The notes under the pieces: model-generated
Databases searched by the model: none
Told to the model about the DNA's origin: nothing
What the model saw: the letters and a program-made list of their open reading frames with translations, nothing else
Program-made: the position numbers and the translations under genes
NCBI GenBank assembly: GCA_024276515.1
Contig: JAJRXB010000198.1
Coordinates: 1 to 55,549, forward strand
Reading direction: 5' to 3'
Length of the DNA stretch: 55,549 bases
Source: Chloroflexota bacterium
Lineage (GTDB): Bacteria > Chloroflexota > Anaerolineae > 4572-78 > NAK82
In this document: positions 1 to 55,549 of the stretch, piece by piece
Position numbering within the stretch: position 1 is the first letter of the stretch
How the letters are laid out: every line of letters begins with the position of its first letter

Positions 1-78
1 GCAGCAGTCCTCTCGTTGCTCGACGAGACGTGGGTCCTCAAGATCGAGGAGGACCGCCCGGTCAAGACGATGCAGTAG
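1..78 (+). CDS. 3' end of an unidentified protein-coding gene (partial, begins outside window)
   Basis: Frame 1 is open from base 1 to TAG at 76-78 (..AAVLSLLDETWVLKIEEDRPVKTMQ*). Only 25 codons are visible, so no family can be assigned. Confidence 0.3.
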   Translation, partial: AAVLSLLDETWVLKIEEDRPVKTMQ

Positions 79-102
79 ACGGTAGGCAGTCAATGTCATT
101 AA

Positions 103-556
103 GCGCTGGGGTCGGTCTCCTCGCTGGGGCCGGTCTCCAGACCGCCTCCTCGCTGGGGCCGGTCTCCAGACCGCGCACCCTGGCCCGGTCAGAGACCGGC
201 CAGAGCTTTGACCGCTGGGGCCGGTCTCCTCGCTGGGGCCGGTCTTCAGACCGCGCCCCCCGGCCCGGTCAGAGACCGGCCAGAGCCTTTAGGGGGGAGA
301 CCGGCCGGAGCTTTAGACCAGACCGCTGGGGCCGGTCTCCTCGCTGGGGCCGGTCTCCAGACCGCGCACCCTGGCCCGGTCAGAGACCGGCCAGAGCCTT
401 TAGGGGGGAGACCGGCCAGAGCTTTTAGACCAAGCTGGGGCCGGTCTCCAGACCGCGCCCCCTCCTGGCCCCGGTCAGAGACCGGCCAGAGCCTTTAGGG
501 GGGAGGCCGGCCAGAGCCTTTAGGGGGGAGACCGGCCAGAGCCTTTAGACCAACTG
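103..556. repeat. Array of composite palindromic repeats (arms GCTGGGGCCGGTCTCC and near-complement GAGACCGGCCAGAGC)
   Basis: About eight copies of each arm, arranged [AAAB][AABB][AABB][ABBB]. The two central units repeat with a 111-bp period (ACCGCTGGGG at 211 and 322). The ORFs called here (30-428, 208-498) are repeat-driven artefacts. Confidence 0.85.
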
Positions 557-595
557 GCGCTTTACAAGATGCAGCAGGCAAAAAAGGGGGAGAGC

Positions 596-1846
596 ATGAC
601 CACAGCCAAGATCGCGAGTGATCTGCAAGCACAGATGCGTGCTGTCGCCGTGGACGAGCCCATCGGCGTGATCGTCCGCCACAGGCCGCACGTCTTTTCG
701 GCGCAACGGGTGGTGGCCAGCGCCCAGGTGACGCACAGCTACAAACTGGTCCCCGCCACAGCCATGCGCGTTCGCCCGGCCGACATCGAAGCCCTCAGCC
801 GCGACGAGACGGTGGAGTACATCTGGCCCGACCTTCCCGTTCACACCTGCCTGGACGTGTCGGTGCCACGCATCCAGGCCCCGTTGGTGTGGGAGGCCGG
901 CATCCGAGGCGAAGGGATGAAAATTGGGATCGTGGACACCGGCATTGACCCCAACCACGCCGACTTCGAAGGGCGAGTGGCCGCGATGACCAGCCTCGTT
1001 GGCGGAGACGGGACCGACGACAACGGGCACGGCACCCACGTGGCCAGCATCGCGGCCGGAACCGGCGTCACCTCCGACGGCAAATATCGGGGCGTGGCGC
1101 CCGCCGCCAGCCTGTACGTGGTCAAAGTGCTCGACGCCAACGGGTCGGGCTCAATGAGCGGCGTGATGGCCGGGATCGAGTGGGCCGTGGACCAGGGGGT
1201 GCACGTCATCAACCTGTCCCTGGGAAGCAGTGGCCCGTGCGACGGGACGGATGCCCTTTCGACCCTGTGTGACCAGGCGGTGCAGCAACATGGCATTGTC
1301 GTCTGCACAGCGGCGGGCAACGCAGGGCCGGAGGCCTCCACCGTCGGCTCACCGGGGTGCGCGCGCTGGGTGATCACCGTCGGCGCCGTGGACGACGCCG
1401 ACAAAGTGACCAGCTTCTCCTCCCGCGGCCCCACCTCCGACGGCCGGGTGAAGCCCGACCTGGTCTTCCCCGGCGCTGGCATCGTGGCCGCTCAGGCCCA
1501 CGGCACCGCACTGGGATCGGTGGTGGCGCCCGGCTACATAAGACTGTCGGGCACCAGCATGGCGACGCCGCACGCCACCGGCACGGTGGCCCTGCTGCTG
1601 CAAGCCAAACCAGACCTCACGCCCAACCAGGTGAAGTGGGCCTTGCTGACTACGGCTCTGGAATTGGGTGATAATCCCAACGCCCAGGGCAGCGGGCGCG
1701 GCGACGTGTTTGCCGCCTACCAGAAAATCCTCAACGAAACGCCCCCGGACCTGCCCGATCCGCCCGAACCAACGTTACCCGATACCCGGCCACAACCCCC
1801 CATCGGCTGCCTGGAGCAGATTAAACGGGCGTTGGGGTTGCGATGA
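596..1846 (+). CDS. Subtilisin-like serine protease (peptidase S8) with N-terminal propeptide-like region
   Basis: Catalytic triad motifs DTGID, HGTHVAS and GTSMATPH. ATG at 596 is preceded by GGGGGAG; the alternative ATG at 569 has no SD. No obvious signal peptide. Confidence 0.9.
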   Translation: MTTAKIASDLQAQMRAVAVDEPIGVIVRHRPHVFSAQRVVASAQVTHSYKLVPATAMRVRPADIEALSRDETVEYIWPDLPVHTCLDVSVPRIQAPLVWEAGIRGEGMKIGIVDTGIDPNHADFEGRVAAMTSLVGGDGTDDNGHGTHVASIAAGTGVTSDGKYRGVAPAASLYVVKVLDANGSGSMSGVMAGIEWAVDQGVHVINLSLGSSGPCDGTDALSTLCDQAVQQHGIVVCTAAGNAGPEASTVGSPGCARWVITVGAVDDADKVTSFSSRGPTSDGRVKPDLVFPGAGIVAAQAHGTALGSVVAPGYIRLSGTSMATPHATGTVALLLQAKPDLTPNQVKWALLTTALELGDNPNAQGSGRGDVFAAYQKILNETPPDLPDPPEPTLPDTRPQPPIGCLEQIKRALGLR

Positions 1847-1885
1847 TTTGACCTCTGGCCTGATCACTTCTGGAGGCACCCTCAA

Positions 1886-2917
1886 TTGAAAGCGATTGTG
1901 ATGCATCGGCGCGGAGGCCCGGAGGTGCTGCGCTACGAGGACTTTCCCACGCCAGAGCCAGGGCCGGGTGAGGTGTTGGTCCGGGTGCGGGCCTGTGGCC
2001 TGAATCACCTGGACGTGTTCACCCGCCGGGGCGAGCAGGGTCGGCGGGTGAAGCTGCCCCACATCCTGGGAGTGGAGACGGCCGGTGAGGTGGCCGCCCT
2101 GGGCCAGGGCGTCACCGAGTTGCGCCTGGGCCAGCGGGTGGTCAGCGGGCCCGGCATCTGGTGTGGTCGGTGTGAGTTTTGCCGCGCCGGGCAGGAGAAT
2201 ATGTGTGCCGAGCGACTCATCGTCGGCGTGGACGTGCACGGCGGCTACGCCGAGTACATCAAGCTGCCGGCCTACACGCTGGCGCCACTGCCCGAAAGCG
2301 TCTCGTTTGAACAAGGCGCGGCCACGCTGGTGGCCTTTGGCACCGCCTGGCACATGCTGGTGGACCGGGCCGCGCTGAAACCGGGCGAAACACTGCTGGT
2401 GCTGGCCGCCGGCAGCGGGGTGGGCATGGCCGCCGTGCAGGTGGGGATACACCTGGGCGCGCGGGTCATCGCCACCGCCAGCACCGACGACAAGCTGGCC
2501 CGCGCCCACGACCTGGGCGCCGACGAAACCATCAACTACACCCGGCAGCCCCGCTTCGCCCGCGCCGTCCGCAAACTGACCGACGGGCGCGGCGCGGACG
2601 TGGTCTTCGAGCACGTGGGCGCCGACACCTGGAAGGACAGTGTGGCAGCGCTGGCCATCGGCGGGCGGCTGGTGACGTGCGGCTCGACGACCGGTCGCTG
2701 GGGCAAAACCGACCTGTGGTCGTTGTTTGCCAAGCAGGCCACCATCCTGGGCTCCTTCAGCTCCACCCGGGCCAACTTCCACACCGTGTTGCGGCTGGTC
2801 GGTGAGGGGCAATTACAGCCGGTGATTGACAGCGTGCTCCCCCTGTCGGCGGCGGAGGAGGCTCATCGTCGCCTGGAGGCGCGGCAGGTATTCGGCAAAA
2901 TCGTCCTGCGGCCGTAG
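1886..2917 (+). CDS. Zinc-binding alcohol dehydrogenase / quinone oxidoreductase family protein (MDR superfamily)
   Basis: N-terminus MKAIVMHRRGGPEVLRYEDFPTPEPGPGEVLVRVRACGLNHLD, Rossmann motif LVLAAGSGVGMAAVQ, C-terminus GKIVLRP. TTG start at 1886; ATG alternative at 1901. Confidence 0.88.
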   Translation: MKAIVMHRRGGPEVLRYEDFPTPEPGPGEVLVRVRACGLNHLDVFTRRGEQGRRVKLPHILGVETAGEVAALGQGVTELRLGQRVVSGPGIWCGRCEFCRAGQENMCAERLIVGVDVHGGYAEYIKLPAYTLAPLPESVSFEQGAATLVAFGTAWHMLVDRAALKPGETLLVLAAGSGVGMAAVQVGIHLGARVIATASTDDKLARAHDLGADETINYTRQPRFARAVRKLTDGRGADVVFEHVGADTWKDSVAALAIGGRLVTCGSTTGRWGKTDLWSLFAKQATILGSFSSTRANFHTVLRLVGEGQLQPVIDSVLPLSAAEEAHRRLEARQVFGKIVLRP

Positions 2918-2982
2918 CACAGGAGACGGGCTGGACCGGGGAGACCCCCGAATTCCGAACGCACCGGGAACGACAGTCTCCC

Positions 2983-3011
2983 TTGCCTTCGGCGGCAAGT
3001 TACGCTATACT
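2983..3011 (+). promoter_or_regulatory. Candidate sigma70-type promoter for the DUF4870-recJ-asparaginase transcription unit
   Basis: TTGCCT (2983-2988), 17-bp spacer, TATACT (3006-3011). It lies 45 nt upstream of the AAGGAG RBS and ATG at 3057. Confidence 0.5.
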
Positions 3012-3056
3012 CAGCGCATTCAGTAGAGAACACCAACCCGATAAGGAGATGAACGC

Positions 3057-3398
3057 ATGACCAACGAAGCACCGACCCCGGAAAGTGACATCACCGACAA
3101 CGACAAACTGATGGCCGCTCTTTCCTATCCCATCCCCATCGTCGCCATCGTCATCCTGGTCTCCGAGACGAACAAAGATCGCCCCTTCCAAAAGTTTCAC
3201 GCAGTTCAGGCGCTTGCCTTCTGGGTCGCAGTGACCGTCATCGGGATTGTGATCTCCATCGTGACCCTGGGGATCGGGAGCCTCTGCTTCCCCGTCTTCT
3301 GGCTCGTCTCGCTGTGGCCGGCCTACCAGGCTTACCAGGGCGAGTACATGGAGATACCGGTCCTCACCGACTTCATCCGCAACCAGGGATGGGTGTAA
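3057..3398 (+). CDS. Small integral membrane protein, DUF4870-like
   Basis: AAGGAG RBS. Sequence KLMAALSYPIPIVAIVILV..DRPFQKFHAVQALAFWV with 3 predicted TM helices, typical of the DUF4870 family. Confidence 0.7.
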   Translation: MTNEAPTPESDITDNDKLMAALSYPIPIVAIVILVSETNKDRPFQKFHAVQALAFWVAVTVIGIVISIVTLGIGSLCFPVFWLVSLWPAYQAYQGEYMEIPVLTDFIRNQGWV

Positions 3399-3416
3399 AC
3401 CGCTGGAGATTGGAGA

Positions 3417-5195
3417 TTGCCCCCTACCTCCAAGCACTGGCACGTAGCTTCCCGCGCGCCCGAAGCGCACTTCGCCCGCTTTCCCGACCTGCACCCGGTG
3501 ATTGTCCAGATTCTCTACAACCGGGGCATCACGGAACCGGGCGAAGTGCGCGACTTCCTGGCCCGCCAGGCCCCCGACGCCAGCCCCTTTGATTTGAAAG
3601 GGATGGCCGAAGCCGTGACCCGTCTGCGCCAGGCCATCCACGCCGGGGAGCCAATCGCCGTCTACGGCGATTACGACGCCGATGGCGTCACCGCCACGGC
3701 GTTGATGATTCATACCCTGACCGCCCTGGGCGTGAGAGTCTGCCCCTACATCCCCAACCGTTTCGACGAGGGCTATGGGCTGAACGTGGAGGCCCTCACC
3801 CGCCTGGCCCGGAAGGGCATCCGGGTGGTGCTGACGGTGGATTGCGGCATCCGCTCGGTGGCAGAGGTGGCCCACGGCAACCGGCTGGGCCTGGATATGA
3901 TCCTCACCGATCACCACCACGTCGGAGAGGAAACTCCCCCCGCCCTGGCCGCCATCAATCCCAAACAGCCAAATTGTGGCTACCCTTTCAAAGAGTTGGC
4001 CGGCGTGGGGCTGGCCTTTAAGCTGGCCCAGGCCTTGATGCACGAGGACCTCCCGCGTCGCCAACCGCTGGACGAGGAGGATCTGCTCGACCTGGTGGCC
4101 CTGGGCACCGTCGCCGACATGGCTCCTTTGGTGGGTGAGAACCGGGCGCTGGTGGCCCACGGCCTGGAGCGACTCAACGTCCCCCAACGCCCCGGCCTGC
4201 AGATGCTGATGAAACAGGCCGGCGTCCAACCGGGGAGGGTCGGCGCCGGCACCATCGGCTTTGTGCTCGGTCCCCGTCTCAACGCCGCCGGCCGCCTGGA
4301 GAGCGCCCTGGCCTCCTACGAACTGCTCGTGACCAACGACATCTTCCGCGCCGGGCAACTGGCCCAGCAACTCGAAAGTCAAAACCGCGAGCGGCAATCG
4401 ATGACCCGGGCCGCCGTCGAACAGGCGCGCCAGGTGATTTTGGAAGACGGGGTCAGCCGCCCTCTGTACTTCATCGCCGACCCTTCCTTCAACCCCGGCA
4501 TCGTCGGCCTGGTGTCGAGCCGGCTGACGGAAGAGTTCTACCGCCCCACGCTGGTGGCACAACTGGGCGAGACGCACACCAAAGGCTCGGCCCGCAGCAT
4601 CTCCGAGTTCCACATCACCCGCGCCCTGGACGAGTGCGCCGACCTGCTGGAACGACACGGGGGACACGCTGCCGCCGCCGGCTTCACCGTGAAAAACGAG
4701 AACCTGCCAGCCCTGCAGGCCAGGCTGCTGGCCATCGCCGAGCGCGAGCTGGCAGGCATAGAATTGATCCCACCCCTGGTGATCGACGCCCGACTGAATC
4801 TTCGCGGCATCCATCGCCGCCGGGTGGAGGATTTCCTCGTCGCCCGCGCCGCCGGTCGCCCCGTGGACGAGGGGGACGTGGGGTTGCAGATTTTGGACGG
4901 GCTCGACCGGCTGCGTCCCTTTGGCTATCACAACGCCACCCCCGTCTTCGCCTCCTATGGCCTGGAAGTCAAAAGCAAGCGACCGGTCGGGGCCGACGGG
5001 CATCACCTGAAACTGGTGCTCCACGACGGGGTGCAAACGTGGGACGCCATCGCCTTTCGCCAGGGAAACTGGCACGATCATCTCCCCTCGCGTGTGGACG
5101 TGGCCTACACCCTGGAGATCAACGAGTGGAACGATCGGCGACGGTTGCAGTTGAACGTGAGGGACATCAAGCCGGCCGAAGCGGGCGAGGGATGA
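3417..5195 (+). CDS. recJ: Single-stranded-DNA-specific exonuclease RecJ
   Basis: DHH-family motifs DYDADGVTA, VDCG and LTDHHH, plus DHHA1-like GGHAAAAGF. TTG start at 3417 with GGAGA 7 nt upstream; start approximate. Confidence 0.92.
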   Translation: MPPTSKHWHVASRAPEAHFARFPDLHPVIVQILYNRGITEPGEVRDFLARQAPDASPFDLKGMAEAVTRLRQAIHAGEPIAVYGDYDADGVTATALMIHTLTALGVRVCPYIPNRFDEGYGLNVEALTRLARKGIRVVLTVDCGIRSVAEVAHGNRLGLDMILTDHHHVGEETPPALAAINPKQPNCGYPFKELAGVGLAFKLAQALMHEDLPRRQPLDEEDLLDLVALGTVADMAPLVGENRALVAHGLERLNVPQRPGLQMLMKQAGVQPGRVGAGTIGFVLGPRLNAAGRLESALASYELLVTNDIFRAGQLAQQLESQNRERQSMTRAAVEQARQVILEDGVSRPLYFIADPSFNPGIVGLVSSRLTEEFYRPTLVAQLGETHTKGSARSISEFHITRALDECADLLERHGGHAAAAGFTVKNENLPALQARLLAIAERELAGIELIPPLVIDARLNLRGIHRRRVEDFLVARAAGRPVDEGDVGLQILDGLDRLRPFGYHNATPVFASYGLEVKSKRPVGADGHHLKLVLHDGVQTWDAIAFRQGNWHDHLPSRVDVAYTLEINEWNDRRRLQLNVRDIKPAEAGEG

Positions 5196-5196
5196 G

Positions 5197-6117
5197 ATGA
5201 GCATTCCCCTGGCTATCATCGTCCACGGCGGCGCGTGGTACATCCCGCCACAGGACCGGGGCGCGCACAAAGCCGGCTGCCGGATGGCGGCGCTCGCCGG
5301 CTTCGACGTGTTGCGGCGCGGCGGCAGCGCCCTGGACGCCGTAGAGACGGCCATTGTCTGCCTGGAGGACGATCCCACCTTTGACGCGGGCGTCGGCGCG
5401 CATCTCAACCAGGATGGCGTGGTGCAGCTCGACGCCGGGATGATGGACGGCCAAACTTACCAGGTGGGCGCAGTGGCCGCCATCGAACGGGTGAAAAACC
5501 CAATCCGAGTCGCCCGGCACCTGCTGACCAGCGAACACAACATGTTCGCCGGCCCGGGCGCCACCGCCTACGCCCAGGCGTGCGGTATCCCTCTCTGTGA
5601 CCCGGAAGACCTGGTGGTGGCTCGTGAACGTGCCCGATGGCTGGAATACCGGGAGCGGGGCGAGCCGCCCTCCGAAACGGTGTTCCTCGGCGGCACCGAT
5701 GGAGCCTTCGCCGGAAAGGGGACGGTCGGCGCGGTGGCGATTGACCAGGCGGGGAACATCGCCGCCGGCACCTCCACCGGCGGAACCCCCTTCAAACCGG
5801 CCGGCCGCGTCGGCGACAGCCCACTGCCCGGCTGCGGCTACTACGCCGACAACGTGCTGGCCGGCGTGTCGGTCACAGGCCACGGTGAGGCCATCATCCG
5901 GGTGCAATTGGCCCGCATCGCCGCCGACTTTTGCGCCAAGCTGCACGCGCCGGCGGCGGCCGAGGCGGCCATGCATATGTTGAGCGACCGGGTGAAGGGC
6001 AAAGGAGGGCTTATCCTGATTGACCACGCAGGCCGCGTAGGCTACGCCTACAACACGCCCCAAATGGCCCGCGCCTTTATGGTCGAGGGGATGGACGAAC
6101 CAGCGGTGGGCATCTAA
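5197..6117 (+). CDS. iaaA: Isoaspartyl peptidase / L-asparaginase (plant-type asparaginase, Ntn hydrolase)
   Basis: Autoprocessing and nucleophile motif GKGTVGAVAID, plus GTSTGG and HGEAIIR. ATG lies 1 nt after the recJ stop. Confidence 0.9.
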   Translation: MSIPLAIIVHGGAWYIPPQDRGAHKAGCRMAALAGFDVLRRGGSALDAVETAIVCLEDDPTFDAGVGAHLNQDGVVQLDAGMMDGQTYQVGAVAAIERVKNPIRVARHLLTSEHNMFAGPGATAYAQACGIPLCDPEDLVVARERARWLEYRERGEPPSETVFLGGTDGAFAGKGTVGAVAIDQAGNIAAGTSTGGTPFKPAGRVGDSPLPGCGYYADNVLAGVSVTGHGEAIIRVQLARIAADFCAKLHAPAAAEAAMHMLSDRVKGKGGLILIDHAGRVGYAYNTPQMARAFMVEGMDEPAVGI

Positions 6118-6148
6118 GGGGGTATCTGAACTGTAACCGGTCAGGCGA

Positions 6149-6190
6149 GCCTTGCGAAGGTTCGGGCAAACCTTCGCAAGGCTTTTTTTC
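6149..6190 (+). terminator. Rho-independent terminator after the asparaginase gene
   Basis: Perfect 12-bp stem GCCTTGCGAAGG / CCTTCGCAAGGC (6149-6160, 6171-6182) followed by TTTTTTT. Confidence 0.8.
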
Positions 6191-6270
6191 TTGCTCGCAG
6201 CGGGTCTGTGACCCGCGTGTTTGGCGAACCGGAGCCGTCGGGTCACACCTGTGCCTGCGCCCCAGGGCAA

Positions 6271-6330
6271 GAAAAATTCACAGAGATGCACAGGATTTAC
6301 ATGATTTTATCCTGTAAATCCCTGTGAATT
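6271..6330 (-). terminator. Candidate rho-independent terminator after the histidine kinase gene
   Basis: On the minus strand: AATTCACAGGGATTTACA..TGTAAATCCTGTGCATCTCTGTGAATT compound hairpin followed by TTTTTC. It lies about 20 nt downstream of the stop at 6350. Confidence 0.6.
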
Positions 6331-6349
6331 TAGTTCCGGCCTGGCCGGG

Positions 6350-8173
6350 TTAGGGGGTACGTGGGAGGCGAATCGTAAACGTGCTCCCTTTTCCCAATTG
6401 GCTCTCTACGGTGATGATGCCCTCATGGGCCTCGACGATGTAGCGGGCGATAGCCAGCCCCAGGCCCAGCCCCTCTAATCCCCGCTCCAGAGTGGTGTTC
6501 ATTTGGGTGAAGCTATCCCAGATGCCATCTATCTGGTCGGCAGGGATGCCACACCCCCGGTCGATCACGCGCACCACCAGATCATCCCCTTCCGTTTCGG
6601 TCTGCACAACCACCGGACTCCCCTGGGGGCTAAACTTGATTGCATTGTCAATCAGATGAGCGATGGCCTCCGACATTTGCTCTCTATCCAGAGAGAGGAT
6701 CGGCAAAGGCACCTGGCGGCGGTCTTCCAGCGCCAGGTTTTTGCGCGCCGCCTTGAATCGAGACAATGCCAGCGCATCGTCCAGCACCGTTTCAAACGGC
6801 ACCGCTTCAAATTGCATCGTGCCCTGGCGTGCAGAGAAAGTGGCAAAAGTGATCAGGCCGTCTATCAACCGCTTCAGATAGCTCGACTGGCGGTCCAGCA
6901 TTTCGACGATTTCGGTCTGCTCGGCGTTCAACGGGCCGCGCTGCGGATTCTTGATCGCCTCCAAGCCTTGCAGGATGACGGTCAACGGCGTTTTCAGTTC
7001 GTGGCCCACCACGTTCAAAAAGCTGTGGCGCAATCGGTCCAACGCCTCGCGTTGCTGTCGCTCCCGCAAGTAGGTGTCGCTCAAATCCCGCGCGTAGAGG
7101 GTCGCCTGTTGAATCTGGCGGTTGGCCTCTTCGTAGAGACGGGCGTTTTCGATGGCGACGGCGGCGAAGGCAGCCAGTGACTCCAGGAGACGCTGGTCGG
7201 CGACGGAAAACTGGCCGCGTCTTTTGTTGATGACCTCCATCACACCGATCAGCCGGCCGCGGACGCGGAGGGGCACGCACAAAATAGAGCGGGTGATGGT
7301 CGCCGTTTTCCTGTCGAGGCCTTTGTAAAATCGTTCGTCGCGGGCGACGTCGGGCACCAGGAGCGGCTGGTTGTGCTGGGCAACCCACCCGACCACCCCC
7401 TGCCCCACCTTCAACCGGACTCCCTTGAGGCCGGCCGACTTGGGGCCGGCTACGGCTGCAAATTTCAGTTCTTGTCGCACCGAATCCAGCAGCAAAAGGG
7501 CGGCTGCTTCGGTGTCCAGCCGGGCGATGACCTCTTCCATGATGCGTGCCAAAATCTGGTTCGAGTCGAGGCTGGAAACTACCGCGCGGGCTGCTTCTGT
7601 CACCGACTCGAGTTCTTCCAACTGGCGCTGCGATTGGGAAAAGAGCCACGCGTTGCGCAAGCCGGTGCTTATCTGGCCGGCGATGGCCTGCAAAAGGTCC
7701 ACGTCGCCGATCTGAAACAACCGTTGCCGTCGGCAACCGATCAGCATCACCCCCAGCACGTTGCCCGGCGCCCGCAACGGGAGACAGACGAGCGACCGAA
7801 GCTGAACGCGCCGGAAGAATCGGGCCACCGCGTCGTCGGACACCAGCCGGAGGTCCGAGAACACTTTCGGCTGACCGGCCTCCAGGGTTTGATCGATGAG
7901 CGTCCCCCTCAGGTCCAGCGTGGCCGATTGCATTTCGTGCAAATGGTCCAGCGAAAAGCCCTGACTGGCCAGGATGATTCGCTGCTCTCCGTGGAGCAAC
8001 AGGACCATCCCTATCTTCAGGTCCACCGCGTCGAGGGCCAGCCACAGGGCTGCCTCCGCCACCTCTTGAGGGTCGAGGGACCGACTCACCGCCGTGGCGA
8101 CGGTGAGGAGCACGTGCATGCGTTCCGAGGAAATATCAGATTCGTTCGAAAGTCGGGCAAGAGGCTCTTTCAT
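6350..8173 (-). CDS. Sensor histidine kinase with two GAF domains (cytoplasmic)
   Basis: Two GAF-like segments, H-box VVGHELKTPLTVI, HATPase_c motifs NAIKFSP, DRGCGIP and GLGLGLAIARYIVEAHEGIITVESQLGKGSTF. No TM helix. Confidence 0.92.
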   Translation of the reverse strand: MKEPLARLSNESDISSERMHVLLTVATAVSRSLDPQEVAEAALWLALDAVDLKIGMVLLLHGEQRIILASQGFSLDHLHEMQSATLDLRGTLIDQTLEAGQPKVFSDLRLVSDDAVARFFRRVQLRSLVCLPLRAPGNVLGVMLIGCRRQRLFQIGDVDLLQAIAGQISTGLRNAWLFSQSQRQLEELESVTEAARAVVSSLDSNQILARIMEEVIARLDTEAAALLLLDSVRQELKFAAVAGPKSAGLKGVRLKVGQGVVGWVAQHNQPLLVPDVARDERFYKGLDRKTATITRSILCVPLRVRGRLIGVMEVINKRRGQFSVADQRLLESLAAFAAVAIENARLYEEANRQIQQATLYARDLSDTYLRERQQREALDRLRHSFLNVVGHELKTPLTVILQGLEAIKNPQRGPLNAEQTEIVEMLDRQSSYLKRLIDGLITFATFSARQGTMQFEAVPFETVLDDALALSRFKAARKNLALEDRRQVPLPILSLDREQMSEAIAHLIDNAIKFSPQGSPVVVQTETEGDDLVVRVIDRGCGIPADQIDGIWDSFTQMNTTLERGLEGLGLGLAIARYIVEAHEGIITVESQLGKGSTFTIRLPRTP

Positions 8174-8179
8174 CGTCGT

Positions 8180-8416
8180 TCAATCGCCCACCCAGCGCTC
8201 GATCAACGTCAGCAGAATCCACAACAGGCCGATCACGCCCACCCCAAACAGCAAACAACCAAAGCCGACGACCCCCGCCCCCGGGCTAAAAATGATGGCG
8301 ATCAGACCCGATCCGACCAGCAACAGAAACAGCACGACGACGACGGCCAGCTTGCGCTCGGTCTGGTGGCGGTAGCGGCGATAGTCTGTCGGGGGACGGG
8401 GGTCGGGCGACGACAT
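8180..8416 (-). CDS. Small hypothetical membrane protein (2 TM helices)
   Basis: 78 aa with two hydrophobic helices (LAVVVVLFLLLVGSGLIAIIF; VVGFGCLLFGVGVIGLLWILL). Tightly spaced between the patatin and kinase genes (gaps of 9 and 6 nt). Confidence 0.6.
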   Translation of the reverse strand: MSSPDPRPPTDYRRYRHQTERKLAVVVVLFLLLVGSGLIAIIFSPGAGVVGFGCLLFGVGVIGLLWILLTLIERWVGD

Positions 8417-8425
8417 AACGTTCCT

Positions 8426-9349
8426 CTACCGGCGGCGCTTGTGGGGGACGTAAATCCTGGCTCCCGGCGGCGGTGGCGCGCTCGTCGTCCCCAGCAACTG
8501 GTTGCGGATCATCTCGCGTGTGGTGGGCTGCGGGTGGGCCAGATACTCCTCGGCGACCCGCCGGCCCTCGTCCACCATCTCGGCCATGTGGTCAAAGTCG
8601 GTGAGGGGGAGATCGGCGAAGGCCTGGATGGAGATGTGATGCAGGTCGAGCGCGTCGCCTGCTTCTGCGGCCTCCTCCAGGTCGTCCACGAGTTGCTGGT
8701 AGATGAGGGTGGTGATGGATCGTTGGGCGATGTTCCACACGCCGTGGACCGGCGGCTGCGGGTCGCCGGCGTAGCTCACGTTGATGGCGTAAATCTCGGT
8801 CGCCCCCTTTTCCATCGCAATCTCGATGGGCACCACCGTCACCAGACCGCCGTCCAGGTATTGGTAGCCGTTGAATTCGATGGGCGGCAGTTCGGGGGGG
8901 ATGGCGGAGCTGACCATCACGGCGTCCACCAATTTGGCCGTTGGGTCTTCGCCGAAGAGGAAAAGGGTGTGCGTGTTGATGTTGGCGCCGGTGATGTAAA
9001 GCGGGACCGACACGTCGCCGAAGGTGGTCCGGTCTGGCGGCAGATTTTGCTCCACAAAGCGTCGGAGCGACTTGTTGTCGAAGAGGCTGTCTTTGCCGGT
9101 GACGAAGCGCCAGGCCATGGTGAGAATGTTGCCGGGGAAGACGTCTTGTTTGCGGACGCCGCACCAGATGCCGGCCAGCCGGTTGGCCCCTTCCAGCGAA
9201 GGGTAGAGGGCGATGTAGGCCCCGTTCAGCGCCCCCGCCGACGTGCCCACGATCAAATCCGGCTGGATGCCGCGGGCGAACAGGGCTTGCAGCGCGCCCG
9301 CCTGCAACGCGCCCCGGTTGCCTCCTCCGCTGAGGACAAAGGCGATCAT
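8426..9349 (-). CDS. Patatin-like phospholipase
   Basis: Oxyanion motif SGGGNRG, nucleophile elbow GTSAG, catalytic Asp in YLDGGL. Confidence 0.9.
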   Translation of the reverse strand: MIAFVLSGGGNRGALQAGALQALFARGIQPDLIVGTSAGALNGAYIALYPSLEGANRLAGIWCGVRKQDVFPGNILTMAWRFVTGKDSLFDNKSLRRFVEQNLPPDRTTFGDVSVPLYITGANINTHTLFLFGEDPTAKLVDAVMVSSAIPPELPPIEFNGYQYLDGGLVTVVPIEIAMEKGATEIYAINVSYAGDPQPPVHGVWNIAQRSITTLIYQQLVDDLEEAAEAGDALDLHHISIQAFADLPLTDFDHMAEMVDEGRRVAEEYLAHPQPTTREMIRNQLLGTTSAPPPPGARIYVPHKRRR

Positions 9350-9375
9350 TGGCTTTCGTTCCCTCCTTTCACGTG

Positions 9376-9471
9376 GGAGATCTCTCGGAGGATTCGCCTC
9401 GGCCTGCCAAAGACTTGCGATAGGGGCAAGGCATGCCTTGCCCCTACCTCGCCGATTTTCCGAGAGATCTC
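9376..9471. repeat. Palindromic intergenic element, copy 1 (13-bp terminal inverted repeats, 24-bp perfect central palindrome)
   Basis: GAGATCTCTCGGA (9376-9388) and TCCGAGAGATCTC (9459-9471) are exact reverse complements. The centre AGGGGCAAGGCATGCCTTGCCCCT (9422-9445) is a perfect palindrome. A related copy lies at 15129-15233 in inverted orientation. Confidence 0.85.
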
Positions 9472-9476
9472 GTGGC

Positions 9477-10262
9477 TCACGGCGGCGATACGGTGGGCGT
9501 CTGGGTCGTAGTCAACGTGACGGTTGGGGTTTGCGTGATGGTCAACGTGACGGTTGGGGTTTGCGTTGCGGTCAGCGTGGCTGTGGCGGTGACCGGTGTG
9601 GGAGTGACCGTCGGCGGCGGCCCCCACAGACCACGTTCGGCGGCCTGGGCGTCGGACTGGGCGGCCAGCAGGTCGTCGCCAAAGCGCAGGTCGGCCACGT
9701 CCTCGGAGACGGTCGCCAGGCCAAGTTGAACCATCCTCACGTTGACCATGTCTCCCTCTTTCCACACGTAACGCAGCAGGTTCCCCTGATCGTCTCGCTC
9801 TTTCTCGTCGCTTTCCAAAACCACAATCTGGTGACCCACCTCTCTGGTCAGCCATTCGACGGCCACCCCGGCCCACGGGTCGCTCAACAACGGCGGCTCA
9901 ACCCCCAGGAGTCGGACGGTGAACCCCCGGCTGACCGGCTGCCCCTCTATCAAAACTTCGATGGTGCGACTGTCCTGGATGCCCAGCACCAGCGCCTTGG
10001 CCCGCGCCGGCAATCGGGTAGGGGTGGGGCTGGGACCCGGCGTGACGGTGGGGGGAATCGGGATCACGCGCGTGTTGGTGGGGGTGGGAGGAGGGGGTGT
10101 CCCGGTGGGCAGCAGGGTTGGCCCTGGGACCACGGCCGGACGGGCGGTAGAAGCAGGCTCAGCCTGAGTGAAGTCAGAGGGCTCGCTTTCCACACCACAG
10201 CCTTGCAGCAACGGGCTGAGGACGAGCAGAGCAGCTAAAACGAAGGACAGGGGTCGGGCCAT
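9477..10262 (-). CDS. SNase (thermonuclease)-like lipoprotein with C-terminal Thr/Pro-rich repeats
   Basis: Start at MARPLSFVLAALLVLSPLLQGC (lipobox LLQGC). SNase-like core TIEVLIEGQ..VRLLGVEPP..DDQGNLLRYVW..GLA..ERGLW. C-terminal TQTPTVTLT repeats. The ORF-track start at 10370 would add 36 non-signal residues. Confidence 0.72.
   Translation of the reverse strand: MARPLSFVLAALLVLSPLLQGCGVESEPSDFTQAEPASTARPAVVPGPTLLPTGTPPPPTPTNTRVIPIPPTVTPGPSPTPTRLPARAKALVLGIQDSRTIEVLIEGQPVSRGFTVRLLGVEPPLLSDPWAGVAVEWLTREVGHQIVVLESDEKERDDQGNLLRYVWKEGDMVNVRMVQLGLATVSEDVADLRFGDDLLAAQSDAQAAERGLWGPPPTVTPTPVTATATLTATQTPTVTLTITQTPTVTLTTTQTPTVSPP
9481..9600. repeat. 30-bp in-frame tandem repeat inside the SNase-like gene
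   Basis: GTCAACGTGACGGTTGGGGTTTGCGTGATG (9511-9540) is repeated at 9541-9570 with 2-3 changes at the 3' end. Degenerate units flank it on both sides. It encodes the (T)QTPTVTLT(I/T) repeats. Confidence 0.85.
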
Positions 10263-10644
10263 CAACACCCTCCAGGCTGAGCCAAATCGGCGAAGCGGAA
10301 TAAACCACCTCATTATAGCATTGCTCAGCCTGGAGTTCAACCGTGAGTGCGTAGCCCCTTCAGGCATCACGTTAGTTTCTTGAGAGGACAGGTTGGCGGC
10401 AGACGATCATCAGCGGATAGGTAACGGATGAACGGGTGTCTCTCCTCGCGCCAGCGTGTGATCCGCTCATCCGCTACTTTATCCGTTGATAATCTCCTCC
10501 GCTCGTCAGGGGTCTGTGACCCCTGACCGGGCGCGGGATGCCGGCGCTCGCTGGCAGCGCCGGCATCCCCGCTCCAGCGCGCCCATTCCCCGAAATCCGA
10601 ACGTACCCTACCAGGATAGACAAGTCACCCGAACGGGTGTAAAC

Positions 10645-10689
10645 TGCTCAGGTGACAGGCACTTTCGAAAGTGCCTGTCGCCTGAGCAG
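10645..10689. repeat. 45-nt near-perfect hairpin related to the arms of the 114-nt element
   Basis: CTGCTCAGGTGACAGGCACTTTCGAAAGTGCCTGTCGCCTGAGCAG. The arm CTGCTCAGG-TGACAGGCACT resembles CT(G/A)CTCAGG..GTGCCAGGCACT at 26318 and 36625. Confidence 0.75.
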
Positions 10690-10715
10690 CCACATCACCC
10701 AACCGGAGAGGAGAA

Positions 10716-11432
10716 ATGCTCAACTTTGGCCAATTTCGGCGAGTGACGGTGCTGACGGGCGCGGGGATTTCGGCCGAGAGCGGTGTGCCGACCTTTCGAG
10801 GAGAGGATGGGTTGTGGCGACAGTATCGCCCAGAGGAACTGGCCACCCCGGAAGCGTTTGCCCGGGATCCCAGGCTGGTGTGGGAGTGGTACGACTGGCG
10901 GCGCAGACTCATCGGGGCCTGTCGGCCCAACCGGGCACACCATACCCTGGCCGACATGGAGGCCGGGCTACCTGACTTCACCCTGATCACGCAAAACGTG
11001 GACGGGCTGCACCACATGGCCGGCAGCCGGCGAGTGCTCGAACTGCACGGCAACATCTGGCGACTACGCTGCACCCGCGAGGGAACGACCCACGAGGATC
11101 GGAGGACGCCATTGCCCGACCTGCCACCTCACTGCGCCGACTGCGGCGCGCTGTTGCGCCCGGACGTGGTCTGGTTTGGGGAATCGTTGCCCTCCGAGAT
11201 CCTGGAGGCCGCCTTTGCAGCGGCTGCTGCCTGCGACGTAATGCTGGTCGTTGGCACGTCGGCGGTGGTGCAGCCGGCGGCAAGCCTCCCCCTCATCGCC
11301 AGGCAACGTGGGGCCGCAATCGTGGAAGTGAATCCCCAGGCAACGCCGCTTTCGGACTTCGCCGATTTAGTCTTGCGGCAACCGGCCGCCCAGGCTCTGC
11401 CCCAGTTGTGGGAAAGGTGGCAGCACCCCTGA
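10716..11432 (+). CDS. cobB: NAD-dependent protein deacylase (Sir2 family, CobB/class III type)
   Basis: GAGISAESGVPTFRG, YxxR motif in WEWYDWRR, Zn ribbon C-x..CADCG, VVGTSAVVQPA. GGAGAGGAG RBS. Confidence 0.9.
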   Translation: MLNFGQFRRVTVLTGAGISAESGVPTFRGEDGLWRQYRPEELATPEAFARDPRLVWEWYDWRRRLIGACRPNRAHHTLADMEAGLPDFTLITQNVDGLHHMAGSRRVLELHGNIWRLRCTREGTTHEDRRTPLPDLPPHCADCGALLRPDVVWFGESLPSEILEAAFAAAAACDVMLVVGTSAVVQPAASLPLIARQRGAAIVEVNPQATPLSDFADLVLRQPAAQALPQLWERWQHP

Positions 11433-11448
11433 CCGTTTCGGGCGAGGC

Positions 11449-11808
11449 TTATTGCATGCGTACCACCACCGGCGCGTCTCCCCACAACTCCTCCAGCGCG
11501 TAATAGGCGCGCAACTCGGGCGAGAAGATGTGGGCGATGACCGCTCCAAAATCTACCAACACCCAGCCCGACTCCGGCGTGCCTTCCACCCGCAACGGAC
11601 GTTCGCCCATCTCCTTCAGCGATTCAACGATGGCATCGGCGATGGCCCGTAGCTGACGTGTGCTCTGCCCGTCGCACAACACAAAGTAATCGGCAATGAG
11701 GGCCACCGGCCGCAAGTCGAGCAAGAGAACGTCGGATGCTTTTTTGTCGGCAGCAGCGTTTACAATAGCGTGAGCTAACTCGTTTGGTTCCAGAGAATAC
11801 CCCTCCAT
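11449..11808 (-). CDS. rsfS: Ribosome silencing factor RsfS (iojap family)
   Basis: 119 aa. ADKKASDVLLLDLRPVALIADYFVLCDGQSTRQLRAIADAI..WVLVDFGAVIAHIF..REYY-like ELRAYYALEELW. Confidence 0.9.
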   Translation of the reverse strand: MEGYSLEPNELAHAIVNAAADKKASDVLLLDLRPVALIADYFVLCDGQSTRQLRAIADAIVESLKEMGERPLRVEGTPESGWVLVDFGAVIAHIFSPELRAYYALEELWGDAPVVVRMQ

Positions 11809-12165
11809 TCTTAATCCGACAGTTGTGTTGATACGATTCTAGCACAGCCCGGGTCATCGGCCAAACGTAACTAGTACAGCCCGGCATAAATCCATCGTCA
11901 GTTGTTATGTCAGTCCCCCTGCCTGCCGAAGTGCCCGGCACGGGTGCCCCTGCCTGCACCTGGGGGTGCGGCACAGGTGAGCGCAGCGAAGGGGCTCCTT
12001 TATGCTGGTACGAGACGCTTCGGCTTCGCCTCAGCGTGACATGAACTGCTGGTTTATTTCTGCCGAGGAGTACTAGTTTTGACGGATTCTAGAAGGGCAG
12101 ACCGACGTGTCTGCCCGATACAGGCCGACCGCACCCCTCCTCGAAACACGCCCACGTGTGGTGTG

Positions 12166-12861
12166 TTACAGGGTGGCGAAGCGGTAGCCGATGCCGCGTT
12201 CGGTGAGGATGTAACGGGGATGGCTTGGGTCGTCTTCGATCTTTTTGCGCAATCGCCAGATGTACCACTTCACACTGTCCAGGCTGGCGTCGGCGTCGTA
12301 GGGCCAGACGTTGTCGAAGATGATGTCGGTGGGGAGGATGCGGCCGGCGCGCTTGGCCATAAAAAGGAGTAGATCGTATTCCGTTGGGGTGAGGTCCACA
12401 AGTTTGCTGTGGACCATCACCTGGCGGTTGGCCGGATCGATGATGAGGTCTCCGCCGCCAAAACGGAGCGGTGAGTTATCGGAGAGAGGGGGGGGCATCC
12501 GTATCCGGCGTAGCACAGCCTCTACCCGGGCTTGTAGCTCTTCGGGGTGGAAGGGTTTCACCAGGTAATCATCGGCGCCCATTTTCAGGCCTCTGGTGAT
12601 GTCCTTGTGTGACCCAAGCGCAGTGAGGATGATGATGGGGACCGTGGAGACGCTGCGGATGCGGCGGACCGCCTCCCAGCCGTCCATCCGAGGCATCATC
12701 ACGTCGAGGATGACCAGGTGGGGCTGACTTTCGTGAAGTTGCTGTAACCCACTTTGCCCGTCAAAAGCGATGATCACCTGGTAGCCGGCCGATTCCAGAC
12801 TACGTTGAATGAGTTGCAGCAGGAGATGATCGTCGTCAATTGCCAGGATTCGTTCTGCCAC
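12166..12861 (-). CDS. OmpR/PhoB-family response regulator (receiver plus winged-helix DNA-binding domain)
   Basis: Receiver motifs ILAIDDD, LVILDVMMPRMDG and YLVKPF. Winged-helix C-terminus LTPTEYDLLLFM..YIWRLRKKIE..RGIGYRF. GTG start with AAGGTG RBS. No kinase gene adjacent. Confidence 0.9.
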   Translation of the reverse strand: MAERILAIDDDHLLLQLIQRSLESAGYQVIIAFDGQSGLQQLHESQPHLVILDVMMPRMDGWEAVRRIRSVSTVPIIILTALGSHKDITRGLKMGADDYLVKPFHPEELQARVEAVLRRIRMPPPLSDNSPLRFGGGDLIIDPANRQVMVHSKLVDLTPTEYDLLLFMAKRAGRILPTDIIFDNVWPYDADASLDSVKWYIWRLRKKIEDDPSHPRYILTERGIGYRFATL

Positions 12862-12949
12862 GTTAACACCTTTGGCGGGGCTACAAGGAAGAATAGAGGA
12901 TACGTCGGAATTGCTTCTATCACCATTTTAAGGGCAATTGCGAATGGCG

Positions 12950-14044
12950 TCAAGTAGCTTTAAGTCCTAAAGAGCTCGTCCGGCGGCGACGCATCAGCGC
13001 CAGCATACGAGGCATGGCAGCGGTGTAGATCCAGTAGCGCCACGCAGATGGCGGGTAGTCAAAGGCCCCCATCCCCCGTATTGTCTCGCCCCCGAATCCG
13101 GTTTTGAAGCGATACACACCCCACATAGGGTCGCTCTGGTCGAAGTGATCGGGCGCACCCCACATATCGTATTGGGTGCAGCCCAGCCGCCTGGCCAATC
13201 GAATCGCTTCCCATTGCAGCAGGTGGTTGGGCATCAGGTTGCGATACTGGCTGCTGGACGCGCCATACATATACCACGCGGTTTGGCCAAAGAGAAAGAG
13301 CATCAAGCCCGCGATGGGCGCTCCTTCCACTTCGGCCAGCAACAGCCGTGCCCGGCCGGCTCGCAGAAACTGTGTCCACAGGTCCAGGTAATAGGCCGGC
13401 GGGCGGATGAGAAAGCCATCGCGTCGGGCCGTTTCGCGGTATAGGCTGTAGAATGTCTTCAGATCGGCCTCGTCGCCGGAGCGGATCTGCACACCCCGGC
13501 GACCGGCCAGCCGGACGTTGTAGCGGGTCTTGGCTTTCATTCGGGCCAGCAGGGTATCTTCGTCTGGCCTCAGGTCTACGACGACGGTGTTTTTGAACTG
13601 AATCTGTTCCGCCGATGGCCGCCAACCTCGCCTGGCAAGCATCTTCAATACGGCGGCAGCCTCCGGCACAGGGGGCAGGTTTTCGGGGCCGACGCCCAAC
13701 CGCACGTCGGCGTCGATCTTCACGAACAGGCTGCGCCGGTCCCGCGCCTGCGCTTCCAGGGTCGAAAGGACGTGGGCCAGCAGGGAGACGTCGCTGTAAT
13801 CCAGCGCCGGCCCTTTGGGCACGTAGGTCACGGAGAGGGGGATGTGGGACAAGCGTCGGCACAAAATCTGGGCCGCGGCCAGCGGTTGACCATCCCGCTC
13901 GAAGAGCAGGCGGATGGGCTCCCAGCCCCAACGACTTTTGAAATCGCCCCAGTCCCACGTCTGCAAAACGTGAGCCAGGGGCAGGGCGGCCAGTGCCGTG
14001 TCCCATTGCGCCCGGTCGGTAACCTGCACAACGCGGGGGATCAC
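12950..14044 (-). CDS. FemAB-family peptidyltransferase (lipid II amino-acid transferase-like), paralog 1
   Basis: LQTWDWGDFKSRWGWEP, KTRYNVRLAGRRG and other FemAB-type motifs. GTG at 14044 is preceded by GGGAGGG and overlaps the upstream TGA (GTGA). The upstream ATG at 14074 is an alternative. Confidence 0.82.
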   Translation of the reverse strand: MIPRVVQVTDRAQWDTALAALPLAHVLQTWDWGDFKSRWGWEPIRLLFERDGQPLAAAQILCRRLSHIPLSVTYVPKGPALDYSDVSLLAHVLSTLEAQARDRRSLFVKIDADVRLGVGPENLPPVPEAAAVLKMLARRGWRPSAEQIQFKNTVVVDLRPDEDTLLARMKAKTRYNVRLAGRRGVQIRSGDEADLKTFYSLYRETARRDGFLIRPPAYYLDLWTQFLRAGRARLLLAEVEGAPIAGLMLFLFGQTAWYMYGASSSQYRNLMPNHLLQWEAIRLARRLGCTQYDMWGAPDHFDQSDPMWGVYRFKTGFGGETIRGMGAFDYPPSAWRYWIYTAAMPRMLALMRRRRTSSLGLKAT

Positions 14045-15105
14045 GTGGTCCCTCCCTGGCGGCGCGCCATCCATGCCCGATAGGCCCGGTAAAGGGGACG
14101 GTTGTAAACGAAGTCAAAGGCACCGATGGCCCGGGTCACCCGCCCGCCAAAGCCACGTTTGAAGCGATACACCCCCCACAGTCCCGGCGAGTCTTTGCTG
14201 CGAACGGTGAACTCCGCTTCCAGGGTCTCCTCGTCGGCGTCGGGGATGCCCCACAGATCGTAACGTTGGCAGCCCCGTGTTTTGGCCCAGCGCATCGCCT
14301 CCCACTGCAAGAGATAGGTTGGCATCTTTTTTCGATGGGCGTTGCTCGATGCACCAAAGAGGTAATAGGCGGTATCGCCGTGGACGAAAACCATCAGCCC
14401 GGCGATGGGGTCTCCCTGCACCTCGGCCAGCAGCAGCGCAACGCGGTCGGGGGCGAAAAGTTCGAAGGCCGCACGAAAGTAATCCAGACTGTGCGTGCCA
14501 AAGCGGTCGCGCCGCCCGGTGATTTGCAGCAGGTGGTGAAAGGTGGGGAGGTCGCCGGCCGTCCCGGCGCGGACGGCTACTCCCTTTCGAGCAGCCAGCC
14601 GGATGTTGTAACGGGTCTTCTGCTTCATCGCAGCCAGGATGACCTCTTCATTGGGTGTGAGGTCAACCAAGATGGTGCGCGGAGGCTGGACAGTCTGAGT
14701 GTCGTCGAGGAAGCCACACCGGCCGATGGTGGCACGCAGCGCGTCATCATCGGGGATGGGGGGTTCTATTTTTAAAAAGACGCTGTGCCACGACCGGCAC
14801 AGACGGTGCAGGCCTGCCAACAGGGCGTTGACCTGGGGCCTGTGACTCCAATCTACCAGGGGGCCTTTGGGCACGTAGGCCAGGCTAAAGATGGGAGGGA
14901 GCGGGCGGAAAAGCACCTGAGCGCCGGCCAGGATGTGCCCACCCTCGACCAGCCCCAGACGCACGGCACGCCAGCCGAAGCGCGCTTTCAACTCACCCCA
15001 ATCCCAGGTTTGCAGCAGGTGGCCCGTTGGATGGTTGGCGACGAAAGCGTCCCACGTGTTGCGGTTGATGATGCCTTGTGCGTCGGTAGACAGGTGAATC
15101 GGCAC
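14041..15105 (-). CDS. FemAB-family peptidyltransferase, paralog 2
   Basis: LQTWDWGELKARFGWRA, KTRYNIRLAARKG. Clearly paralogous to the downstream gene. GTG start. Confidence 0.85.
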   Translation of the reverse strand: MPIHLSTDAQGIINRNTWDAFVANHPTGHLLQTWDWGELKARFGWRAVRLGLVEGGHILAGAQVLFRPLPPIFSLAYVPKGPLVDWSHRPQVNALLAGLHRLCRSWHSVFLKIEPPIPDDDALRATIGRCGFLDDTQTVQPPRTILVDLTPNEEVILAAMKQKTRYNIRLAARKGVAVRAGTAGDLPTFHHLLQITGRRDRFGTHSLDYFRAAFELFAPDRVALLLAEVQGDPIAGLMVFVHGDTAYYLFGASSNAHRKKMPTYLLQWEAMRWAKTRGCQRYDLWGIPDADEETLEAEFTVRSKDSPGLWGVYRFKRGFGGRVTRAIGAFDFVYNRPLYRAYRAWMARRQGGTT

Positions 15106-15128
15106 ACCACACCTCCTCGTGAGCAGGT

Positions 15129-15233
15129 GAGTTCTCTCGGAAAATCGGTGAGGAATATGAACACCTGCTCAGGGGCAAGGCATGCCTTGCCCCTACCTCA
15201 GGTCTTCAACAAACCGAGGCGAACCAAATCTCG
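15129..15233. repeat. Palindromic intergenic element, copy 2 (inverted relative to copy 1, degenerate right end)
   Basis: GAGTTCTCTCGGAAAATCGGTGAGG..AGGGGCAAGGCATGCCTTGCCCCT (15171-15194)..CCGAGGCGAACC aligns with the reverse complement of 9376-9471. It carries a 16-nt insertion and a decayed right terminus. Confidence 0.8.
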
Positions 15234-15422
15234 TTACTTGACTTCAGGTAATTGCCATCTGGTATCGGCTATGTGATACCTGCGTGGTATATGATACCCG
15301 CGTGGGGGGAAAGTTACAAAATCAGGATGTGTGACAAATCACGCAAACAGATTTTCTTTTTTTGCCCTGGTGTGCTACAATGGGGGTCGTTTGCTCCCGA
15401 CAATTCTATTCGAAGCTCAGAT

Positions 15423-15451
15423 TTTCCATTGGTACCGAAGTGTGATATAAT
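15423..15451 (+). promoter_or_regulatory. Candidate promoter of the nuo cluster (extended -10)
   Basis: TTTCCA (15423-15428), 17 bp, TGaTATAAT (15443-15451). Located in the AT-rich region upstream of the AAGGAGG RBS of nuoA. A second extended -10 (TGcTACAAT, 15373-15381) and two direct repeats (G/A)TGATACC(T/C)GCGTGG (15273-15287, 15291-15305) lie upstream. Confidence 0.45.
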
Positions 15452-15513
15452 CTTCCGCATTCCCGGTCGTTTATTCCTTTCCACGTTTTTTTGTAAAATC
15501 TCCAAGGAGGTCA

Positions 15514-15873
15514 ATGGTGCTCTCTGATTTTACCTTCGTGGGTATCCTCATTCTTGTTGCTGTTCTGCTCCCCATAGTTGGCCTGGGTTTGGCCTGGCTT
15601 ATCCGCCCGAAGAAACCCAATCCCATCAAGCAATCTACATATGAATGCGGCATCGAGACCATCGGCGATACCTGGGTCCAGTTCAAGGCCCAGTACTACA
15701 TCTATGCCCTGGTCTTCGTGGTGTTTGACATCGAAGCCGTGTTTTTGTTGCCCTGGGCGGTGGCGTATCACCAACTGCCTCTGTACGCGCTGGTGGAGGC
15801 AGTTATTTTGATCGCCATCCTGGTGCTGGCACTGGTCTACACCTGGCGCAAGGGCGCCTTGCGCTGGTCGTAG
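15514..15873 (+). CDS. nuoA: NADH-quinone oxidoreductase subunit A
   Basis: 119 aa. YECGIE..YYIYALVFVVFDIEAVFLLPWA signature. AAGGAGG RBS. Confidence 0.95.
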   Translation: MVLSDFTFVGILILVAVLLPIVGLGLAWLIRPKKPNPIKQSTYECGIETIGDTWVQFKAQYYIYALVFVVFDIEAVFLLPWAVAYHQLPLYALVEAVILIAILVLALVYTWRKGALRWS

Positions 15874-15907
15874 AACGTGTTTCGTGTTGCGTGATACTGA
15901 AGGGAAC

Positions 15908-15956
15908 CACGAAACACGCATCACGCATCACGTTTCACGCATCACGCTTCACAACA
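15908..15956. repeat. Heptanucleotide tandem repeat (CACGNNT, 7 units) in the nuoA-nuoH spacer
   Basis: CACGAAA CACGCAT CACGCAT CACGTTT CACGCAT CACGCTT CACAACA. The upstream ACGTGTTTCGTG (15875-15886) can pair with the first units. Confidence 0.85.
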
Positions 15957-15998
15957 CTCCCAGATTGAATTGCGCTCAACGGAGCATATTCGTCAAGG

Positions 15999-17180
15999 AT
16001 GGAGCATATGGACGCAATCGTTTTGTGGCTCACAAGTTTGTTTCCCCAGATGGCGGTGCCGACAGCACGCTTGATTGTGCACATAGTATACGCCGCGATC
16101 CTCTCTTTTGTAGCGCCTGTGGTTTTGGTGGTTGCTTTCACTTACATGGAGCGCAAAGTGATAGCACGGATCCAGGACCGCGTTGGGCCTAACCGGGCCG
16201 GACCGCTGGGGATGCTCCAGGGATTTGCCGACGCCATCAAAATGTTGACCAAAGAGGACATCACGCCGGCCGGCGCCGACCGGATTGTGTATAACCTGGC
16301 GCCGGGACTGGCGGTCATCGGGGTGGTGTTGGTATTCGCGGTGCTTCCCGTCGCCCCAGGGGTGATCGGCACCGACCTGAGCATCGGCATTTTGTACGTG
16401 GTGGCGGTGGGGGGCATCGGCACGATGGCCGTGTTGATGGCCGGCTGGAGCAGCAACAACAAATACGCGCTGCTGAGCGCCTTTCGCGTGGTGGCGCAGC
16501 TCGTCGCCTACGAAATCCCGATGGTCATCGCTATTATCATCGTGGTGCTGACAGCCGGCTCGATGCGGATGGGGGACATCATCGCCGCCCAGAACGTGCC
16601 GTTCCTCTTCACGTTGCCCGTGGCCTTTTTCATCTTCTTCGTGGCCAACATCGCCGAGATCGGACGTTCTCCCTTCGATCTGCTCGAGGCCGAGAGCGAG
16701 ATCATCGCTGGCTTCCACGTGGAATACAGTGGGATGAAGTTCGCCTTTTTCTTCATCGGCGAATATATGCACCTCTTTGTGTCGGCCGGCATCGCCACCA
16801 CCCTTTTCCTGGGGGGCTGGCGTGGTCCCGGCGCGAGTGAGGCATCTATTCTGGGCGCGCTGCTGGGGTTTGTGTACTTCCTCGCCAAAACTGTGTTGCT
16901 CATCTTTGCGATGATGTGGGTCCGGGGGACGTTCCCTCGCTTCCGCATTGACCACCTGTTGGACTTTGGCTGGAAGTTCCTGGTCCCGGTGGGCCTGCTG
17001 ACGTTGGTGGCGGTGGCGCTGGTGTTGAAGCTCCCCTTCCTGAGCAGCCCGGTGCTCCAATGGGTGGGATTGTTGGTGGCAAACGTTGCGGTCATCGTCG
17101 TCGCGCTGGCGGCCGTGTCGCTGGCCGCCCGCCGCACCCGTTCGGTCGCCTTGCGCAGCGTGGCCGGCGCCGAACGCTGA
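15999..17180 (+). CDS. nuoH: NADH-quinone oxidoreductase subunit H
   Basis: ERKVIARIQDRVGPNRAGPLGMLQ, GWSSNNKYALLSAFRVVAQLVAYEIP, PFDLLEAESEIIAGFHVEYSGM. An alternative ATG lies at 16008. Confidence 0.95.
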   Translation: MEHMDAIVLWLTSLFPQMAVPTARLIVHIVYAAILSFVAPVVLVVAFTYMERKVIARIQDRVGPNRAGPLGMLQGFADAIKMLTKEDITPAGADRIVYNLAPGLAVIGVVLVFAVLPVAPGVIGTDLSIGILYVVAVGGIGTMAVLMAGWSSNNKYALLSAFRVVAQLVAYEIPMVIAIIIVVLTAGSMRMGDIIAAQNVPFLFTLPVAFFIFFVANIAEIGRSPFDLLEAESEIIAGFHVEYSGMKFAFFFIGEYMHLFVSAGIATTLFLGGWRGPGASEASILGALLGFVYFLAKTVLLIFAMMWVRGTFPRFRIDHLLDFGWKFLVPVGLLTLVAVALVLKLPFLSSPVLQWVGLLVANVAVIVVALAAVSLAARRTRSVALRSVAGAER

Positions 17181-17223
17181 TCGGTCCTTGTCTACACCTT
17201 TCAGGTCGGACACATAGGTCCGC

Positions 17224-17394
17224 CCCTACTGCAGGGCTTTTCAATGTTCTAGCGCGAGCAAGGTGACAGTCACCTTACTCGACATAACACATTGACAAAA
17301 ACAGTAAGAAATGGTTGTCAAGTGCCTTCCTCTCGCCAAGAGATCGGAGGTGACTGTCACCTGGGTTAACTCTTTGAAAAGCCCTGCCCCTACT
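17224..17394. mobile_element. MITE-like insertion (157 bp, 14-bp perfect TIRs, 7-bp target-site duplication) in the nuoH-nuoJ spacer
   Basis: TIRs GCAGGGCTTTTCAA (17231-17244) and TTGAAAAGCCCTGC (17374-17387). Flanking direct repeats CCCTACT at 17224-17230 and 17388-17394. Internal palindromes AAGGTGACAGTCACCTT (17261-17277) and AGGTGACTGTCACCT (17348-17362). No transposase ORF. Confidence 0.7.
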
Positions 17395-17410
17395 GACGGG
17401 AAGGTTGCTT

Positions 17411-17926
17411 ATGCCCACTAATGTTGTGCAAATCGTGGTCTTTGCTATCCTCACCTTGATGACCCTGGGTGGAGGGCTGGGAGTCGTCTCCAGTCGCAAC
17501 CTCTTCCACGGGGCCCTGTTTCTCGTGCTCTCCTTTGCCGGGGTGGTTGGCTATTACGTTTTGCTCGACGCCGGCTTTTTGGCCGCCGTGCAACTGTTGA
17601 TTTACATCGGGGCCATCGCCATCCTGATTCTGTTTGCCATCATGCTCTCGCGGGGGCTGATGTCGCAGCGACAGAGTCAGCGCAACGAGCAGTGGTGGAT
17701 TGCGCTGTTGGTGGTGGTGCTGACCTTTGTGGTGCTGGCGGTGGTTCTGTGGCAGGTGGACTGGCCCGTTGCCAGCGACCAGGCGCTGGCCTCGCCGAGC
17801 GTGGCCATCAGCCAATTGGGACAGGAGTTGCTCGGCCCCTATGTGATCCCCTTCGAGGTGGCGTCGGTGCTGTTGCTGGTGGCGCTGGTGGGAGCAGTCA
17901 TCCTGGCCCGCGAGACGGAGACTTAA
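17411..17926 (+). CDS. nuoJ: NADH-quinone oxidoreductase subunit J
   Basis: VVSSRNLFHGALFLVLSFAGVVGYYVLLDAGFLAAVQLLIYIGAIAILILFAIML. ATG at 17411 lies 7 nt after GGAAGG (ORF-track TTG at 17405). Confidence 0.93.
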   Translation: MPTNVVQIVVFAILTLMTLGGGLGVVSSRNLFHGALFLVLSFAGVVGYYVLLDAGFLAAVQLLIYIGAIAILILFAIMLSRGLMSQRQSQRNEQWWIALLVVVLTFVVLAVVLWQVDWPVASDQALASPSVAISQLGQELLGPYVIPFEVASVLLLVALVGAVILARETET

Positions 17927-17981
17927 TCGGCAAATCAGCAAATCTATTGCCCCGTTTGCAGATTTGCCGATTTGATGATTT
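17925..17981. repeat. Inverted arrays of an octamer repeat (AATCNNCA x3 / TGNNGATT x3) in the nuoJ-nuoK spacer
   Basis: AATCGGCA AATCAGCA AATCTATT .. TGCAGATT TGCCGATT TGATGATT. AATCGGCAAATC pairs with GATTTGCCGATT. Confidence 0.8.
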
Positions 17982-17997
17982 CGGGAGGGAGTAAGAT

Positions 17998-18306
17998 ATG
18001 ATCCCACTCTACTGGTGGCTCGTTGTGGCCGCTGCCCTGTTTTGCATCGGATTGTATGGCGTGTTGTCGCGCAAAAACGCCATCGGCGTGCTGATGGGCA
18101 TCGAGTTGATGCTCAATGCGGTGAACGTGAACCTGGTCGCCTTTTGGCGTTACGTGACGCCCCAAACGCTGACCGGCCAGGTGTTTGCCATCTTCGTCAT
18201 CACCGTGGCGGCAGCCGAGGCAGCGGTGGGTCTGGCGATTATCATCGCCGCCTACCGCCGGCGCGACACGGTCATCGTGGACGAGTTGGATATTATGCGC
18301 TGGTGA
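17998..18306 (+). CDS. nuoK: NADH-quinone oxidoreductase subunit K
   Basis: 102 aa. [60 protein letters not shown]. Confidence 0.95.
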
Positions 18307-18317
18307 TTCCAATAAGA

Positions 18318-18388
18318 CAGTAGTCAGATGTCAGCAGTCAGGCAAAAAGGGTTGTGTCTTGTCTCTGGCTACTGACTACTGACATCTG
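18318..18388. repeat. Inverted arrays of a heptamer repeat (CAGNNGT) in the nuoK-nuoL spacer
   Basis: CAGTAGT CAGATGT CAGCAGT CAGGCAA (18318-18345). The reverse complement of 18368-18388 reads CAGATGT CAGTAGT CAGTAGC. The arms pair at 16 of 17 positions. Confidence 0.85.
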
Positions 18389-18407
18389 GCCCAAAACGAG
18401 GTCGCTT

Positions 18408-20558
18408 ATGGAATTCTTCTTTAACCTGGTTCCCTTGATACCACTCATCCCTCTGCTGGCCTTTGCGGCGATTGTTCTCTTTACCCATCGTAACAATCGG
18501 CTCAGCTCCAACATTGCCATCGGCGGGATTGCCCTCTCCACGTTGGTTTCGTGGGGGGTGGTGCTGGCGACGATTTTGGCCGGGGAGCACGTGCAGGTGG
18601 AAGGCTGGGAATTGCCAATCCCCTGGTTGCCGACCGGCACAACCGTTTTCAACACCGGCTTTGCGGTGGACGGTTTCACGGCGGCCATGCTCTTTATGGT
18701 CCCCTTTGTGTGTACGATGATTTTCATCTACTCGCAGGGGTACATGAACCTGGGCCAGCCGAACCAGGACCCGCGCTACGCCCGGTTCTTCGCCTATATC
18801 TCCCTTTTTGCAGCCGGCATGCTGGGACTGGTGGTCGCCGACAACTTGCTGCTCCTTTTCATCTCCTGGGAGGTGATGGGCCTCTGCTCGTACCTGCTCA
18901 TCGGCTTCTGGTCCTTCCGGGATCGCGACAACGAGCAGCACATTGACGAAGCGCAGGTAAAGCGAGCGCGGGCGGCAGCCCTCAAGGCCTTCATCACCAC
19001 CCGCGTCGGCGACGTGCTCCTCTTTTCGGGGCTGGCGTTGCTCTTTAGTTACACCGGCACGCTGACTTTCCGCGAAATTTTCCGGCCCGATATGCTGGAA
19101 CACCTGGGGTCCATCAGCCTGCTGGGGATGCCGGCGGTGACGGTCATCGCACTGTTGGCCTTTGGCGGGGCGGTGGGCAAAAGCGCCCAGTTCCCCCTCC
19201 ACGTCTGGCTGCCGGACGCGATGGAAGGTCCCACCCCCGTTTCGGCCCTCATCCACGCGGCGACGATGGTGGCCGCCGGGGTGTATCTGGTGGCGCGCAT
19301 GCTGCCTCTTTTCGTCGCCGGTTTTGAGACCGCGAACGCACCGGCACTCCAGTGGGTGGCGGTCATCGGAGCTATCACCGCTTTCTTCGGCGCCACCATC
19401 GGCCTGGCGCAGGACGACATCAAGCGCGTGCTGGCCTATTCCACCATCAGCCAGTTGGGCTATATGATGATGGGGTTGGGCCTGGGCAGTCTGGTGGCGG
19501 GCATCTTTCACCTGCTGACTCACGCCTTTTTCAAGGCCCTCCTCTTTTTGGGCTCCGGCTCGGTCATCCACGGGATGGAGCACGGACACCACGCGGCAGG
19601 GGCCCATGGCCAGACGTCCCAGCACGACGACGGCTTCAGCGCCAACGATATGAAAACGATGGGCGGCCTGCGACACAAGATGCCGCGCACTTTCTGGCCC
19701 TACATGGCGGGCACGCTGGCGTTGGTGGGGATTGTGCCCTTTGCCGGCTTTTGGAGCAAGGACGAAATACTGGCCGAGGCGTTCCAACGCTGGCAAGAGA
19801 GTGGGGCGCTCGGTTTGCCCTTCTGGGTGTGGCTGGCGGGGACGCTGGGAGCACTGATCACCGCTCTCTACATGGGCCGCCAGATCGCCCTCGTTTTCTG
19901 GGGCGAGCCGCGTCACGAGGCAGCCACACACGCCCACGAGTCGCCCAACAGCATGACAGGGCCTTTGATGGTCCTGGCCGTCTTTGCGCTGATCGGTGGC
20001 CTGGCGAATGCCCCCTTCCTGGGCAGCCCGTTGCACCACTTTATGGGAGGGGTTCACGAGGCAAGCGAGGTAGTCCACTCGGCGACGGTATCCTTTAACT
20101 TTGCCGTGGCCGGTCTTTCTACCGTGGTGGCGCTGCTTGGCTTGCTGGGCGGCTGGGCCATCTATCGAAACTATCGGGCGGGCGAGGTCGAACCCTTCCA
20201 GCGTTGGCTGGGACCGATCTTCACCCTTCTGAGGAACAAATACTACGTAGACGAGCTGTACCAGTTGGTCATCATCCGGCCCGTCGTCTGGCTGGCTGAC
20301 CAGGTCTTCAATTTCGACAACCGGTGGGTGGTGGATCCCCTCGTCAACCTGGTGGGGGCAGTTGGACGGGCCGCTGCGGACATCTCCCTGCTCTTCGACA
20401 AGGTGGCCGTCGATTCGGGCCTGGTGGAAGGCACGGCCAAAGCGTTCAACGCCTTTGGCGGTTGGCTGCGCCAGACGCAAACCGGGAGGGTACAAAACTA
20501 CCTGCTGGTGGTGGCGGTGACGGTGTTGATGCTGTTGGGGTTGTATCTGTATCTCTAA
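18408..20558 (+). CDS. nuoL: NADH-quinone oxidoreductase subunit L
   Basis: MEFFFNLVPLIPLIPLL.., WEVMGLCSYLLIGFW, KSAQFPLHVWLPDAMEGPTPVSALIHAATMV. ATG at 18408 lies 7 nt after GAGG. The ORF-track start at 18354 falls inside the spacer hairpin. Confidence 0.94.
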   Translation: MEFFFNLVPLIPLIPLLAFAAIVLFTHRNNRLSSNIAIGGIALSTLVSWGVVLATILAGEHVQVEGWELPIPWLPTGTTVFNTGFAVDGFTAAMLFMVPFVCTMIFIYSQGYMNLGQPNQDPRYARFFAYISLFAAGMLGLVVADNLLLLFISWEVMGLCSYLLIGFWSFRDRDNEQHIDEAQVKRARAAALKAFITTRVGDVLLFSGLALLFSYTGTLTFREIFRPDMLEHLGSISLLGMPAVTVIALLAFGGAVGKSAQFPLHVWLPDAMEGPTPVSALIHAATMVAAGVYLVARMLPLFVAGFETANAPALQWVAVIGAITAFFGATIGLAQDDIKRVLAYSTISQLGYMMMGLGLGSLVAGIFHLLTHAFFKALLFLGSGSVIHGMEHGHHAAGAHGQTSQHDDGFSANDMKTMGGLRHKMPRTFWPYMAGTLALVGIVPFAGFWSKDEILAEAFQRWQESGALGLPFWVWLAGTLGALITALYMGRQIALVFWGEPRHEAATHAHESPNSMTGPLMVLAVFALIGGLANAPFLGSPLHHFMGGVHEASEVVHSATVSFNFAVAGLSTVVALLGLLGGWAIYRNYRAGEVEPFQRWLGPIFTLLRNKYYVDELYQLVIIRPVVWLADQVFNFDNRWVVDPLVNLVGAVGRAAADISLLFDKVAVDSGLVEGTAKAFNAFGGWLRQTQTGRVQNYLLVVAVTVLMLLGLYLYL

Positions 20559-20574
20559 AGGAGGCATCGTACCC

Positions 20575-22116
20575 ATGGATTTTCCATTTCTGACTCTCAT
20601 CACCTTTATCCCGCTGGTAGGGGCGATCATTGCGTCTCTCATCCCCGGCGACCGGGAGCGTGAGATCAAGTGGTTTTCGGTGTTCGTCAGCCTGATTCCC
20701 CTGGTGTTGTCCATCGTGATGTGGGCGCTTTACGTCCAGACCGACGGGGGGATGCAGTTCATGGAAGAGGCGGTGTGGATTCCCACCCTCAATGCCTATT
20801 ACCGGATGGGAGTGGATGGCATCAGCATCCCACTGGTCTTTCTGACGACGCTGCTGACGACCCTATCCCTCTTCTACTCGGCGTACACCATCAAGAAGCG
20901 GGTTAAGGAATTTTTCGTCCTTTTCCTGATGCTGGAGATGGGGATGATCGGCGTCTTCTTGTCGCTAGACCTGGTGCTCTTCTACGTTTTCTGGGAGATC
21001 GGGCTGGTGCCCATGTTCCTGCTGATTGGCATCTGGGGGCAGCCCAAGGACCGACCTCAATACTCGGCCATCAAGTTCTTCCTCTACACCCTGGTCGGTT
21101 CGGTGGCTATGTTGCTGGCCTTTATCGCCATCTTCCTCACCACCGGCACCTGGAACATCCTGGAGATCTCCTCGCTGGGACCGCTGGCGGACAGTCCGGC
21201 CCTGGCCGTGGCTGCTTTTTGGGGCATCTTCCTGGCCTTTGCCATCAAGGTGCCGATGTGGCCCTTCCACACCTGGTTGCCCGACGCTCACACGGCAGCG
21301 CCGACGGCGGGGTCGGTCATCCTGGCGGGCGTGCTGCTGAAGCTGGGGGGGTATGGCTTCATTCGCATTCTGCTCCCCTTCTTCCCGGCGCTGTTCAAGC
21401 AGTTTGCTCCCTTCATCGGGGTGATTGCGCTGATCAGCATGATCTATGGGGCATTGGTCAGCATGGCCCAATGGGACCTGAAACGTCTCATCGCCTACTC
21501 CTCGGTCAGCCACATGGGATACTTTACGCTGGGTCTGGTGGCGGCGGCTGCTACCCTCGACGTCTCGGATCCGTTGCTGACCAGCCGGGCGATTGCCCTG
21601 AGCGGGGCCGTGCTGCAAATGTTCAACCACGGCATCATCACCGGCGGCCTGTTCTTCCTGGTCGGCGTGATCTACGAGCGGACTCACACCCGCGACCTGA
21701 AGGCCTTTGGCGGACTCAGCGCCAAGCTGCCGGTTTACTACGGCGTGATGATGATGACCGGGCTGGCGTCGCTGGGCCTGCCCGGACTGGCCGGTTTCAT
21801 CAGCGAGCTTCTGGTCTTCCGGGGCGCGTTTCACATTATGCCGACCTACGCCATCATCGGCGTCATCGCCATCGTGTTGACGGCGGCCTACATTTTGTGG
21901 AAGATCATCCAGTACGTCTTCCTCGGCGAGTTCAGCGAAGAGAAATGGCGGGCCATCTTCGATCCGGAGCACTGGCATTTTTCGCTGGACATGGCTCGCT
22001 TCGAGGTCATCACCATGGCGCCGTTGCTCTTCTTTATGCTGCTGGTGGGAGTCTACCCGGCACCGATCCTCAACGTGATCAACGCGGCGTCTACGGCGAT
22101 CCTGGGCAGTCTGTGA
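20575..22116 (+). CDS. nuoM: NADH-quinone oxidoreductase subunit M
   Basis: FYVFWEIGLVPMFLLIGIWG, KVPMWPFHTWLPDAHTAAPTAGSVILAGVLLKLGGYG. Confidence 0.95.
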   Translation: MDFPFLTLITFIPLVGAIIASLIPGDREREIKWFSVFVSLIPLVLSIVMWALYVQTDGGMQFMEEAVWIPTLNAYYRMGVDGISIPLVFLTTLLTTLSLFYSAYTIKKRVKEFFVLFLMLEMGMIGVFLSLDLVLFYVFWEIGLVPMFLLIGIWGQPKDRPQYSAIKFFLYTLVGSVAMLLAFIAIFLTTGTWNILEISSLGPLADSPALAVAAFWGIFLAFAIKVPMWPFHTWLPDAHTAAPTAGSVILAGVLLKLGGYGFIRILLPFFPALFKQFAPFIGVIALISMIYGALVSMAQWDLKRLIAYSSVSHMGYFTLGLVAAAATLDVSDPLLTSRAIALSGAVLQMFNHGIITGGLFFLVGVIYERTHTRDLKAFGGLSAKLPVYYGVMMMTGLASLGLPGLAGFISELLVFRGAFHIMPTYAIIGVIAIVLTAAYILWKIIQYVFLGEFSEEKWRAIFDPEHWHFSLDMARFEVITMAPLLFFMLLVGVYPAPILNVINAASTAILGSL

Positions 22117-22167
22117 GGTGGGGATTAGAGGTTGACGAAGCTGGAGTGGAGGGGTTGTCCCAGGCGC

Positions 22168-22248
22168 GAAACGTAAAACGTGATGCGTGTTTCACATTGG
22201 TTTTGGTTGCGGGCACAGGACACGCAATACGCAACACGAATCACTACC
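22168..22248. repeat. Heptamer repeats of the CACGNNT family in both orientations in the nuoM-nuoN spacer
   Basis: The reverse complement of 22168-22195 contains CACGCAT, CACGTTT and TACGTTT. The forward array at 22214-22248 reads CACAGGA CACGCAA TACGCAA CACGAAT CACTACC. The 15-mer GAAACACGCATCACG at 15911-15925 recurs here as its reverse complement. Confidence 0.8.
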
Positions 22249-22261
22249 CGGAGGTTTTGCC

Positions 22262-23779
22262 TTGACGCTAAATCAGTTGCTTACGCTGCTACTACCGGAA
22301 ATCGTGTTGACCGTCGCTGCGTTTGTGGTGCTCGGTCTCGACCTGATCTGGCGCGGCGACGAAGTACGAGGTCGCTGGTTGCCCTGGGTCGCGTTCTTGG
22401 GCGTGCTGCTCACGCTGGTGGCGACGATCGCGGTCTGGCCGATGGCGGGCGTCGGCGGTCGGCCGCTGGCTTTGACGGTGGGACAGGGCTTTGGCGGAGA
22501 TGCCATCCCTATGATGGCCCTCGATGGATTGGCGCTCTTCTTCAAGCTCTTCACCGTGTTGGTGTTGCTCATCGTGACCCTCTCGGCAGGGGAGTACGTG
22601 CAGACGCACACCCCCTTCCGGGGTGAGTTTTACGCGCTGATGCTGCTGGCCGGGCTTTCGATTATGCTGGCCTCGGCGGCCACCAACCTGGTGATGATCT
22701 ATTTAGCCATTGAGTTTTTGAGCATTACCAGCTACGTACTGACCGGGTATCTGCGCGATGACCCTCGCTCGACAGAGGCGGCCATCAAGTACTTCATCTA
22801 TGGGGCAGGGGCCTCGGCAGTGATGCTATACGGATTCTCCCTGCTCTACGGGGCGACGGGCACCACCGATCTGGCCGCAATAGCGACTGCTCTGACGGCC
22901 GGCTCGACCACGGTGCGCTGGCTGGTCTTCCCGGCGACCATTATGGCCCTGGCCGGGCTGGGCTTCAAAATTGCGTTGGTTCCCTTCCACCAGTGGTCGC
23001 CAGATGCCTACGAAGGTGCGCCCACGCCGGTGACGGCCTTCCTCTCGGTGGGGCCCAAGGCGGCCGGCTTTGCGGTGTTGATGCGCCTTCTACTCACGGC
23101 GTTGCCGGGCTTCCAGGTGGACTGGGTGGGAGTGTTGGCCGGGGTAGCCATCATCACTATGTCGTTGGGCAATCTGGTGGCGTTGCGGCAAACCAACGTT
23201 AAGCGGCTGCTGGCCTATTCCAGCATCGCCCAGGCCGGCTACATGCTCATCGGTCTGGCGGCGTTGGCCCCCCTGTCCGAAAGCTGGACGACCGGGCTCA
23301 ACGGCCTGCTCCTTTACCTGTTTGCCTACCTCTTCACCAACCTGGGAGCCTTTGCCATTGTCATCGCCGTGGAGAATCGAACCGGGTCGGCCCAAATCTC
23401 TGATTTTGCCGGGCTCATCCGGCGAGCTCCTTTTCTGGCGGTGGCGATGTTCATCTTCCTGCTGTCGCTCATCGGCATCCCGCCGACGGGTGGCTTTTTG
23501 GGCAAGCTGTTCGTCTTTGGGGCGGCCATCCAGCAGCGGATGATCTTGCTGGCGGTGGTGGGTATCATCAACAGCGTCGTCTCGGTGTATTACTACTATG
23601 CGATCATACGCGAGATGTTCTTTGGCCAGGCTGGCGACGCCGAATCCATACCGGTGACGCCGTCGCTGAAGCTGGTGGTGGGCGTCAACGCGGTGATGGT
23701 ATTGGCCATCGCCCTCTACGCCGAGCCCTTCATCCGGCTGGCGACCGAGTCGGTGCAGATGTTGGCCGCGAAGTTCTGA
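22262..23779 (+). CDS. nuoN: NADH-quinone oxidoreductase subunit N
   Basis: FHQWSPDAYEGAPTPVTAFLSVGPKAAGFAVL, KRLLAYSSIAQAGYML. In-frame TTG at 22262 lies 8 nt after GGAGG. The ORF-track start at 22187 lies in the repeat spacer. Confidence 0.93.
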   Translation: MTLNQLLTLLLPEIVLTVAAFVVLGLDLIWRGDEVRGRWLPWVAFLGVLLTLVATIAVWPMAGVGGRPLALTVGQGFGGDAIPMMALDGLALFFKLFTVLVLLIVTLSAGEYVQTHTPFRGEFYALMLLAGLSIMLASAATNLVMIYLAIEFLSITSYVLTGYLRDDPRSTEAAIKYFIYGAGASAVMLYGFSLLYGATGTTDLAAIATALTAGSTTVRWLVFPATIMALAGLGFKIALVPFHQWSPDAYEGAPTPVTAFLSVGPKAAGFAVLMRLLLTALPGFQVDWVGVLAGVAIITMSLGNLVALRQTNVKRLLAYSSIAQAGYMLIGLAALAPLSESWTTGLNGLLLYLFAYLFTNLGAFAIVIAVENRTGSAQISDFAGLIRRAPFLAVAMFIFLLSLIGIPPTGGFLGKLFVFGAAIQQRMILLAVVGIINSVVSVYYYYAIIREMFFGQAGDAESIPVTPSLKLVVGVNAVMVLAIALYAEPFIRLATESVQMLAAKF

Positions 23780-23896
23780 CGATGCCGAGGAGGGGCGAGG
23801 CACGCCCGACATTGTGCCTCTGAAGCCCGATCGCCCCCGCTGTCGGCCCTCAACGCGCGCTATGCCAATGTGAGCGTTGTCAAGAAATAGTTGTGA

Positions 23897-23931
23897 GCGA
23901 CATCAGGCGTAAGCCTGATGTCGCTTTTTTT
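23897..23931 (+). terminator. Rho-independent terminator closing the nuo cluster
   Basis: GCGACATCAGGC GTAA GCCTGATGTCGC perfect 12-bp stem followed by TTTTTTT. Confidence 0.85.
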
Positions 23932-24348
23932 ATGGGCTGTCTCTTTGGGGTGGGTACTTTAACCATTTTCTTATGAATTTCCTATTAAATTCCAAGCCCT
24001 CTGTAGTAAGATGGAGGCGGCTTCAAAAGAGCCAGGGTTGTTGGGCACTTGTATTTTGATACAGGCTCTCAACGGCGATCCCCATCCGATAAACTCGTTG
24101 CTTGCTTTCTCGGTTCTCCTTTTCCAGATTGATCGATCGCGTTTTGCGATGGCGGGATTCTTCGCTCCCTTCGGTCGCTCAGAATGACATCGTAGTAGGT
24201 GAAGTACGGTCGTGGTATTAGCTTGATGGGGATAACTCTTACAAACCAGATGAAAGTTCGTGCGAGTGCAACTGAAAGACGTGTTTCAGTTGCACTCAAT
24301 ATACATGTAGCTTTTTGGGACTTGTCGAGTGGATGAGAGACGATTTCT

Positions 24349-25230
24349 ATGAGGACGTTGCATTATCGCGTGTTGTTGTTAGCAGCGTGGCTGCTGTTTT
24401 TCTACAACCTGGAGCGCGTTAGCAAGCTCGTCAGCGACCAGCGCATTGATCTGTTGACGCCTTATGCCTACGTGTTCGTTGCCCTGGTTGCACTGGTCAC
24501 CCTGGCTTTGCCGGCAATGCACCGGCTTCCACTGTCCCTGCTGATTTCGGCAGGGGTCGTCGTATTCCTGGTTTCCAAAGCGTGGTTTGGCTATCCGCTG
24601 TGGGGCGAGGCCTTATCTTTGACTGTTACCGAGGCGGGTGCTTTTCTCGTTACGGGCTTGTTGGCCCGCCAGGTGATTTGGGCCATCCGGGAGTTTGAGA
24701 CTTCTATCGTCAATTTCACAATCAACCGTGTAGGCCGGCACTCCAAGACCTTTGCCATCGAGCAGGGGGAGATGTATCAGGAGGTTCGTCGAGCCAGGGA
24801 GTTCAATCGCCCTCTGACGTTGATAGCCATAGAGCCTGAGGTCAAGTCGTTTAAAGTCGCTGTAGAGAAGATGGTAGAAGAGGTGCAACAGGCGACGATG
24901 AAGCAATACGTCTTGGCTGCCCTGGCTAAAAGGCTGGAAGATCAGCTTAGTCCTTATAGCATCATAGCTCAGGATGGCGATACTTTCCTCGTTTTGCTGC
25001 CCGAAACCTCCAGAGAGGACCTTCCACGGCTGGAGGCTCGATTGTGTGGGCTGGCGCAAGAGTCGCTTGGGCTGGAGTTGCGGATTGGGGTGGCTACCCT
25101 GCCTGAGGTCGAGACATTCGATGAATTGATAAGGACGGCGCGCGATAAGATGAAGAGTAAGACGCAACAGCGACCGGAAAGGGCTGTCAAGCCCACGGTG
25201 ACCTCAGCGCAGAGTCAGATCAACCCGTAG
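24349..25230 (+). CDS. Membrane protein with C-terminal degenerate GGDEF-like domain
   Basis: About 4 N-terminal TM helices. C-terminal half aligns by eye to the GGDEF fold: RRAREFNRPLTLIAIE.., IAQDGDTFLVLLPETS (DGDTF in place of GGDEF), RIGVATLPE..ELIRTARDKM. Confidence 0.7.
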   Translation: MRTLHYRVLLLAAWLLFFYNLERVSKLVSDQRIDLLTPYAYVFVALVALVTLALPAMHRLPLSLLISAGVVVFLVSKAWFGYPLWGEALSLTVTEAGAFLVTGLLARQVIWAIREFETSIVNFTINRVGRHSKTFAIEQGEMYQEVRRAREFNRPLTLIAIEPEVKSFKVAVEKMVEEVQQATMKQYVLAALAKRLEDQLSPYSIIAQDGDTFLVLLPETSREDLPRLEARLCGLAQESLGLELRIGVATLPEVETFDELIRTARDKMKSKTQQRPERAVKPTVTSAQSQINP

Positions 25231-25267
25231 TATGGGGTATAGGGGCTTTTAAGGGAGGAGAGGCTTT

Positions 25268-25942
25268 ATGGAACTTGTTATTTTCCACCGTCCTCGAGTG
25301 CTCTTACAGAGAAAGGGATACCAGGTTGCCAAACGGCTGCTCGATTTGACGCTCAGCCTTCTGATCTTGCCGTTTGCACTGATCATAATGTTTGTTTGTG
25401 CGGTGGCGATTGCCCTGGATTCGCCGGGTCCTGTTCTGTTTGTGCAAACCCGGGTTGGTAAGGGGGGACACCGTTTTAAGCTATATAAGTTTCGCACGAT
25501 GTATGAGAACTGCGATGCTGAGGGTCATCGTGCATTTATGAAGGCATTCATAAATGGTCAGGTAGATGACCTGGCAGCCGAGAAAACGGTGTACAAACCG
25601 TTCAGCGACCGGCAACTCACGCGTGTGGGGCGCATACTACGTAAGACCAGCCTCGACGAATTGCCACAGCTTTTCAACGTGATCAGGGGAGAGATGAGCC
25701 TCGTCGGCCCCCGGCCCAATGTTCCCTGGGAGGTCGAAGAATACCGGGGCTGGCACAAGGAGCGCCTGGAAGTGTTGCCGGGCATCACCGGTCTGGCTCA
25801 GGTGCGGGGGCGGAGCGGGCTTCGATTTGACCAGATCGTTCATTACGACATCGAATATATTGAGAGGCGAAGTTTTAAGATGGACCTTCAGATCCTGTGG
25901 TGGACTGTGGTTTCGGTCCTGGCAGGCAAAGGCGCGCACTAG
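25268..25942 (+). CDS. Priming phosphoglycosyltransferase (bacterial sugar transferase family, PglC/WbaP C-terminal type)
   Basis: KRLLDLTLSLLILPFALII, DSPGPVLFVQTRVGKGGHRFKLYKFRTM, DELPQLFNVIRGEMSLVGPRP. GGGAGGAG RBS. Confidence 0.92.
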   Translation: MELVIFHRPRVLLQRKGYQVAKRLLDLTLSLLILPFALIIMFVCAVAIALDSPGPVLFVQTRVGKGGHRFKLYKFRTMYENCDAEGHRAFMKAFINGQVDDLAAEKTVYKPFSDRQLTRVGRILRKTSLDELPQLFNVIRGEMSLVGPRPNVPWEVEEYRGWHKERLEVLPGITGLAQVRGRSGLRFDQIVHYDIEYIERRSFKMDLQILWWTVVSVLAGKGAH

Positions 25943-26086
25943 TGCTCTGTCAAGACTGAATTGATGGGTGATCTTGACCCCTACGGCGGCTGTTTTTGCC
26001 CTTCAAATCATCTTTGACAGAGTACTAGGCTCCACGGCGTTTCGCACGTCGCGTCGTAAATAGAGAACTTTTGGTTTTGTGGTTAT

Positions 26087-26121
26087 GTGAGTCATCCGAA
26101 CGAGATGACTCACTGTTCTTT
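26087..26121 (+). terminator. Possible terminator/attenuator hairpin in the gap between the priming transferase and rfbF
   Basis: GTGAGTCATC CGAACGA GATGACTCAC followed by TGTTCTTT. A longer-range inverted repeat (25939-25954 / 26013-26028, 14 of 16 bp) lies just upstream. Confidence 0.35.
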
Positions 26122-26317
26122 AGAGAGGCTGAATGCCGAATCCCTGGGCTATCAAGCCCCACGTCGTGCAGCTTTTAACCCGTTTCTAACTATTTTCTAA
26201 TAATTCTCCCATTGAGTTCTAAATGTTCTGTGTTACCATCGTGTTGTCCAACGCTTTTGGCGACAGGGTGGGGTTGGTGGCCGCAGTCTCTACATCGGTC
26301 GATGTGATTTTTTGTTA

Positions 26318-26431
26318 CTACTCAGGCATAGGTGCCAGGCACTCATAGAGCCGTCTTTTTGCCAGGTTGATAGCGCGTACAAACTGATTTTGGCTCAAGT
26401 TATCTGCCAAAAGTGCCTGGCACCTGAGTAG
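26318..26431 (+). repeat. 114-nt hairpin element, copy A (53 nt upstream of the rfbF start)
   Basis: 108 of 114 positions are identical (hand alignment) to 36625-36738, in the same orientation. The termini CTACTCAGG..GTGCCAGGCACT and AGTGCCTGGCACCTGAGTAG are inverted repeats. Confidence 0.9.
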
Positions 26432-26484
26432 TAACAAAGATACTCAAGATACTCATTGAACGTAAAGGCCAGGAGGTTGTTTTC

Positions 26485-27261
26485 ATGAAAACGGTAATTC
26501 TCGCCGGCGGCTACGGGACACGCATCAGCGAGGAAAGCACTGTGAGGCCCAAACCGATGGTAGAGATCGGCGGCAAGCCGATCCTGTGGCACATTATGAA
26601 AATTTACTCCGCCCACGGCATCAACGACTTCATCATCTGCTGTGGCTACAAGGGTTATATGATTAAGGAATACTTCGCCAATTACTTTCTCTATATGTCC
26701 GACGTCACCTTCGATATGAAAAACAATAAGATGGAAGTTCATCAAAACAGCGCTGAGCCGTGGCGGGTAACGTTGGTCGACACCGGCGACGAGACGATGA
26801 CCGGCGGGCGACTCAGAAGGGTTAAGGATTACATTGGCAACGAAACGTTTTGCTTTACCTATGGAGATGGCGTCGCGAATGTGGATATTAAGCGGCTGAT
26901 TCACTTTCACCGGGAGCAAAAGACACTGGCCACCCTGACAGCGGTCCAGCCACCAGGGCGATTTGGGACTTTCAATTTGGCGCAGGAGCAAACCAGAATT
27001 TCTCACTTCAGAGAAAAGCCCCAGGGCGATGGCGCCTGGATTAACGGCGGGTTTTTCGTTCTGGAGCCGGCCGTGATGGATTACATCACCGGTGACTCAA
27101 CCGTTTGGGAGCAAGAGCCGCTAAAAAACCTGGCGCGGGATGGTATGCTATCGGCGTACAGGCATTACGGGTTCTGGCACCCGATGGATACGTTACGCGA
27201 CAAAAACGTTCTCGAAGAGTTGTGGGCTTCGGGTAACCCTCCCTGGAAAGTTTGGCAATGA
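26485..27261 (+). CDS. rfbF: Glucose-1-phosphate cytidylyltransferase
   Basis: [62 protein letters not shown] is highly characteristic of RfbF/DdhA. Confidence 0.95.
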
Positions 27262-28331
27262 ACAGGACATTCTGGAAGGGCAAAAAGGTCCTGATCACCG
27301 GCCACACCGGTTTTAAAGGCGGTTGGCTGGCCATATGGTTGCAAAAGCTGGGCGCCGACGTGCTGGGATATGCCTTATCCCCGCCGACCGAGCCAAGCCT
27401 GTTTGAGGTAGCCCGTGTAGCCGACGGGATGACTTCTATCACGGGCGACGTTCGTGACCTGGAACACCTCAAGGCCGTCGTCGCCGAGCACCGACCCGAA
27501 ATCGTCATCCACATGGCCGCTCAGGCATTGGTGCGCTATTCTTATCGCAACCCCGTAGAAACATATGCAACCAACGTGATGGGCACGGTGAATGTGCTGG
27601 AGGCAGTCCGGCAGACAGAAAGCGTGCGCGTCGTGGTCAACGTCACCAGCGACAAGTGCTACGAAAACAAGGAATGGGTTTGGGGATACCGAGAAAACGA
27701 GCCAATGGGTGGACATGACCCCTATTCCAGCAGCAAGGGATGCGCAGAACTGGTCACATCCGCTTATCGGAATTCTTACTTTCCCGTGGCGGATTATCCA
27801 CGCCACGGGGTAGCGATTGCCAGCGCCCGGGCCGGTAACGTGATCGGCGGTGGGGATTGGGCTCAGGACCGTCTCGTCCCCGACGTCGTGAATGCTTTTA
27901 TGGAAGGCCGGCCCGTGATCATCCGTAGCCCCCGTGCCATCCGTCCCTGGCAGCACGTGCTGGAGCCGCTCAGCGGCTATCTGTGCCTGGCAGAACAGTT
28001 GTGGGAGCGGGGGGCGGAGCTCGCCCAGGGCTGGAATTTTGGACCCGACGACGACGCCAGACCCGTCTTGTGGATTGTGAAGTACCTGGCCGATCTCTGG
28101 GGTGAGGGAGCCGGCTGGGAATTGGACTCGGCAGAGCACCCGCACGAGGCCCACTACCTGAAACTGGACTGCTCCAAGGCCAAAAGCTTGCTGGCGTGGT
28201 CGCCGAGGCTGCGCCTGACTACGGCCCTGGAATGGACTGTCGAATGGTATCAGGGCTACCGGCGGGACGAAGATATGCGCTGCCTGACCGAAGCCCAAAT
28301 TGCGCGCTACGAAGATATGGAGGCGGCATGA
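27258..28331 (+). CDS. rfbG: CDP-glucose 4,6-dehydratase
   Basis: [36 protein letters not shown] (YxxxK). ATG at 27258 overlaps the rfbF stop (ATGA). The ORF-track TTG lies at 27252. Confidence 0.95.
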
Positions 28332-28861
28332 TCTTCCGAGAGACAGAACTCAAAGGCGCGTTTATCATTGAATTGGAAAAACTGGAGGACGCGCGGGGCT
28401 TTTTTGCCCGGGCGTGGTGTCAGAAAGAATTTGAAGCGCATGGTCTGACGGCGAGGTTGGTTCAGTGCAACCTCTCTTTCAACAAAAAACGAGGGACGTT
28501 ACGAGGTATGCATTACCAGGCCGCCCCCTACGAAGAGGTTAAATTGGTCCGATGCACCAGGGGCGCGGTATACGACGTCATCATCGATTTGCGGCCAGAA
28601 TCGCCTACCTACAAGCAGTGGCTAGGCGTGGAATTGACGGCCGACAACTACAAAATGCTCTACGTGCCCGAAGGTTTTGCTCACGGGTATCAAACCCTCA
28701 CCGACGACGCCGAGGTGTTTTACCAGGTATCCCAGTTTTACACGCCGGCGTCTGAGCGGGGCGTGCGCTGGGATGATCCGGCGTTTGGCATCGAGTGGCC
28801 GGAAACCGACACGCGGATCATTTCGGACAAGGACGAGAGTTGGCCGGATTACGCGCAATGA
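28328..28861 (+). CDS. RmlC-like sugar-nucleotide 3,5-epimerase (cupin)
   Basis: DARGFF, LRGMHYQ, KLVRCTRGAVYDVIIDLR, YVPEGFAHGYQTL. ATG at 28328 overlaps the rfbG stop (ATGA). Confidence 0.9.
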   Translation: MIFRETELKGAFIIELEKLEDARGFFARAWCQKEFEAHGLTARLVQCNLSFNKKRGTLRGMHYQAAPYEEVKLVRCTRGAVYDVIIDLRPESPTYKQWLGVELTADNYKMLYVPEGFAHGYQTLTDDAEVFYQVSQFYTPASERGVRWDDPAFGIEWPETDTRIISDKDESWPDYAQ

Positions 28862-30114
28862 GGTCGGGGACGTACAAAAACAATCGCATTGCAGGTTTTC
28901 TGGCCGATACCTGGTGGTTTGGACTTTCCAAAAGGCTGTCGGAGGAAGATTTTGAGAGGCTGGCGGCGCTTCGCGCCGAACAGGGCTTTTCGGCGGTCCA
29001 GCTTGTCGTTGGCGTGCCGCCGGAGGTTGGCCCCGAAAATGAAAACGCCCAAAGCCAGGCAGGGTTTCCGTGGACGCTCGATGGCAACTTCAATCCAAAA
29101 TATCTGGAGCTTGCCCGAGACAAAATACAATATCTGAATGACCTCGGCTTGCTCGTCATCGTCTATGGTGCCTGGGGCCATCAAATCCAATGGCTTGGCA
29201 AGGAGAGAATGGCCCAATGGTGGGCAAAGATAATAGAAACTTTGGACTCGCTCGATGTGATATACTGTCTGTGCGGCGAAAGTAATTTGTGGGTGGGAGA
29301 AGAGTCGCAATTGCTGCCTGCCCGGTCCACGGACGACCTGGTGCGGAGTCGCGTACTATCCTGGTTGCCGGCGGGGATGCGCAGTCGTTTGGGTGAAGCG
29401 GTCAAATGTTTCAGGCGACCGCTCTACCGACGCCAACTCGAAAAACGTCGTGACGACTGGAGTTTTGTGCTGGAGACAATATCGCAACGCACCGACAAGC
29501 CTGTCATCGTCCATCCTGTCTCTTATGAAACGGGTTACGAGGCGGTCGCCAACCCGCAATTGTTGTCCGCCAATACGGTCCAAACGGGGCACGACGCAAG
29601 CGCCAGAAATCGCTTGTGGCGGCAACCGCTGGCGTTGTTGAAAGATGATCCTGCTCACAAGGGGTTCATCAATCTGGAGCCGTGGTACGAGGGCATATGC
29701 GATCAGTTTTGGGCCGAAGATCAAATGTTTGCCTACTGGGTGACCATGTTGGCAGGAGCGACAGGCTATTGTTATGGGGCTCACGGAATCTGGAACGTGG
29801 GAGACGGCGAGTTTCTGGCTCATTGGGGAAAACAAACGTTTGCTCAGGCGATGGCGCTCGACACACCCAGATTGCTCGGTCTTTCTCACAAACAGTATTT
29901 GCTGCGGTGGCATCACCAGGGTGAAACTTTTTACCAAACGGTGGGAGACGAGCTGATAACCATTGGGAGAAAGGCCGGGGGCAAGGTGATCCAATTCTTC
30001 CCAGAGGTCGGCAGGGCCAGCTACGTCCCTGGTGGGAAAATTTGGCTTCCCCTTGAGGGTGTTTTTGCAGAGAGATTGCCACCCCACGGACAAATAGTCA
30101 TCTTCCGTGATTGA
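28858..30114 (+). CDS. DUF4038 / GH140-like TIM-barrel protein (putative glycoside hydrolase fold)
   Basis: FLADTWWFGLSKRLSEEDFERLAALRAEQGFSAVQLVVG resembles the DUF4038 N-terminus. ATG at 28858 overlaps the epimerase stop (ATGA). No signal peptide. The family call rests on recall, not a search. Confidence 0.6.
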   Translation: MRSGTYKNNRIAGFLADTWWFGLSKRLSEEDFERLAALRAEQGFSAVQLVVGVPPEVGPENENAQSQAGFPWTLDGNFNPKYLELARDKIQYLNDLGLLVIVYGAWGHQIQWLGKERMAQWWAKIIETLDSLDVIYCLCGESNLWVGEESQLLPARSTDDLVRSRVLSWLPAGMRSRLGEAVKCFRRPLYRRQLEKRRDDWSFVLETISQRTDKPVIVHPVSYETGYEAVANPQLLSANTVQTGHDASARNRLWRQPLALLKDDPAHKGFINLEPWYEGICDQFWAEDQMFAYWVTMLAGATGYCYGAHGIWNVGDGEFLAHWGKQTFAQAMALDTPRLLGLSHKQYLLRWHHQGETFYQTVGDELITIGRKAGGKVIQFFPEVGRASYVPGGKIWLPLEGVFAERLPPHGQIVIFRD

Positions 30115-30132
30115 AGAGAGAAGGGAGTGTAA

Positions 30133-31440
30133 ATGATCATCGTTGACAAGGCGCTGGAAAAACGACACCAGGAAGGCAATCCCGTCCGGGTGGCGATGGT
30201 AGGGGCTGGTTATATGGGGCGTGGCATTGCCCTTCAGATTATAACGGCGACCGTGGGTATGGAACTGGTCGCCATCTCGAACCGCACCCTCTCAGAGGCC
30301 GGTCGTGCCTATCGGGAAGCCGGCGTAGACGCGGTCAAGACAGTCGAGACTGTCGCTCAGTTGGAGGAGGCCATCAACCAGGGGCAATGTGCCATCACCG
30401 ACGATGCGCTGCTGCTTTGCCGGGCAGAAGGCATCGACGCCGTGATTGAAGTGACAGGCACGATTGAATTTGGTGCCCGCGTGGCACTGGAGGCGATTGA
30501 ACACGGCAAACACGTCATCCTGATGAACGCGGAACTCGACGCTACGCTGGGCCCGATTCTAAAGGTATATGCCGACCACGCCGGGGTGATCATCACCAAC
30601 GCCGACGGCGACCAGCCTGGCGTGATTATGAATCTCTACCGCTTTGTCAAGGCCATCGGCTGCAGGCCGGTTTTGGCCGGTAATATGAAAGGTCTCCACG
30701 ACCCCTACCGCACGCCCGAGACCCAGCGGGGATATGCGGCCAAATACCACCAAAAGCCGCGGATGGTCACGTCCTTCGCCGACGGAAGCAAAATTTCGAT
30801 GGAAATGGCGGTCGTGGCCAATGCAACGGGTTTCAAGGTTGGCCAGCGGGGCATGTATGGGCCGCACTGTGCTCACGTCAACGACACCGTGACTCTCTTC
30901 CCTATGGACCAGTTGCTTGGTGGTGGCCTCGTAGACTACGTTGTTGGTGCCGAGCCCGCGCCTGGGGTGTTTGTTTTGGGCTACAATGAGCACCCAATTC
31001 AGCAGCGCTACATGAGGTACTACAAGATGGGGGATGGTCCCCTGTACGTTTTTTATACCCCCTACCACTTGTGCCACCTGGAAGTGCCTCTGACCGTTGC
31101 CCGGGCTGTGCTCTTTGACGATGCCACTGCCACGCCCCTTGCCGGCCCGGTGTGCGAGGTAGTCACCGTCGCCAAGCGTGACCTGAAGGCTGGCGAAATG
31201 CTCGACGGCATCGGCGGCTTTACGTGCTACGGCGTGCTCGAAAACTCCGAGATCCGGCAGGTTGAAAATCTGTTGCCAATGGGGTTGTCTGAGGGGTGTT
31301 ACCTCAAAAGAGACATCCCAAAGGACCAGGTCATTACCTGCGCTGACGTAACCCTGCCCGAGGGACGTCTGTGCGACAAGCTGTGGGCCGAACAGAACGC
31401 TTACTTTGCCCTGTCCGAAGCTGTTGCAGTGATGGCGTAG
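30133..31440 (+). CDS. NAD(P)-binding oxidoreductase with C-terminal SAF domain (COG4091-like, homoserine-dehydrogenase-related)
   Basis: Rossmann motif VAMVGAGYMGRGIA, and the C-terminal segment VAKRDLKAGEMLDGIGGF is typical of a SAF domain. Candidate 4-ketoreductase of the CDP-sugar branch (inference). Confidence 0.75.
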   Translation: MIIVDKALEKRHQEGNPVRVAMVGAGYMGRGIALQIITATVGMELVAISNRTLSEAGRAYREAGVDAVKTVETVAQLEEAINQGQCAITDDALLLCRAEGIDAVIEVTGTIEFGARVALEAIEHGKHVILMNAELDATLGPILKVYADHAGVIITNADGDQPGVIMNLYRFVKAIGCRPVLAGNMKGLHDPYRTPETQRGYAAKYHQKPRMVTSFADGSKISMEMAVVANATGFKVGQRGMYGPHCAHVNDTVTLFPMDQLLGGGLVDYVVGAEPAPGVFVLGYNEHPIQQRYMRYYKMGDGPLYVFYTPYHLCHLEVPLTVARAVLFDDATATPLAGPVCEVVTVAKRDLKAGEMLDGIGGFTCYGVLENSEIRQVENLLPMGLSEGCYLKRDIPKDQVITCADVTLPEGRLCDKLWAEQNAYFALSEAVAVMA

Positions 31441-31563
31441 ATCGTGACCGGCCGGTGGGTGGACAGCGGCAGGCTAATTTATTCATAGAGGTTTCTAACT
31501 TTTTTCTTATACGAATCCCGTGTCTTTACTCTATCTTAGTGTAGCCCGGAGGCAACGTTCTAA

Positions 31564-32460
31564 ATGGCCGTAAAAGAATTCACCGAACCACAACCTGCCG
31601 TAGCCGCTTCTGCGCCTGTCGCACCGGACGAAGAGCCGGCGATTCATATTCGTATTGAAGCTTCCAAAGGCTGGGTTTCTCTCAAGCTCCGCGAGTTGTG
31701 GGAATATCGGGAACTGCTATACTTCCTCACCTGGCGTGACATCAAGGTGCGCTACAAGCAGACCGTGCTGGGCGCGGCCTGGGCCATCATCCAGCCCTTT
31801 TTCACGATGGTGGTCTTCAGTTTGTTCTTCGGCAAGTTGGCCAAAATCCCCTCGGACGGTATCCCCTATCCCATCTTCAGTTACGCCGCGCTGGTGCCCT
31901 GGACTTTCTTCGCCAGGGGACTTGGTCAGGCTTCAAACAGCCTGGTGAGCGGCTCTAAACTGATCAAGAAAGTCTACTTCCCGCGGCTGGCGATGCCGAT
32001 AGCCACCGTGTTGGGGGGGGTCGTAGATTTCGCTTTGGCGTTTGTCGTGCTGTTGGGGATGATGCTTGCCTACCGCATCATGCCCACCGTCAATGTGTTT
32101 TGGTTGCCGCTTTTTCTATTGCTGGCACTGATTACCTCCCTCGGCGTCTCCCTCTGGCTTTCGGCGATGAACGTGCAGTTCCGTGACGTGCGTTACACCG
32201 TCCCTTTCATCACCCAGTTCTGGATGTTTGCCACGCCGATTGCCTATCCCAGCAGCCTGATCAAGGACCCCTTGTTGCGGACAGTGTACGCTATCAATCC
32301 AATGGTGGGCGTGATAGAGGGCTTTCGGTGGGCCTTGCTGGGCACCGACACAGCGCCTGGCCGTATCATCATCGTTTCCTCGTTGGCAGCGTTGGTGATA
32401 CTCATCAGCGGGGCGTTCTACTTTCGCCGTATGGAAAGAACTTTCGCGGACGTCGTGTAG
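31564..32460 (+). CDS. wzm: ABC-2 type polysaccharide export permease
   Basis: LWEYRELLYFLTWRDIKVRYKQTVLGAAWAIIQPFFTMVVF, plus six predicted TM helices. Confidence 0.92.
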   Translation: MAVKEFTEPQPAVAASAPVAPDEEPAIHIRIEASKGWVSLKLRELWEYRELLYFLTWRDIKVRYKQTVLGAAWAIIQPFFTMVVFSLFFGKLAKIPSDGIPYPIFSYAALVPWTFFARGLGQASNSLVSGSKLIKKVYFPRLAMPIATVLGGVVDFALAFVVLLGMMLAYRIMPTVNVFWLPLFLLLALITSLGVSLWLSAMNVQFRDVRYTVPFITQFWMFATPIAYPSSLIKDPLLRTVYAINPMVGVIEGFRWALLGTDTAPGRIIIVSSLAALVILISGAFYFRRMERTFADVV

Positions 32461-32471
32461 GGTAATTCAAA

Positions 32472-33800
32472 ATGAGCGGTATTGCAATCCGAGTAGAGAA
32501 TCTGAGCAAGCAATATTACATCGGCAGGCTGCAGAAAAAGTACGAGACGCTGCGCGATACGTTAACCGACGCCCTCGTCGCGCCATTTCGCCGGGCGGGC
32601 AAGTTGTTGCGTGGCCAGGCCACCGGTGCGGCGGAATTGGACGAGGCCATCTGGGCTCTCAAGGACGTCTCCTTTGAGGTAAAGCGCGGTGAAGTGGTCG
32701 GCATCATCGGTCGCAACGGGGCCGGCAAAAGTACGCTGCTTAAGATCCTGTCGCGCATCACCGAACCAACGAGCGGATTTGCCGACATCTATGGTCGGGT
32801 GGGCTCGCTGTTGGAAGTGGGCACCGGTTTTCACCAGGAGTTGACCGGCAGGGAGAATATCTATCTCAACGGTGCAATCCTGGGCATGAAGCGAGTCGAG
32901 ATTGACCGCAAATTAGACGAGATTGTCGCCTTTTCGGAGGTGGAGAAATTCATTGATACGCCGGTCAAACACTATTCCAGCGGCATGCAAATGCGCCTGG
33001 CTTTTGCTGTGGCCGCTCACCTGGAGCCGGAGATTCTACTGGTAGACGAGGTTCTGGCCGTAGGGGATGCTCGCTTTCAGCGAAAATGTTTGGGCAAGAT
33101 GGAAGAGGTTGGGAAGGCAGGGCGGACGGTGCTTTTCGTCTCCCACAGTATGCCTGCCATCACCCGTCTGTGCGAGCGCGTGATCCTGCTGGATGAGGGC
33201 CGGATAGTGGCCGATGGACCAGCGCATCAGGCGGTCAGCGTCTACATGAGCTCGGGCCTGGGCACGACGGCTGCGCGCGAATGGCCGGACCCGGACAAGG
33301 CTCCGGGCGGCGAGATAGCTCGTCTTCGCGTCGTGCGGGTGTGTCAGGAGGATGGCAAGGTTGCGGATGCCGTGGACATTCGGCAGCCGGTGACGGTTGA
33401 AATGGGATATGAAGTGCTGAGAGAAGGCTACGTGCTATTGCCTCATTTTCACTTCTTCAACGAAGCCGGCATCCACGTTTTTGCAGCCCTCGACCAGGAT
33501 CCCAACTGGCGAAGGCGACCTCGTCCGGCAGGCTACTACGTGAGCAGAACCTGGATCCCCGGCAATCTGTTGGCAGAAGGGACAATGTTTGTCACGCCAG
33601 CTATGACAACCCTGGATCCCAACCTCCCCCAGTTTTACGAACGGGATGCAGTCGCCTTCCAGACTTTTGACACGCTTGACGGCGACTCAGCACGAGGCGA
33701 CTGGTCGAAACATCTGGGTGGGGTGATACGTCCACTTTTGTCGTGGGACACCGAGTTTGAACCAAACGGATATGGGCCCGGCAACGACCACGGACGGTAA
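32472..33800 (+). CDS. wzt: ABC polysaccharide export ATP-binding protein with C-terminal extension (Wzt-type)
   Basis: Walker A GRNGAGKST, signature YSSGMQMRLAFA, Walker B ILLVDEVLAVGD. A beta-rich extension of about 190 aa follows the NBD. Confidence 0.92.
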   Translation: MSGIAIRVENLSKQYYIGRLQKKYETLRDTLTDALVAPFRRAGKLLRGQATGAAELDEAIWALKDVSFEVKRGEVVGIIGRNGAGKSTLLKILSRITEPTSGFADIYGRVGSLLEVGTGFHQELTGRENIYLNGAILGMKRVEIDRKLDEIVAFSEVEKFIDTPVKHYSSGMQMRLAFAVAAHLEPEILLVDEVLAVGDARFQRKCLGKMEEVGKAGRTVLFVSHSMPAITRLCERVILLDEGRIVADGPAHQAVSVYMSSGLGTTAAREWPDPDKAPGGEIARLRVVRVCQEDGKVADAVDIRQPVTVEMGYEVLREGYVLLPHFHFFNEAGIHVFAALDQDPNWRRRPRPAGYYVSRTWIPGNLLAEGTMFVTPAMTTLDPNLPQFYERDAVAFQTFDTLDGDSARGDWSKHLGGVIRPLLSWDTEFEPNGYGPGNDHGR

Positions 33801-33848
33801 GTAATTACCGTCCGAGATTACCCTGGCGGTGCGTATCAGGAAAATGTG

Positions 33849-34886
33849 ATGACAAAAGTTGTGTATTTGATTGCATCCCATGTCAATCCACGGCAGATAG
33901 TGCGATTGGTAAGGACGCTAAGGGATGGCAGCCCTACAGCCTCAATTGTCATTCATCACGATTACTCCAGGTCTTATCTGGATCCCACGGCTTTTGCCGG
34001 CATAGATAGCGTTCACATTATAGAAGATTATATTTCTGTCCGGTGGGGACGTTTCTCACAGGTGGCGATGGTGCTGCACGCCTTCGAGTGGGCACTGAGC
34101 CATCTCGAGTTTGATTGGCTGGTGTTCATCTCTGGTCAGGATTACCCGATTCAACCGTTAAGTCAAATCGAGCGATTTCTGGAAACCACTCCCTACGATG
34201 GATTTATGAGGGGTGTGGCCCTGGAAGAGTCAATTCCCTGCGGCCCTGACGAATGTTCGATAGGGCAGGTCTCTGGAAAACTGTGCCTGGATTGTGTGTC
34301 ACGATACTACTACCAGTATTATGATCTTTACAGTCACAGCTTACCCCCCAGGCTTAGGAGGATATTGAAGAGAGTGGGGCGGTCCCTTTACAGAGCGCAG
34401 TCTCCTGTACAGGTCAGGCTGATCCCTTACAACGTTGAGCCTCGGCTGGTCATTGGCATTCGGTCGCCTGTCACGCCTTTTACGCCCGACTTCAAATGTT
34501 ACAAAGGTTCTCAGTGGTTCACTCTGAACCATAGCTGCATTCAATACATTCGTCAATTTGTCCGCACTCATGCCCGATTTGTGCGATACTATCAGCGCAC
34601 CCTTATGCCCGACGAGTCGTTTTTTCACACAATCATACTAAATCATCCTGCGTTCAAGATACTCAACGACAACAAGCGCTTTGTTAGCTGGCGTGATCAC
34701 ACGGCTCCAAGTCCACAAGTGCTGAGGGCACAGGACTTTGAGCACATTATCGCTTCGAACCAACACTTTGCTCGCAAATTCGACGTCAATGTGGATGCCG
34801 CCGTGCTAGGTATGCTTGACGAATACATCAACGCCGGGCACAAATTCGAGCTGTCCGTGGAGGAGAGACAGGCGTGGCGGATGTGA
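33849..34886 (+). CDS. Glycosyltransferase family 14 (core-2/I-branching enzyme fold)
   Basis: VVYLIASHVNPRQIVRLVRTL, VRWGRFSQVAMVLHAFEWAL, WLVFISGQDYPI, GSQWFTLNHSCIQYI, PDESFFHTIILN. A GTG alternative lies at 33846. Confidence 0.88.
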   Translation: MTKVVYLIASHVNPRQIVRLVRTLRDGSPTASIVIHHDYSRSYLDPTAFAGIDSVHIIEDYISVRWGRFSQVAMVLHAFEWALSHLEFDWLVFISGQDYPIQPLSQIERFLETTPYDGFMRGVALEESIPCGPDECSIGQVSGKLCLDCVSRYYYQYYDLYSHSLPPRLRRILKRVGRSLYRAQSPVQVRLIPYNVEPRLVIGIRSPVTPFTPDFKCYKGSQWFTLNHSCIQYIRQFVRTHARFVRYYQRTLMPDESFFHTIILNHPAFKILNDNKRFVSWRDHTAPSPQVLRAQDFEHIIASNQHFARKFDVNVDAAVLGMLDEYINAGHKFELSVEERQAWRM

Positions 34887-35779
34887 AAGGCCCTCAGCCC
34901 ACAGGGCTGTCGCGTCACCAGATGGTGAGTGTTATTCTTCCGGCGTATAACGCTGCGCATACTTTGGGCGAGCAGCTCGACGCGCTCAAGAATCAAGCGT
35001 ATGATGGCGACTGGGAAGTCATCGTGGTTAACAATTGCTCCACCGATGCCACTGTTGGCGTAGTTGAAGCCTATCAACGTGCAATGCCTCAATTGCGCCT
35101 TGTCCACGCGCCGGAGCGGCGGAACGTGTCGTATGCGCGCAACCTTGGGGTGCAGTCAGCTCACGGCGACGTGTTTCTCTTTTGCGACGCCGACGACGTG
35201 GTTGCGCCCGGCTGGCTGGCGGCGTTAGCAAAGGCCCTGAGAGAACACCATCTGGTCGCCGGGGTGCTCGGCAAACTGAGTCTGGCTGATCAGTTTCCGC
35301 CAGATTCATCGGAAATTCGTGACTTCTCGGCTTCGCCCCATTTGGACTTTCTACCGTTTGCTATCGGCAGTAATTGTGGAATTTCGCGCCAGGCATTCGA
35401 GGCGGTTGGAGGCTTTTCGCTTGAGTTTCCCAGGAATCAAGACGTTGACCTCTCCTGGCGACTGCAATTGCGTGGATACAAAATTCACACTGTACCGTCG
35501 GCGGTGGTGTATTGCCGTCCCTGGAAGTCGTTCTCGGTGCTGTGGAAGAAACACGTTTTGATGGGGGAGGCCGAAGTCAATCTTTACCGGAGATTCGCGG
35601 CCCATGGCATGCCTCGTTCTTCACTGCGGGCCGCGTTGAAGAGATATAAGTCGCTCATTAAGAAGGGAATACGCCTGCGGAGGGCAGGGTTGCCTTCGCG
35701 CCGGAAGTGGGTGTCTCAGGTTGGGCACTGCTGGGGCCGACTACGAGGTTCGTTACGCTATCGCACCCTTTATCCTTGA
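34874..35779 (+). CDS. Glycosyltransferase family 2
   Basis: VSVILPAYNAAHTLGEQLDALKNQ..WEVIVVNNCSTD, FCDADD. GTG at 34874 lies about 10 nt after GGAGGAG; an ATG alternative lies at 34922. Paralog of 36760-37635. Confidence 0.88.
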   Translation: MADVKGPQPTGLSRHQMVSVILPAYNAAHTLGEQLDALKNQAYDGDWEVIVVNNCSTDATVGVVEAYQRAMPQLRLVHAPERRNVSYARNLGVQSAHGDVFLFCDADDVVAPGWLAALAKALREHHLVAGVLGKLSLADQFPPDSSEIRDFSASPHLDFLPFAIGSNCGISRQAFEAVGGFSLEFPRNQDVDLSWRLQLRGYKIHTVPSAVVYCRPWKSFSVLWKKHVLMGEAEVNLYRRFAAHGMPRSSLRAALKRYKSLIKKGIRLRRAGLPSRRKWVSQVGHCWGRLRGSLRYRTLYP

Positions 35780-35827
35780 GGGAATGGACGCCTGAGTGAT
35801 TGCAAAATCGGACATTTTTAATAAGAG

Positions 35828-36613
35828 ATGTTAAAGACTACGAAGACCACAAACCATCACCACCTTTCTGGAATAGTAGACAGGCTCTCCAAAGCCGCAG
35901 CGCGGAGGATGTTGGGGACTATCACTCACGTTTCAACTCAGGATGCCGTTGTTGGCCTCACTTTTGACGACGGTCCCCATCCCGAATTCACGCCACGCCT
36001 GCTGGAGATCCTGGACAGGCATCAGGTGCGTGCGACTTTCTTTATGGTTGGCAAGGTTGCCCAGCGCCATCTGGAGCTTGTCCGGCAAGTGGCCCAGGCC
36101 GGACACGCTATCGGCAACCATTCTTGGGATCACCCATCCTTCCCGTTGATCACGCGGCGGGAGCGGTATGCCCAGCTCCGTGCCTGCGCGCAGGCCATCG
36201 CCCCTTACGGACAGCGGTTGTTCCGCCCACCGTATGGTCATCAGAGCGTGGCGTCGCGCTTTGACGCTCTGGTGCTTGGTTATCAGGTTGTTACCTGGAA
36301 TGTAGTTGCCCAAGATTGGCTCGATCGAGACGCAAACTGGATAGTCAATCGGGTAAAGGAGCGGATCAGGCCCGGCAGCATCGTTCTTTTCCACGACGCG
36401 CTTTGTGATCTGGAGGCGGAGCAATACATCGATCGAGGACCGATGCTCGCAGCGGTTGACATGCTCCTGGAGCGACTCGGCGACCGTTTTCGCTTCGTCA
36501 CCATACCCGAGTTGCTTCGCCACGGTTGCCCGCAAAAGCGAAACTGGTATCGGAGAGGGAATGTTGAGTGGTTGGACGCTCTTATAGATCAGACACGACC
36601 GTCAAGATCATAG
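35828..36613 (+). CDS. Polysaccharide deacetylase (CE4 / NodB homology domain), no signal peptide
   Basis: LTFDDGPHPEFTPRLLEIL, ATFFMVG, GNHSWDHPSF, LFRPPYG. Confidence 0.92.
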   Translation: MLKTTKTTNHHHLSGIVDRLSKAAARRMLGTITHVSTQDAVVGLTFDDGPHPEFTPRLLEILDRHQVRATFFMVGKVAQRHLELVRQVAQAGHAIGNHSWDHPSFPLITRRERYAQLRACAQAIAPYGQRLFRPPYGHQSVASRFDALVLGYQVVTWNVVAQDWLDRDANWIVNRVKERIRPGSIVLFHDALCDLEAEQYIDRGPMLAAVDMLLERLGDRFRFVTIPELLRHGCPQKRNWYRRGNVEWLDALIDQTRPSRS

Positions 36614-36624
36614 AAAGAGAGTAA

Positions 36625-36738
36625 CTGCTCAGGCATAGGTGCCAGGCACTTATAAAAGCGTCTTTTTGCCAGGTTGATAGCGCGTACAAACTGATTTTGG
36701 CTCAAGTTATCTACCAAAAGTGCCTGGCACCTGAGTAG
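36625..36738 (+). repeat. 114-nt hairpin element, copy B (21 nt upstream of the GT2 start at 36760)
   Basis: See copy A. The differences are 1 base at position 3, 4 bases in a 12-nt patch, and 1 base near the right arm. Confidence 0.9.
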
Positions 36739-36759
36739 GTAGTTGCGAAAGAGGGATTT

Positions 36760-37635
36760 ATGAAGCTGAGTGTGGTCATCCCATGTTACAACGCGGCTGA
36801 CACGATTGCCGAGCAGCTTGAAGCGCTGGCCAGTCAACGCTGGTCGGAGCCGTGGGAAGTGGTCGTAGCCGACAATGGCTGCACGGACAACTCGATGGAG
36901 ATCGTCAGGCAATATCAAGGGCGGTTGCCCAACCTCCGCATTGTGGACGCATCGGCCCGGCGGGGCTCCCCTTACGCTTTGAACACCGGAGTCGAGGCTG
37001 CCCGTGGCGAGTCTCTCGCCTTTTGCGATGCCGACGACGTGGTCGGCGACGGATGGCTGCCCGCCATCGGCCAGGCACTTTCCAAATACGATTTCGTCGC
37101 CTGCCGCTTCGACACGGAGAGGCTCAATCCCCCCTGGCTTCAGAAAAGTCGTAGCAATTACCAGAAGGAAGGACTCCCCAAATATCGCTATCCCCCTTAT
37201 CTCTCTCACAGCGGCGGCGGGGGCATGGGAGTGAAACGTGACCTTCACCAGGCCATAGGCGGCTTCGACGAATCGCTGCCCATCCTCCACGATACCGATT
37301 ACTGCTGGCGACTTCAACTGGCTGGCGTGGAACTCCATTTCGTGCCGGATGCCGTGATTCACGTCCGCTATCGCAAAACCTTCCGAGGCATCTACAAACA
37401 GGCGCGGGGCTATGCCGAGTACAATGTACTTCTATACAAACGATACCGGCCACTTGGGATGCCCGCACTTTCTTGGAAGAGAGGGGCACGCAGGTGGGTG
37501 CGCAGGTGGATACGCCTGCTCAAACGCCTTCCCTGCCTGCGTTCTAAGGGAGACCTGGCCAATTGGGTGTGGCAGATTGGCTGGCAGGTGGGACGACTGC
37601 AAGGCAGTATCAAACACCGGGTTCTCGCTCTTTAA
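36760..37635 (+). CDS. Glycosyltransferase family 2
   Basis: LSVVIPCYNAADTIAEQLEALASQ..WEVVVADNGCTD, FCDADD. The C-terminus GRLQGSIKHRVL parallels GRLRGSLRYRTL of the paralog. Confidence 0.9.
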   Translation: MKLSVVIPCYNAADTIAEQLEALASQRWSEPWEVVVADNGCTDNSMEIVRQYQGRLPNLRIVDASARRGSPYALNTGVEAARGESLAFCDADDVVGDGWLPAIGQALSKYDFVACRFDTERLNPPWLQKSRSNYQKEGLPKYRYPPYLSHSGGGGMGVKRDLHQAIGGFDESLPILHDTDYCWRLQLAGVELHFVPDAVIHVRYRKTFRGIYKQARGYAEYNVLLYKRYRPLGMPALSWKRGARRWVRRWIRLLKRLPCLRSKGDLANWVWQIGWQVGRLQGSIKHRVLAL

Positions 37636-37686
37636 ACGAGCCTGCCATTGCCGGGATAAACCAGCGCCGCAAACACAAAGAGAGCT

Positions 37687-38559
37687 ATGACAACCATGAT
37701 AACGTTTAGACCGAACTCGAACGTAACCAAACTGGTGCTCCTGACGACCCAGCGCTCAGGGTCCACTTACGTCCGACTTTGGCTGAACAGCCATCCCAAC
37801 GTTCGGTGCCACAGTGAAATATTCTATCGAGAGTACCCTGCTGCGGATGGTTTCAAAGCTTATTGCGAAGCCAATAGAGTGCGGCGGCTACTCTACCACA
37901 CATTGGGGAAACGTAAGTGGAGCAGGTCACCGTACAATTTCGTCATCAAATGGCTCGTCGAGCGCTTCTTACATAATCTTTACCGCAATCCAAAGTTCTC
38001 TGCCCCCTGGACGGATATGACGACCGATGCCTGGGTAGAATACCAGCCCAGAGAAGACGGTGGCCAGGAGAAGGTGGTCGGATTTCAGCTTATGTACGAT
38101 CAACTGGCCCGCTACAGCCCCCTGCAAAAGTGGGCAGCCGAACCTGACGTCTCTATCATCCACTTGATAAGGGAAAATGCCGTGAAATTGCTCATCTCCA
38201 GAATCGTGGCCAAGAAGACAGGGGCGTATCAATTTGCTCGAAAGAAGGGACCAAGGCCAAAGGTCTATCTGGATCCAACCGAAACAATATCTGAATTGAA
38301 CCGAATCGTGGGCTTGCGGGAAAAGATGAGAAAAAAATTCTCGAACAATCCATATTTGGAGATCACTTACGAGAGGTTCTTCTCTGAGTATCCCGTCGAA
38401 TCAGAAAGGGTATTCGCCTTTCTGGGGATTCCGAAAGCGGAGATGGAATTCCCTGCGTTTTTGAAGAAGTTGAATCCCAATTCTCTGGAAGACCTGGTGG
38501 AAAACTACGATGAGATCGCCGCGGCCTTGAGGGGAACACCTTACGAGCAGTTCCTGTAA
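37687..38559 (+). CDS. PAPS-dependent sulfotransferase family protein (Stf0-like)
   Basis: 5'-PSB loop LLTTQRSGSTYV and 3'-PB-like HLIRENAVKLLIS. No TM helix or signal peptide. Confidence 0.78.
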   Translation: MTTMITFRPNSNVTKLVLLTTQRSGSTYVRLWLNSHPNVRCHSEIFYREYPAADGFKAYCEANRVRRLLYHTLGKRKWSRSPYNFVIKWLVERFLHNLYRNPKFSAPWTDMTTDAWVEYQPREDGGQEKVVGFQLMYDQLARYSPLQKWAAEPDVSIIHLIRENAVKLLISRIVAKKTGAYQFARKKGPRPKVYLDPTETISELNRIVGLREKMRKKFSNNPYLEITYERFFSEYPVESERVFAFLGIPKAEMEFPAFLKKLNPNSLEDLVENYDEIAAALRGTPYEQFL

Positions 38560-38579
38560 ACGTCCGGGGAGAGATTGGC

Positions 38580-39281
38580 ATGATCCTCAGAAGGCTTCTT
38601 AAAAGGGCAACGGTCAGGTTAGGCATCTTGATTTATCAGGCGAATAACAAGATTGCGCGTGAGACGTTGCCGGAGTTTGGGAACACCCCCCGAAACTTGA
38701 GGATTGACTTACCCCGGCGGATTGTCAACCCCGAAAGGATGTTTCTCGGAGATGACGTCCGGTTGGGGCCAGGTTCCTTGCTCGTGGCCATCACCCATTA
38801 TCCCACGCCACCGATGCAACATCCAGAGAAGAACCAGGTCAAGCAAGAATTCAACCCAAGAATCGTCATTGGCCATCGAGTTACCGCAACCAGCAACTTG
38901 ACCGTGGCTGCGGTGAGCGAAATCGCCATCGAAGACGATGTAATGTTCGCTTCCAACGTCAATCTCACCGACGGCTTGCATGGATACGAGAACGCCAACG
39001 AGCCATACAAGTATCAAAAGATGTTCAGAATTGCCCCGATTCGGATTAAGCGAGGCTGCTGGATCGGTCAAAACGTGGTCATCCTGCCCGGTGTGACAAT
39101 TGGCGAGTACGCCATCGTGGGGGCGAACAGTGTGGTCACGAAAAGCATACCCGATAGGTGCATTGCCGTGGGAGCCCCCGCCCGAGTTATCAAGAAGTGG
39201 GATGACACCACTCAAAGCTGGGTTCCGGCAGCAGAAACAGAGACAAAACAAGGGGCGTCTGCTGGCATCGCCAGAGCTTGA
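38580..39281 (+). CDS. Hexapeptide-repeat (LbH) acetyltransferase
   Basis: IKRGCWIGQNVVILPGVTIGEYAIVGANSVVTKSIPDRCIAVGAPARVI. Confidence 0.88.
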   Translation: MILRRLLKRATVRLGILIYQANNKIARETLPEFGNTPRNLRIDLPRRIVNPERMFLGDDVRLGPGSLLVAITHYPTPPMQHPEKNQVKQEFNPRIVIGHRVTATSNLTVAAVSEIAIEDDVMFASNVNLTDGLHGYENANEPYKYQKMFRIAPIRIKRGCWIGQNVVILPGVTIGEYAIVGANSVVTKSIPDRCIAVGAPARVIKKWDDTTQSWVPAAETETKQGASAGIARA

Positions 39282-39362
39282 GTGTAGCCTTGTGAACCGC
39301 CGTATCAAGGGTGAGCACGATGTTTCAGCCACCTTCGCAAACTATTTTTCGAGGTCGATAAA

Positions 39363-40355
39363 ATGAACGACTCCCGTCCACTGGTGACCATCGCTATACC
39401 TACGTACAACCGGGCAGATGGCTATCTGAGACAAGTCCTCGAAAGCGCCATCAACCAAACGTATCCCAACGTCGAGGTCATCGTCTCTGATAATTGCTCA
39501 CCCGATGACACAGAGACCGTGGTGAAGAGCTTCTCCGGCCCCCGCCTCAGATACTTTCGGCACGCAGAAAACATCGGGCCCAACAACAACTTCAACTTTT
39601 GCGTTGAACAAGCAGCGGGCGATTACTTTTTATTGCTTCACGACGACGACCTGATAGACGAAGATTTTGTGGACGTTTGCATGCAAGCTGCCGATCACCG
39701 CACCGACGTTGGCATCATACGAACCGGCACCCGCCTGATTGATGCTCAAGGAGACGTGCTCAAGGAACGACCCAACCGGGCTGGAGGGCTGTCAACCGCC
39801 GACTTCTTTAGAGGCTGGTTTACGGGCAAAACCTCTCTCTACCTTTGCAGCACATTATTCAACACCCGCCGGTTAAAGGAGATTGGGGGGTTTCAATCCA
39901 AGCACAACCTCTTCCAGGACGTGGTCGCAGAGGTTCAACTGGCAGCTAAATTTGGCAGGGTGGACGTGTACGAGGTGAAGGCCAGCTTCCGCAAGCATGA
40001 TTTAGGGATGACCTTTTCTTCCAAAGTGGACCAGTGGTGCGAAGACTCCCGGTTTTTGTTGGATCTTATGTGTGATTTGGTGTCCGAAGATCAGGTGCCG
40101 GCGGTGAAGCGCGACGGGACACGCTACTTCTCTCGGATGAATTACGATCTGGCCGGCAGAATCCAATCGCCCTTGGAGCGCCTGACCACGTACTGGACGA
40201 TCTACCGCACGTTCGATTACCGGTATCCTCCTTTCTACTTCTCCCTCTATCGAGAGAATCGGCGGAGAATCCGGCGTGTAGCCGCAAAAGTGAAACGTAA
40301 GCTGATGCGGACGAATCTGGAACGAACGAGGCATTCGGAGCAGAAGTCGTTATGA
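39363..40355 (+). CDS. Glycosyltransferase family 2
   Basis: VTIAIPTYNRADGYLRQVLESAINQTYPNVEVIVSDNCSPD, LLLHDDD. Confidence 0.9.
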   Translation: MNDSRPLVTIAIPTYNRADGYLRQVLESAINQTYPNVEVIVSDNCSPDDTETVVKSFSGPRLRYFRHAENIGPNNNFNFCVEQAAGDYFLLLHDDDLIDEDFVDVCMQAADHRTDVGIIRTGTRLIDAQGDVLKERPNRAGGLSTADFFRGWFTGKTSLYLCSTLFNTRRLKEIGGFQSKHNLFQDVVAEVQLAAKFGRVDVYEVKASFRKHDLGMTFSSKVDQWCEDSRFLLDLMCDLVSEDQVPAVKRDGTRYFSRMNYDLAGRIQSPLERLTTYWTIYRTFDYRYPPFYFSLYRENRRRIRRVAAKVKRKLMRTNLERTRHSEQKSL

Positions 40356-41599
40356 AAATCGCCTTTCTCCTGTTCCATTGGCCGGTCCTATCTGAGACTT
40401 TTATCATGAACCAGATAACCGGCCTGTTAGACCGGGGCCACGACGTGGATACCTACGCCATAAGCCCTGGTCGCGAACCGGTAGTCCACGAGGACATCGA
40501 GGCATATCGGCTCCTGGAACGCACGTTCTACTACGGCAACTCCTCCCAAAGGCTACCGGCCAACAAGTTCGTCCGCGTGGCGAAAGCCATCGGGCTGTTG
40601 ATCAAACATGCCGGAGACCCGCTGCCTTTGCTGAGATCGCTGAACATTTTTAAGTTCGGAAGGATGGCCTCCTCGCTGGGCATATTCTATACCGTGGTCC
40701 CCTTTCTGGGAGCCGACAAGTACGATATCGTACACTGCCACTTTGGCCCAAACGGCAATTTGGCAGCCTTGCTAAAGGACGTCGGCGCGATCAAAGGTAA
40801 GATCGTCGTCGCGTTTCACGGCGAGGCAGGGTACGTCGGCGAGAAACGGCACGAGAAAGGGTTCGCGCCTCTCTTCGAAAAGGGCGACTTGATGTTGCCT
40901 ATGAGTGAGAGGGAAAAACAAAGCCTGATCAAGTTGGGATGTCCCCCGCAAAAGATCGTGGTACATAGAATGGGAGTTGACCTGAGCAAATTCGCTTTTG
41001 TCCCTCGTCGGCCAAGAGGTGACGGGGCCGTGCATTTGCTGACGGTCGCCCGGCTGGTGGAGAAGAAGGGAATAGAGTACGCGATCAAAGCGGTGGCAAA
41101 GGTCGCCCAGAGACATCCGCAAATAACCTACAGCGTAGTCGGCGATGGCCCGCTGAGAGCTGAGTTGGCCAGTCTGATAGAATCGTTATCTGTCGATGGC
41201 AAGATTAAACTCCTGGGCTGGAGACGGCAAGAGGAAATTGTAGAGTTTATGAAGGGGGCAGATATACTGCTGGCCCCCAGCGTGACCAGCGCCGACGGGG
41301 ACCAAGAAGGAATACCGGTGGCCTTGATGGAAGCGATGGCACAAGGGTTGCCTGTGCTCAGCACCTGGCATTCTGGGATACCTGAGTTGGTCCAAGATGG
41401 TCAATCTGGTTTCCTCGTGCCTGAGCGTGACGCCGAGGCCCTGGCGGACCGGCTGGAATATCTCGTCGAGCACCCCAAGCTCTGGGCCGAGATGGGGAAA
41501 GCCGGCCGAGATTACGTTGAAAAGCATTATAACATCAATACCTTGAACGATCGACTGATTCAGTTATACCAACGGCTGCTGGCTGGAGACCTGTCGTAA
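40352..41599 (+). CDS. Glycosyltransferase family 4 (WcaL-like)
   Basis: MKIAFLLFHWPVLSETFIMNQI, GRLVEKKG-type ARLVEKKGIEY, EGIPVALMEAMAQGLPVLST. ATGA overlap with the upstream gene. Confidence 0.9.
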   Translation: MKIAFLLFHWPVLSETFIMNQITGLLDRGHDVDTYAISPGREPVVHEDIEAYRLLERTFYYGNSSQRLPANKFVRVAKAIGLLIKHAGDPLPLLRSLNIFKFGRMASSLGIFYTVVPFLGADKYDIVHCHFGPNGNLAALLKDVGAIKGKIVVAFHGEAGYVGEKRHEKGFAPLFEKGDLMLPMSEREKQSLIKLGCPPQKIVVHRMGVDLSKFAFVPRRPRGDGAVHLLTVARLVEKKGIEYAIKAVAKVAQRHPQITYSVVGDGPLRAELASLIESLSVDGKIKLLGWRRQEEIVEFMKGADILLAPSVTSADGDQEGIPVALMEAMAQGLPVLSTWHSGIPELVQDGQSGFLVPERDAEALADRLEYLVEHPKLWAEMGKAGRDYVEKHYNINTLNDRLIQLYQRLLAGDLS

Positions 41600-41603
41600 C
41601 AGC

Positions 41604-44003
41604 ATGACCGGGCAAGCGACCCCTTTCCAAACTCTGATGAGAAAGCAATTTTGGCTGGCCACAGGTTTGGGACTGCTGATGGTCTTGGCCTTGTGGAACC
41701 TGGTCTCGGCCGCCGGCCCACCAGGGGATGGCCCCGGCCCCAAAGATGGCCGGCAGGTGGCATTGGTCTCTACTGCCGCCGAGTGTCTGGTCGTGGAAGC
41801 CGGCAAACCCAACCACGTTTCGACCACGTTGCAGTTGGTGTGGAAAGGTCAGATAGACAAAGCCTTTTTAGTGCTCTCGGTGGCCGGTTCCGAGGGGGAG
41901 CATAGTATCTACATAAACGGTCAGCGCGTTGCCAACGTGCCTGTTCAACCCGAAGGTGAGCCCTGCCAGGCCACCATCCCTGCCAGGATTCCTGTTCCCG
42001 CTTCGGCCCTGGTCCGTGGACAGAACCGGATTACCATCACCAATGATGCCGACGTCCACGATGGTTGGACCGCAGCACAAGTATACCTGGAAATCCACGG
42101 CGTGCTCAGCGGCCCGCCGGTGGCTGCGTTAGAGGCCACGGCCCCGATTTCATCTCGCCAGGAGATAGGGGCTATGGAAGTTATATCAGGTGCGGTGCTC
42201 TTGACCAGCACTTATGAACTGGCGCAAGGAAGGGTGATCAGTCAGGTGGTGTGGTATCAGGTCCCTATGAGTTATACCGGAGGCGTCTCTGTTCCCCTCA
42301 TAATCGCTTTGCACGGCATGGGAGATACGGGCGAGTGGATAAGAGACTATCTGGCCGAGGAGGCTAACAATCGGGGCTGGCTATTAGCCGCGCCGGATAT
42401 GCACGGCCGCTACTACATCAACCACGGTAAGTATGCTTTGGGCTGGGTCGGGGCACAACACGATATTATAGATACTATCGAGTATATGATGTCTGAATAT
42501 CAGGTAGACCCTTCGCGTATTTACGTCGCTGGCGGCTCTATGGGGGGGCAAACAACCGCTATGATGACGGCCAAGTATCCCGACGTGTTCGTCGCTGCCG
42601 TACCCTGGAAGCCCTTCACCGATTTAGCTCAGTGGTACTACGAAAGAGAAGCCCTGGGCGATCCTTATGGCGGCAACGCAAGAATCAGAAACGAAACAGG
42701 GGGAACACCTTCGACCGTTCCCTTTGAATACCAACGGCGCTCACCCATCGAGATGCCGCAAAACAGCCGCCTGGTCCCCATCAAAATGTGGCACGACGTG
42801 GATGATCAACTGGTCCCGATTCATCACTCTCGAGATTGGAGAGACGCCATCAACGGATGGAATCCGCCGACGCCGGTGACGTTGATCGAAGTGCCCTCGT
42901 GGGCGAACGACTGCCCTCCCGATAGCGAGGGCGACCTGGAGCATTGCTACGACCCGCCTCCATCCGATATTTTCGATTTCCTGACCGGCTTCACCCGCGA
43001 CACGGAACCGCCTGTTTCGCTCAGTCTTCGCACAGACGAATCCAAGCCTTATTACTGGCTGAACGTTGCCCAAACGGGGGGCGACCACTGGTCAGAGATC
43101 GGAGCTATGTATAGCCTGACCGATCAAACAGTATCGGCGACCATTTCAGACACCCACCCGCTGACTCTGGCCTTCAATCTTGGTTCAACCTCCATAAGGG
43201 GCCCGGGGGGCGTGGACCGCCCAGGGATGGGATTGCCGGCGACCACGTACCTGGTCGACGGCGGGGGCAACAATTACCTGTACAATTATGTATCTGGCTA
43301 TCTCACCACCACCCTGACGACCACAGGCCAGTTCTCCCTGACCATCTCCGCCATTCGTGTAGAAGCGTCGGCGTCTCCTTCTATGGTTTTGGCGGGGCAG
43401 GATGTCACTTCAACCATACAGGTCAGTGTGCAAGACCAGCAGGCCCACCCCGCCCCGAACGGAATTGTCGTTGAATTTTCTACCACCGAAGGCACCTTCC
43501 CCAATTCCGGTTCCACCTATACCCAAACGCTCGCCGGGGGCCAGGCTGAAACCACGCTGACCCTGGAGCCTGAGCACACGCTGGCTCAGGTTACAGCCCG
43601 CGTTGAAACAGTCACCGGCACCACGTCCGTGGACGTCATCCATCCGGCTGTACATATGCTGGTGACGCCCAGTCTGACCGAGACTCTCTATGGAGAAACC
43701 GTGACCTACACCTACCGGGTGACGAACACCGGTGACATCACGCTGACCACCGTGACGATAACAGACGACCTGGGCACACCGGGGTACAGTGGCGACGACC
43801 TCACCATCTGTGGAAACATCACGCTGGGTGCAGGAACAGCGGCCAGTTGTTATCGCAGTGCGATGCTCACCCAAACCATAACCAGCACCGCCACAGTCGC
43901 CGGACAGGACCCTTTGGGCAATGAAGTTGCCGATGTTGATTCGGTAACCGTCGCCGTCCAGGAGTGGCGGATTTATCTTCCCTTACTACTGAAGCGTGGC
44001 TGA
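41604..44003 (+). CDS. Secreted/anchored multidomain protein: N-terminal beta domain, alpha/beta-hydrolase (esterase/peptidase S9-like), Ig-like and DUF11-like repeats
   Basis: N-terminal hydrophobic segment FWLATGLGLLMVLALWNLVSA. LIIALHGMGDTG, nucleophile elbow GGSMGG, WHDVDDQLVPIHHS. C-terminal Big_1-like segment and VTYTYRVTNTGDITLTTVTITDD. Confidence 0.75.
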   Translation: MTGQATPFQTLMRKQFWLATGLGLLMVLALWNLVSAAGPPGDGPGPKDGRQVALVSTAAECLVVEAGKPNHVSTTLQLVWKGQIDKAFLVLSVAGSEGEHSIYINGQRVANVPVQPEGEPCQATIPARIPVPASALVRGQNRITITNDADVHDGWTAAQVYLEIHGVLSGPPVAALEATAPISSRQEIGAMEVISGAVLLTSTYELAQGRVISQVVWYQVPMSYTGGVSVPLIIALHGMGDTGEWIRDYLAEEANNRGWLLAAPDMHGRYYINHGKYALGWVGAQHDIIDTIEYMMSEYQVDPSRIYVAGGSMGGQTTAMMTAKYPDVFVAAVPWKPFTDLAQWYYEREALGDPYGGNARIRNETGGTPSTVPFEYQRRSPIEMPQNSRLVPIKMWHDVDDQLVPIHHSRDWRDAINGWNPPTPVTLIEVPSWANDCPPDSEGDLEHCYDPPPSDIFDFLTGFTRDTEPPVSLSLRTDESKPYYWLNVAQTGGDHWSEIGAMYSLTDQTVSATISDTHPLTLAFNLGSTSIRGPGGVDRPGMGLPATTYLVDGGGNNYLYNYVSGYLTTTLTTTGQFSLTISAIRVEASASPSMVLAGQDVTSTIQVSVQDQQAHPAPNGIVVEFSTTEGTFPNSGSTYTQTLAGGQAETTLTLEPEHTLAQVTARVETVTGTTSVDVIHPAVHMLVTPSLTETLYGETVTYTYRVTNTGDITLTTVTITDDLGTPGYSGDDLTICGNITLGAGTAASCYRSAMLTQTITSTATVAGQDPLGNEVADVDSVTVAVQEWRIYLPLLLKRG

Positions 44004-44031
44004 AACAGCCGTCCCGGAGCAGGGGCACACG

Positions 44032-45225
44032 ATGCAAATCACCCTATTTGCCAACGTATCGCCCAAGATGAACCCTTACATCGCTCTGCTACAGCAGGCC
44101 ATACAGCCTTACTGTGAAGAAAAGGTTATGGTTTGGCCGCGCTTCTCGCCGGGATGGGTGTTGCGGTATGGCAGGGCCGGTCACATCGCCCACATCCATT
44201 GGATTGAGGCGCATCTGCGCCCCCGGCCCTGGTTCGGGCCTCGTCCGAGCGGCTATCGCTACCTGATCAACCGGTTGGGGAGCAATCGCCTGTCCCGACC
44301 GGTGCGAGCTGCCATTTTGCTCGTCAAGCTGGCCCTGGCCCTCACTCTGGCGCGGTGGATGGGGGTGCGGGTGGTCTACACAGTGCACAACTTGCAGGCT
44401 CATCACGAGCCCGGCTCTTTTTACGTGTCTCTCAACAGGTTGGCCAACCGTTTGGTTTTCGCCTGGGCCGATGCCGTGCATGTGCATAGTCGCCACGTGG
44501 CAGAGGTCGTAGCACAATCGTATGGACGAACCCGAAACGTGTTTGTGATTCCTCACGGCAATTATGTGGGCTGGTACCCGAACGCCGTCTCTCGGGCCGA
44601 AGCCCGTCTCCGCCTGGGGGTGCCCGGCGAGGATTTTGTCTATCTCTTCCTGGGGCAGATCGCCCCTTACAAAGGGCTGGAGAACCTGGTGGAGAGTTTC
44701 GTCTCCCTGGATGATCCGTCGGCCTGGCTGGTGATTGCGGGTAGGGTAGACAAGGCAGACTACGGTGCGCACATTGCGGCGATGGCCCGGCATCCCCGCG
44801 TGCGCTACCGACCGGGGTTTGTGCCCGACGAGGACGTGCAGGTCTATTTCAACGCGGCCGACGTCGCCGTGTTTCCTTATCAGAAGATCACCACCTCAGG
44901 TTCGATTCTGTTGGCTCTCTCCTTTGGCTGCCCTGTCATCGCGCCGTCCTTCCCCCTTTTCGCAGAGCTTGTGGGTGAGGAACGGGGAGTGCTGTATGAC
45001 CCAACGCAACCGCAGGCTCTCGGCCTGGCCTTGGACGAGGCCAGGCCGGTGGACTGGCACCCACTTGGGCCCTCGATTCAAGCCTGGGTGCGACGCTTCG
45101 ATTGGTCGCTCATAGGCACTCAATGGCTTGACCTCTACCGCTCTTTGATCGCACCGGAAAGTCTGCCGACTATGGGGCCGACCAGAGCCAATCCGGTTCC
45201 AGAGGGAAATGGCGAGAAAGGCTAA
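44032..45225 (+). CDS. Glycosyltransferase family 4
   Basis: FVYLFLGQIAPYKGLENLV, LVIAGR, FNAADVAVFPYQKITTSGSILLALSFGCPVIAP. ATG at 44032; a GTG alternative lies at 43996. Confidence 0.85.
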   Translation: MQITLFANVSPKMNPYIALLQQAIQPYCEEKVMVWPRFSPGWVLRYGRAGHIAHIHWIEAHLRPRPWFGPRPSGYRYLINRLGSNRLSRPVRAAILLVKLALALTLARWMGVRVVYTVHNLQAHHEPGSFYVSLNRLANRLVFAWADAVHVHSRHVAEVVAQSYGRTRNVFVIPHGNYVGWYPNAVSRAEARLRLGVPGEDFVYLFLGQIAPYKGLENLVESFVSLDDPSAWLVIAGRVDKADYGAHIAAMARHPRVRYRPGFVPDEDVQVYFNAADVAVFPYQKITTSGSILLALSFGCPVIAPSFPLFAELVGEERGVLYDPTQPQALGLALDEARPVDWHPLGPSIQAWVRRFDWSLIGTQWLDLYRSLIAPESLPTMGPTRANPVPEGNGEKG

Positions 45226-45237
45226 GAGGCATCGCCG

Positions 45238-46542
45238 ATGAACACCCGACGCTACCGCATCCTATACATCGAAAAACCGGCCTCCGTCGGCGGTTCCGTC
45301 ATCAGCCTTTATGAGCTGGTGCGGGGTTTGGACAGGGACCGCTATGAGCCTGTGGTGCTCTTTCACGGCCCCAACCCCTACCGGGGACGATTCCAGGCCC
45401 TGGGCGTGAAAGTCATCGTGCTGAGCGACAAGACCCCGTCGGCGCCGCCGGACGGCCCCCAATGGGACATCGCCGCTTCTCTGGGCCAGTATAGCCGCCG
45501 GTGGTCGGAGGGGTACAGGGCTGCCAAACAGTTCTACCTGCTGCTCCGGCGAGACGTCCCCCTGGCCCGCCGGGTTGCCCGGATCATCCGAGAGGAAGCC
45601 GTTGACCTGGTTCACCACAACAATACCTTGTCGGGCAACCGGGCCACGGTGATGGCCGCTCGGATGGCCGGCGTGTCCCAGGTCTGCCACGTGCGGATGC
45701 TGCACAGGCTTTCTTTCGTCGAGCGCCCTTTGGTCCGTTGGGTGGACGCCTTCGTCTACATCTCCAGGGCTGTGGAGCAGCTTTACCAGAGCCAGGGCGT
45801 CCCGGCGGAGAAGGGGCAGGTCATTCACAATCCGATAGACGTGGAACGTTTTGAGCAGGCCGACGACACGGCGGATCTGCGGGCCGAGTTGGGCCTGAAC
45901 GGGGGCGATCAGTTGATCAGCAACGTGGGCCGGCTCGATTGGTGGAAAGGGCACGACGATTTCCTCCAGGCGATGGCCGAGGTCGTCCGGTTTCATCCCA
46001 ACGCCAGGGCCCTGATTGTCGGGACCCCAGGTTCCACTGCCACCAGCCAGGCCTACTATCGCCGCTTGCAGCGGTTGGTCGCCGACCTGGGCCTTTCGCA
46101 ACACGTAATTTTCACCGGCTTCAGGAACGACGTGCCTCGCATTATAGCCGCCTCCGACGTCGTGGTGCACAGCGCTTCAGAGCCGGAGCCCTTTGGGCGA
46201 GTCGTCGTCGAGGCTATGGCGGCCGGCCGGCCCGTCGTCGCCACCGCTGCCGGTGGGGTGTTGGATATCGTCGAAGACCGGGTCACCGGGCTGCTGGTCC
46301 CGCCCAAGAGTCCCTCCACCATGGCCGATGCGATTCGGCATCTCTTGCAAAACCGAGAACGAGGCCAACAGATGGGACAACGCGCTCAACGCCAGGCCAA
46401 AAGCCGCTTCTCGGCGCAACAACACGTGACCACCATGCAACAAATTTACGAACGAGTTTTAGCCTTAAAAGACAAAGGATTACGGGCAGCCGTACCCTCA
46501 AAGCTGCCCCCGAAATCTTTTCTGGAAAGAGGAGAGCGATGA
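45238..46542 (+). CDS. Glycosyltransferase family 4
   Basis: RILYIEKPASVGGSVISLYELV, GRLDWWKGHDDFL, EPFGRVVVEAMAAGRPVVATAAGG..TGLLVPP. Confidence 0.9.
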   Translation: MNTRRYRILYIEKPASVGGSVISLYELVRGLDRDRYEPVVLFHGPNPYRGRFQALGVKVIVLSDKTPSAPPDGPQWDIAASLGQYSRRWSEGYRAAKQFYLLLRRDVPLARRVARIIREEAVDLVHHNNTLSGNRATVMAARMAGVSQVCHVRMLHRLSFVERPLVRWVDAFVYISRAVEQLYQSQGVPAEKGQVIHNPIDVERFEQADDTADLRAELGLNGGDQLISNVGRLDWWKGHDDFLQAMAEVVRFHPNARALIVGTPGSTATSQAYYRRLQRLVADLGLSQHVIFTGFRNDVPRIIAASDVVVHSASEPEPFGRVVVEAMAAGRPVVATAAGGVLDIVEDRVTGLLVPPKSPSTMADAIRHLLQNRERGQQMGQRAQRQAKSRFSAQQHVTTMQQIYERVLALKDKGLRAAVPSKLPPKSFLERGER

Positions 46543-47570
46543 GTTTACAAGAATTGCTGGCCTATGTCAGGGTACTCCGTCGACGCTGGTGGTTGGTCGT
46601 CATCACCATCCTCGTCACCCTGGGTACAATTATTTTTCTCTCTTACACACGCCCGTCGATGTATCGGGCGCGGGTTCACTTTATGGTAGTACGTCCTCTC
46701 GTGGGCGGCGTCTCTTTGTACGAACTCCGTGCTCCCACCTCTCGTGAAGCCATCAATTACACCCGGTCCAACTTCCTGGAAATCCTTCAGGGGGGTGTGA
46801 TAGCCTGGCGCACTGTTGAGGAGACGGGCGTAGATATGCGGGGAGATGATCTGCAACGTTCTGCCACCATCGAGGAATCCAAAGATTCAGATCTGATCAC
46901 CCTGATCGTCACCGCCTCAGATCCCGATGAAGCGGCTCTGCTGGCCAATGGAATGGTGCAGGCGGCGCTGAAATATTATGGAGAGATACAGGCAGCCCCT
47001 GCCGTCAACTCTCGCCAGTTCATCCAGCAGCAGTTGAACATTGCCAGCGACGAACTGCGTCAGGCCCAGCGAGATCTCACGCAGTTCCAGATCGAAAACA
47101 ACATCGGCATGCTGGATACCGAGATCACCTCACAGCAATCACTTCTCCGTTCCCTTCAATTGCAACGCGACCAGGCCGAAGCAGAAGGACAATTGGACCG
47201 GGTGGCCGCTTACGAACGTTTAATTGCTCAACACGAACGCGAACTACAGCGGTTGGTCTCGCTCAATACCCAGTACGTGATGCTGAAGGCCGAAGTGGGG
47301 CGAGCGCAGTCTGTATACAACTTGCTGTTAGACAAGCTCACCGAAGCCACCTTGAAGGAGAATGAGATTCTGAATACCAACTTTATCCAGGTGGTGGAGC
47401 CTGCCTCTCCACCTCGTCGCCCGATGGCTCCTCTGTCTCCCAAGATCCTGGTGGTCGGAGCCATTGCCGCCGTCGCGCTGGGCATTGCGCTGGCCTTCTT
47501 GCTGGAGTACGTCGAGACCCTGCGCCTGGAGCTGGAAGAGAAAGTCCAAGAAGCTCCCGTGACCCGGTAA
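46539..47570 (+). CDS. Polysaccharide chain-length determinant (Wzz/PCP family, no kinase domain)
   Basis: N-terminal RRRWWLVVITILVTLGTIIFLSY, long coiled-coil middle, C-terminal TM ILVVGAIAAVALGIALAFLLEY. ATG at 46539 overlaps the upstream TGA and follows GGAGAG. The ORF-track N-terminal extension from 45939 was rejected. Confidence 0.85.
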   Translation: MSLQELLAYVRVLRRRWWLVVITILVTLGTIIFLSYTRPSMYRARVHFMVVRPLVGGVSLYELRAPTSREAINYTRSNFLEILQGGVIAWRTVEETGVDMRGDDLQRSATIEESKDSDLITLIVTASDPDEAALLANGMVQAALKYYGEIQAAPAVNSRQFIQQQLNIASDELRQAQRDLTQFQIENNIGMLDTEITSQQSLLRSLQLQRDQAEAEGQLDRVAAYERLIAQHERELQRLVSLNTQYVMLKAEVGRAQSVYNLLLDKLTEATLKENEILNTNFIQVVEPASPPRRPMAPLSPKILVVGAIAAVALGIALAFLLEYVETLRLELEEKVQEAPVTR

Positions 47571-47581
47571 AGGAAAAAGCT

Positions 47582-48985
47582 ATGTCTGGAACGAAACGCC
47601 CCAATGTCCTGCTCATCGTAATCGATACGGCCCGCGCCGATTACCTCTCTTGTTACGGCTGTCCCCATCCGACCACGCCCACGCTGGATCGGCTGGCGGC
47701 CGAAGGGGCGCGCTTCACGACGGCGATTTCCCCGGCCGAGTGGACGGTGCCCTCTCACGCCTCGCTTTTCACCGGCACCTTCCCCTCTCGACACAACGCG
47801 GTGAATCAACACCGTTATCTGGATGACCGCCTTCATACCCTGGCCGAAGTGCTGGGGTGGCTGGGATACCGCTCGGCCTGCTTTACCAACAACGCCTTCA
47901 TCGACGAGTCCACCGGCCTGAATCGTGGGTTCCAGGTCACCGATGGCCCCTTCCGCTGGAATGGTAGCCGACAGCCATCGCATCTTCTGTGGCGGGGTAT
48001 GCGCAAGCTGACCCAATGGACGGGACGGAAGGACCAGGGGGCGATGTTCACAAACCTCCTGGTGCGCCGCTGGCTTCGCCGCTGGAGTGGAGAACATCCC
48101 TTCTTCATTTTCATCAATTACGTCGAACCCCATATGCCCCATCGCTGGATACCAGAGCCTTTTCGCCGTCGTTTCCTTCGGCTGAACGGGCTGGAAAAGG
48201 CCGATTGGCGTTCTGTCAATATGAACTATCGGGCCTTCCTGACGGGCACCACCCCGATGAGCGATGAAGATTTTGCCATCCTGCGGGCTTTATACGAAGC
48301 AGAGATGGCCTATTTGGACCATCGGATCGGTCAATTGGTGGCTTTTCTGGAGCGTCGCCGGGTCCTGGATGATACCCTTCTCATCGTCACCTCCGATCAC
48401 GGCGACAATCTGGGCGAACACGGACTGTTGCACCATGCCTACTCTTTGTACGATACCCTTATCCGTGTGCCCCTGGTTCTCCGCTATCCTAAGGCCTTCC
48501 CTCCCGGCACCGTTGTGGAGCAAACCGTGCAGACTCACGACGTCTTTCCCACCATTTTGCACCTGGTGGGGATGGAAGACCCCACCGTCTGGGAACAGGT
48601 TCAAGGCTTCAGCCTGCTCCCGGAGCACCTGCCACGGCGGCCGGATTACGCCGTCGCCGAGCTTATGCGTCCTATCAACGAGTTCGCCAAACATTATCCC
48701 GAGTTCGACTTCCTCCCCTTCGACCGTGAACTGCGCGCCTATCGGACTCGCCGCTATAAGTACATTTGGGCCTCCGATGGGCGAGATGAACTATACGACC
48801 TTCTCCAGGACCCCGGCGAGACCGACAATCTGATTCACAAGCGTCCGAACGTAGCTGCCGATTTGCGACAACGCTTGCTGGCCTGGATGGAAGACCACCC
48901 ACCGGAAGTTTCCACTCCGGCGCATATCCCGGAATACGACGCCACGATATTGGCCCGCTTGCGTGAGCTGGGCTACGTTGAGTAG
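47582..48985 (+). CDS. Sulfatase-family (alkaline phosphatase superfamily) protein with Thr in place of the formylglycine Cys/Ser
   Basis: PNVLLIVIDTARADYL, TPTLDRLAAEGARF, WTVPSHASLFTG where sulfatases have C/S-x-P-x-R-xxxx-TG, SDHGDNLGEHG. No signal peptide. Confidence 0.85.
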   Translation: MSGTKRPNVLLIVIDTARADYLSCYGCPHPTTPTLDRLAAEGARFTTAISPAEWTVPSHASLFTGTFPSRHNAVNQHRYLDDRLHTLAEVLGWLGYRSACFTNNAFIDESTGLNRGFQVTDGPFRWNGSRQPSHLLWRGMRKLTQWTGRKDQGAMFTNLLVRRWLRRWSGEHPFFIFINYVEPHMPHRWIPEPFRRRFLRLNGLEKADWRSVNMNYRAFLTGTTPMSDEDFAILRALYEAEMAYLDHRIGQLVAFLERRRVLDDTLLIVTSDHGDNLGEHGLLHHAYSLYDTLIRVPLVLRYPKAFPPGTVVEQTVQTHDVFPTILHLVGMEDPTVWEQVQGFSLLPEHLPRRPDYAVAELMRPINEFAKHYPEFDFLPFDRELRAYRTRRYKYIWASDGRDELYDLLQDPGETDNLIHKRPNVAADLRQRLLAWMEDHPPEVSTPAHIPEYDATILARLRELGYVE

Positions 48986-49020
48986 TGCCGACGTCCCGTC
49001 GAGATAGGTTGAGGCAAGTT

Positions 49021-50523
49021 ATGCAGAGGGTGAAGCTCACCTCGATGTTCAAAGATATATCTCAGCCAACTCTGAAGCTGTTGTATTGTGCCCGTTATCC
49101 TCTTTTCGGATTCCTCGCCATCGTCCTGGGCGTCTTGGTTGGGCGTGGGCTGGCTTCACCCAAGTCTTACCTGGACGTGGTGACCTACCTGGTCTTCGGC
49201 GGCTGGGTCATCCTGAGCCTGATGGACCCGCCAACCGGCCTCCTGGCCGTTATTCTCGTCCACCCATTCATCGAAACCTCTATCAAACTCGATTTGGGCA
49301 AAGGAATCCCCGATTTCTCCATCACCCGCTTCGGCGTCGCTTTCTTGCTCACCCTCCTCCTGGCCCGAGCGGCCGTTCGGCTGCGCCCCCTGGTGGCACC
49401 AGGTCGGATTGAAGGAGCTATGTTGGCAGCGCTGGTCGGCATGATCGCCGCCGTGGACGCTTCGGTGGAGCCTACAGGGGCGCTGCAACGGATTCTCACC
49501 CTCTACCTGGTCCCTTATCTCTTCTTCTTCCTGGCGAAAAACCTGATCCAGAATCGCTCCCACCTTGACCGGTTGCTCATCGCCCTGGCGATCATAGGCG
49601 CTTATTCCGGCCTCTACGCTACCTATGAGCAGCTCACCGGCAACATTCTGTTCACCAACCGTGATCTGAGCAGACGGATTCTCTATTACTCCGAGAACAT
49701 TCGAGTGTTGCGGGGCCTGTACGGGGAACCGGCTATATTTGGCCGTGTCTTTGGAATGATCATCCCTGTGAACTTTTACCTGGTGTTGGAGGCCCCTACC
49801 CGTCGCCGGCGCCTGTTCTTCCTGGGAACTCTTAGCGCCTCCCTCATTGGCCTCTTTATGGCCTACAACCGCACGCCGTGGATCAGCACGTTGCTCGGCT
49901 TCGTCGTTTTGCAGTTTGCCTATCCCAAGTTCCGCCGACTCTTCCTGGCCCTCATCCTGGTGGCAGGGATCTTCGCCTTCGTCGGCTCCGACACCGTGGA
50001 AGACAGTACGGTGGTCAACGAGCGCATCAGTAGCAACTCCACCCTTGAGGGACGAACGTTGCGCTGGGAGACCGGTGTCAACATGTGGAAAGCTAAACCC
50101 ATTTGGGGCTGGGGATTCGACCACTATCAGTACGAATCGGGCAAGTATCGCCCCGATGGCCTGACCAAGAACATCAAAGCCGTGGAGAGCGCTTTCATCG
50201 CGCTCCTGGTGGCGACCGGCGTTGTGGGGTTCGTCCCCTGGGTTGCTGTGATGGCCTTGTTGCTGTATCTCAGCATTCGCCTGTACTTTCGGGCTCGGGC
50301 TCCCGATTGGCCGGGCTTCGTGGAGGACAAGCTGTTCGCCGTTTTCTGGGCTGTCTTCATCACCTACGTGGTGGGGGCCTGGACTGTTGTGATCAACCAT
50401 CCTATCATCAGCATCATTTTTTTCACCGTTGCTGGTGCGCTGATTGGCACGCACCAACAGTTGCTCAGCGCCCGCTCTCAGGGAGATCGTCAAACCCGCC
50501 ATCTCGGGGAGGCCAACTTGTGA
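49021..50523 (+). CDS. O-antigen ligase/polymerase-like membrane protein (Wzy_C domain)
   Basis: About 10-12 TM helices with MAYNRTPWISTLLGF and WGWGFDHY motifs. ATG at 49021 lies 7 nt after GAGG (ORF-track GTG at 48985). Confidence 0.85.
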   Translation: MQRVKLTSMFKDISQPTLKLLYCARYPLFGFLAIVLGVLVGRGLASPKSYLDVVTYLVFGGWVILSLMDPPTGLLAVILVHPFIETSIKLDLGKGIPDFSITRFGVAFLLTLLLARAAVRLRPLVAPGRIEGAMLAALVGMIAAVDASVEPTGALQRILTLYLVPYLFFFLAKNLIQNRSHLDRLLIALAIIGAYSGLYATYEQLTGNILFTNRDLSRRILYYSENIRVLRGLYGEPAIFGRVFGMIIPVNFYLVLEAPTRRRRLFFLGTLSASLIGLFMAYNRTPWISTLLGFVVLQFAYPKFRRLFLALILVAGIFAFVGSDTVEDSTVVNERISSNSTLEGRTLRWETGVNMWKAKPIWGWGFDHYQYESGKYRPDGLTKNIKAVESAFIALLVATGVVGFVPWVAVMALLLYLSIRLYFRARAPDWPGFVEDKLFAVFWAVFITYVVGAWTVVINHPIISIIFFTVAGALIGTHQQLLSARSQGDRQTRHLGEANL

Positions 50524-52046
50524 GAATCCGGTGCTTGATCGTAGGCTGGGATGGCGCGACCTGGACCGTCATTCGACCGCTGTTGGAGCAGGGGAGGCTC
50601 CCCAACCTGGCCCGGCTGATGCGCGAGGGGGTGCACGCCACCCTGCGCTCCTTCGAGCCGTCCCTGACCCCCATCGTGTGGACGACGATTGCCACGGGCA
50701 AGCGCCCGGAGAAGCACGGCGTGACCCGCTTCTTCGACACGGCCACCGGCCTGCGCACCCGACGCATCTGGGACATCCTGGCCGCTCCCGATCGCTCTAT
50801 AGGGCTCTTCGGCTGGCCGGTCACCTGGCCCCCACCTCAATTGCCGGGCTTCGTGATCCCGTCCCTCTTCGAGCGGGCCAACGATACCCACCCTCCCCAC
50901 CTGCGCTTCATCCGCGAGATGGAATCGGGCCTGCAGGCCCCGTGGGGCCGGCGGATCTCCCTCATTGCCAAAGCGATGCGGTACGGCCTCCGACCCGGGA
51001 CCCTGGTCCACATCGCTGGCTACTTCCTCCAGTCCCGCCTGCGCCGCCTGCGGGCCAACGACCACTTCATCCGCCAGCGGGTTCTCAAGCTGGAGATCCA
51101 GCTCGACCTCTACCTGAACCTGGTGCGTCGCTACCAGCCCTGGTTCACCACCTTTTACCTGAACCAGACCGATGCCTTCTCGCACCGTTTCTGGCGCTAC
51201 CTGGAGCCGGAGCCCTTCCCTCCCCTGCCGCCGGAGGAGTTGACCCGTTACCGCGACGCCATTCCCTATGCCTACGAGCTTGCCGACCGGGCCCTGGGCC
51301 GCATCCTGCGCCTCACCGACGAGGAGACGCTCATCTGCCTGCTCTCCGACCACGGTTTCGAGGCCAGTCACAAGGCCGGACAGGGGATGCAGGACTTCCG
51401 GGGCCGGCTCAAAGGCGAGGCCGTCCTGCGCACCTTTGGGCTGGACGGGGAGGTCTCTTACGTCCACCACCGGCGCTGGATTGTGCTGAGCTTCCGGCGA
51501 GATGCTTCACCGGAGCGCAAAGAGGCGGTCATCCAGAAGCTGCGCAGCGTCTACGTCCCGGAGATTGACATGCCGATGTTCGACGTGAAGGAGGACAACA
51601 TCGGCTCGCTGGCCGTGAAACTCTACGGCGCGCGCGTCTTCGACAACCGTGACCTGGACGAGCTGACGGTTGTCTGGCCCGAAGGTCGGTGCCGTTTCAC
51701 CGATCTGGTGCAGCCGGAGTACGATCTGAAGGTCTCCGGCATCCACCATCCCGACGGCATCCTGGTGCTCAAGGGGCCGGGCGTCGTCCGCCGCGCCGAG
51801 CCATTGTCCGAAGCCACCGTGCTGGACGTGGTCCCCACGTTGCTGGCTTTGCTGGACTTCCCGGTCGCCGAGGATATGGATGGACGGGTGCTGACCGAAG
51901 CGATAGACCCGGCCTACCTTCAGGCCTATCCCCTCCGCACCATCGAGACCTACGACGAAGGGCTCGCCCTGGAGGAGACCGCTGAAGAGGAAGAGGTGCC
52001 CCAGGAGGTGATGGACCGCCTCCGGGCCCTCGGCTACGTGGACTGA
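50520..52046 (+). CDS. Alkaline phosphatase family protein (type I phosphodiesterase/nucleotide pyrophosphatase fold)
   Basis: IVGWDGATW, SLTPIVWTTIATGKRPEKHGV, LLSDHGF, SGIHHPDGILV. GTG at 50520 overlaps the upstream TGA (GTGA). The ORF-track extension from 50103 overlaps the previous gene and was rejected. Confidence 0.85.
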   Translation: MRIRCLIVGWDGATWTVIRPLLEQGRLPNLARLMREGVHATLRSFEPSLTPIVWTTIATGKRPEKHGVTRFFDTATGLRTRRIWDILAAPDRSIGLFGWPVTWPPPQLPGFVIPSLFERANDTHPPHLRFIREMESGLQAPWGRRISLIAKAMRYGLRPGTLVHIAGYFLQSRLRRLRANDHFIRQRVLKLEIQLDLYLNLVRRYQPWFTTFYLNQTDAFSHRFWRYLEPEPFPPLPPEELTRYRDAIPYAYELADRALGRILRLTDEETLICLLSDHGFEASHKAGQGMQDFRGRLKGEAVLRTFGLDGEVSYVHHRRWIVLSFRRDASPERKEAVIQKLRSVYVPEIDMPMFDVKEDNIGSLAVKLYGARVFDNRDLDELTVVWPEGRCRFTDLVQPEYDLKVSGIHHPDGILVLKGPGVVRRAEPLSEATVLDVVPTLLALLDFPVAEDMDGRVLTEAIDPAYLQAYPLRTIETYDEGLALEETAEEEEVPQEVMDRLRALGYVD

Positions 52047-52049
52047 GCG

Positions 52050-54410
52050 ATGCAACACACTGGTTCGAGTGCGCAGAATTGGATACGACGCGCCCAGATT
52101 GTGGCCGGCCGGGGGCCGGGCTACCTCCTCCGCTTTGGTCGCTGGCAACTCTGGCGGGCCTTTCAGGCCCGAGCCCGCTGGCCGCGCCCCACGGTGGACC
52201 TGTTCCGCCACCTCGACCTGGACCGTCCCGGCCTGGTCGCCGTGGCGGAGGCCCTGGAACGCGGCGACAGGCCAGCCGCCGAAACAGCGCTGGTGGAGCA
52301 TCTGGCCGCCCGCCCCCGCCCCCGCTTCTTCTTCGGGGAGGATGACCGGGAAGCTATGCGCCGGGTCGTGTCCACTTCGGTGCAACAGGCCACCATCGCC
52401 GCCGCCGAGGAGGTCTGCCAGCGCCGGTTCCGCTTCCGCGGCCAGCCCCCCGTCCAGTTCGACGGGCGCATTGACTGGCGCGCGCGCCCCGGAGGCAACG
52501 TGGATTGGACGTGGGACCTGAACCGGCACGGCTACTTCGTCACCCTGGGCCGTGCCTACTGGTATACCGGCGAGGAACGGTTCTGCGAGACCTTCTGTCA
52601 CGTCCTGCTGGACTGGATCGCCCAAAACGCGACCGGGGTGACCCAACCGGCCACCCACAGCGTCTTCGAGGTGGCCGCCCGCCTGCACAACTGGCTCTGG
52701 GCCTTCGCCCACTTCCGGGCGGCGCCGACCTTCCAGCGCCGGGCCTGTATCCCCTTTCTGCGCTCTCTCTTCGACCAGGCCCGCTACCTGGAGGCTAACC
52801 TGGAACACCACGCCACCAACAACCACCTCCTGCTGGAATCGTGGGTGCTGGCCTGGGTGGGTCTCACCTTCCCGGAGTTCCGCCGGGCGAGCCACTGGCG
52901 CGAGCGGGGCCTGCGCGTCTTCTACCGCCAGGTCCGGGAGCAGGTCGCCCCCGACGGCGTGCACCGGGAGCAGGCCACCCTCTACCACTTCATCGTCACC
53001 CAGGCGTTGCTCTCCCTGGACCTCTGGCTGGCTGGCAACGGCCTCTCCCTGCCCGACGACGTGGCCGACCATCTGCGACGGATGCACACCTTCGCCCGCG
53101 CCGTCCGCAAGCCCGACGGCACCTTCCCCTTGCTGGGCGACTCGGCCCGCAGCGACAGCTTTCTCGTCTTCGACCCGGTGGCCGCCGGCGAGGCCTGGCT
53201 GGACCGGGGGAGCCAGATCCCCCGGACGGCGGACCTGGACGAAGGGGGCATCTGGCTGGTCGGGCCGGCGCTGGCCTGCGACTACCGACAGCGACCCTTC
53301 GACGTCGGCGTGCTCGCTTCCCAGGCTTTCGTCTCCAGCGGTCACTTCGTGATGCGCCACGGCGAGGGCGAGCACCAAAGCTACGCGCACGTGGATTGCG
53401 GCTTCTTCGGTCACGAGCCGGTTCCCAACCACGGCCACGCCGACGCCCTGAGCCTGGTCCTGCACGCCTACGGTCACACCCTGCTGCCCGACGCCGGCGC
53501 CTACGGCTACTACCTGGGGCTGGACTGGCGGGCCTACTTTCGGGGCACCCGCGCTCACAACACCGTCCTGGTGGACGGGGAAGACCAGAGCGAGTTGCTG
53601 GGCATCCGCCACGTGGGCCGCGTCGCCCGGACGGCGCTCCGGCGCTGGTTCAGCAGCCCGGCCTTCGACCTGGTGGACGGCAGCCACGACGGCTACACCC
53701 GCCTGCCCGATCCCGTGGTCCACCGCCGGGTGGTCCTCTTCGTGAAAGGGGAAGCCCCCTACTGGCTGGTGCTGGATCACCTGACGGGGAGCGGAACCCA
53801 CCAGGTCACTGCTCTCTTCCACCTGGCGCCGGCGATGCGGTGGCACCAGGACGAGGGGGGACGGGTCCACGCCTGGCTGGAGGATGGCGCGGCGCTCCAC
53901 CTCCTCCCCGGGCAGGGGGGACGGTTGAGCACTCAGGTCGTGTGTGGTGCTACCCAACCCATCCAGGGGTGGGTGTCACCGGAGTCAGGGGAGCGGCTGC
54001 TGGCCCCTACCGTCTGCTACACCTGGGACGGCCCCCTGCCCCTGCTCCTGGCGACGGTCCTCTTCCCCGAGCCTCGCCGGGGGGCTTTCGACGTCCGCCT
54101 CTCCCCCCTGACACCGGCCGAAGGAGAGGTGGGGTTGGTCGTGACCGGCCCTTCGGGGGAAGACGTGGCGCTCTGGCGGGCAGCGCCGGGGCCTATGGAG
54201 GCCGATTCCTGCCGGGCCTGGGGGGAGATGGCCGTGTGGCGTCGGTCGCCCCAGGGCCGGGTTCAGGCTGCCCTGCTCGTCCAGGGGACGTCTCTGGAGA
54301 CGACCGACCGGCCCCTCATCACTGCCCCATCGCCCCAGACCGTTCTCTGGAGCGCCGGGCGCATCCATCGGATTGAGAGCTATGATTCGAATCGCGTATC
54401 TGGCCCATAA
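52050..54410 (+). CDS. Heparinase II/III-like protein (no signal peptide)
   Basis: NNHLLLESWVLAWVGLTFPEF, GVHREQATLYH, NHGHADALSLVLHAYGHTLLPDAGAYGY, RGTRAHNTVLVDGEDQ. Confidence 0.88.
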   Translation: MQHTGSSAQNWIRRAQIVAGRGPGYLLRFGRWQLWRAFQARARWPRPTVDLFRHLDLDRPGLVAVAEALERGDRPAAETALVEHLAARPRPRFFFGEDDREAMRRVVSTSVQQATIAAAEEVCQRRFRFRGQPPVQFDGRIDWRARPGGNVDWTWDLNRHGYFVTLGRAYWYTGEERFCETFCHVLLDWIAQNATGVTQPATHSVFEVAARLHNWLWAFAHFRAAPTFQRRACIPFLRSLFDQARYLEANLEHHATNNHLLLESWVLAWVGLTFPEFRRASHWRERGLRVFYRQVREQVAPDGVHREQATLYHFIVTQALLSLDLWLAGNGLSLPDDVADHLRRMHTFARAVRKPDGTFPLLGDSARSDSFLVFDPVAAGEAWLDRGSQIPRTADLDEGGIWLVGPALACDYRQRPFDVGVLASQAFVSSGHFVMRHGEGEHQSYAHVDCGFFGHEPVPNHGHADALSLVLHAYGHTLLPDAGAYGYYLGLDWRAYFRGTRAHNTVLVDGEDQSELLGIRHVGRVARTALRRWFSSPAFDLVDGSHDGYTRLPDPVVHRRVVLFVKGEAPYWLVLDHLTGSGTHQVTALFHLAPAMRWHQDEGGRVHAWLEDGAALHLLPGQGGRLSTQVVCGATQPIQGWVSPESGERLLAPTVCYTWDGPLPLLLATVLFPEPRRGAFDVRLSPLTPAEGEVGLVVTGPSGEDVALWRAAPGPMEADSCRAWGEMAVWRRSPQGRVQAALLVQGTSLETTDRPLITAPSPQTVLWSAGRIHRIESYDSNRVSGP

Positions 54411-55549
54411 ATTTCCGGGGCTGACCCTGACCTTCGTTTACCGGGAGATCTACGCCCTGCGCCAGGCCGGCCTGGAGGTTCTGCCCTTTTCCATCTGGCG
54501 GCCTGATCCGGCGGAGGTCTCGCCGGAGGCTGAGCCCCTGCGTCGGGAGACCCGCTACCTCTTCCCGCTCTCGGCGGGGAGGCTGGTGACCAGTCACCTG
54601 CGCTACTGGCGTCGGTCGCCCAGGGCCTATTGGCGCACCCTGTTCGATCTCCTGACCAGCTCCGGGGAGTCCCTATCCAACCGGCGGCGCACGCTGATCC
54701 ACTTCCTGGGTGGGGTGGTGCTGACCCGTTATCTGGAGGAGGTGGGAATCGAGCACGTGCACGCCCACTTCGCGCTGAACGGCGCGACGATGGCCCTGAT
54801 CGCCTCCCGGCTGCTGGGCATCCCCTTCAGCTTCACCGCTCACGCCAACGATCTCTACGCCAATCCGGTGCTGCTGCCCATGAAGATTCGGGAGGCCGAC
54901 TTCGTCGTCGCCATCTCCGAGTACAACCGTCGCCACATGGTGGACGTGGCCGGCGACCCCGGAGTCGCCTCCAAGATCCACGTCGTCCACTGCGGCCTGG
55001 ACCCGGCCCAGTTCCCCTACGTCCCCCCGGAGAAGCACCCGGAACGCCCCATCATTCTCGGCGTCGGACGGCTGGTGGAGAAGAAGGGATTCGCCTGCCT
55101 CGTCGCTGCCTGCCGTCACCTGGCCCAGGCAGGATACGATTTCGAGACGCGGATCATCGGGGATGGTCCCTTACGCGCCTCCCTGGCGCGGGCGATCCAG
55201 GCCGCCGGGCTGGATGGGCGGGTGCGGTTGCTGGGAGCCCTGCCCCAGGAGGAGGTTCGGGAACACCTGCGCCAGGCCACTATTTTTGCCCTCCCCTGCG
55301 TCGTCGCCCGGGATGGGGATCGGGACGGTATCCCGGTGGCCCTGATGGAGGCGATGGCGACCGGGATGCCCGTCGTCTCCACCGCCGTGTCGGGTATCCC
55401 GGAGCTGGTCGTCCACGAGGAGAGCGGCCTCCTGGTGTCGCCGGGGGACGCCCAGGCGCTGGCCCGTGCCCTCGGTCGGCTGCTGGACGACCCTCTCCTG
55501 AGACGACGATTGGGGGAGCAAGGGAGGGAAGTCGTCCTGCGAGACTTCA
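54382..55549 (+). CDS. Glycosyltransferase family 4, WcaL-like (partial, runs off window end)
   Basis: Not in the ORF track because no stop is reached. Hand translation of frame 1 from ATG 54382: MIRIAYLAHKFPGLTLTFVYREIYALRQAGLEV..GRLVEKKGF..DGIPVALMEAMATGMPVVSTAVSGIPELV..SGLLVSPGD. Paralog of 40352-41599. Confidence 0.88.
   Translation, partial: MIRIAYLAHKFPGLTLTFVYREIYALRQAGLEVLPFSIWRPDPAEVSPEAEPLRRETRYLFPLSAGRLVTSHLRYWRRSPRAYWRTLFDLLTSSGESLSNRRRTLIHFLGGVVLTRYLEEVGIEHVHAHFALNGATMALIASRLLGIPFSFTAHANDLYANPVLLPMKIREADFVVAISEYNRRHMVDVAGDPGVASKIHVVHCGLDPAQFPYVPPEKHPERPIILGVGRLVEKKGFACLVAACRHLAQAGYDFETRIIGDGPLRASLARAIQAAGLDGRVRLLGALPQEEVREHLRQATIFALPCVVARDGDRDGIPVALMEAMATGMPVVSTAVSGIPELVVHEESGLLVSPGDAQALARALGRLLDDPLLRRRLGEQGREVVLRDF

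Follow-up and report, generated by a model that had tools for sequence, protein, structure and literature searches.

The catalytic Asn, Tyr and His residues of heparinase III have been described (PMC12088678), and human dermatan-sulfate epimerase 1 (DS-epi1) is an epimerase with the lyase fold, a fold in which lyase and epimerase differ by small changes in the active site (PMC8006597). In bacteria, the only reported glucuronyl C5-epimerase is a GlcE-like enzyme from Bermanella (PMC13308652). The original prediction had referred to heparinase II/III-fold bacterial proteins reported as glucuronyl C5-epimerases; no such report was found. Nor did we find in the literature a biochemically characterised member of either of the two families treated below, a NodH-like sulfotransferase and a heparinase III (PL12)-like protein.

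Both are encoded in the window, which is the whole stretch of 55,549 nucleotides that was analysed. Positions 25268-55549 are occupied by a single compact plus-strand train of 25 genes (~30 kb). On balance, we lean towards reading this stretch of a Chloroflexota (Anaerolineae-like) bacterium as a large, variable locus for biosynthesis of a cell-surface glycan, namely a sulfated heteropolysaccharide, with a biosynthetic enzyme acting on uronate C5. The last gene is truncated by the window end and thus the locus, which continues beyond it, is incomplete in the window. The locus is continuous as originally predicted, but the "many" ATGA/GTGA overlaps were a slight overstatement, since there are only two ATGA overlaps (40352, 46539) and one GTGA overlap (50520), the others being of 1 to 29 nt. 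For the GT14, CE4, sulfotransferase and heparinase II/III genes, Pfam and NCBIfam matches agree with the predicted coordinates and families. Beyond these four, the locus holds a sulfatase-family and a second alkaline-phosphatase-superfamily gene, Wzm/Wzt, Wzz and Wzy_C genes, the truncated GT4 gene at its end and a CDP-6-deoxyhexose pathway, the three enzymes of which exceed NCBIfam equivalog cut-offs; the original prediction had named none of these. The features are:

24349..25230, +, membrane GGDEF-like protein (weak GGDEF/GGDEF_2 matches; 2 TM segments)
25268..25942, +, initiating polyprenyl-phosphate glycosyl-phosphotransferase (Bac_transf, Pfam E 3e-62; EPS_sugtrans/WcaJ/WbaP-like)
26485..27261, +, glucose-1-phosphate cytidylyltransferase (TIGR02623, 469 bits vs cut-off 300)
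27252..28331, +, CDP-glucose 4,6-dehydratase (TIGR02622, 519 bits vs cut-off 278)
28340..28861, +, RmlC-type 3,5-epimerase (TIGR01221, 195 bits vs cut-off 156; Pfam dTDP_sugar_isom); ORF open from 28196, start uncertain
28795..30114, +, cytoplasmic apiosidase-like (GH140-like) protein without signal peptide (PF13204, E 1.7e-31)
30133..31440, +, NAD-binding DRL_cat + SAF oxidoreductase, a candidate sugar-nucleotide reductase (PF21135, E 1.8e-55; kept in L001 and L004)
31564..32460, +, Wzm, ABC-2 permease for glycan export (PF01061; 5 or more TM segments)
32472..33800, +, Wzt, ABC ATPase with a C-terminal extension of ~170 residues (PF00005; Wzt_C weak, E 0.007, recorded for the orthologues in L001, L002 and L124)
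33846/33849-34886, +, GT14 (Branch) glycosyltransferase (PF02485, 79.7 bits vs cut-off 23.4)
34874..35779, +, GT2 glycosyltransferase
35828..36613, +, cytoplasmic CE4 (NodB-type) de-N-acetylase (Polysacc_deac_1 E 5e-32; NodB is the top NCBIfam match)
36760..37635, +, GT2 glycosyltransferase
37687..38559, +, NodH-like PAPS-type sulfotransferase (Sulfotransfer_3 35.5 bits, cut-off 27; Sulfotransfer_1 24.1 bits, cut-off 22)
38580..39281, +, hexapeptide-repeat O-acetyltransferase (WbbJ/WcaF-like)
39363..40355, +, GT2 glycosyltransferase
40352..41599, +, GT4 glycosyltransferase (WcaL-like)
41604..44003, +, membrane-anchored extracytoplasmic S9 alpha/beta-hydrolase with CLIPPER_2/DUF7507 domain (Pfam; N-terminal TM segment)
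43996..45225, +, GT4 glycosyltransferase
45238..46542, +, GT4 glycosyltransferase
46539..47570, +, Wzz/GNVR polysaccharide co-polymerase-like protein (2 TM segments)
47582..48985, +, cytoplasmic sulfatase-fold enzyme without formylglycine motif (Pfam Sulfatase + SGSH_C)
48985..50523, +, Wzy_C-domain membrane protein, either polymerase or WaaL-type ligase (PF04932; 11 TM segments)
50520..52046, +, cytoplasmic type I phosphodiesterase/NPP-like alkaline-phosphatase-superfamily enzyme (PF01663, E 1.6e-29; motifs GWDGATW and PSLTP...TG..P..HG; its GTGA overlap is with the Wzy_C gene)
52050..54410, +, cytoplasmic heparinase III (PL12)-like protein (Hepar_II_III_N E 2.5e-52; Hepar_II_III_C E 2.5e-41)
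54382..55549 (cut by window end), +, GT4 glycosyltransferase (EpsE/WcaL-like; Pfam, NCBIfam), overlapping the stop of the heparinase-like gene

The first of these lies directly upstream of the gene train; it may have a regulatory role, and whether it belongs to the locus is uncertain. In the related loci L010/L011, the first gene encodes a GNVR+GGDEF protein.

The sulfation proposed in the original prediction was examined by family alignment of the PAPS-binding residues. Both the 5′-PSB (R20-S-G22-S) and the 3′-PB (H156-x-x-R159-x-N-x6-S168) are present, and RSGS and HxxRxNx6S are invariant among 16 relatives, as is E41, whose position matches the catalytic-base region of TPST. As both motifs are kept, sulfation is not contradicted by a loss of PAPS-binding residues. 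The nearest PDB sequence is NodH (9vki), and for the structural model (pLDDT 84) all matches at E <= 1e-3 are PAPS sulfotransferases (TPST, Stf0, NDST1). The CE4 protein has all five NodB motifs (TFDDGP, HSWDH, RPPYG, DW, LFHD) and is, judged by these, catalytically intact. CE4, sulfotransferase and heparinase-like protein lack signal peptides and TM segments, which bears out the signal-less CE4 and the cytoplasmic heparinase-like protein of the original prediction.

In eight of eight independent contexts with enough flank (the window, L001, L002/3, L004, L005/6, L092, L093 and L097/103), the sulfotransferase subfamily is found at most 5 genes from Wzm/Wzt, and in four of them directly upstream of Wzm. 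A CE4 or PIG-L de-N-acetylase accompanies it in 6/8 independent loci, in line with the predicted de-N-acetylation. The closest relatives, L123 and L124 (81-83% identical), have the same gene order as the window, and in each there is one more sulfotransferase, a Sulfotransfer_1 family member. Among the relatives, only the two closest have GT14; the gene is variable and does not imply glycosaminoglycan priming. The term "glycosaminoglycan-like" itself is only weakly supported. The CDP-6-deoxyhexose enzymes, nine glycosyltransferases from three families and the O-acetyltransferase point to a complex heteropolysaccharide and not to a repeating hexosamine-uronate disaccharide. As stated in the original prediction, the window encodes neither a UDP-glucose dehydrogenase nor an ATP-sulfurylase or APS-kinase; it also lacks any other nucleotide-sugar dehydrogenase and PAP-recycling genes. 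The supply of uronic acid and of PAPS is therefore assumed, and uronic acid presumably occurs in the host.

We propose that the region from 25268 to ~41600 would assemble, on the cytoplasmic side of the membrane, a heteropolysaccharide with a polyprenyl as its carrier. The phosphoglycosyltransferase would start the chain, and the GT14, GT2 and GT4 enzymes would attach a CDP-glucose-derived 6-deoxyhexose and other sugars. The NodB-type CE4 may partly de-N-acetylate acetamido sugars in the cytoplasm, the glycan would be O-acetylated and, by the NodH-like enzyme, sulfated from PAPS, and Wzm/Wzt would export the finished chain. The acceptors are those that we infer for the enzymes, and the sulfate would end up on the glycan. 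An ABC exporter, Wzz and Wzy_C are all present and a Wzx flippase is absent, and so this pathway is a tentative one.

A second module would extend from ~41600 to beyond the window end, with the S9 hydrolase, GT4s, Wzz, the Wzy_C protein, the PL12-like protein and the final GT4. The hydrolase gene is syntenic in L001-L004, L012 and L124; it has ~118 relatives, and those few with a source name are almost all from Chloroflexota or Anaerolineae. The module would also hold two cytoplasmic Thr-nucleophile enzymes of the alkaline-phosphatase superfamily. One of these, encoded at 47582-48985, was rejected as a canonical sulfatase: when aligned to solved sulfatases, its formylglycine motif is absent and the site reads T-V-P-S-H (T-x-P-x-H). 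Among the best 150 representatives, the nucleophile is T in 140 and S in 10; C does not occur there, nor does R at the Arg position. Sulfatase-like genes beside homologues of the PL12-like gene carry S-L-P-x-H.

For the PL12-like protein, heparinase III is both the top sequence match (E 1e-27 to 1e-29) and the best fold match of the model (pLDDT 92; TM up to 0.77). N258/H259, Y312/H313 and H461/H463 are invariant or near-invariant among 43 homologues and align with HepIII Asn240, Tyr294 and the region of His424, so that the catalytic centre is intact. A signal-peptide-like N-terminus occurs in none of the 43 homologues, while a basic motif, AKGPxYxxxYxRWR, is common to all of them. The characterised close structural relatives are all lyases, and the protein may alternatively be a lyase. 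DS-epi1, which shares the lyase fold and matches the model (6hzn) at TM ~0.6, is a precedent for epimerisation by this fold. The sequence itself has no feature that separates epimerase from lyase. By analogy with DS-epi1 we tentatively treat the protein as a possible C5-epimerase, a reading that is somewhat doubtful.

Over 80 genome loci of the PL12-like family, neighbours are GT4 (60), AsnB-like amidotransferases (41), nucleotide-sugar dehydrogenases (34; eight of eight tested pass TIGR03026) and sulfotransferases (10). The pairing with GT4 is kept in L007, L009, L010, L012 and L016-L020. Chloroflexota loci have 4-6 sulfotransferases around a core of sulfatase-like, PL12-like and GT4 genes, together with Wzy-like and Phosphodiest genes in slightly different order. 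These neighbours, the cytoplasmic family and the catalytic residues indirectly favour the uronate-directed biosynthetic role that had been predicted.

The four genes had been taken as a single co-occurring set. In this respect the original prediction goes too far, as sulfotransferase and PL12-like gene sit in two separable modules with different partners elsewhere. They are 13.5 kb apart, in other loci the NodH-like subfamily never occurs within 10 kb of a PL12-like gene, and neither CE4 nor GT14 was detected in the 80 PL12-like loci. The two proteins may thus serve different glycans, and a step in GC at 50.5 kb, from 0.50-0.62 to 0.66-0.70, suggests different histories of the two sides. However, an independent 326-kb contig carries the first module (sulfotransferase 59% identical) and, ~24 kb on, the second (PL12-like protein 44% identical). 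We infer a common product for the two modules.

On this product, the PL12-like enzyme would act on a uronic-acid residue in the nascent lipid-linked glycan. It would remove the C5 proton, as do lyases and DS-epimerase, and re-protonation from the other face, most likely, would amount to C5-epimerisation rather than cleavage. In loci rich in sulfotransferases, sulfation may lock the new epimer in place, and in AsnB-type loci amidation may do so. The second module would belong to a widespread type of cassette, with a heparinase-III-like enzyme that has no signal peptide and acts in the cell interior beside a GT4, and would be its Chloroflexota version. It seems that this large uncharacterised family probably modifies uronic acids in the synthesis of glycans and not in their degradation.

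The glycan locus consists of 25 consecutive plus-strand genes (25268-55549) and runs off the end of the window. Spacers are short, and neighbouring genes overlap by ATGA (two cases), by GTGA (one case) or, in several cases, by longer stretches. Two modules are distinguished here: module A, from 25268 to about 41600, and module B, from there to beyond the window end. The original prediction of a sulfated, glycosaminoglycan (GAG)-like polymer was built on four proteins, and each of these assignments was confirmed by Pfam or NCBIfam at its position:

33846-34886, plus strand: GT14 glycosyltransferase (Pfam Branch, 79.7 bits against a gathering score of 23.4, in two stretches)
35828-36613, plus strand: CE4 de-N-acetylase (Pfam, 110.9 bits; also NCBIfam)
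37687-38559, plus strand: sulfotransferase (Pfam Sulfotransfer_3 and Sulfotransfer_1, modestly above cut-off)
52050-54410, plus strand: heparinase-like (PL12-like) protein with Hepar_II_III_N and Hepar_II_III_C domains (Pfam and NCBIfam)

The locus further encodes an initiating phosphoglycosyltransferase (Pfam/NCBIfam), the exporter components Wzm and Wzt, a hexapeptide O-acetyltransferase and a CDP-sugar set of glucose-1-phosphate cytidylyltransferase, CDP-glucose 4,6-dehydratase and RmlC-type epimerase, each scoring above its NCBIfam equivalog cut-off. Together with the GT14 protein, three GT2 and five GT4 enzymes bring the glycosyltransferases to nine from three families. The other members are a Wzz/GNVR protein, a Wzy_C protein, a sulfatase-family protein and a type I phosphodiesterase-like protein. 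The joint occurrence of Wzm, Wzt and an initiating transferase in one locus defines an ABC-transporter-dependent glycan pathway. Named homologues of the locus proteins point to Chloroflexota/Anaerolineae. NCBIfam gave no match for the GT14, sulfotransferase, phosphodiesterase-like and apiosidase-like proteins. Elsewhere in the window a protease, a dehydrogenase, RecJ, an asparaginase, a histidine kinase, a patatin, a SIR2 protein, a response regulator, two FemAB proteins and nuoH-N are encoded. The two FemAB-family genes stand in tandem next to the response regulator (12950-15105) and suggest that this organism forms peptide cross-bridges in its cell wall.

Some features of the locus are recorded in their own right. 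The apiosidase-like (GH140-type) protein (28795-30114) has no signal peptide and is encoded in the sugar-nucleotide part, as is an oxidoreductase with DRL_cat and SAF domains (30133-31440) which is kept in the related loci L001 and L004 and may supply the 4-reductase that the CDP-6-deoxyhexose pathway lacks. The sole long gap of the locus, 542 non-coding nucleotides (25943-26484), separates the phosphoglycosyltransferase from the CDP-sugar genes; an Rfam scan of the window, this gap included, returned no match. Directly 5' of the initiating transferase lies a gene for a membrane GGDEF-like protein (24349-25230), and a protein combining GNVR and GGDEF opens related loci (L010, 1-593), which, at sequence level, is a hint that c-di-GMP may take part in controlling these glycan loci. 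The junction between the modules is occupied by a membrane-anchored S9 alpha/beta-hydrolase that carries a CLIPPER_2/DUF7507 domain at its C-terminus (41604-44003). It has about 118 relatives, and the few that bear a source name are nearly all from Chloroflexota or Anaerolineae; its place at the junction is fixed in L001-L004, L012, L123 and L124. Per-gene GC content is 0.50-0.62 between 24.3 and 50.5 kb, 0.66-0.70 in the final three genes and 0.65-0.68 where the window starts. The part with low GC resembles a variable glycan region that may have been acquired.

The sulfotransferase has about 50 relatives, nearly all metagenomic. Its 5'-phosphosulfate-binding loop is present (T18-Q-R20-S-G22-S-T24), and across 16 aligned relatives R20 and G22 are invariant while S21 and S23 are conserved to at least 90%. 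The same holds for the 3'-phosphate motif HxxRxNx6S, with H156, R159 and S168 invariant and N161 conserved to at least 90%. E41, also invariant in the 16 relatives, is a candidate for the catalytic base. The closest relative by sequence with a solved structure is NodH (9vki), at a marginal E-value of 0.006. In the AlphaFold model (pLDDT 84), all Foldseek matches at E <= 1e-3 are PAPS sulfotransferases, NDST1 included, with modest TM-scores of 0.4-0.5. The predicted sulfation would have fallen with the loss of the PAPS-binding residues; given the invariant motifs, the NodH match and fold matches exclusively to PAPS sulfotransferases, it stands.

The original prediction had also noted the absence of ugd and of PAPS-synthesis genes, and this is borne out: neither a nucleotide-sugar dehydrogenase (UDP-sugar 6-dehydrogenase included) nor a sulfate-activation gene (ATP sulfurylase, APS kinase) is encoded anywhere in the window. 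The missing PAPS genes would fit a protein that acts on a non-glycan substrate, or one that is inactive in an organism devoid of PAPS, as would the modest Pfam scores and the lack of an NCBIfam match. That no sulfated glycan is made is nevertheless highly improbable, as the PAPS motifs are invariant, the gene is consistently embedded in glycan loci, and relatives gain further sulfotransferases: the two closest relatives of the window (L123 and L124, 81-83% identical) have the same gene order from GT14 to the S9 hydrolase and each carry an extra, second sulfotransferase of the Sulfotransfer_1 family.

Eight independent contexts of the sulfotransferase subfamily had enough flanking sequence to be compared (the window, L001, L002/3, L004, L005/6 from Ca. 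Brocadia, L092, L093 and L097/103). In all eight, Wzm/Wzt is found within a few genes, and in four the sulfotransferase lies directly 5' of Wzm. Six of the eight also have a de-N-acetylase, either CE4 or, in the anammox loci, PIG-L. In the CE4 protein of the window all five NodB motifs are intact, including the Asp-His-His metal triad (TFDDGP, HSWDH, RPPYG, DW, LFHD), in agreement with the predicted de-N-acetylation. Because of this conserved neighbourhood of Wzm/Wzt and de-N-acetylase, we consider PAPS-dependent sulfation of an ABC-exported glycan, combined with de-N-acetylation, to be the best-supported part of our interpretation. The rhizobial Nod-factor pathway offers a parallel: NodH and the rhizobial LPS sulfotransferases share the PAPS motifs and the cytoplasmic sulfation of an oligosaccharide, and NodB, the CE4 prototype, belongs to the same pathway as NodH, just as the window pairs a CE4 enzyme with a NodH-like sulfotransferase. 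However, NodH acts on a lipo-chitooligosaccharide while the sulfotransferase of the window is found in the context of an ABC-exported polysaccharide.

In E. coli O8 and O9a, chains are ended by methyl or phosphomethyl caps, which are read via the C-terminal domain of Wzt. A single sulfate at the non-reducing end might serve likewise as a chain-terminating cap. The constant vicinity of the sulfotransferase to Wzm/Wzt and the Wzt_C carbohydrate-binding domain of Wzt orthologues elsewhere would fit such a cap, as would a fusion of Sulfotransfer_1 and FkbM methyltransferase (545 aa) which directly follows Wzm/Wzt in L097 (6288-7925, identical in L103) and is reminiscent of WbdD, the bifunctional O-antigen chain terminator. 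Yet the Wzt protein of the window scores too low for Wzt_C (16.8 bits, threshold 30.4), no sulfate cap is known to us from other systems, and adjacency to the exporter is equally expected for any cytoplasmic decoration step. We consider a sulfate cap unlikely.

For a sulfate that decorates the glycan, the locus can be compared with other surface-polysaccharide systems. By analogy, it would operate in the manner of ABC-transporter-dependent loci for O-antigens or S-layer glycans, with sulfation as an addition. It shares the phosphoglycosyltransferase, deoxyhexose genes and Wzm/Wzt with C-terminal extension with E. coli O9a and Geobacillus slg, and exceeds them by sulfation, de-N-acetylation, Wzz, the alkaline-phosphatase-superfamily enzymes and the PL12-like protein. 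Its Wzy_C-type protein could be a ligase or an O-oligosaccharyltransferase. The closest described analogue among sulfated extracellular polysaccharides is the cyanobacterial xss cluster for synechan in Synechocystis PCC 6803, which has sulfotransferases, about eight glycosyltransferases and Wzy and PCP components, as does the window locus (PMC8205485). It belongs to another phylum, however, is Wzx/Wzy-dependent, and lacks the CE4, lyase-fold and alkaline-phosphatase-superfamily proteins, all three of which are present here; synechan contains essentially no uronic acid.

It is a separate question whether the polymer is GAG-like in the strict sense, with a hexosamine-uronate backbone, N-deacetylation by CE4, NDST-like N-/O-sulfation, C5-epimerisation by the heparinase-fold protein and priming or branching by GT14. 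CE4 and sulfotransferase are indeed conserved partners, the proteins structurally similar to the sulfotransferase include NDST1, and the lyase-fold protein has a structural match to dermatan-sulfate (DS) epimerase 1. In addition, sludge extracellular polymeric substances are reported to carry mainly N-linked sulfate on GAG-like polymers (PMC10483923, PMC7356697), and Ca. Brocadia has a homologue of the sulfotransferase. Against this, the CDP-6-deoxyhexose genes exceed equivalog cut-offs, and nine glycosyltransferases of three families plus an O-acetyltransferase argue for a more complex glycan; the nine match only general GT2, GT4 and GT14 models, with no GAG-synthase annotation among them. 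The window is devoid of ugd, and CE4 and sulfotransferase are paired in one module while the heparinase-like protein belongs to the other. GT14, the candidate GAG-priming enzyme of this model, is missing from most syntenic relatives and kept only in the closest ones; we reject this role and regard it as an accessory glycosyltransferase. A true GAG-like polymer is thus quite improbable. Of the polymer originally predicted, sulfation and de-N-acetylation are supported and a uronate-modifying enzyme is plausible, but the GAG-like character is not established, and the genes present speak against it.

The heparinase-like protein has both Hepar_II_III domains, and its model (pLDDT 92, pTM 0.93) shows a toroid plus beta-sandwich fold. 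It aligns with heparinase III at an E-value of about 1e-29, with N258/H259, Y312/H313 and H461/H463 matched, positions that are fixed or almost fixed across 43 homologues. N258, Y312 and the H461/H463 region are the counterparts of Asn240/Tyr294/His424, the residue set given for 4MMH (PMC12088678). The likeness to heparinase III/HepC (PL12; 4MMH, 4FNV, 5JMD) thus extends to both domains, the fold and the Asn/Tyr/His set (PMC12088678). In contrast to these enzymes, the window protein has no signal peptide, carries an extra conserved basic pair of helices at the N-terminus, has a longer C-terminal beta domain (786 aa in total against about 640-660) and is encoded in a biosynthetic operon, overlapping a GT4 gene, not in a catabolic locus. 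A signal-peptide-like N-terminus occurs in none of the 43 family members, and the HepC equivalog of NCBIfam scores 144 bits against a cut-off of 700. The protein is therefore like heparinase III in fold and catalytic residues, and unlike it in export and equivalog score. Its first 45 or so residues (52050-52190) form two helices with a basic/aromatic AKGPxYxxxYxRWR element, common to all 43 homologues and not found in secreted heparinase III, which is possibly a membrane-interface or partner-binding element.

All solved structures matching the model at E <= 1e-3 are annotated as uronate lyases or as the uronate C5-epimerase. PL12 comes first (E 1e-30, TM up to 0.77), followed by PL39/PL17/PL15 alginate lyases, other GAG lyases and DS-epimerase 1 (human, 6hzn; E 1e-13, TMq 0.58, TMt 0.61). 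In the structural comparison proposed along with the original prediction, an epimerase is thus matched at a TM of about 0.6, and the nearest solved structures are all lyases. DS-epimerase 1 shares the toroid plus beta-sandwich fold, but the likeness is at fold level only, with 13% identity over the Foldseek alignment. Judged by conservation, the invariant His and Tyr residues of the family (Y312, Y549, H461/463) may correspond to its His/double-Tyr set. Epimerase and lyase share catalytic residues, and sequence conservation does not separate them. A literature search for cytoplasmic heparinase II/III-like proteins in biosynthesis found nothing relevant. The bacterial heparinase-fold C5-epimerases mentioned in the original prediction could not be substantiated from the literature consulted: the single bacterial enzyme reported there is of the GlcE-like type, and Agl32 of Halobacterium, rejected as a precedent, has an unrelated AGE fold (PMC13308652).

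A scan with one genome per species revealed at least 594 relatives of the heparinase-like protein from many phyla, including Chloroflexota, Acidobacteriota, Planctomycetota (with anammox bacteria) and Burkholderiales, none of them more than 47% identical. We searched six-frame ORFs around the best 80 of these loci with the window proteins and extra queries, within a radius of 10 kb.

Neighbours within 10 kb of homologues of the heparinase-like protein (best 80 of at least 594 loci)
GT4: 60 of 80 loci
AsnB-like amidotransferase: 41 of 80 loci
Nucleotide-sugar dehydrogenase: 34 of 80 loci
Sulfotransferase: 10 of 80 loci
CE4: 0 of 80 loci
GT14: 0 of 80 loci

All eight dehydrogenase ORFs tested pass TIGR03026. 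Two layouts occur in Chloroflexota, GT4c-Wzz-Wzy_C-GT4-AsnB-Hepar-GT4 and Phosphodiest-ST-Wzy-like-sulfatase-like-Hepar-GT4-ST-ST-ST, where Hepar denotes the heparinase-like protein and ST a sulfotransferase. The window is a hybrid which has the backbone of the first layout, with GT4 and AsnB replaced by both alkaline-phosphatase-superfamily enzymes of the second. In L010, L013, L015 and L021 sulfotransferases directly follow the Hepar-GT4 pair, that is, at the point where the window stops, and in L012 a dehydrogenase is found 8 kb downstream. As relatives carry these genes beyond the equivalent of the window end, the lack of ugd and additional sulfotransferases in the window counts as weak negative evidence. 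Judging by the related loci, the 10-15 kb past 55549 may hold more sulfotransferases, an AsnB-like gene or a nucleotide-sugar dehydrogenase.

The sulfatase-family protein (47582-48985) is cytoplasmic and has the Sulfatase + SGSH_C fold of family S1 formylglycine sulfatases; in the PDB it comes closest to GlcNAc-6-sulfatase and to carrageenan sulfatases. However, the formylglycine motif C/S-x-P-x-R is replaced by T-V-P-S-H, and among the best 150 representatives the nucleophile position is Thr in 140, Ser in 10 and never Cys, while the Arg position is never Arg. Sulfatase-like neighbours in related loci have S-L-P-x-H, and many representatives are 650-740 aa long with an N-terminal extension. 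From these residues, the protein appears to belong to a large Thr-nucleophile subfamily distinct from canonical sulfatases. As the motif is missing family-wide, we rejected this gene as support for a sulfated polymer and do not count it as evidence of sulfate turnover. In L124 the equivalent gene is split into two ORFs of 268 and 185 aa (18127-19490), a possible frameshift or pseudogene. A second cytoplasmic member of the alkaline-phosphatase superfamily (50520-52046) is NPP/Phosphodiest-like, has a Thr nucleophile motif and could handle PAP/PAPS or a phospho-substituent. In the 80 surveyed loci, genes of this superfamily occur almost only where sulfotransferases are present (counts 3/1/9/67, Fisher p ~0.01).

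The two modules adjoin in three places: in the window, in L124 and on a divergent 326-kb contig (L004 + L007) with a sulfotransferase 59% and a heparinase-like protein 44% identical to those of the window. This speaks for one system. Elsewhere, module A is found without B and module B without A; this, the GC jump at 50.5 kb and the combination of an ABC exporter with Wzz/Wzy_C but no flippase speak for two systems. Though Wzy_C and Wzz are both present, Pfam detected no Polysacc_synt/MATE flippase in the window; one is encoded in L010, and a Wzx-type flippase for the locus could lie past the window end. A single system is possible because a Wzy_C protein can serve as WaaL-type ligase in ABC-dependent systems, and we consider it likely that the modules are linked in one system.

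If, instead, two unrelated pathways adjoin, module A would make a sulfated, ABC-exported glycan and the PL12-like protein of module B would be a genuine lyase, which trims, releases or quality-controls a uronate polymer or caps the chain with an unsaturated uronate, comparable to AlgL, PslG and BcsZ of other EPS operons. Degradative enzymes are frequent in EPS operons, the nearest solved structures are all lyases, GC content shifts at 50.5 kb, and sulfotransferase and heparinase-like protein have different partner sets in the neighbour surveys. The Tyr/His/Asn catalytic set is, moreover, a lyase set (PMC12088678). On the other side, the known 'housekeeping' EPS lyases and hydrolases work outside the cytoplasm, whereas signal peptides are absent throughout this family. 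The tight coupling to GT4 (the start of the final GT4 gene, itself cut off by the window end, overlaps the stop of the heparinase-like gene by 29 nt), and elsewhere to AsnB-like genes, agrees with the modification of an intermediate during synthesis, and the modules recur together. Two pathways with a genuine lyase are rather unlikely.

CE4, sulfotransferase and PL12-like protein have intact catalytic motifs, are all cytoplasmic and show conserved synteny. In the mechanism we propose, the glycan would be built on a lipid carrier and be de-N-acetylated, acetylated and sulfated ahead of export by Wzm/Wzt, and the PL12-like enzyme would abstract the C5 hydrogen from a uronate on the nascent intermediate. 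Epimerisation is favoured over cleavage since the enzyme is intracellular, its gene is translationally coupled to a glycosyltransferase, the flanking enzymes across genomes modify the same residue class (by carboxylate amidation or sulfation), and DS-epimerase 1 epimerises with the same fold and residues; we hold epimerisation to be nearly an even chance. Small changes can turn a lyase into an epimerase, as noted by the authors on DS-epimerase 1 (PMC8006597). Neighbouring sulfotransferases (Chloroflexota type) or AsnB-like amidotransferases (common type) would trap the L-uronate, which is disfavoured thermodynamically, following the logic of DS-epimerase plus D4ST1 in animals. DS-epimerase 1, like the window protein as proposed here, is biosynthetic, acting on a nascent uronate chain where sulfotransferases fix the product (PMC13308652, PMC8006597). 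It is, however, a Golgi-lumen enzyme on long polymers, while the window protein is cytoplasmic and its epimerase role putative.

In the most far-reaching interpretation, the signal-less PL12-like family might represent the missing bacterial uronate C5-epimerases, acting on lipid-linked intermediates at the inner face of the membrane with the L-uronate locked by sulfotransferase or AsnB; it might be a prokaryotic counterpart and possible ancestor of DS-epimerase, and Anaerolineae-type loci might make the sulfated GAG-like polymers found in granular sludge and in microbial mats. As a whole, this is rather unlikely.

Bacterial sulfated polysaccharides are still described as essentially cyanobacterial (PMC8205485, PMC13390465), and granular and anammox sludge contains sulfated, largely N-sulfated, GAG-like polymers without known producers or pathways (PMC7356697, PMC10483923). 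The locus and its relatives from Anaerolineae and Ca. Brocadia, with a NodH-like sulfotransferase that is linked to ABC export and to a de-N-acetylase, provide candidate genes for the sludge polymers. In MAGs of Chloroflexota, the labels "sulfatase" and "alginate lyase/heparinase" are as a rule taken as degradative capacity; in this locus they cover neither canonical sulfatases nor obviously degradative enzymes. Cytoplasmic heparinase-III-like proteins make up a large and uncharacterised family whose setting is consistently biosynthetic. Should it epimerise uronates, the source of L-uronic acids in bacterial surface glycans would be explained, and the family would bear on the unresolved origin of the animal dermatan-sulfate epimerase (PMC8006597).

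Follow-up and report, generated by a model that had tools for sequence, protein, structure and literature searches.

Why do two nearly identical noncoding hairpins lie just upstream of two groups of glycan synthesis genes in the genome of an uncultured Chloroflexota bacterium? Both repeats were noticed in the window analyzed here, that is, the whole 55,549-nt stretch of contig C116, and three answers were entertained in an earlier note made from the sequence alone: a cis-acting leader RNA, a pair of direct repeats able to delete or exchange the module between them, and a MITE. On the evidence presented below, we consider it very likely that the two repeats, hereinafter copies A and B, are two independent insertions of a 122-bp MITE with IS66/ISBst12-type ends.

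Extent, fold and dispersal of the repeat

In an ungapped alignment, positions 26318-26431 and 36625-36738 are identical at 108 of 114 sites (94.7%) on the same strand, exactly as had been counted by hand, and a 45-nt core common to both repeats occurs exactly twice in the window and never in 100 shuffles. When the copies were aligned together with their flanks, conservation was found to run 4 bases further on each side, so that the 114-nt boundaries proposed originally omit the outer GTTA/TAAC. The true element is 122 bp long, and its two copies, both on the plus strand, extend from 26314 to 26435 (copy A) and from 36621 to 36746 (copy B), with 91.8% identity over the full element. The unit is laid out as GTTACTACTCAGG-CATAG-GTGCCAGGCAC … GTGCCTGGCAC-CCTGAGTAGTAAC, where the perfect 13-bp terminal inverted repeat (TIR) GTTACTACTCAGG is prolonged by the GTGCCAGGCAC arms. 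In copy A, both 13-bp termini (GTTACTACTCAGG / CCTGAGTAGTAAC) are perfect and the flanks are GATTTTTT and AAAGATAC; in copy B, the left terminus is GTAACTGCTCAGG and the right end is degenerate, with CCTGAGTAG+GTAGTTGC in place of CCTGAGTAGTAAC. The element has no coding capacity: the only ORFs of at least 80 aa that touch the copies, 26395..27006 and 36589..37362 on the minus strand, are located for the most part within the neighboring genes and were not called by the codon-usage caller.

The proposal that both copies can form long imperfect hairpins holds, with folding energies of about -55 kcal/mol (z about -6). The opposite strand of copy A folds equally well, which indicates a DNA-level inverted repeat rather than a strand-specific RNA feature. 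Furthermore, the covariation analysis that the earlier note had recommended provided no support for a conserved structure: the RNAalifold consensus over 16 diverse copies, including those of a sibling subfamily and the foreign copy described below, essentially consists of the invariant inverted repeats, with interior pairs broken about as often as compensated, and the covariation term was +0.31.

The window belongs to a 4.28-Mb assembly (580 contigs, 82%-complete, 61% GC), in which the 114-nt query produced 53 BLAST hits, including ~26 near-full copies on separate contigs, with 89-98% identity, and ~25 partial copies or fragments. According to our own simple codon-usage gene caller, all 30 copies of at least 70 nt are intergenic, bar one overlap. 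Divergent gene pairs flank ten of these, and a convergent pair flanks one; between tandem genes, 6 copies point with the genes and 7 against them, that is, the orientation is unbiased. Genes with their 5' ends toward the other copies are unrelated to one another and to glycan synthesis, and include those for SRP54/Ffh, acyl carrier protein (ACP), DegV, FTR1, TauE, Crp, methylaspartate ammonia-lyase, nitrite/sulfite reductase, thiolase and GlgC.

These observations bear on the suggestion that the repeats are dedicated to polysaccharide operons as a cis-acting leader or an antitermination RNA, with a function comparable to that of JUMPstart/ops. Both window copies indeed precede glycan genes, and this position is the only feature they have in common with JUMPstart/ops leaders. 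Otherwise, the element differs from such leaders in that it lacks the ops motif, is not restricted to glycan operons, shows no orientation specificity and is mobile. The ops 8-mer GGCGGTAG, which in such leaders is placed in the non-template strand, does not occur within or close to either copy, its nearest matches being at 18252 and 52922; neither copy contains a promoter-like or terminator-like site, and a search of the whole window against Rfam gave no match at the gathering score. The genome-wide search for copies that had been called for, carried out with BLAST in the organism's own genome and in its relatives, revealed that the copies are not confined to glycan operons: about 28 others are situated before or after unrelated housekeeping genes. 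None of the 40 examined relatives of the same family and order contains the element, and 8-bp duplications around its copies attest to mobility. Together with the lack of orientation bias and of covariation, these findings make a dedicated leader RNA extremely improbable.

Most of the intact copies have 8-bp direct duplications directly outside their ends, for example, CATTTTCG, GGTTTGTG, GTTGGCGT, ACCTCGGA, TTCTGATT and GATCAGAG. Among the 19 scorable copies of the 122-bp family, 7 have target-site duplications (TSDs) matching at 7 or more of the 8 positions, compared to 0.3% of shuffled left/right pairs. The 50-bp flanks of the elements have a mean GC content of 48%, lower than the 55% of random intergenic sites and the 61% of the genome as a whole, so the persistence of insertions in short AT-rich intergenic spots is a sufficient reason for the presence of two copies in the low-GC glycan locus. 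Contigs C138 and C122 likewise have two copies each, separated by a few kb (10 kb or less), which is roughly the chance level for 30 copies. Partial copies with breaks at position 64-67 share nothing upstream and, accordingly, are independent truncations; nested insertions were observed on contigs C228 and C85.

In the earlier note, dozens of copies scattered in both orientations were named as the sign of a generic MITE or REP, and this is the pattern that we observed, along with the 8-bp TSDs, in support of the MITE reading. The element is short (under ~600 bp) and non-coding, has terminal inverted repeats and a fixed 8-bp TSD, and is present in multiple dispersed copies, all of which are characteristic of MITEs. 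Well-known bacterial MITEs of 100-160 bp include the Correia elements (NEMIS) of Neisseria, the enterobacterial ERIC and the pneumococcal RUP, which have documented effects on transcripts. Like the 122-bp element, these are small, non-coding, multicopy and intergenic, with terminal inverted repeats, form hairpins when co-transcribed and are often located just upstream of genes; they differ from it in their ends, their parent IS families and the lengths of their duplications (TA in the case of Correia). REPs, which are 20-40-bp palindromes mobilized by RAYT (Y1) tyrosine transposases, lack TSDs, whereas the 122-bp element has the TIRs and 8-bp duplications that are hallmarks of DDE-type transposition.

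Outside of this genome, a scan of one genome per species yielded a single foreign copy. It belongs to a contig from an unrelated MAG (labelled Spirochaetes bacterium), is 79% identical and is flanked by a perfect 8-bp duplication, CGCGATTT. Conservation of this copy is 91% over the left 34 nt and 100% over the right 30 nt but only 69% in the interior, the pattern that would be expected if the ends are the functional part. No further termini were found in that MAG, and the possibility that the contig is a mis-binned fragment of a close relative was ruled out, given that it shares nothing else with this genome. A metagenome scan for the terminus plus the arm gave no match, and no other assemblies encoding identical flanking proteins were found for the strain comparison.

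Origin of the ends and related subfamilies

The 13-bp terminus is by no means limited to the 122-bp family. With up to 2 mismatches allowed, it occurs 195 times in the genome, compared to 48 times for the reversed motif; the exact 13-mer is found 52 times (26 forward, 26 reverse), as against at most 2 occurrences per genome, the control level, in 400 others from the same phylum. Elements of 41, 58-60, 91, 114, 122, 133, 138-143, 149-163, 256-266 and 495 bp are bounded by this terminus, which is common to at least 8 subfamilies with unrelated interiors, in the size range of 41-600 bp, and variants of GTTACTACTCAGG include GTAACTGCTCAGG and GTGACTACTCAGG. Among the paired elements with this terminus, 29 of 39 TSDs match at 7 or more of the 8 positions, compared to 0.2% in the control, and the duplicated 8-mers have a mean GC content of 46%.

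The 41-bp mini elements (C536:8299-8339, C575:4260-4300 and C232:6979-7019) consist of two termini fused at a GTGCC[A/T]GGCAC palindrome, and their duplications are perfect or match at 7 of 8 positions (ATTCCGGG, GAGAAGCG, AAAAAATG/AAAAAACG). The two arms of the longer element are direct repeats of each other at 10 of 11 positions, and the 41-bp forms may be either mobile units themselves or recurrent in situ deletions between the two arms. With their perfect duplications, they would rank among the smallest MITE-like units.

The ends point to the IS66 family and, within it, to the ISBst12 group. ISDge4 from Deinococcus geothermalis, a member of this group that encodes a single 449-aa transposase, has the TIRs GTGACTACTCAGCA / GTAACTGCTCAGCA and an 8-bp direct repeat (PMC12898284). 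The element terminus, GT[T/A/G]ACT[A/G]CTCAG[G/C], matches these TIRs at 12-13 of 14 positions, the target duplication is 8 bp in both cases, and the left end of copy B, GTAACTGCTCAGG, is nearly the same as the right IR of ISDge4. However, whereas members of the ISBst12 group are coding IS of ~1.6 kb, the element described here is a non-coding 122-bp unit, with an interior unrelated to the IS and arms that represent a separate palindromic clamp.

A search for PF03050 in relatives across the order identified transposases next to such ends in two members of the same family. One of these genomes (G004) contains a 1589-bp element with inverted GTAACTACTCAGCC ends, a perfect TSD, CTTTAAGG, and a frameshifted IS66-family transposase; in this element (L060, contig C14), the transposase is split over three frames of 184, 300 and 177 aa, reflecting either decay or programmed frameshifting. 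In the other genome (G007), a GTTACTACTCAGGCCATAGTG end and the MITE terminus are the same over 13 nt and similar over ~20 nt, and the ORF of an IS66-family transposase starts 47 nt in from this end. The transposases of these relatives contain the DUF6444, zf-IS66 and DDE_Tnp_IS66 domains and match NF033517 (Pfam, NCBIfam), and the architecture of both loci leaves no room for tnpA or tnpB, indicating that these are single-gene, ISBst12-type elements. Thus, the matching IRs and 8-bp repeats that typify ISBst12 are found in our genome, and a single-ORF IS66-type transposase beside such ends in the relatives only.

A cognate autonomous element with these ends is not present in the organism's own assembly. 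There, the PF03050 search detected only a canonical three-gene IS66 on contig C6, with different IRs (GTAAGCGCCC...), and neither a search for DUF6444 (PF20042) nor tblastn with the transposases of the relatives produced a hit in this 82%-complete assembly of 580 contigs. We infer that the partner transposase either has been lost or is encoded by the 18% of the genome that is missing from the assembly. The canonical IS66 (C6:~480-2870) is intact, with tnpA of 87 aa, tnpB of 118 aa and tnpC of 532 aa, encodes the only IS66-family transposase in the assembly, and is bounded by 20-bp IRs, GTAAGCGCCCTATGAACCCC, with GTTGCTGT as its 8-bp duplication. In canonical IS66 elements (tnpA-tnpB-tnpC), the IRs start with GTAAGCG and the repeats are 8 bp long (PMC11946415); the 8-bp duplication and IRs starting with GT.A are features in common with the MITE, but past the first four bases the IR is unrelated to the MITE terminus, so that the C6 element is an unlikely source of the mobilizing enzyme.

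Other candidate parents fared no better. Pairs of ends at IS-like spacing (C337, C4, C253 and C242) each resolved into two small elements, distinct from one another, on either side of ordinary genes, none of the nine DDE_Tnp_1 hits and one ISL3 hit carries the terminus, and transposases of the IS256 and IS1595 families are absent from this genome. Another repeat (…ACAGGA[C/T]TTACGCAGTTGGGTAGTCTCCCCGTTAAGCG…) recurs beside truncated copies (C337:12180-12330, C432:1160-1260 and C513:1040-2133) and has a match in the 17-bp inverted repeats flanking a DDE_Tnp_1 transposase on C513, probably a separate IS that has derivatives of its own.

From these features, we infer the following transposition mechanism. 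An ISBst12-type transposase, supplied in trans, would bind both inverted ends and move the element, leaving an 8-bp TSD, and the insertions would survive in short AT-rich spots between genes. The elements represent a lineage-specific burst in an uncultured bacterium, with at least 8 subfamilies and roughly 75-100 elements that have ISBst12-type IS66 ends, and with no autonomous partner in the assembly.

Copies A and B within the glycan locus

The gene assignments of the earlier note are borne out by Pfam, which identifies, in order, NTP_transferase, 4,6-dehydratase, ABC-2/ABC exporter, Branch/GT14, GT2 and CE4, followed by another GT2. A Bac_transf gene is located upstream of copy A, and immediately downstream is the gene for the sugar-1-phosphate nucleotidylyltransferase (rfbF-like, NTP_transferase; 26485..27261, plus strand). 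The rest of the interval between the two copies encodes a 4,6-dehydratase, an apiosidase-like protein, a DRL oxidoreductase, an ABC-2 permease, an ABC ATPase, Branch/GT14, GT2 and, directly upstream of copy B, a polysaccharide deacetylase (CE4; 35828..36613, plus strand). Copy B is followed by a family 2 glycosyltransferase (GT2; 36760..37635, plus strand), a sulfotransferase, a hexapeptide transferase, GT2 and GT4. The distances to the start codons were also reported correctly, with copy A 53 nt from the ATG at 26485 and copy B 21 nt from the ATG at 36760.

The claim that both copies occupy real intergenic gaps is accurate only for copy A, which lies in a genuine 542-nt spacer, 3' of a terminator-like hairpin (26087-26113) and a weak promoter-like match (26175-26204). 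At copy B, the gap was made by the insertion. An offset scan revealed a TSD around this copy that matches at 7 of 8 positions at a 4-nt offset, which is accounted for by the degenerate right end: the left copy, GAAAGAGA (36613..36620), shares the last base of the CE4 TAG stop codon, and the right copy, GAAAGAGG (36747..36754), contributes the purine run for ribosome binding, 5 nt ahead of the GT2 start codon (ATG) at 36760. Removal of the element along with one copy of the TSD yields TAGAAAGAGGGATTTATG, a junction in which 14 nt separate the stop codon of CE4 from the start codon of GT2 and the ribosome-binding site is intact. Because excision restores this tight junction, the apparent intergenic gap is the insertion itself, and copy B lies inside an operon; the spacer ahead of the second GT2 gene owes its existence entirely to the insertion. 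Copy B would thus have inserted in the 14-nt junction, with its duplication regenerating the ribosome-binding site.

Copies A and B have different relatives within the family. The closest to copy A are copies on C138 and C81 (95.9%), whereas copy B is closest to those on C209 and C168, with which it has diagnostic bases in common. Assignment to different sublineages implies separate insertions, and a local duplication giving rise to A and B is ruled out inasmuch as they are not sister copies. Copy A itself has no detectable TSD, its flanks matching at only 2 of 8 positions and an offset scan likewise giving no match, and no reciprocal flank partner was found for it in the genome. The combination of perfect termini with a missing TSD calls for a secondary event, and it is possible that the flanks of copy A result from a secondary rearrangement or from recombination between two older copies. 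The 9-mer AGATACTCA is perfectly duplicated in tandem at 26438-26455, 2 nt past the right end of copy A, that is, in a flank that lacks a matching TSD; this duplication could be the footprint of another event.

The history of the two copies is also pertinent to the suggestion that they serve, or once served, as direct repeats to delete, insert or exchange the 10-kb module between them (CDP-sugar genes, ABC exporter, GT14, GT2 and CE4). Part of this suggestion stands: the copies share one orientation at a distance of 10.3 kb and have a 54-bp stretch of perfect identity in common, so that RecA-dependent deletion of the module would be possible in principle, and the perfect ends and unrelated flanks of copy A are what recombination between two earlier insertions would be expected to produce. 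However, copy B retains its own target duplication, the two copies come from different sublineages, and copy A has no reciprocal partner. In addition, the left flank of copy A does not resemble the right flank of copy B, which rules out integration of the module, as a simple circle, at a resident copy, and the proximity of the two copies is unremarkable, considering that it recurs on C138 and C122 at about the frequency expected by chance. Neither is there a step in GC content at either repeat: it is uniformly low, 51-58%, over the 24-42 kb glycan region. Taken together, we regard the use of the repeats for the exchange of this module as very unlikely.

The glycan locus as a whole (24000-42000) has a GC content of 55%, compared to 62% for the rest of the window, and its genes received low scores from the codon-usage caller, which missed two of them (34874-35779 and 35828-36613). 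These properties are compatible with a horizontal origin of the complete locus, beyond the 10-kb interval between the repeats.

An insertion that originated by transposition could have subsequently been recruited for a host function. Specifically, the transposed hairpin, as part of the glycan operon mRNA, might now act as an intercistronic stabilizer, a processing site or an attenuator, thereby adjusting how strongly the sub-operons are expressed relative to one another, much as has been reported for REP, ERIC and Correia elements. Both copies lie between co-oriented genes, on the side of the coding strand and close to the start codons, at 53 and 21 nt; the hairpins are very stable (~-55 kcal/mol); copy B, being situated in a former tight operon junction, is almost certainly co-transcribed with its neighbors; and the inner clamp hairpin (see below) is conserved well beyond this genome. 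Against these points, the structure has no covariation support, no terminator-like tail or promoter was found, and the copies elsewhere occur in both orientations next to unrelated genes. On balance, recruitment of this kind seems unlikely.

Insertion of a MITE accounts best for both copies, with any regulatory or recombinational consequence at the glycan locus being at most a possible by-product, for which we found no support. A note of caution for the interpretation of such loci follows: the conserved hairpins are scars of mobile elements and do not constitute evidence of regulation of sub-operons.

The palindromic clamp

In its inner arms, GTGCCAGGCAC, the element carries a variant of a motif that recurs throughout the genome and that we denote the clamp. 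It consists of AGGTG[A/C]CAG[G/T]CAC, a loop and the complement, each arm being a GTGAC-N-GTCAC palindrome. The palindromic 11-mer GTG[A/C]C.G[G/T]CAC occurs 736 times in the genome, compared to 18 times for the reversed control, and 405 of these occurrences are GTGACAGTCAC or GTGACTGTCAC. In the window, clamp sites are located at 10652-10662, 17263-17273/17350-17360, 26332-26342/26413-26423 (the paired arms of copy A), 30451-30461 and 36639-36649/36720-36730 (those of copy B). A short hairpin relative at 10640..10693, GTAAACTGCTCAGGTGACAGGCAC-loop-GTGCCTGTCGCCTGAGCAGCCAC, combines the clamp with degenerate IS66-type ends.

Inverted pairs of clamps fall into sharply defined classes by spacing. 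Those 7-9 nt apart form ~53 naked hairpins; a spacing of 59-61 nt is typical of ~78 copies with the outer repeats AGAGTTGTTCC / GGAACAACTCT; 70 nt corresponds to the 122-bp MITE family of copies A and B; 72 nt is found in 30 copies; and 76-77 nt in ~27 copies with the TIR CAGGGCTTTTCAAAG and 8-bp duplications of their own. This distribution indicates that the clamp is a single hairpin module common to MITE families, at least three in number, with unrelated ends.

Rfam does not include the clamp, and the contigs that carry it gave only sub-threshold matches to generic (miRNA) hairpins; in the searched literature, only spurious primer-type matches were encountered. The exact naked hairpin (28 specified bases) is present in at least 120 metagenome contigs from diverse organisms that span 37-69% GC, and the coding DNA of the clamp-bearing metagenome contigs is at most 65-77% identical to this genome. 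It is conceivable, although we offer this only as a tentative and rather unlikely conjecture, that the clamp is a conserved functional module, either a protein-binding dyad or an RNA or single-stranded DNA hairpin, that has been repeatedly captured by the transposon ends of unrelated families. If the clamp does have a host function, the two copies in the glycan operon would bring that function along. The shared clamp, found in MITEs with unrelated ends and widely spread in metagenomes, is the one aspect of these elements that could open a new direction.

The ~53 naked hairpins are comparable to REPs in size. They favor convergent over divergent spacers, 8 vs 3 on an even background, and lack T-tails, so they look REP-like in these respects as well. 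In the window, the class with the 76-77 nt spacing is represented by positions 17224-17394, a second MITE family with the same inner clamp but different ends, and on contig C85, one copy of this family, with the CAGGGCTTTTCAAAG TIR, is inserted into the end of an IS66-type element.
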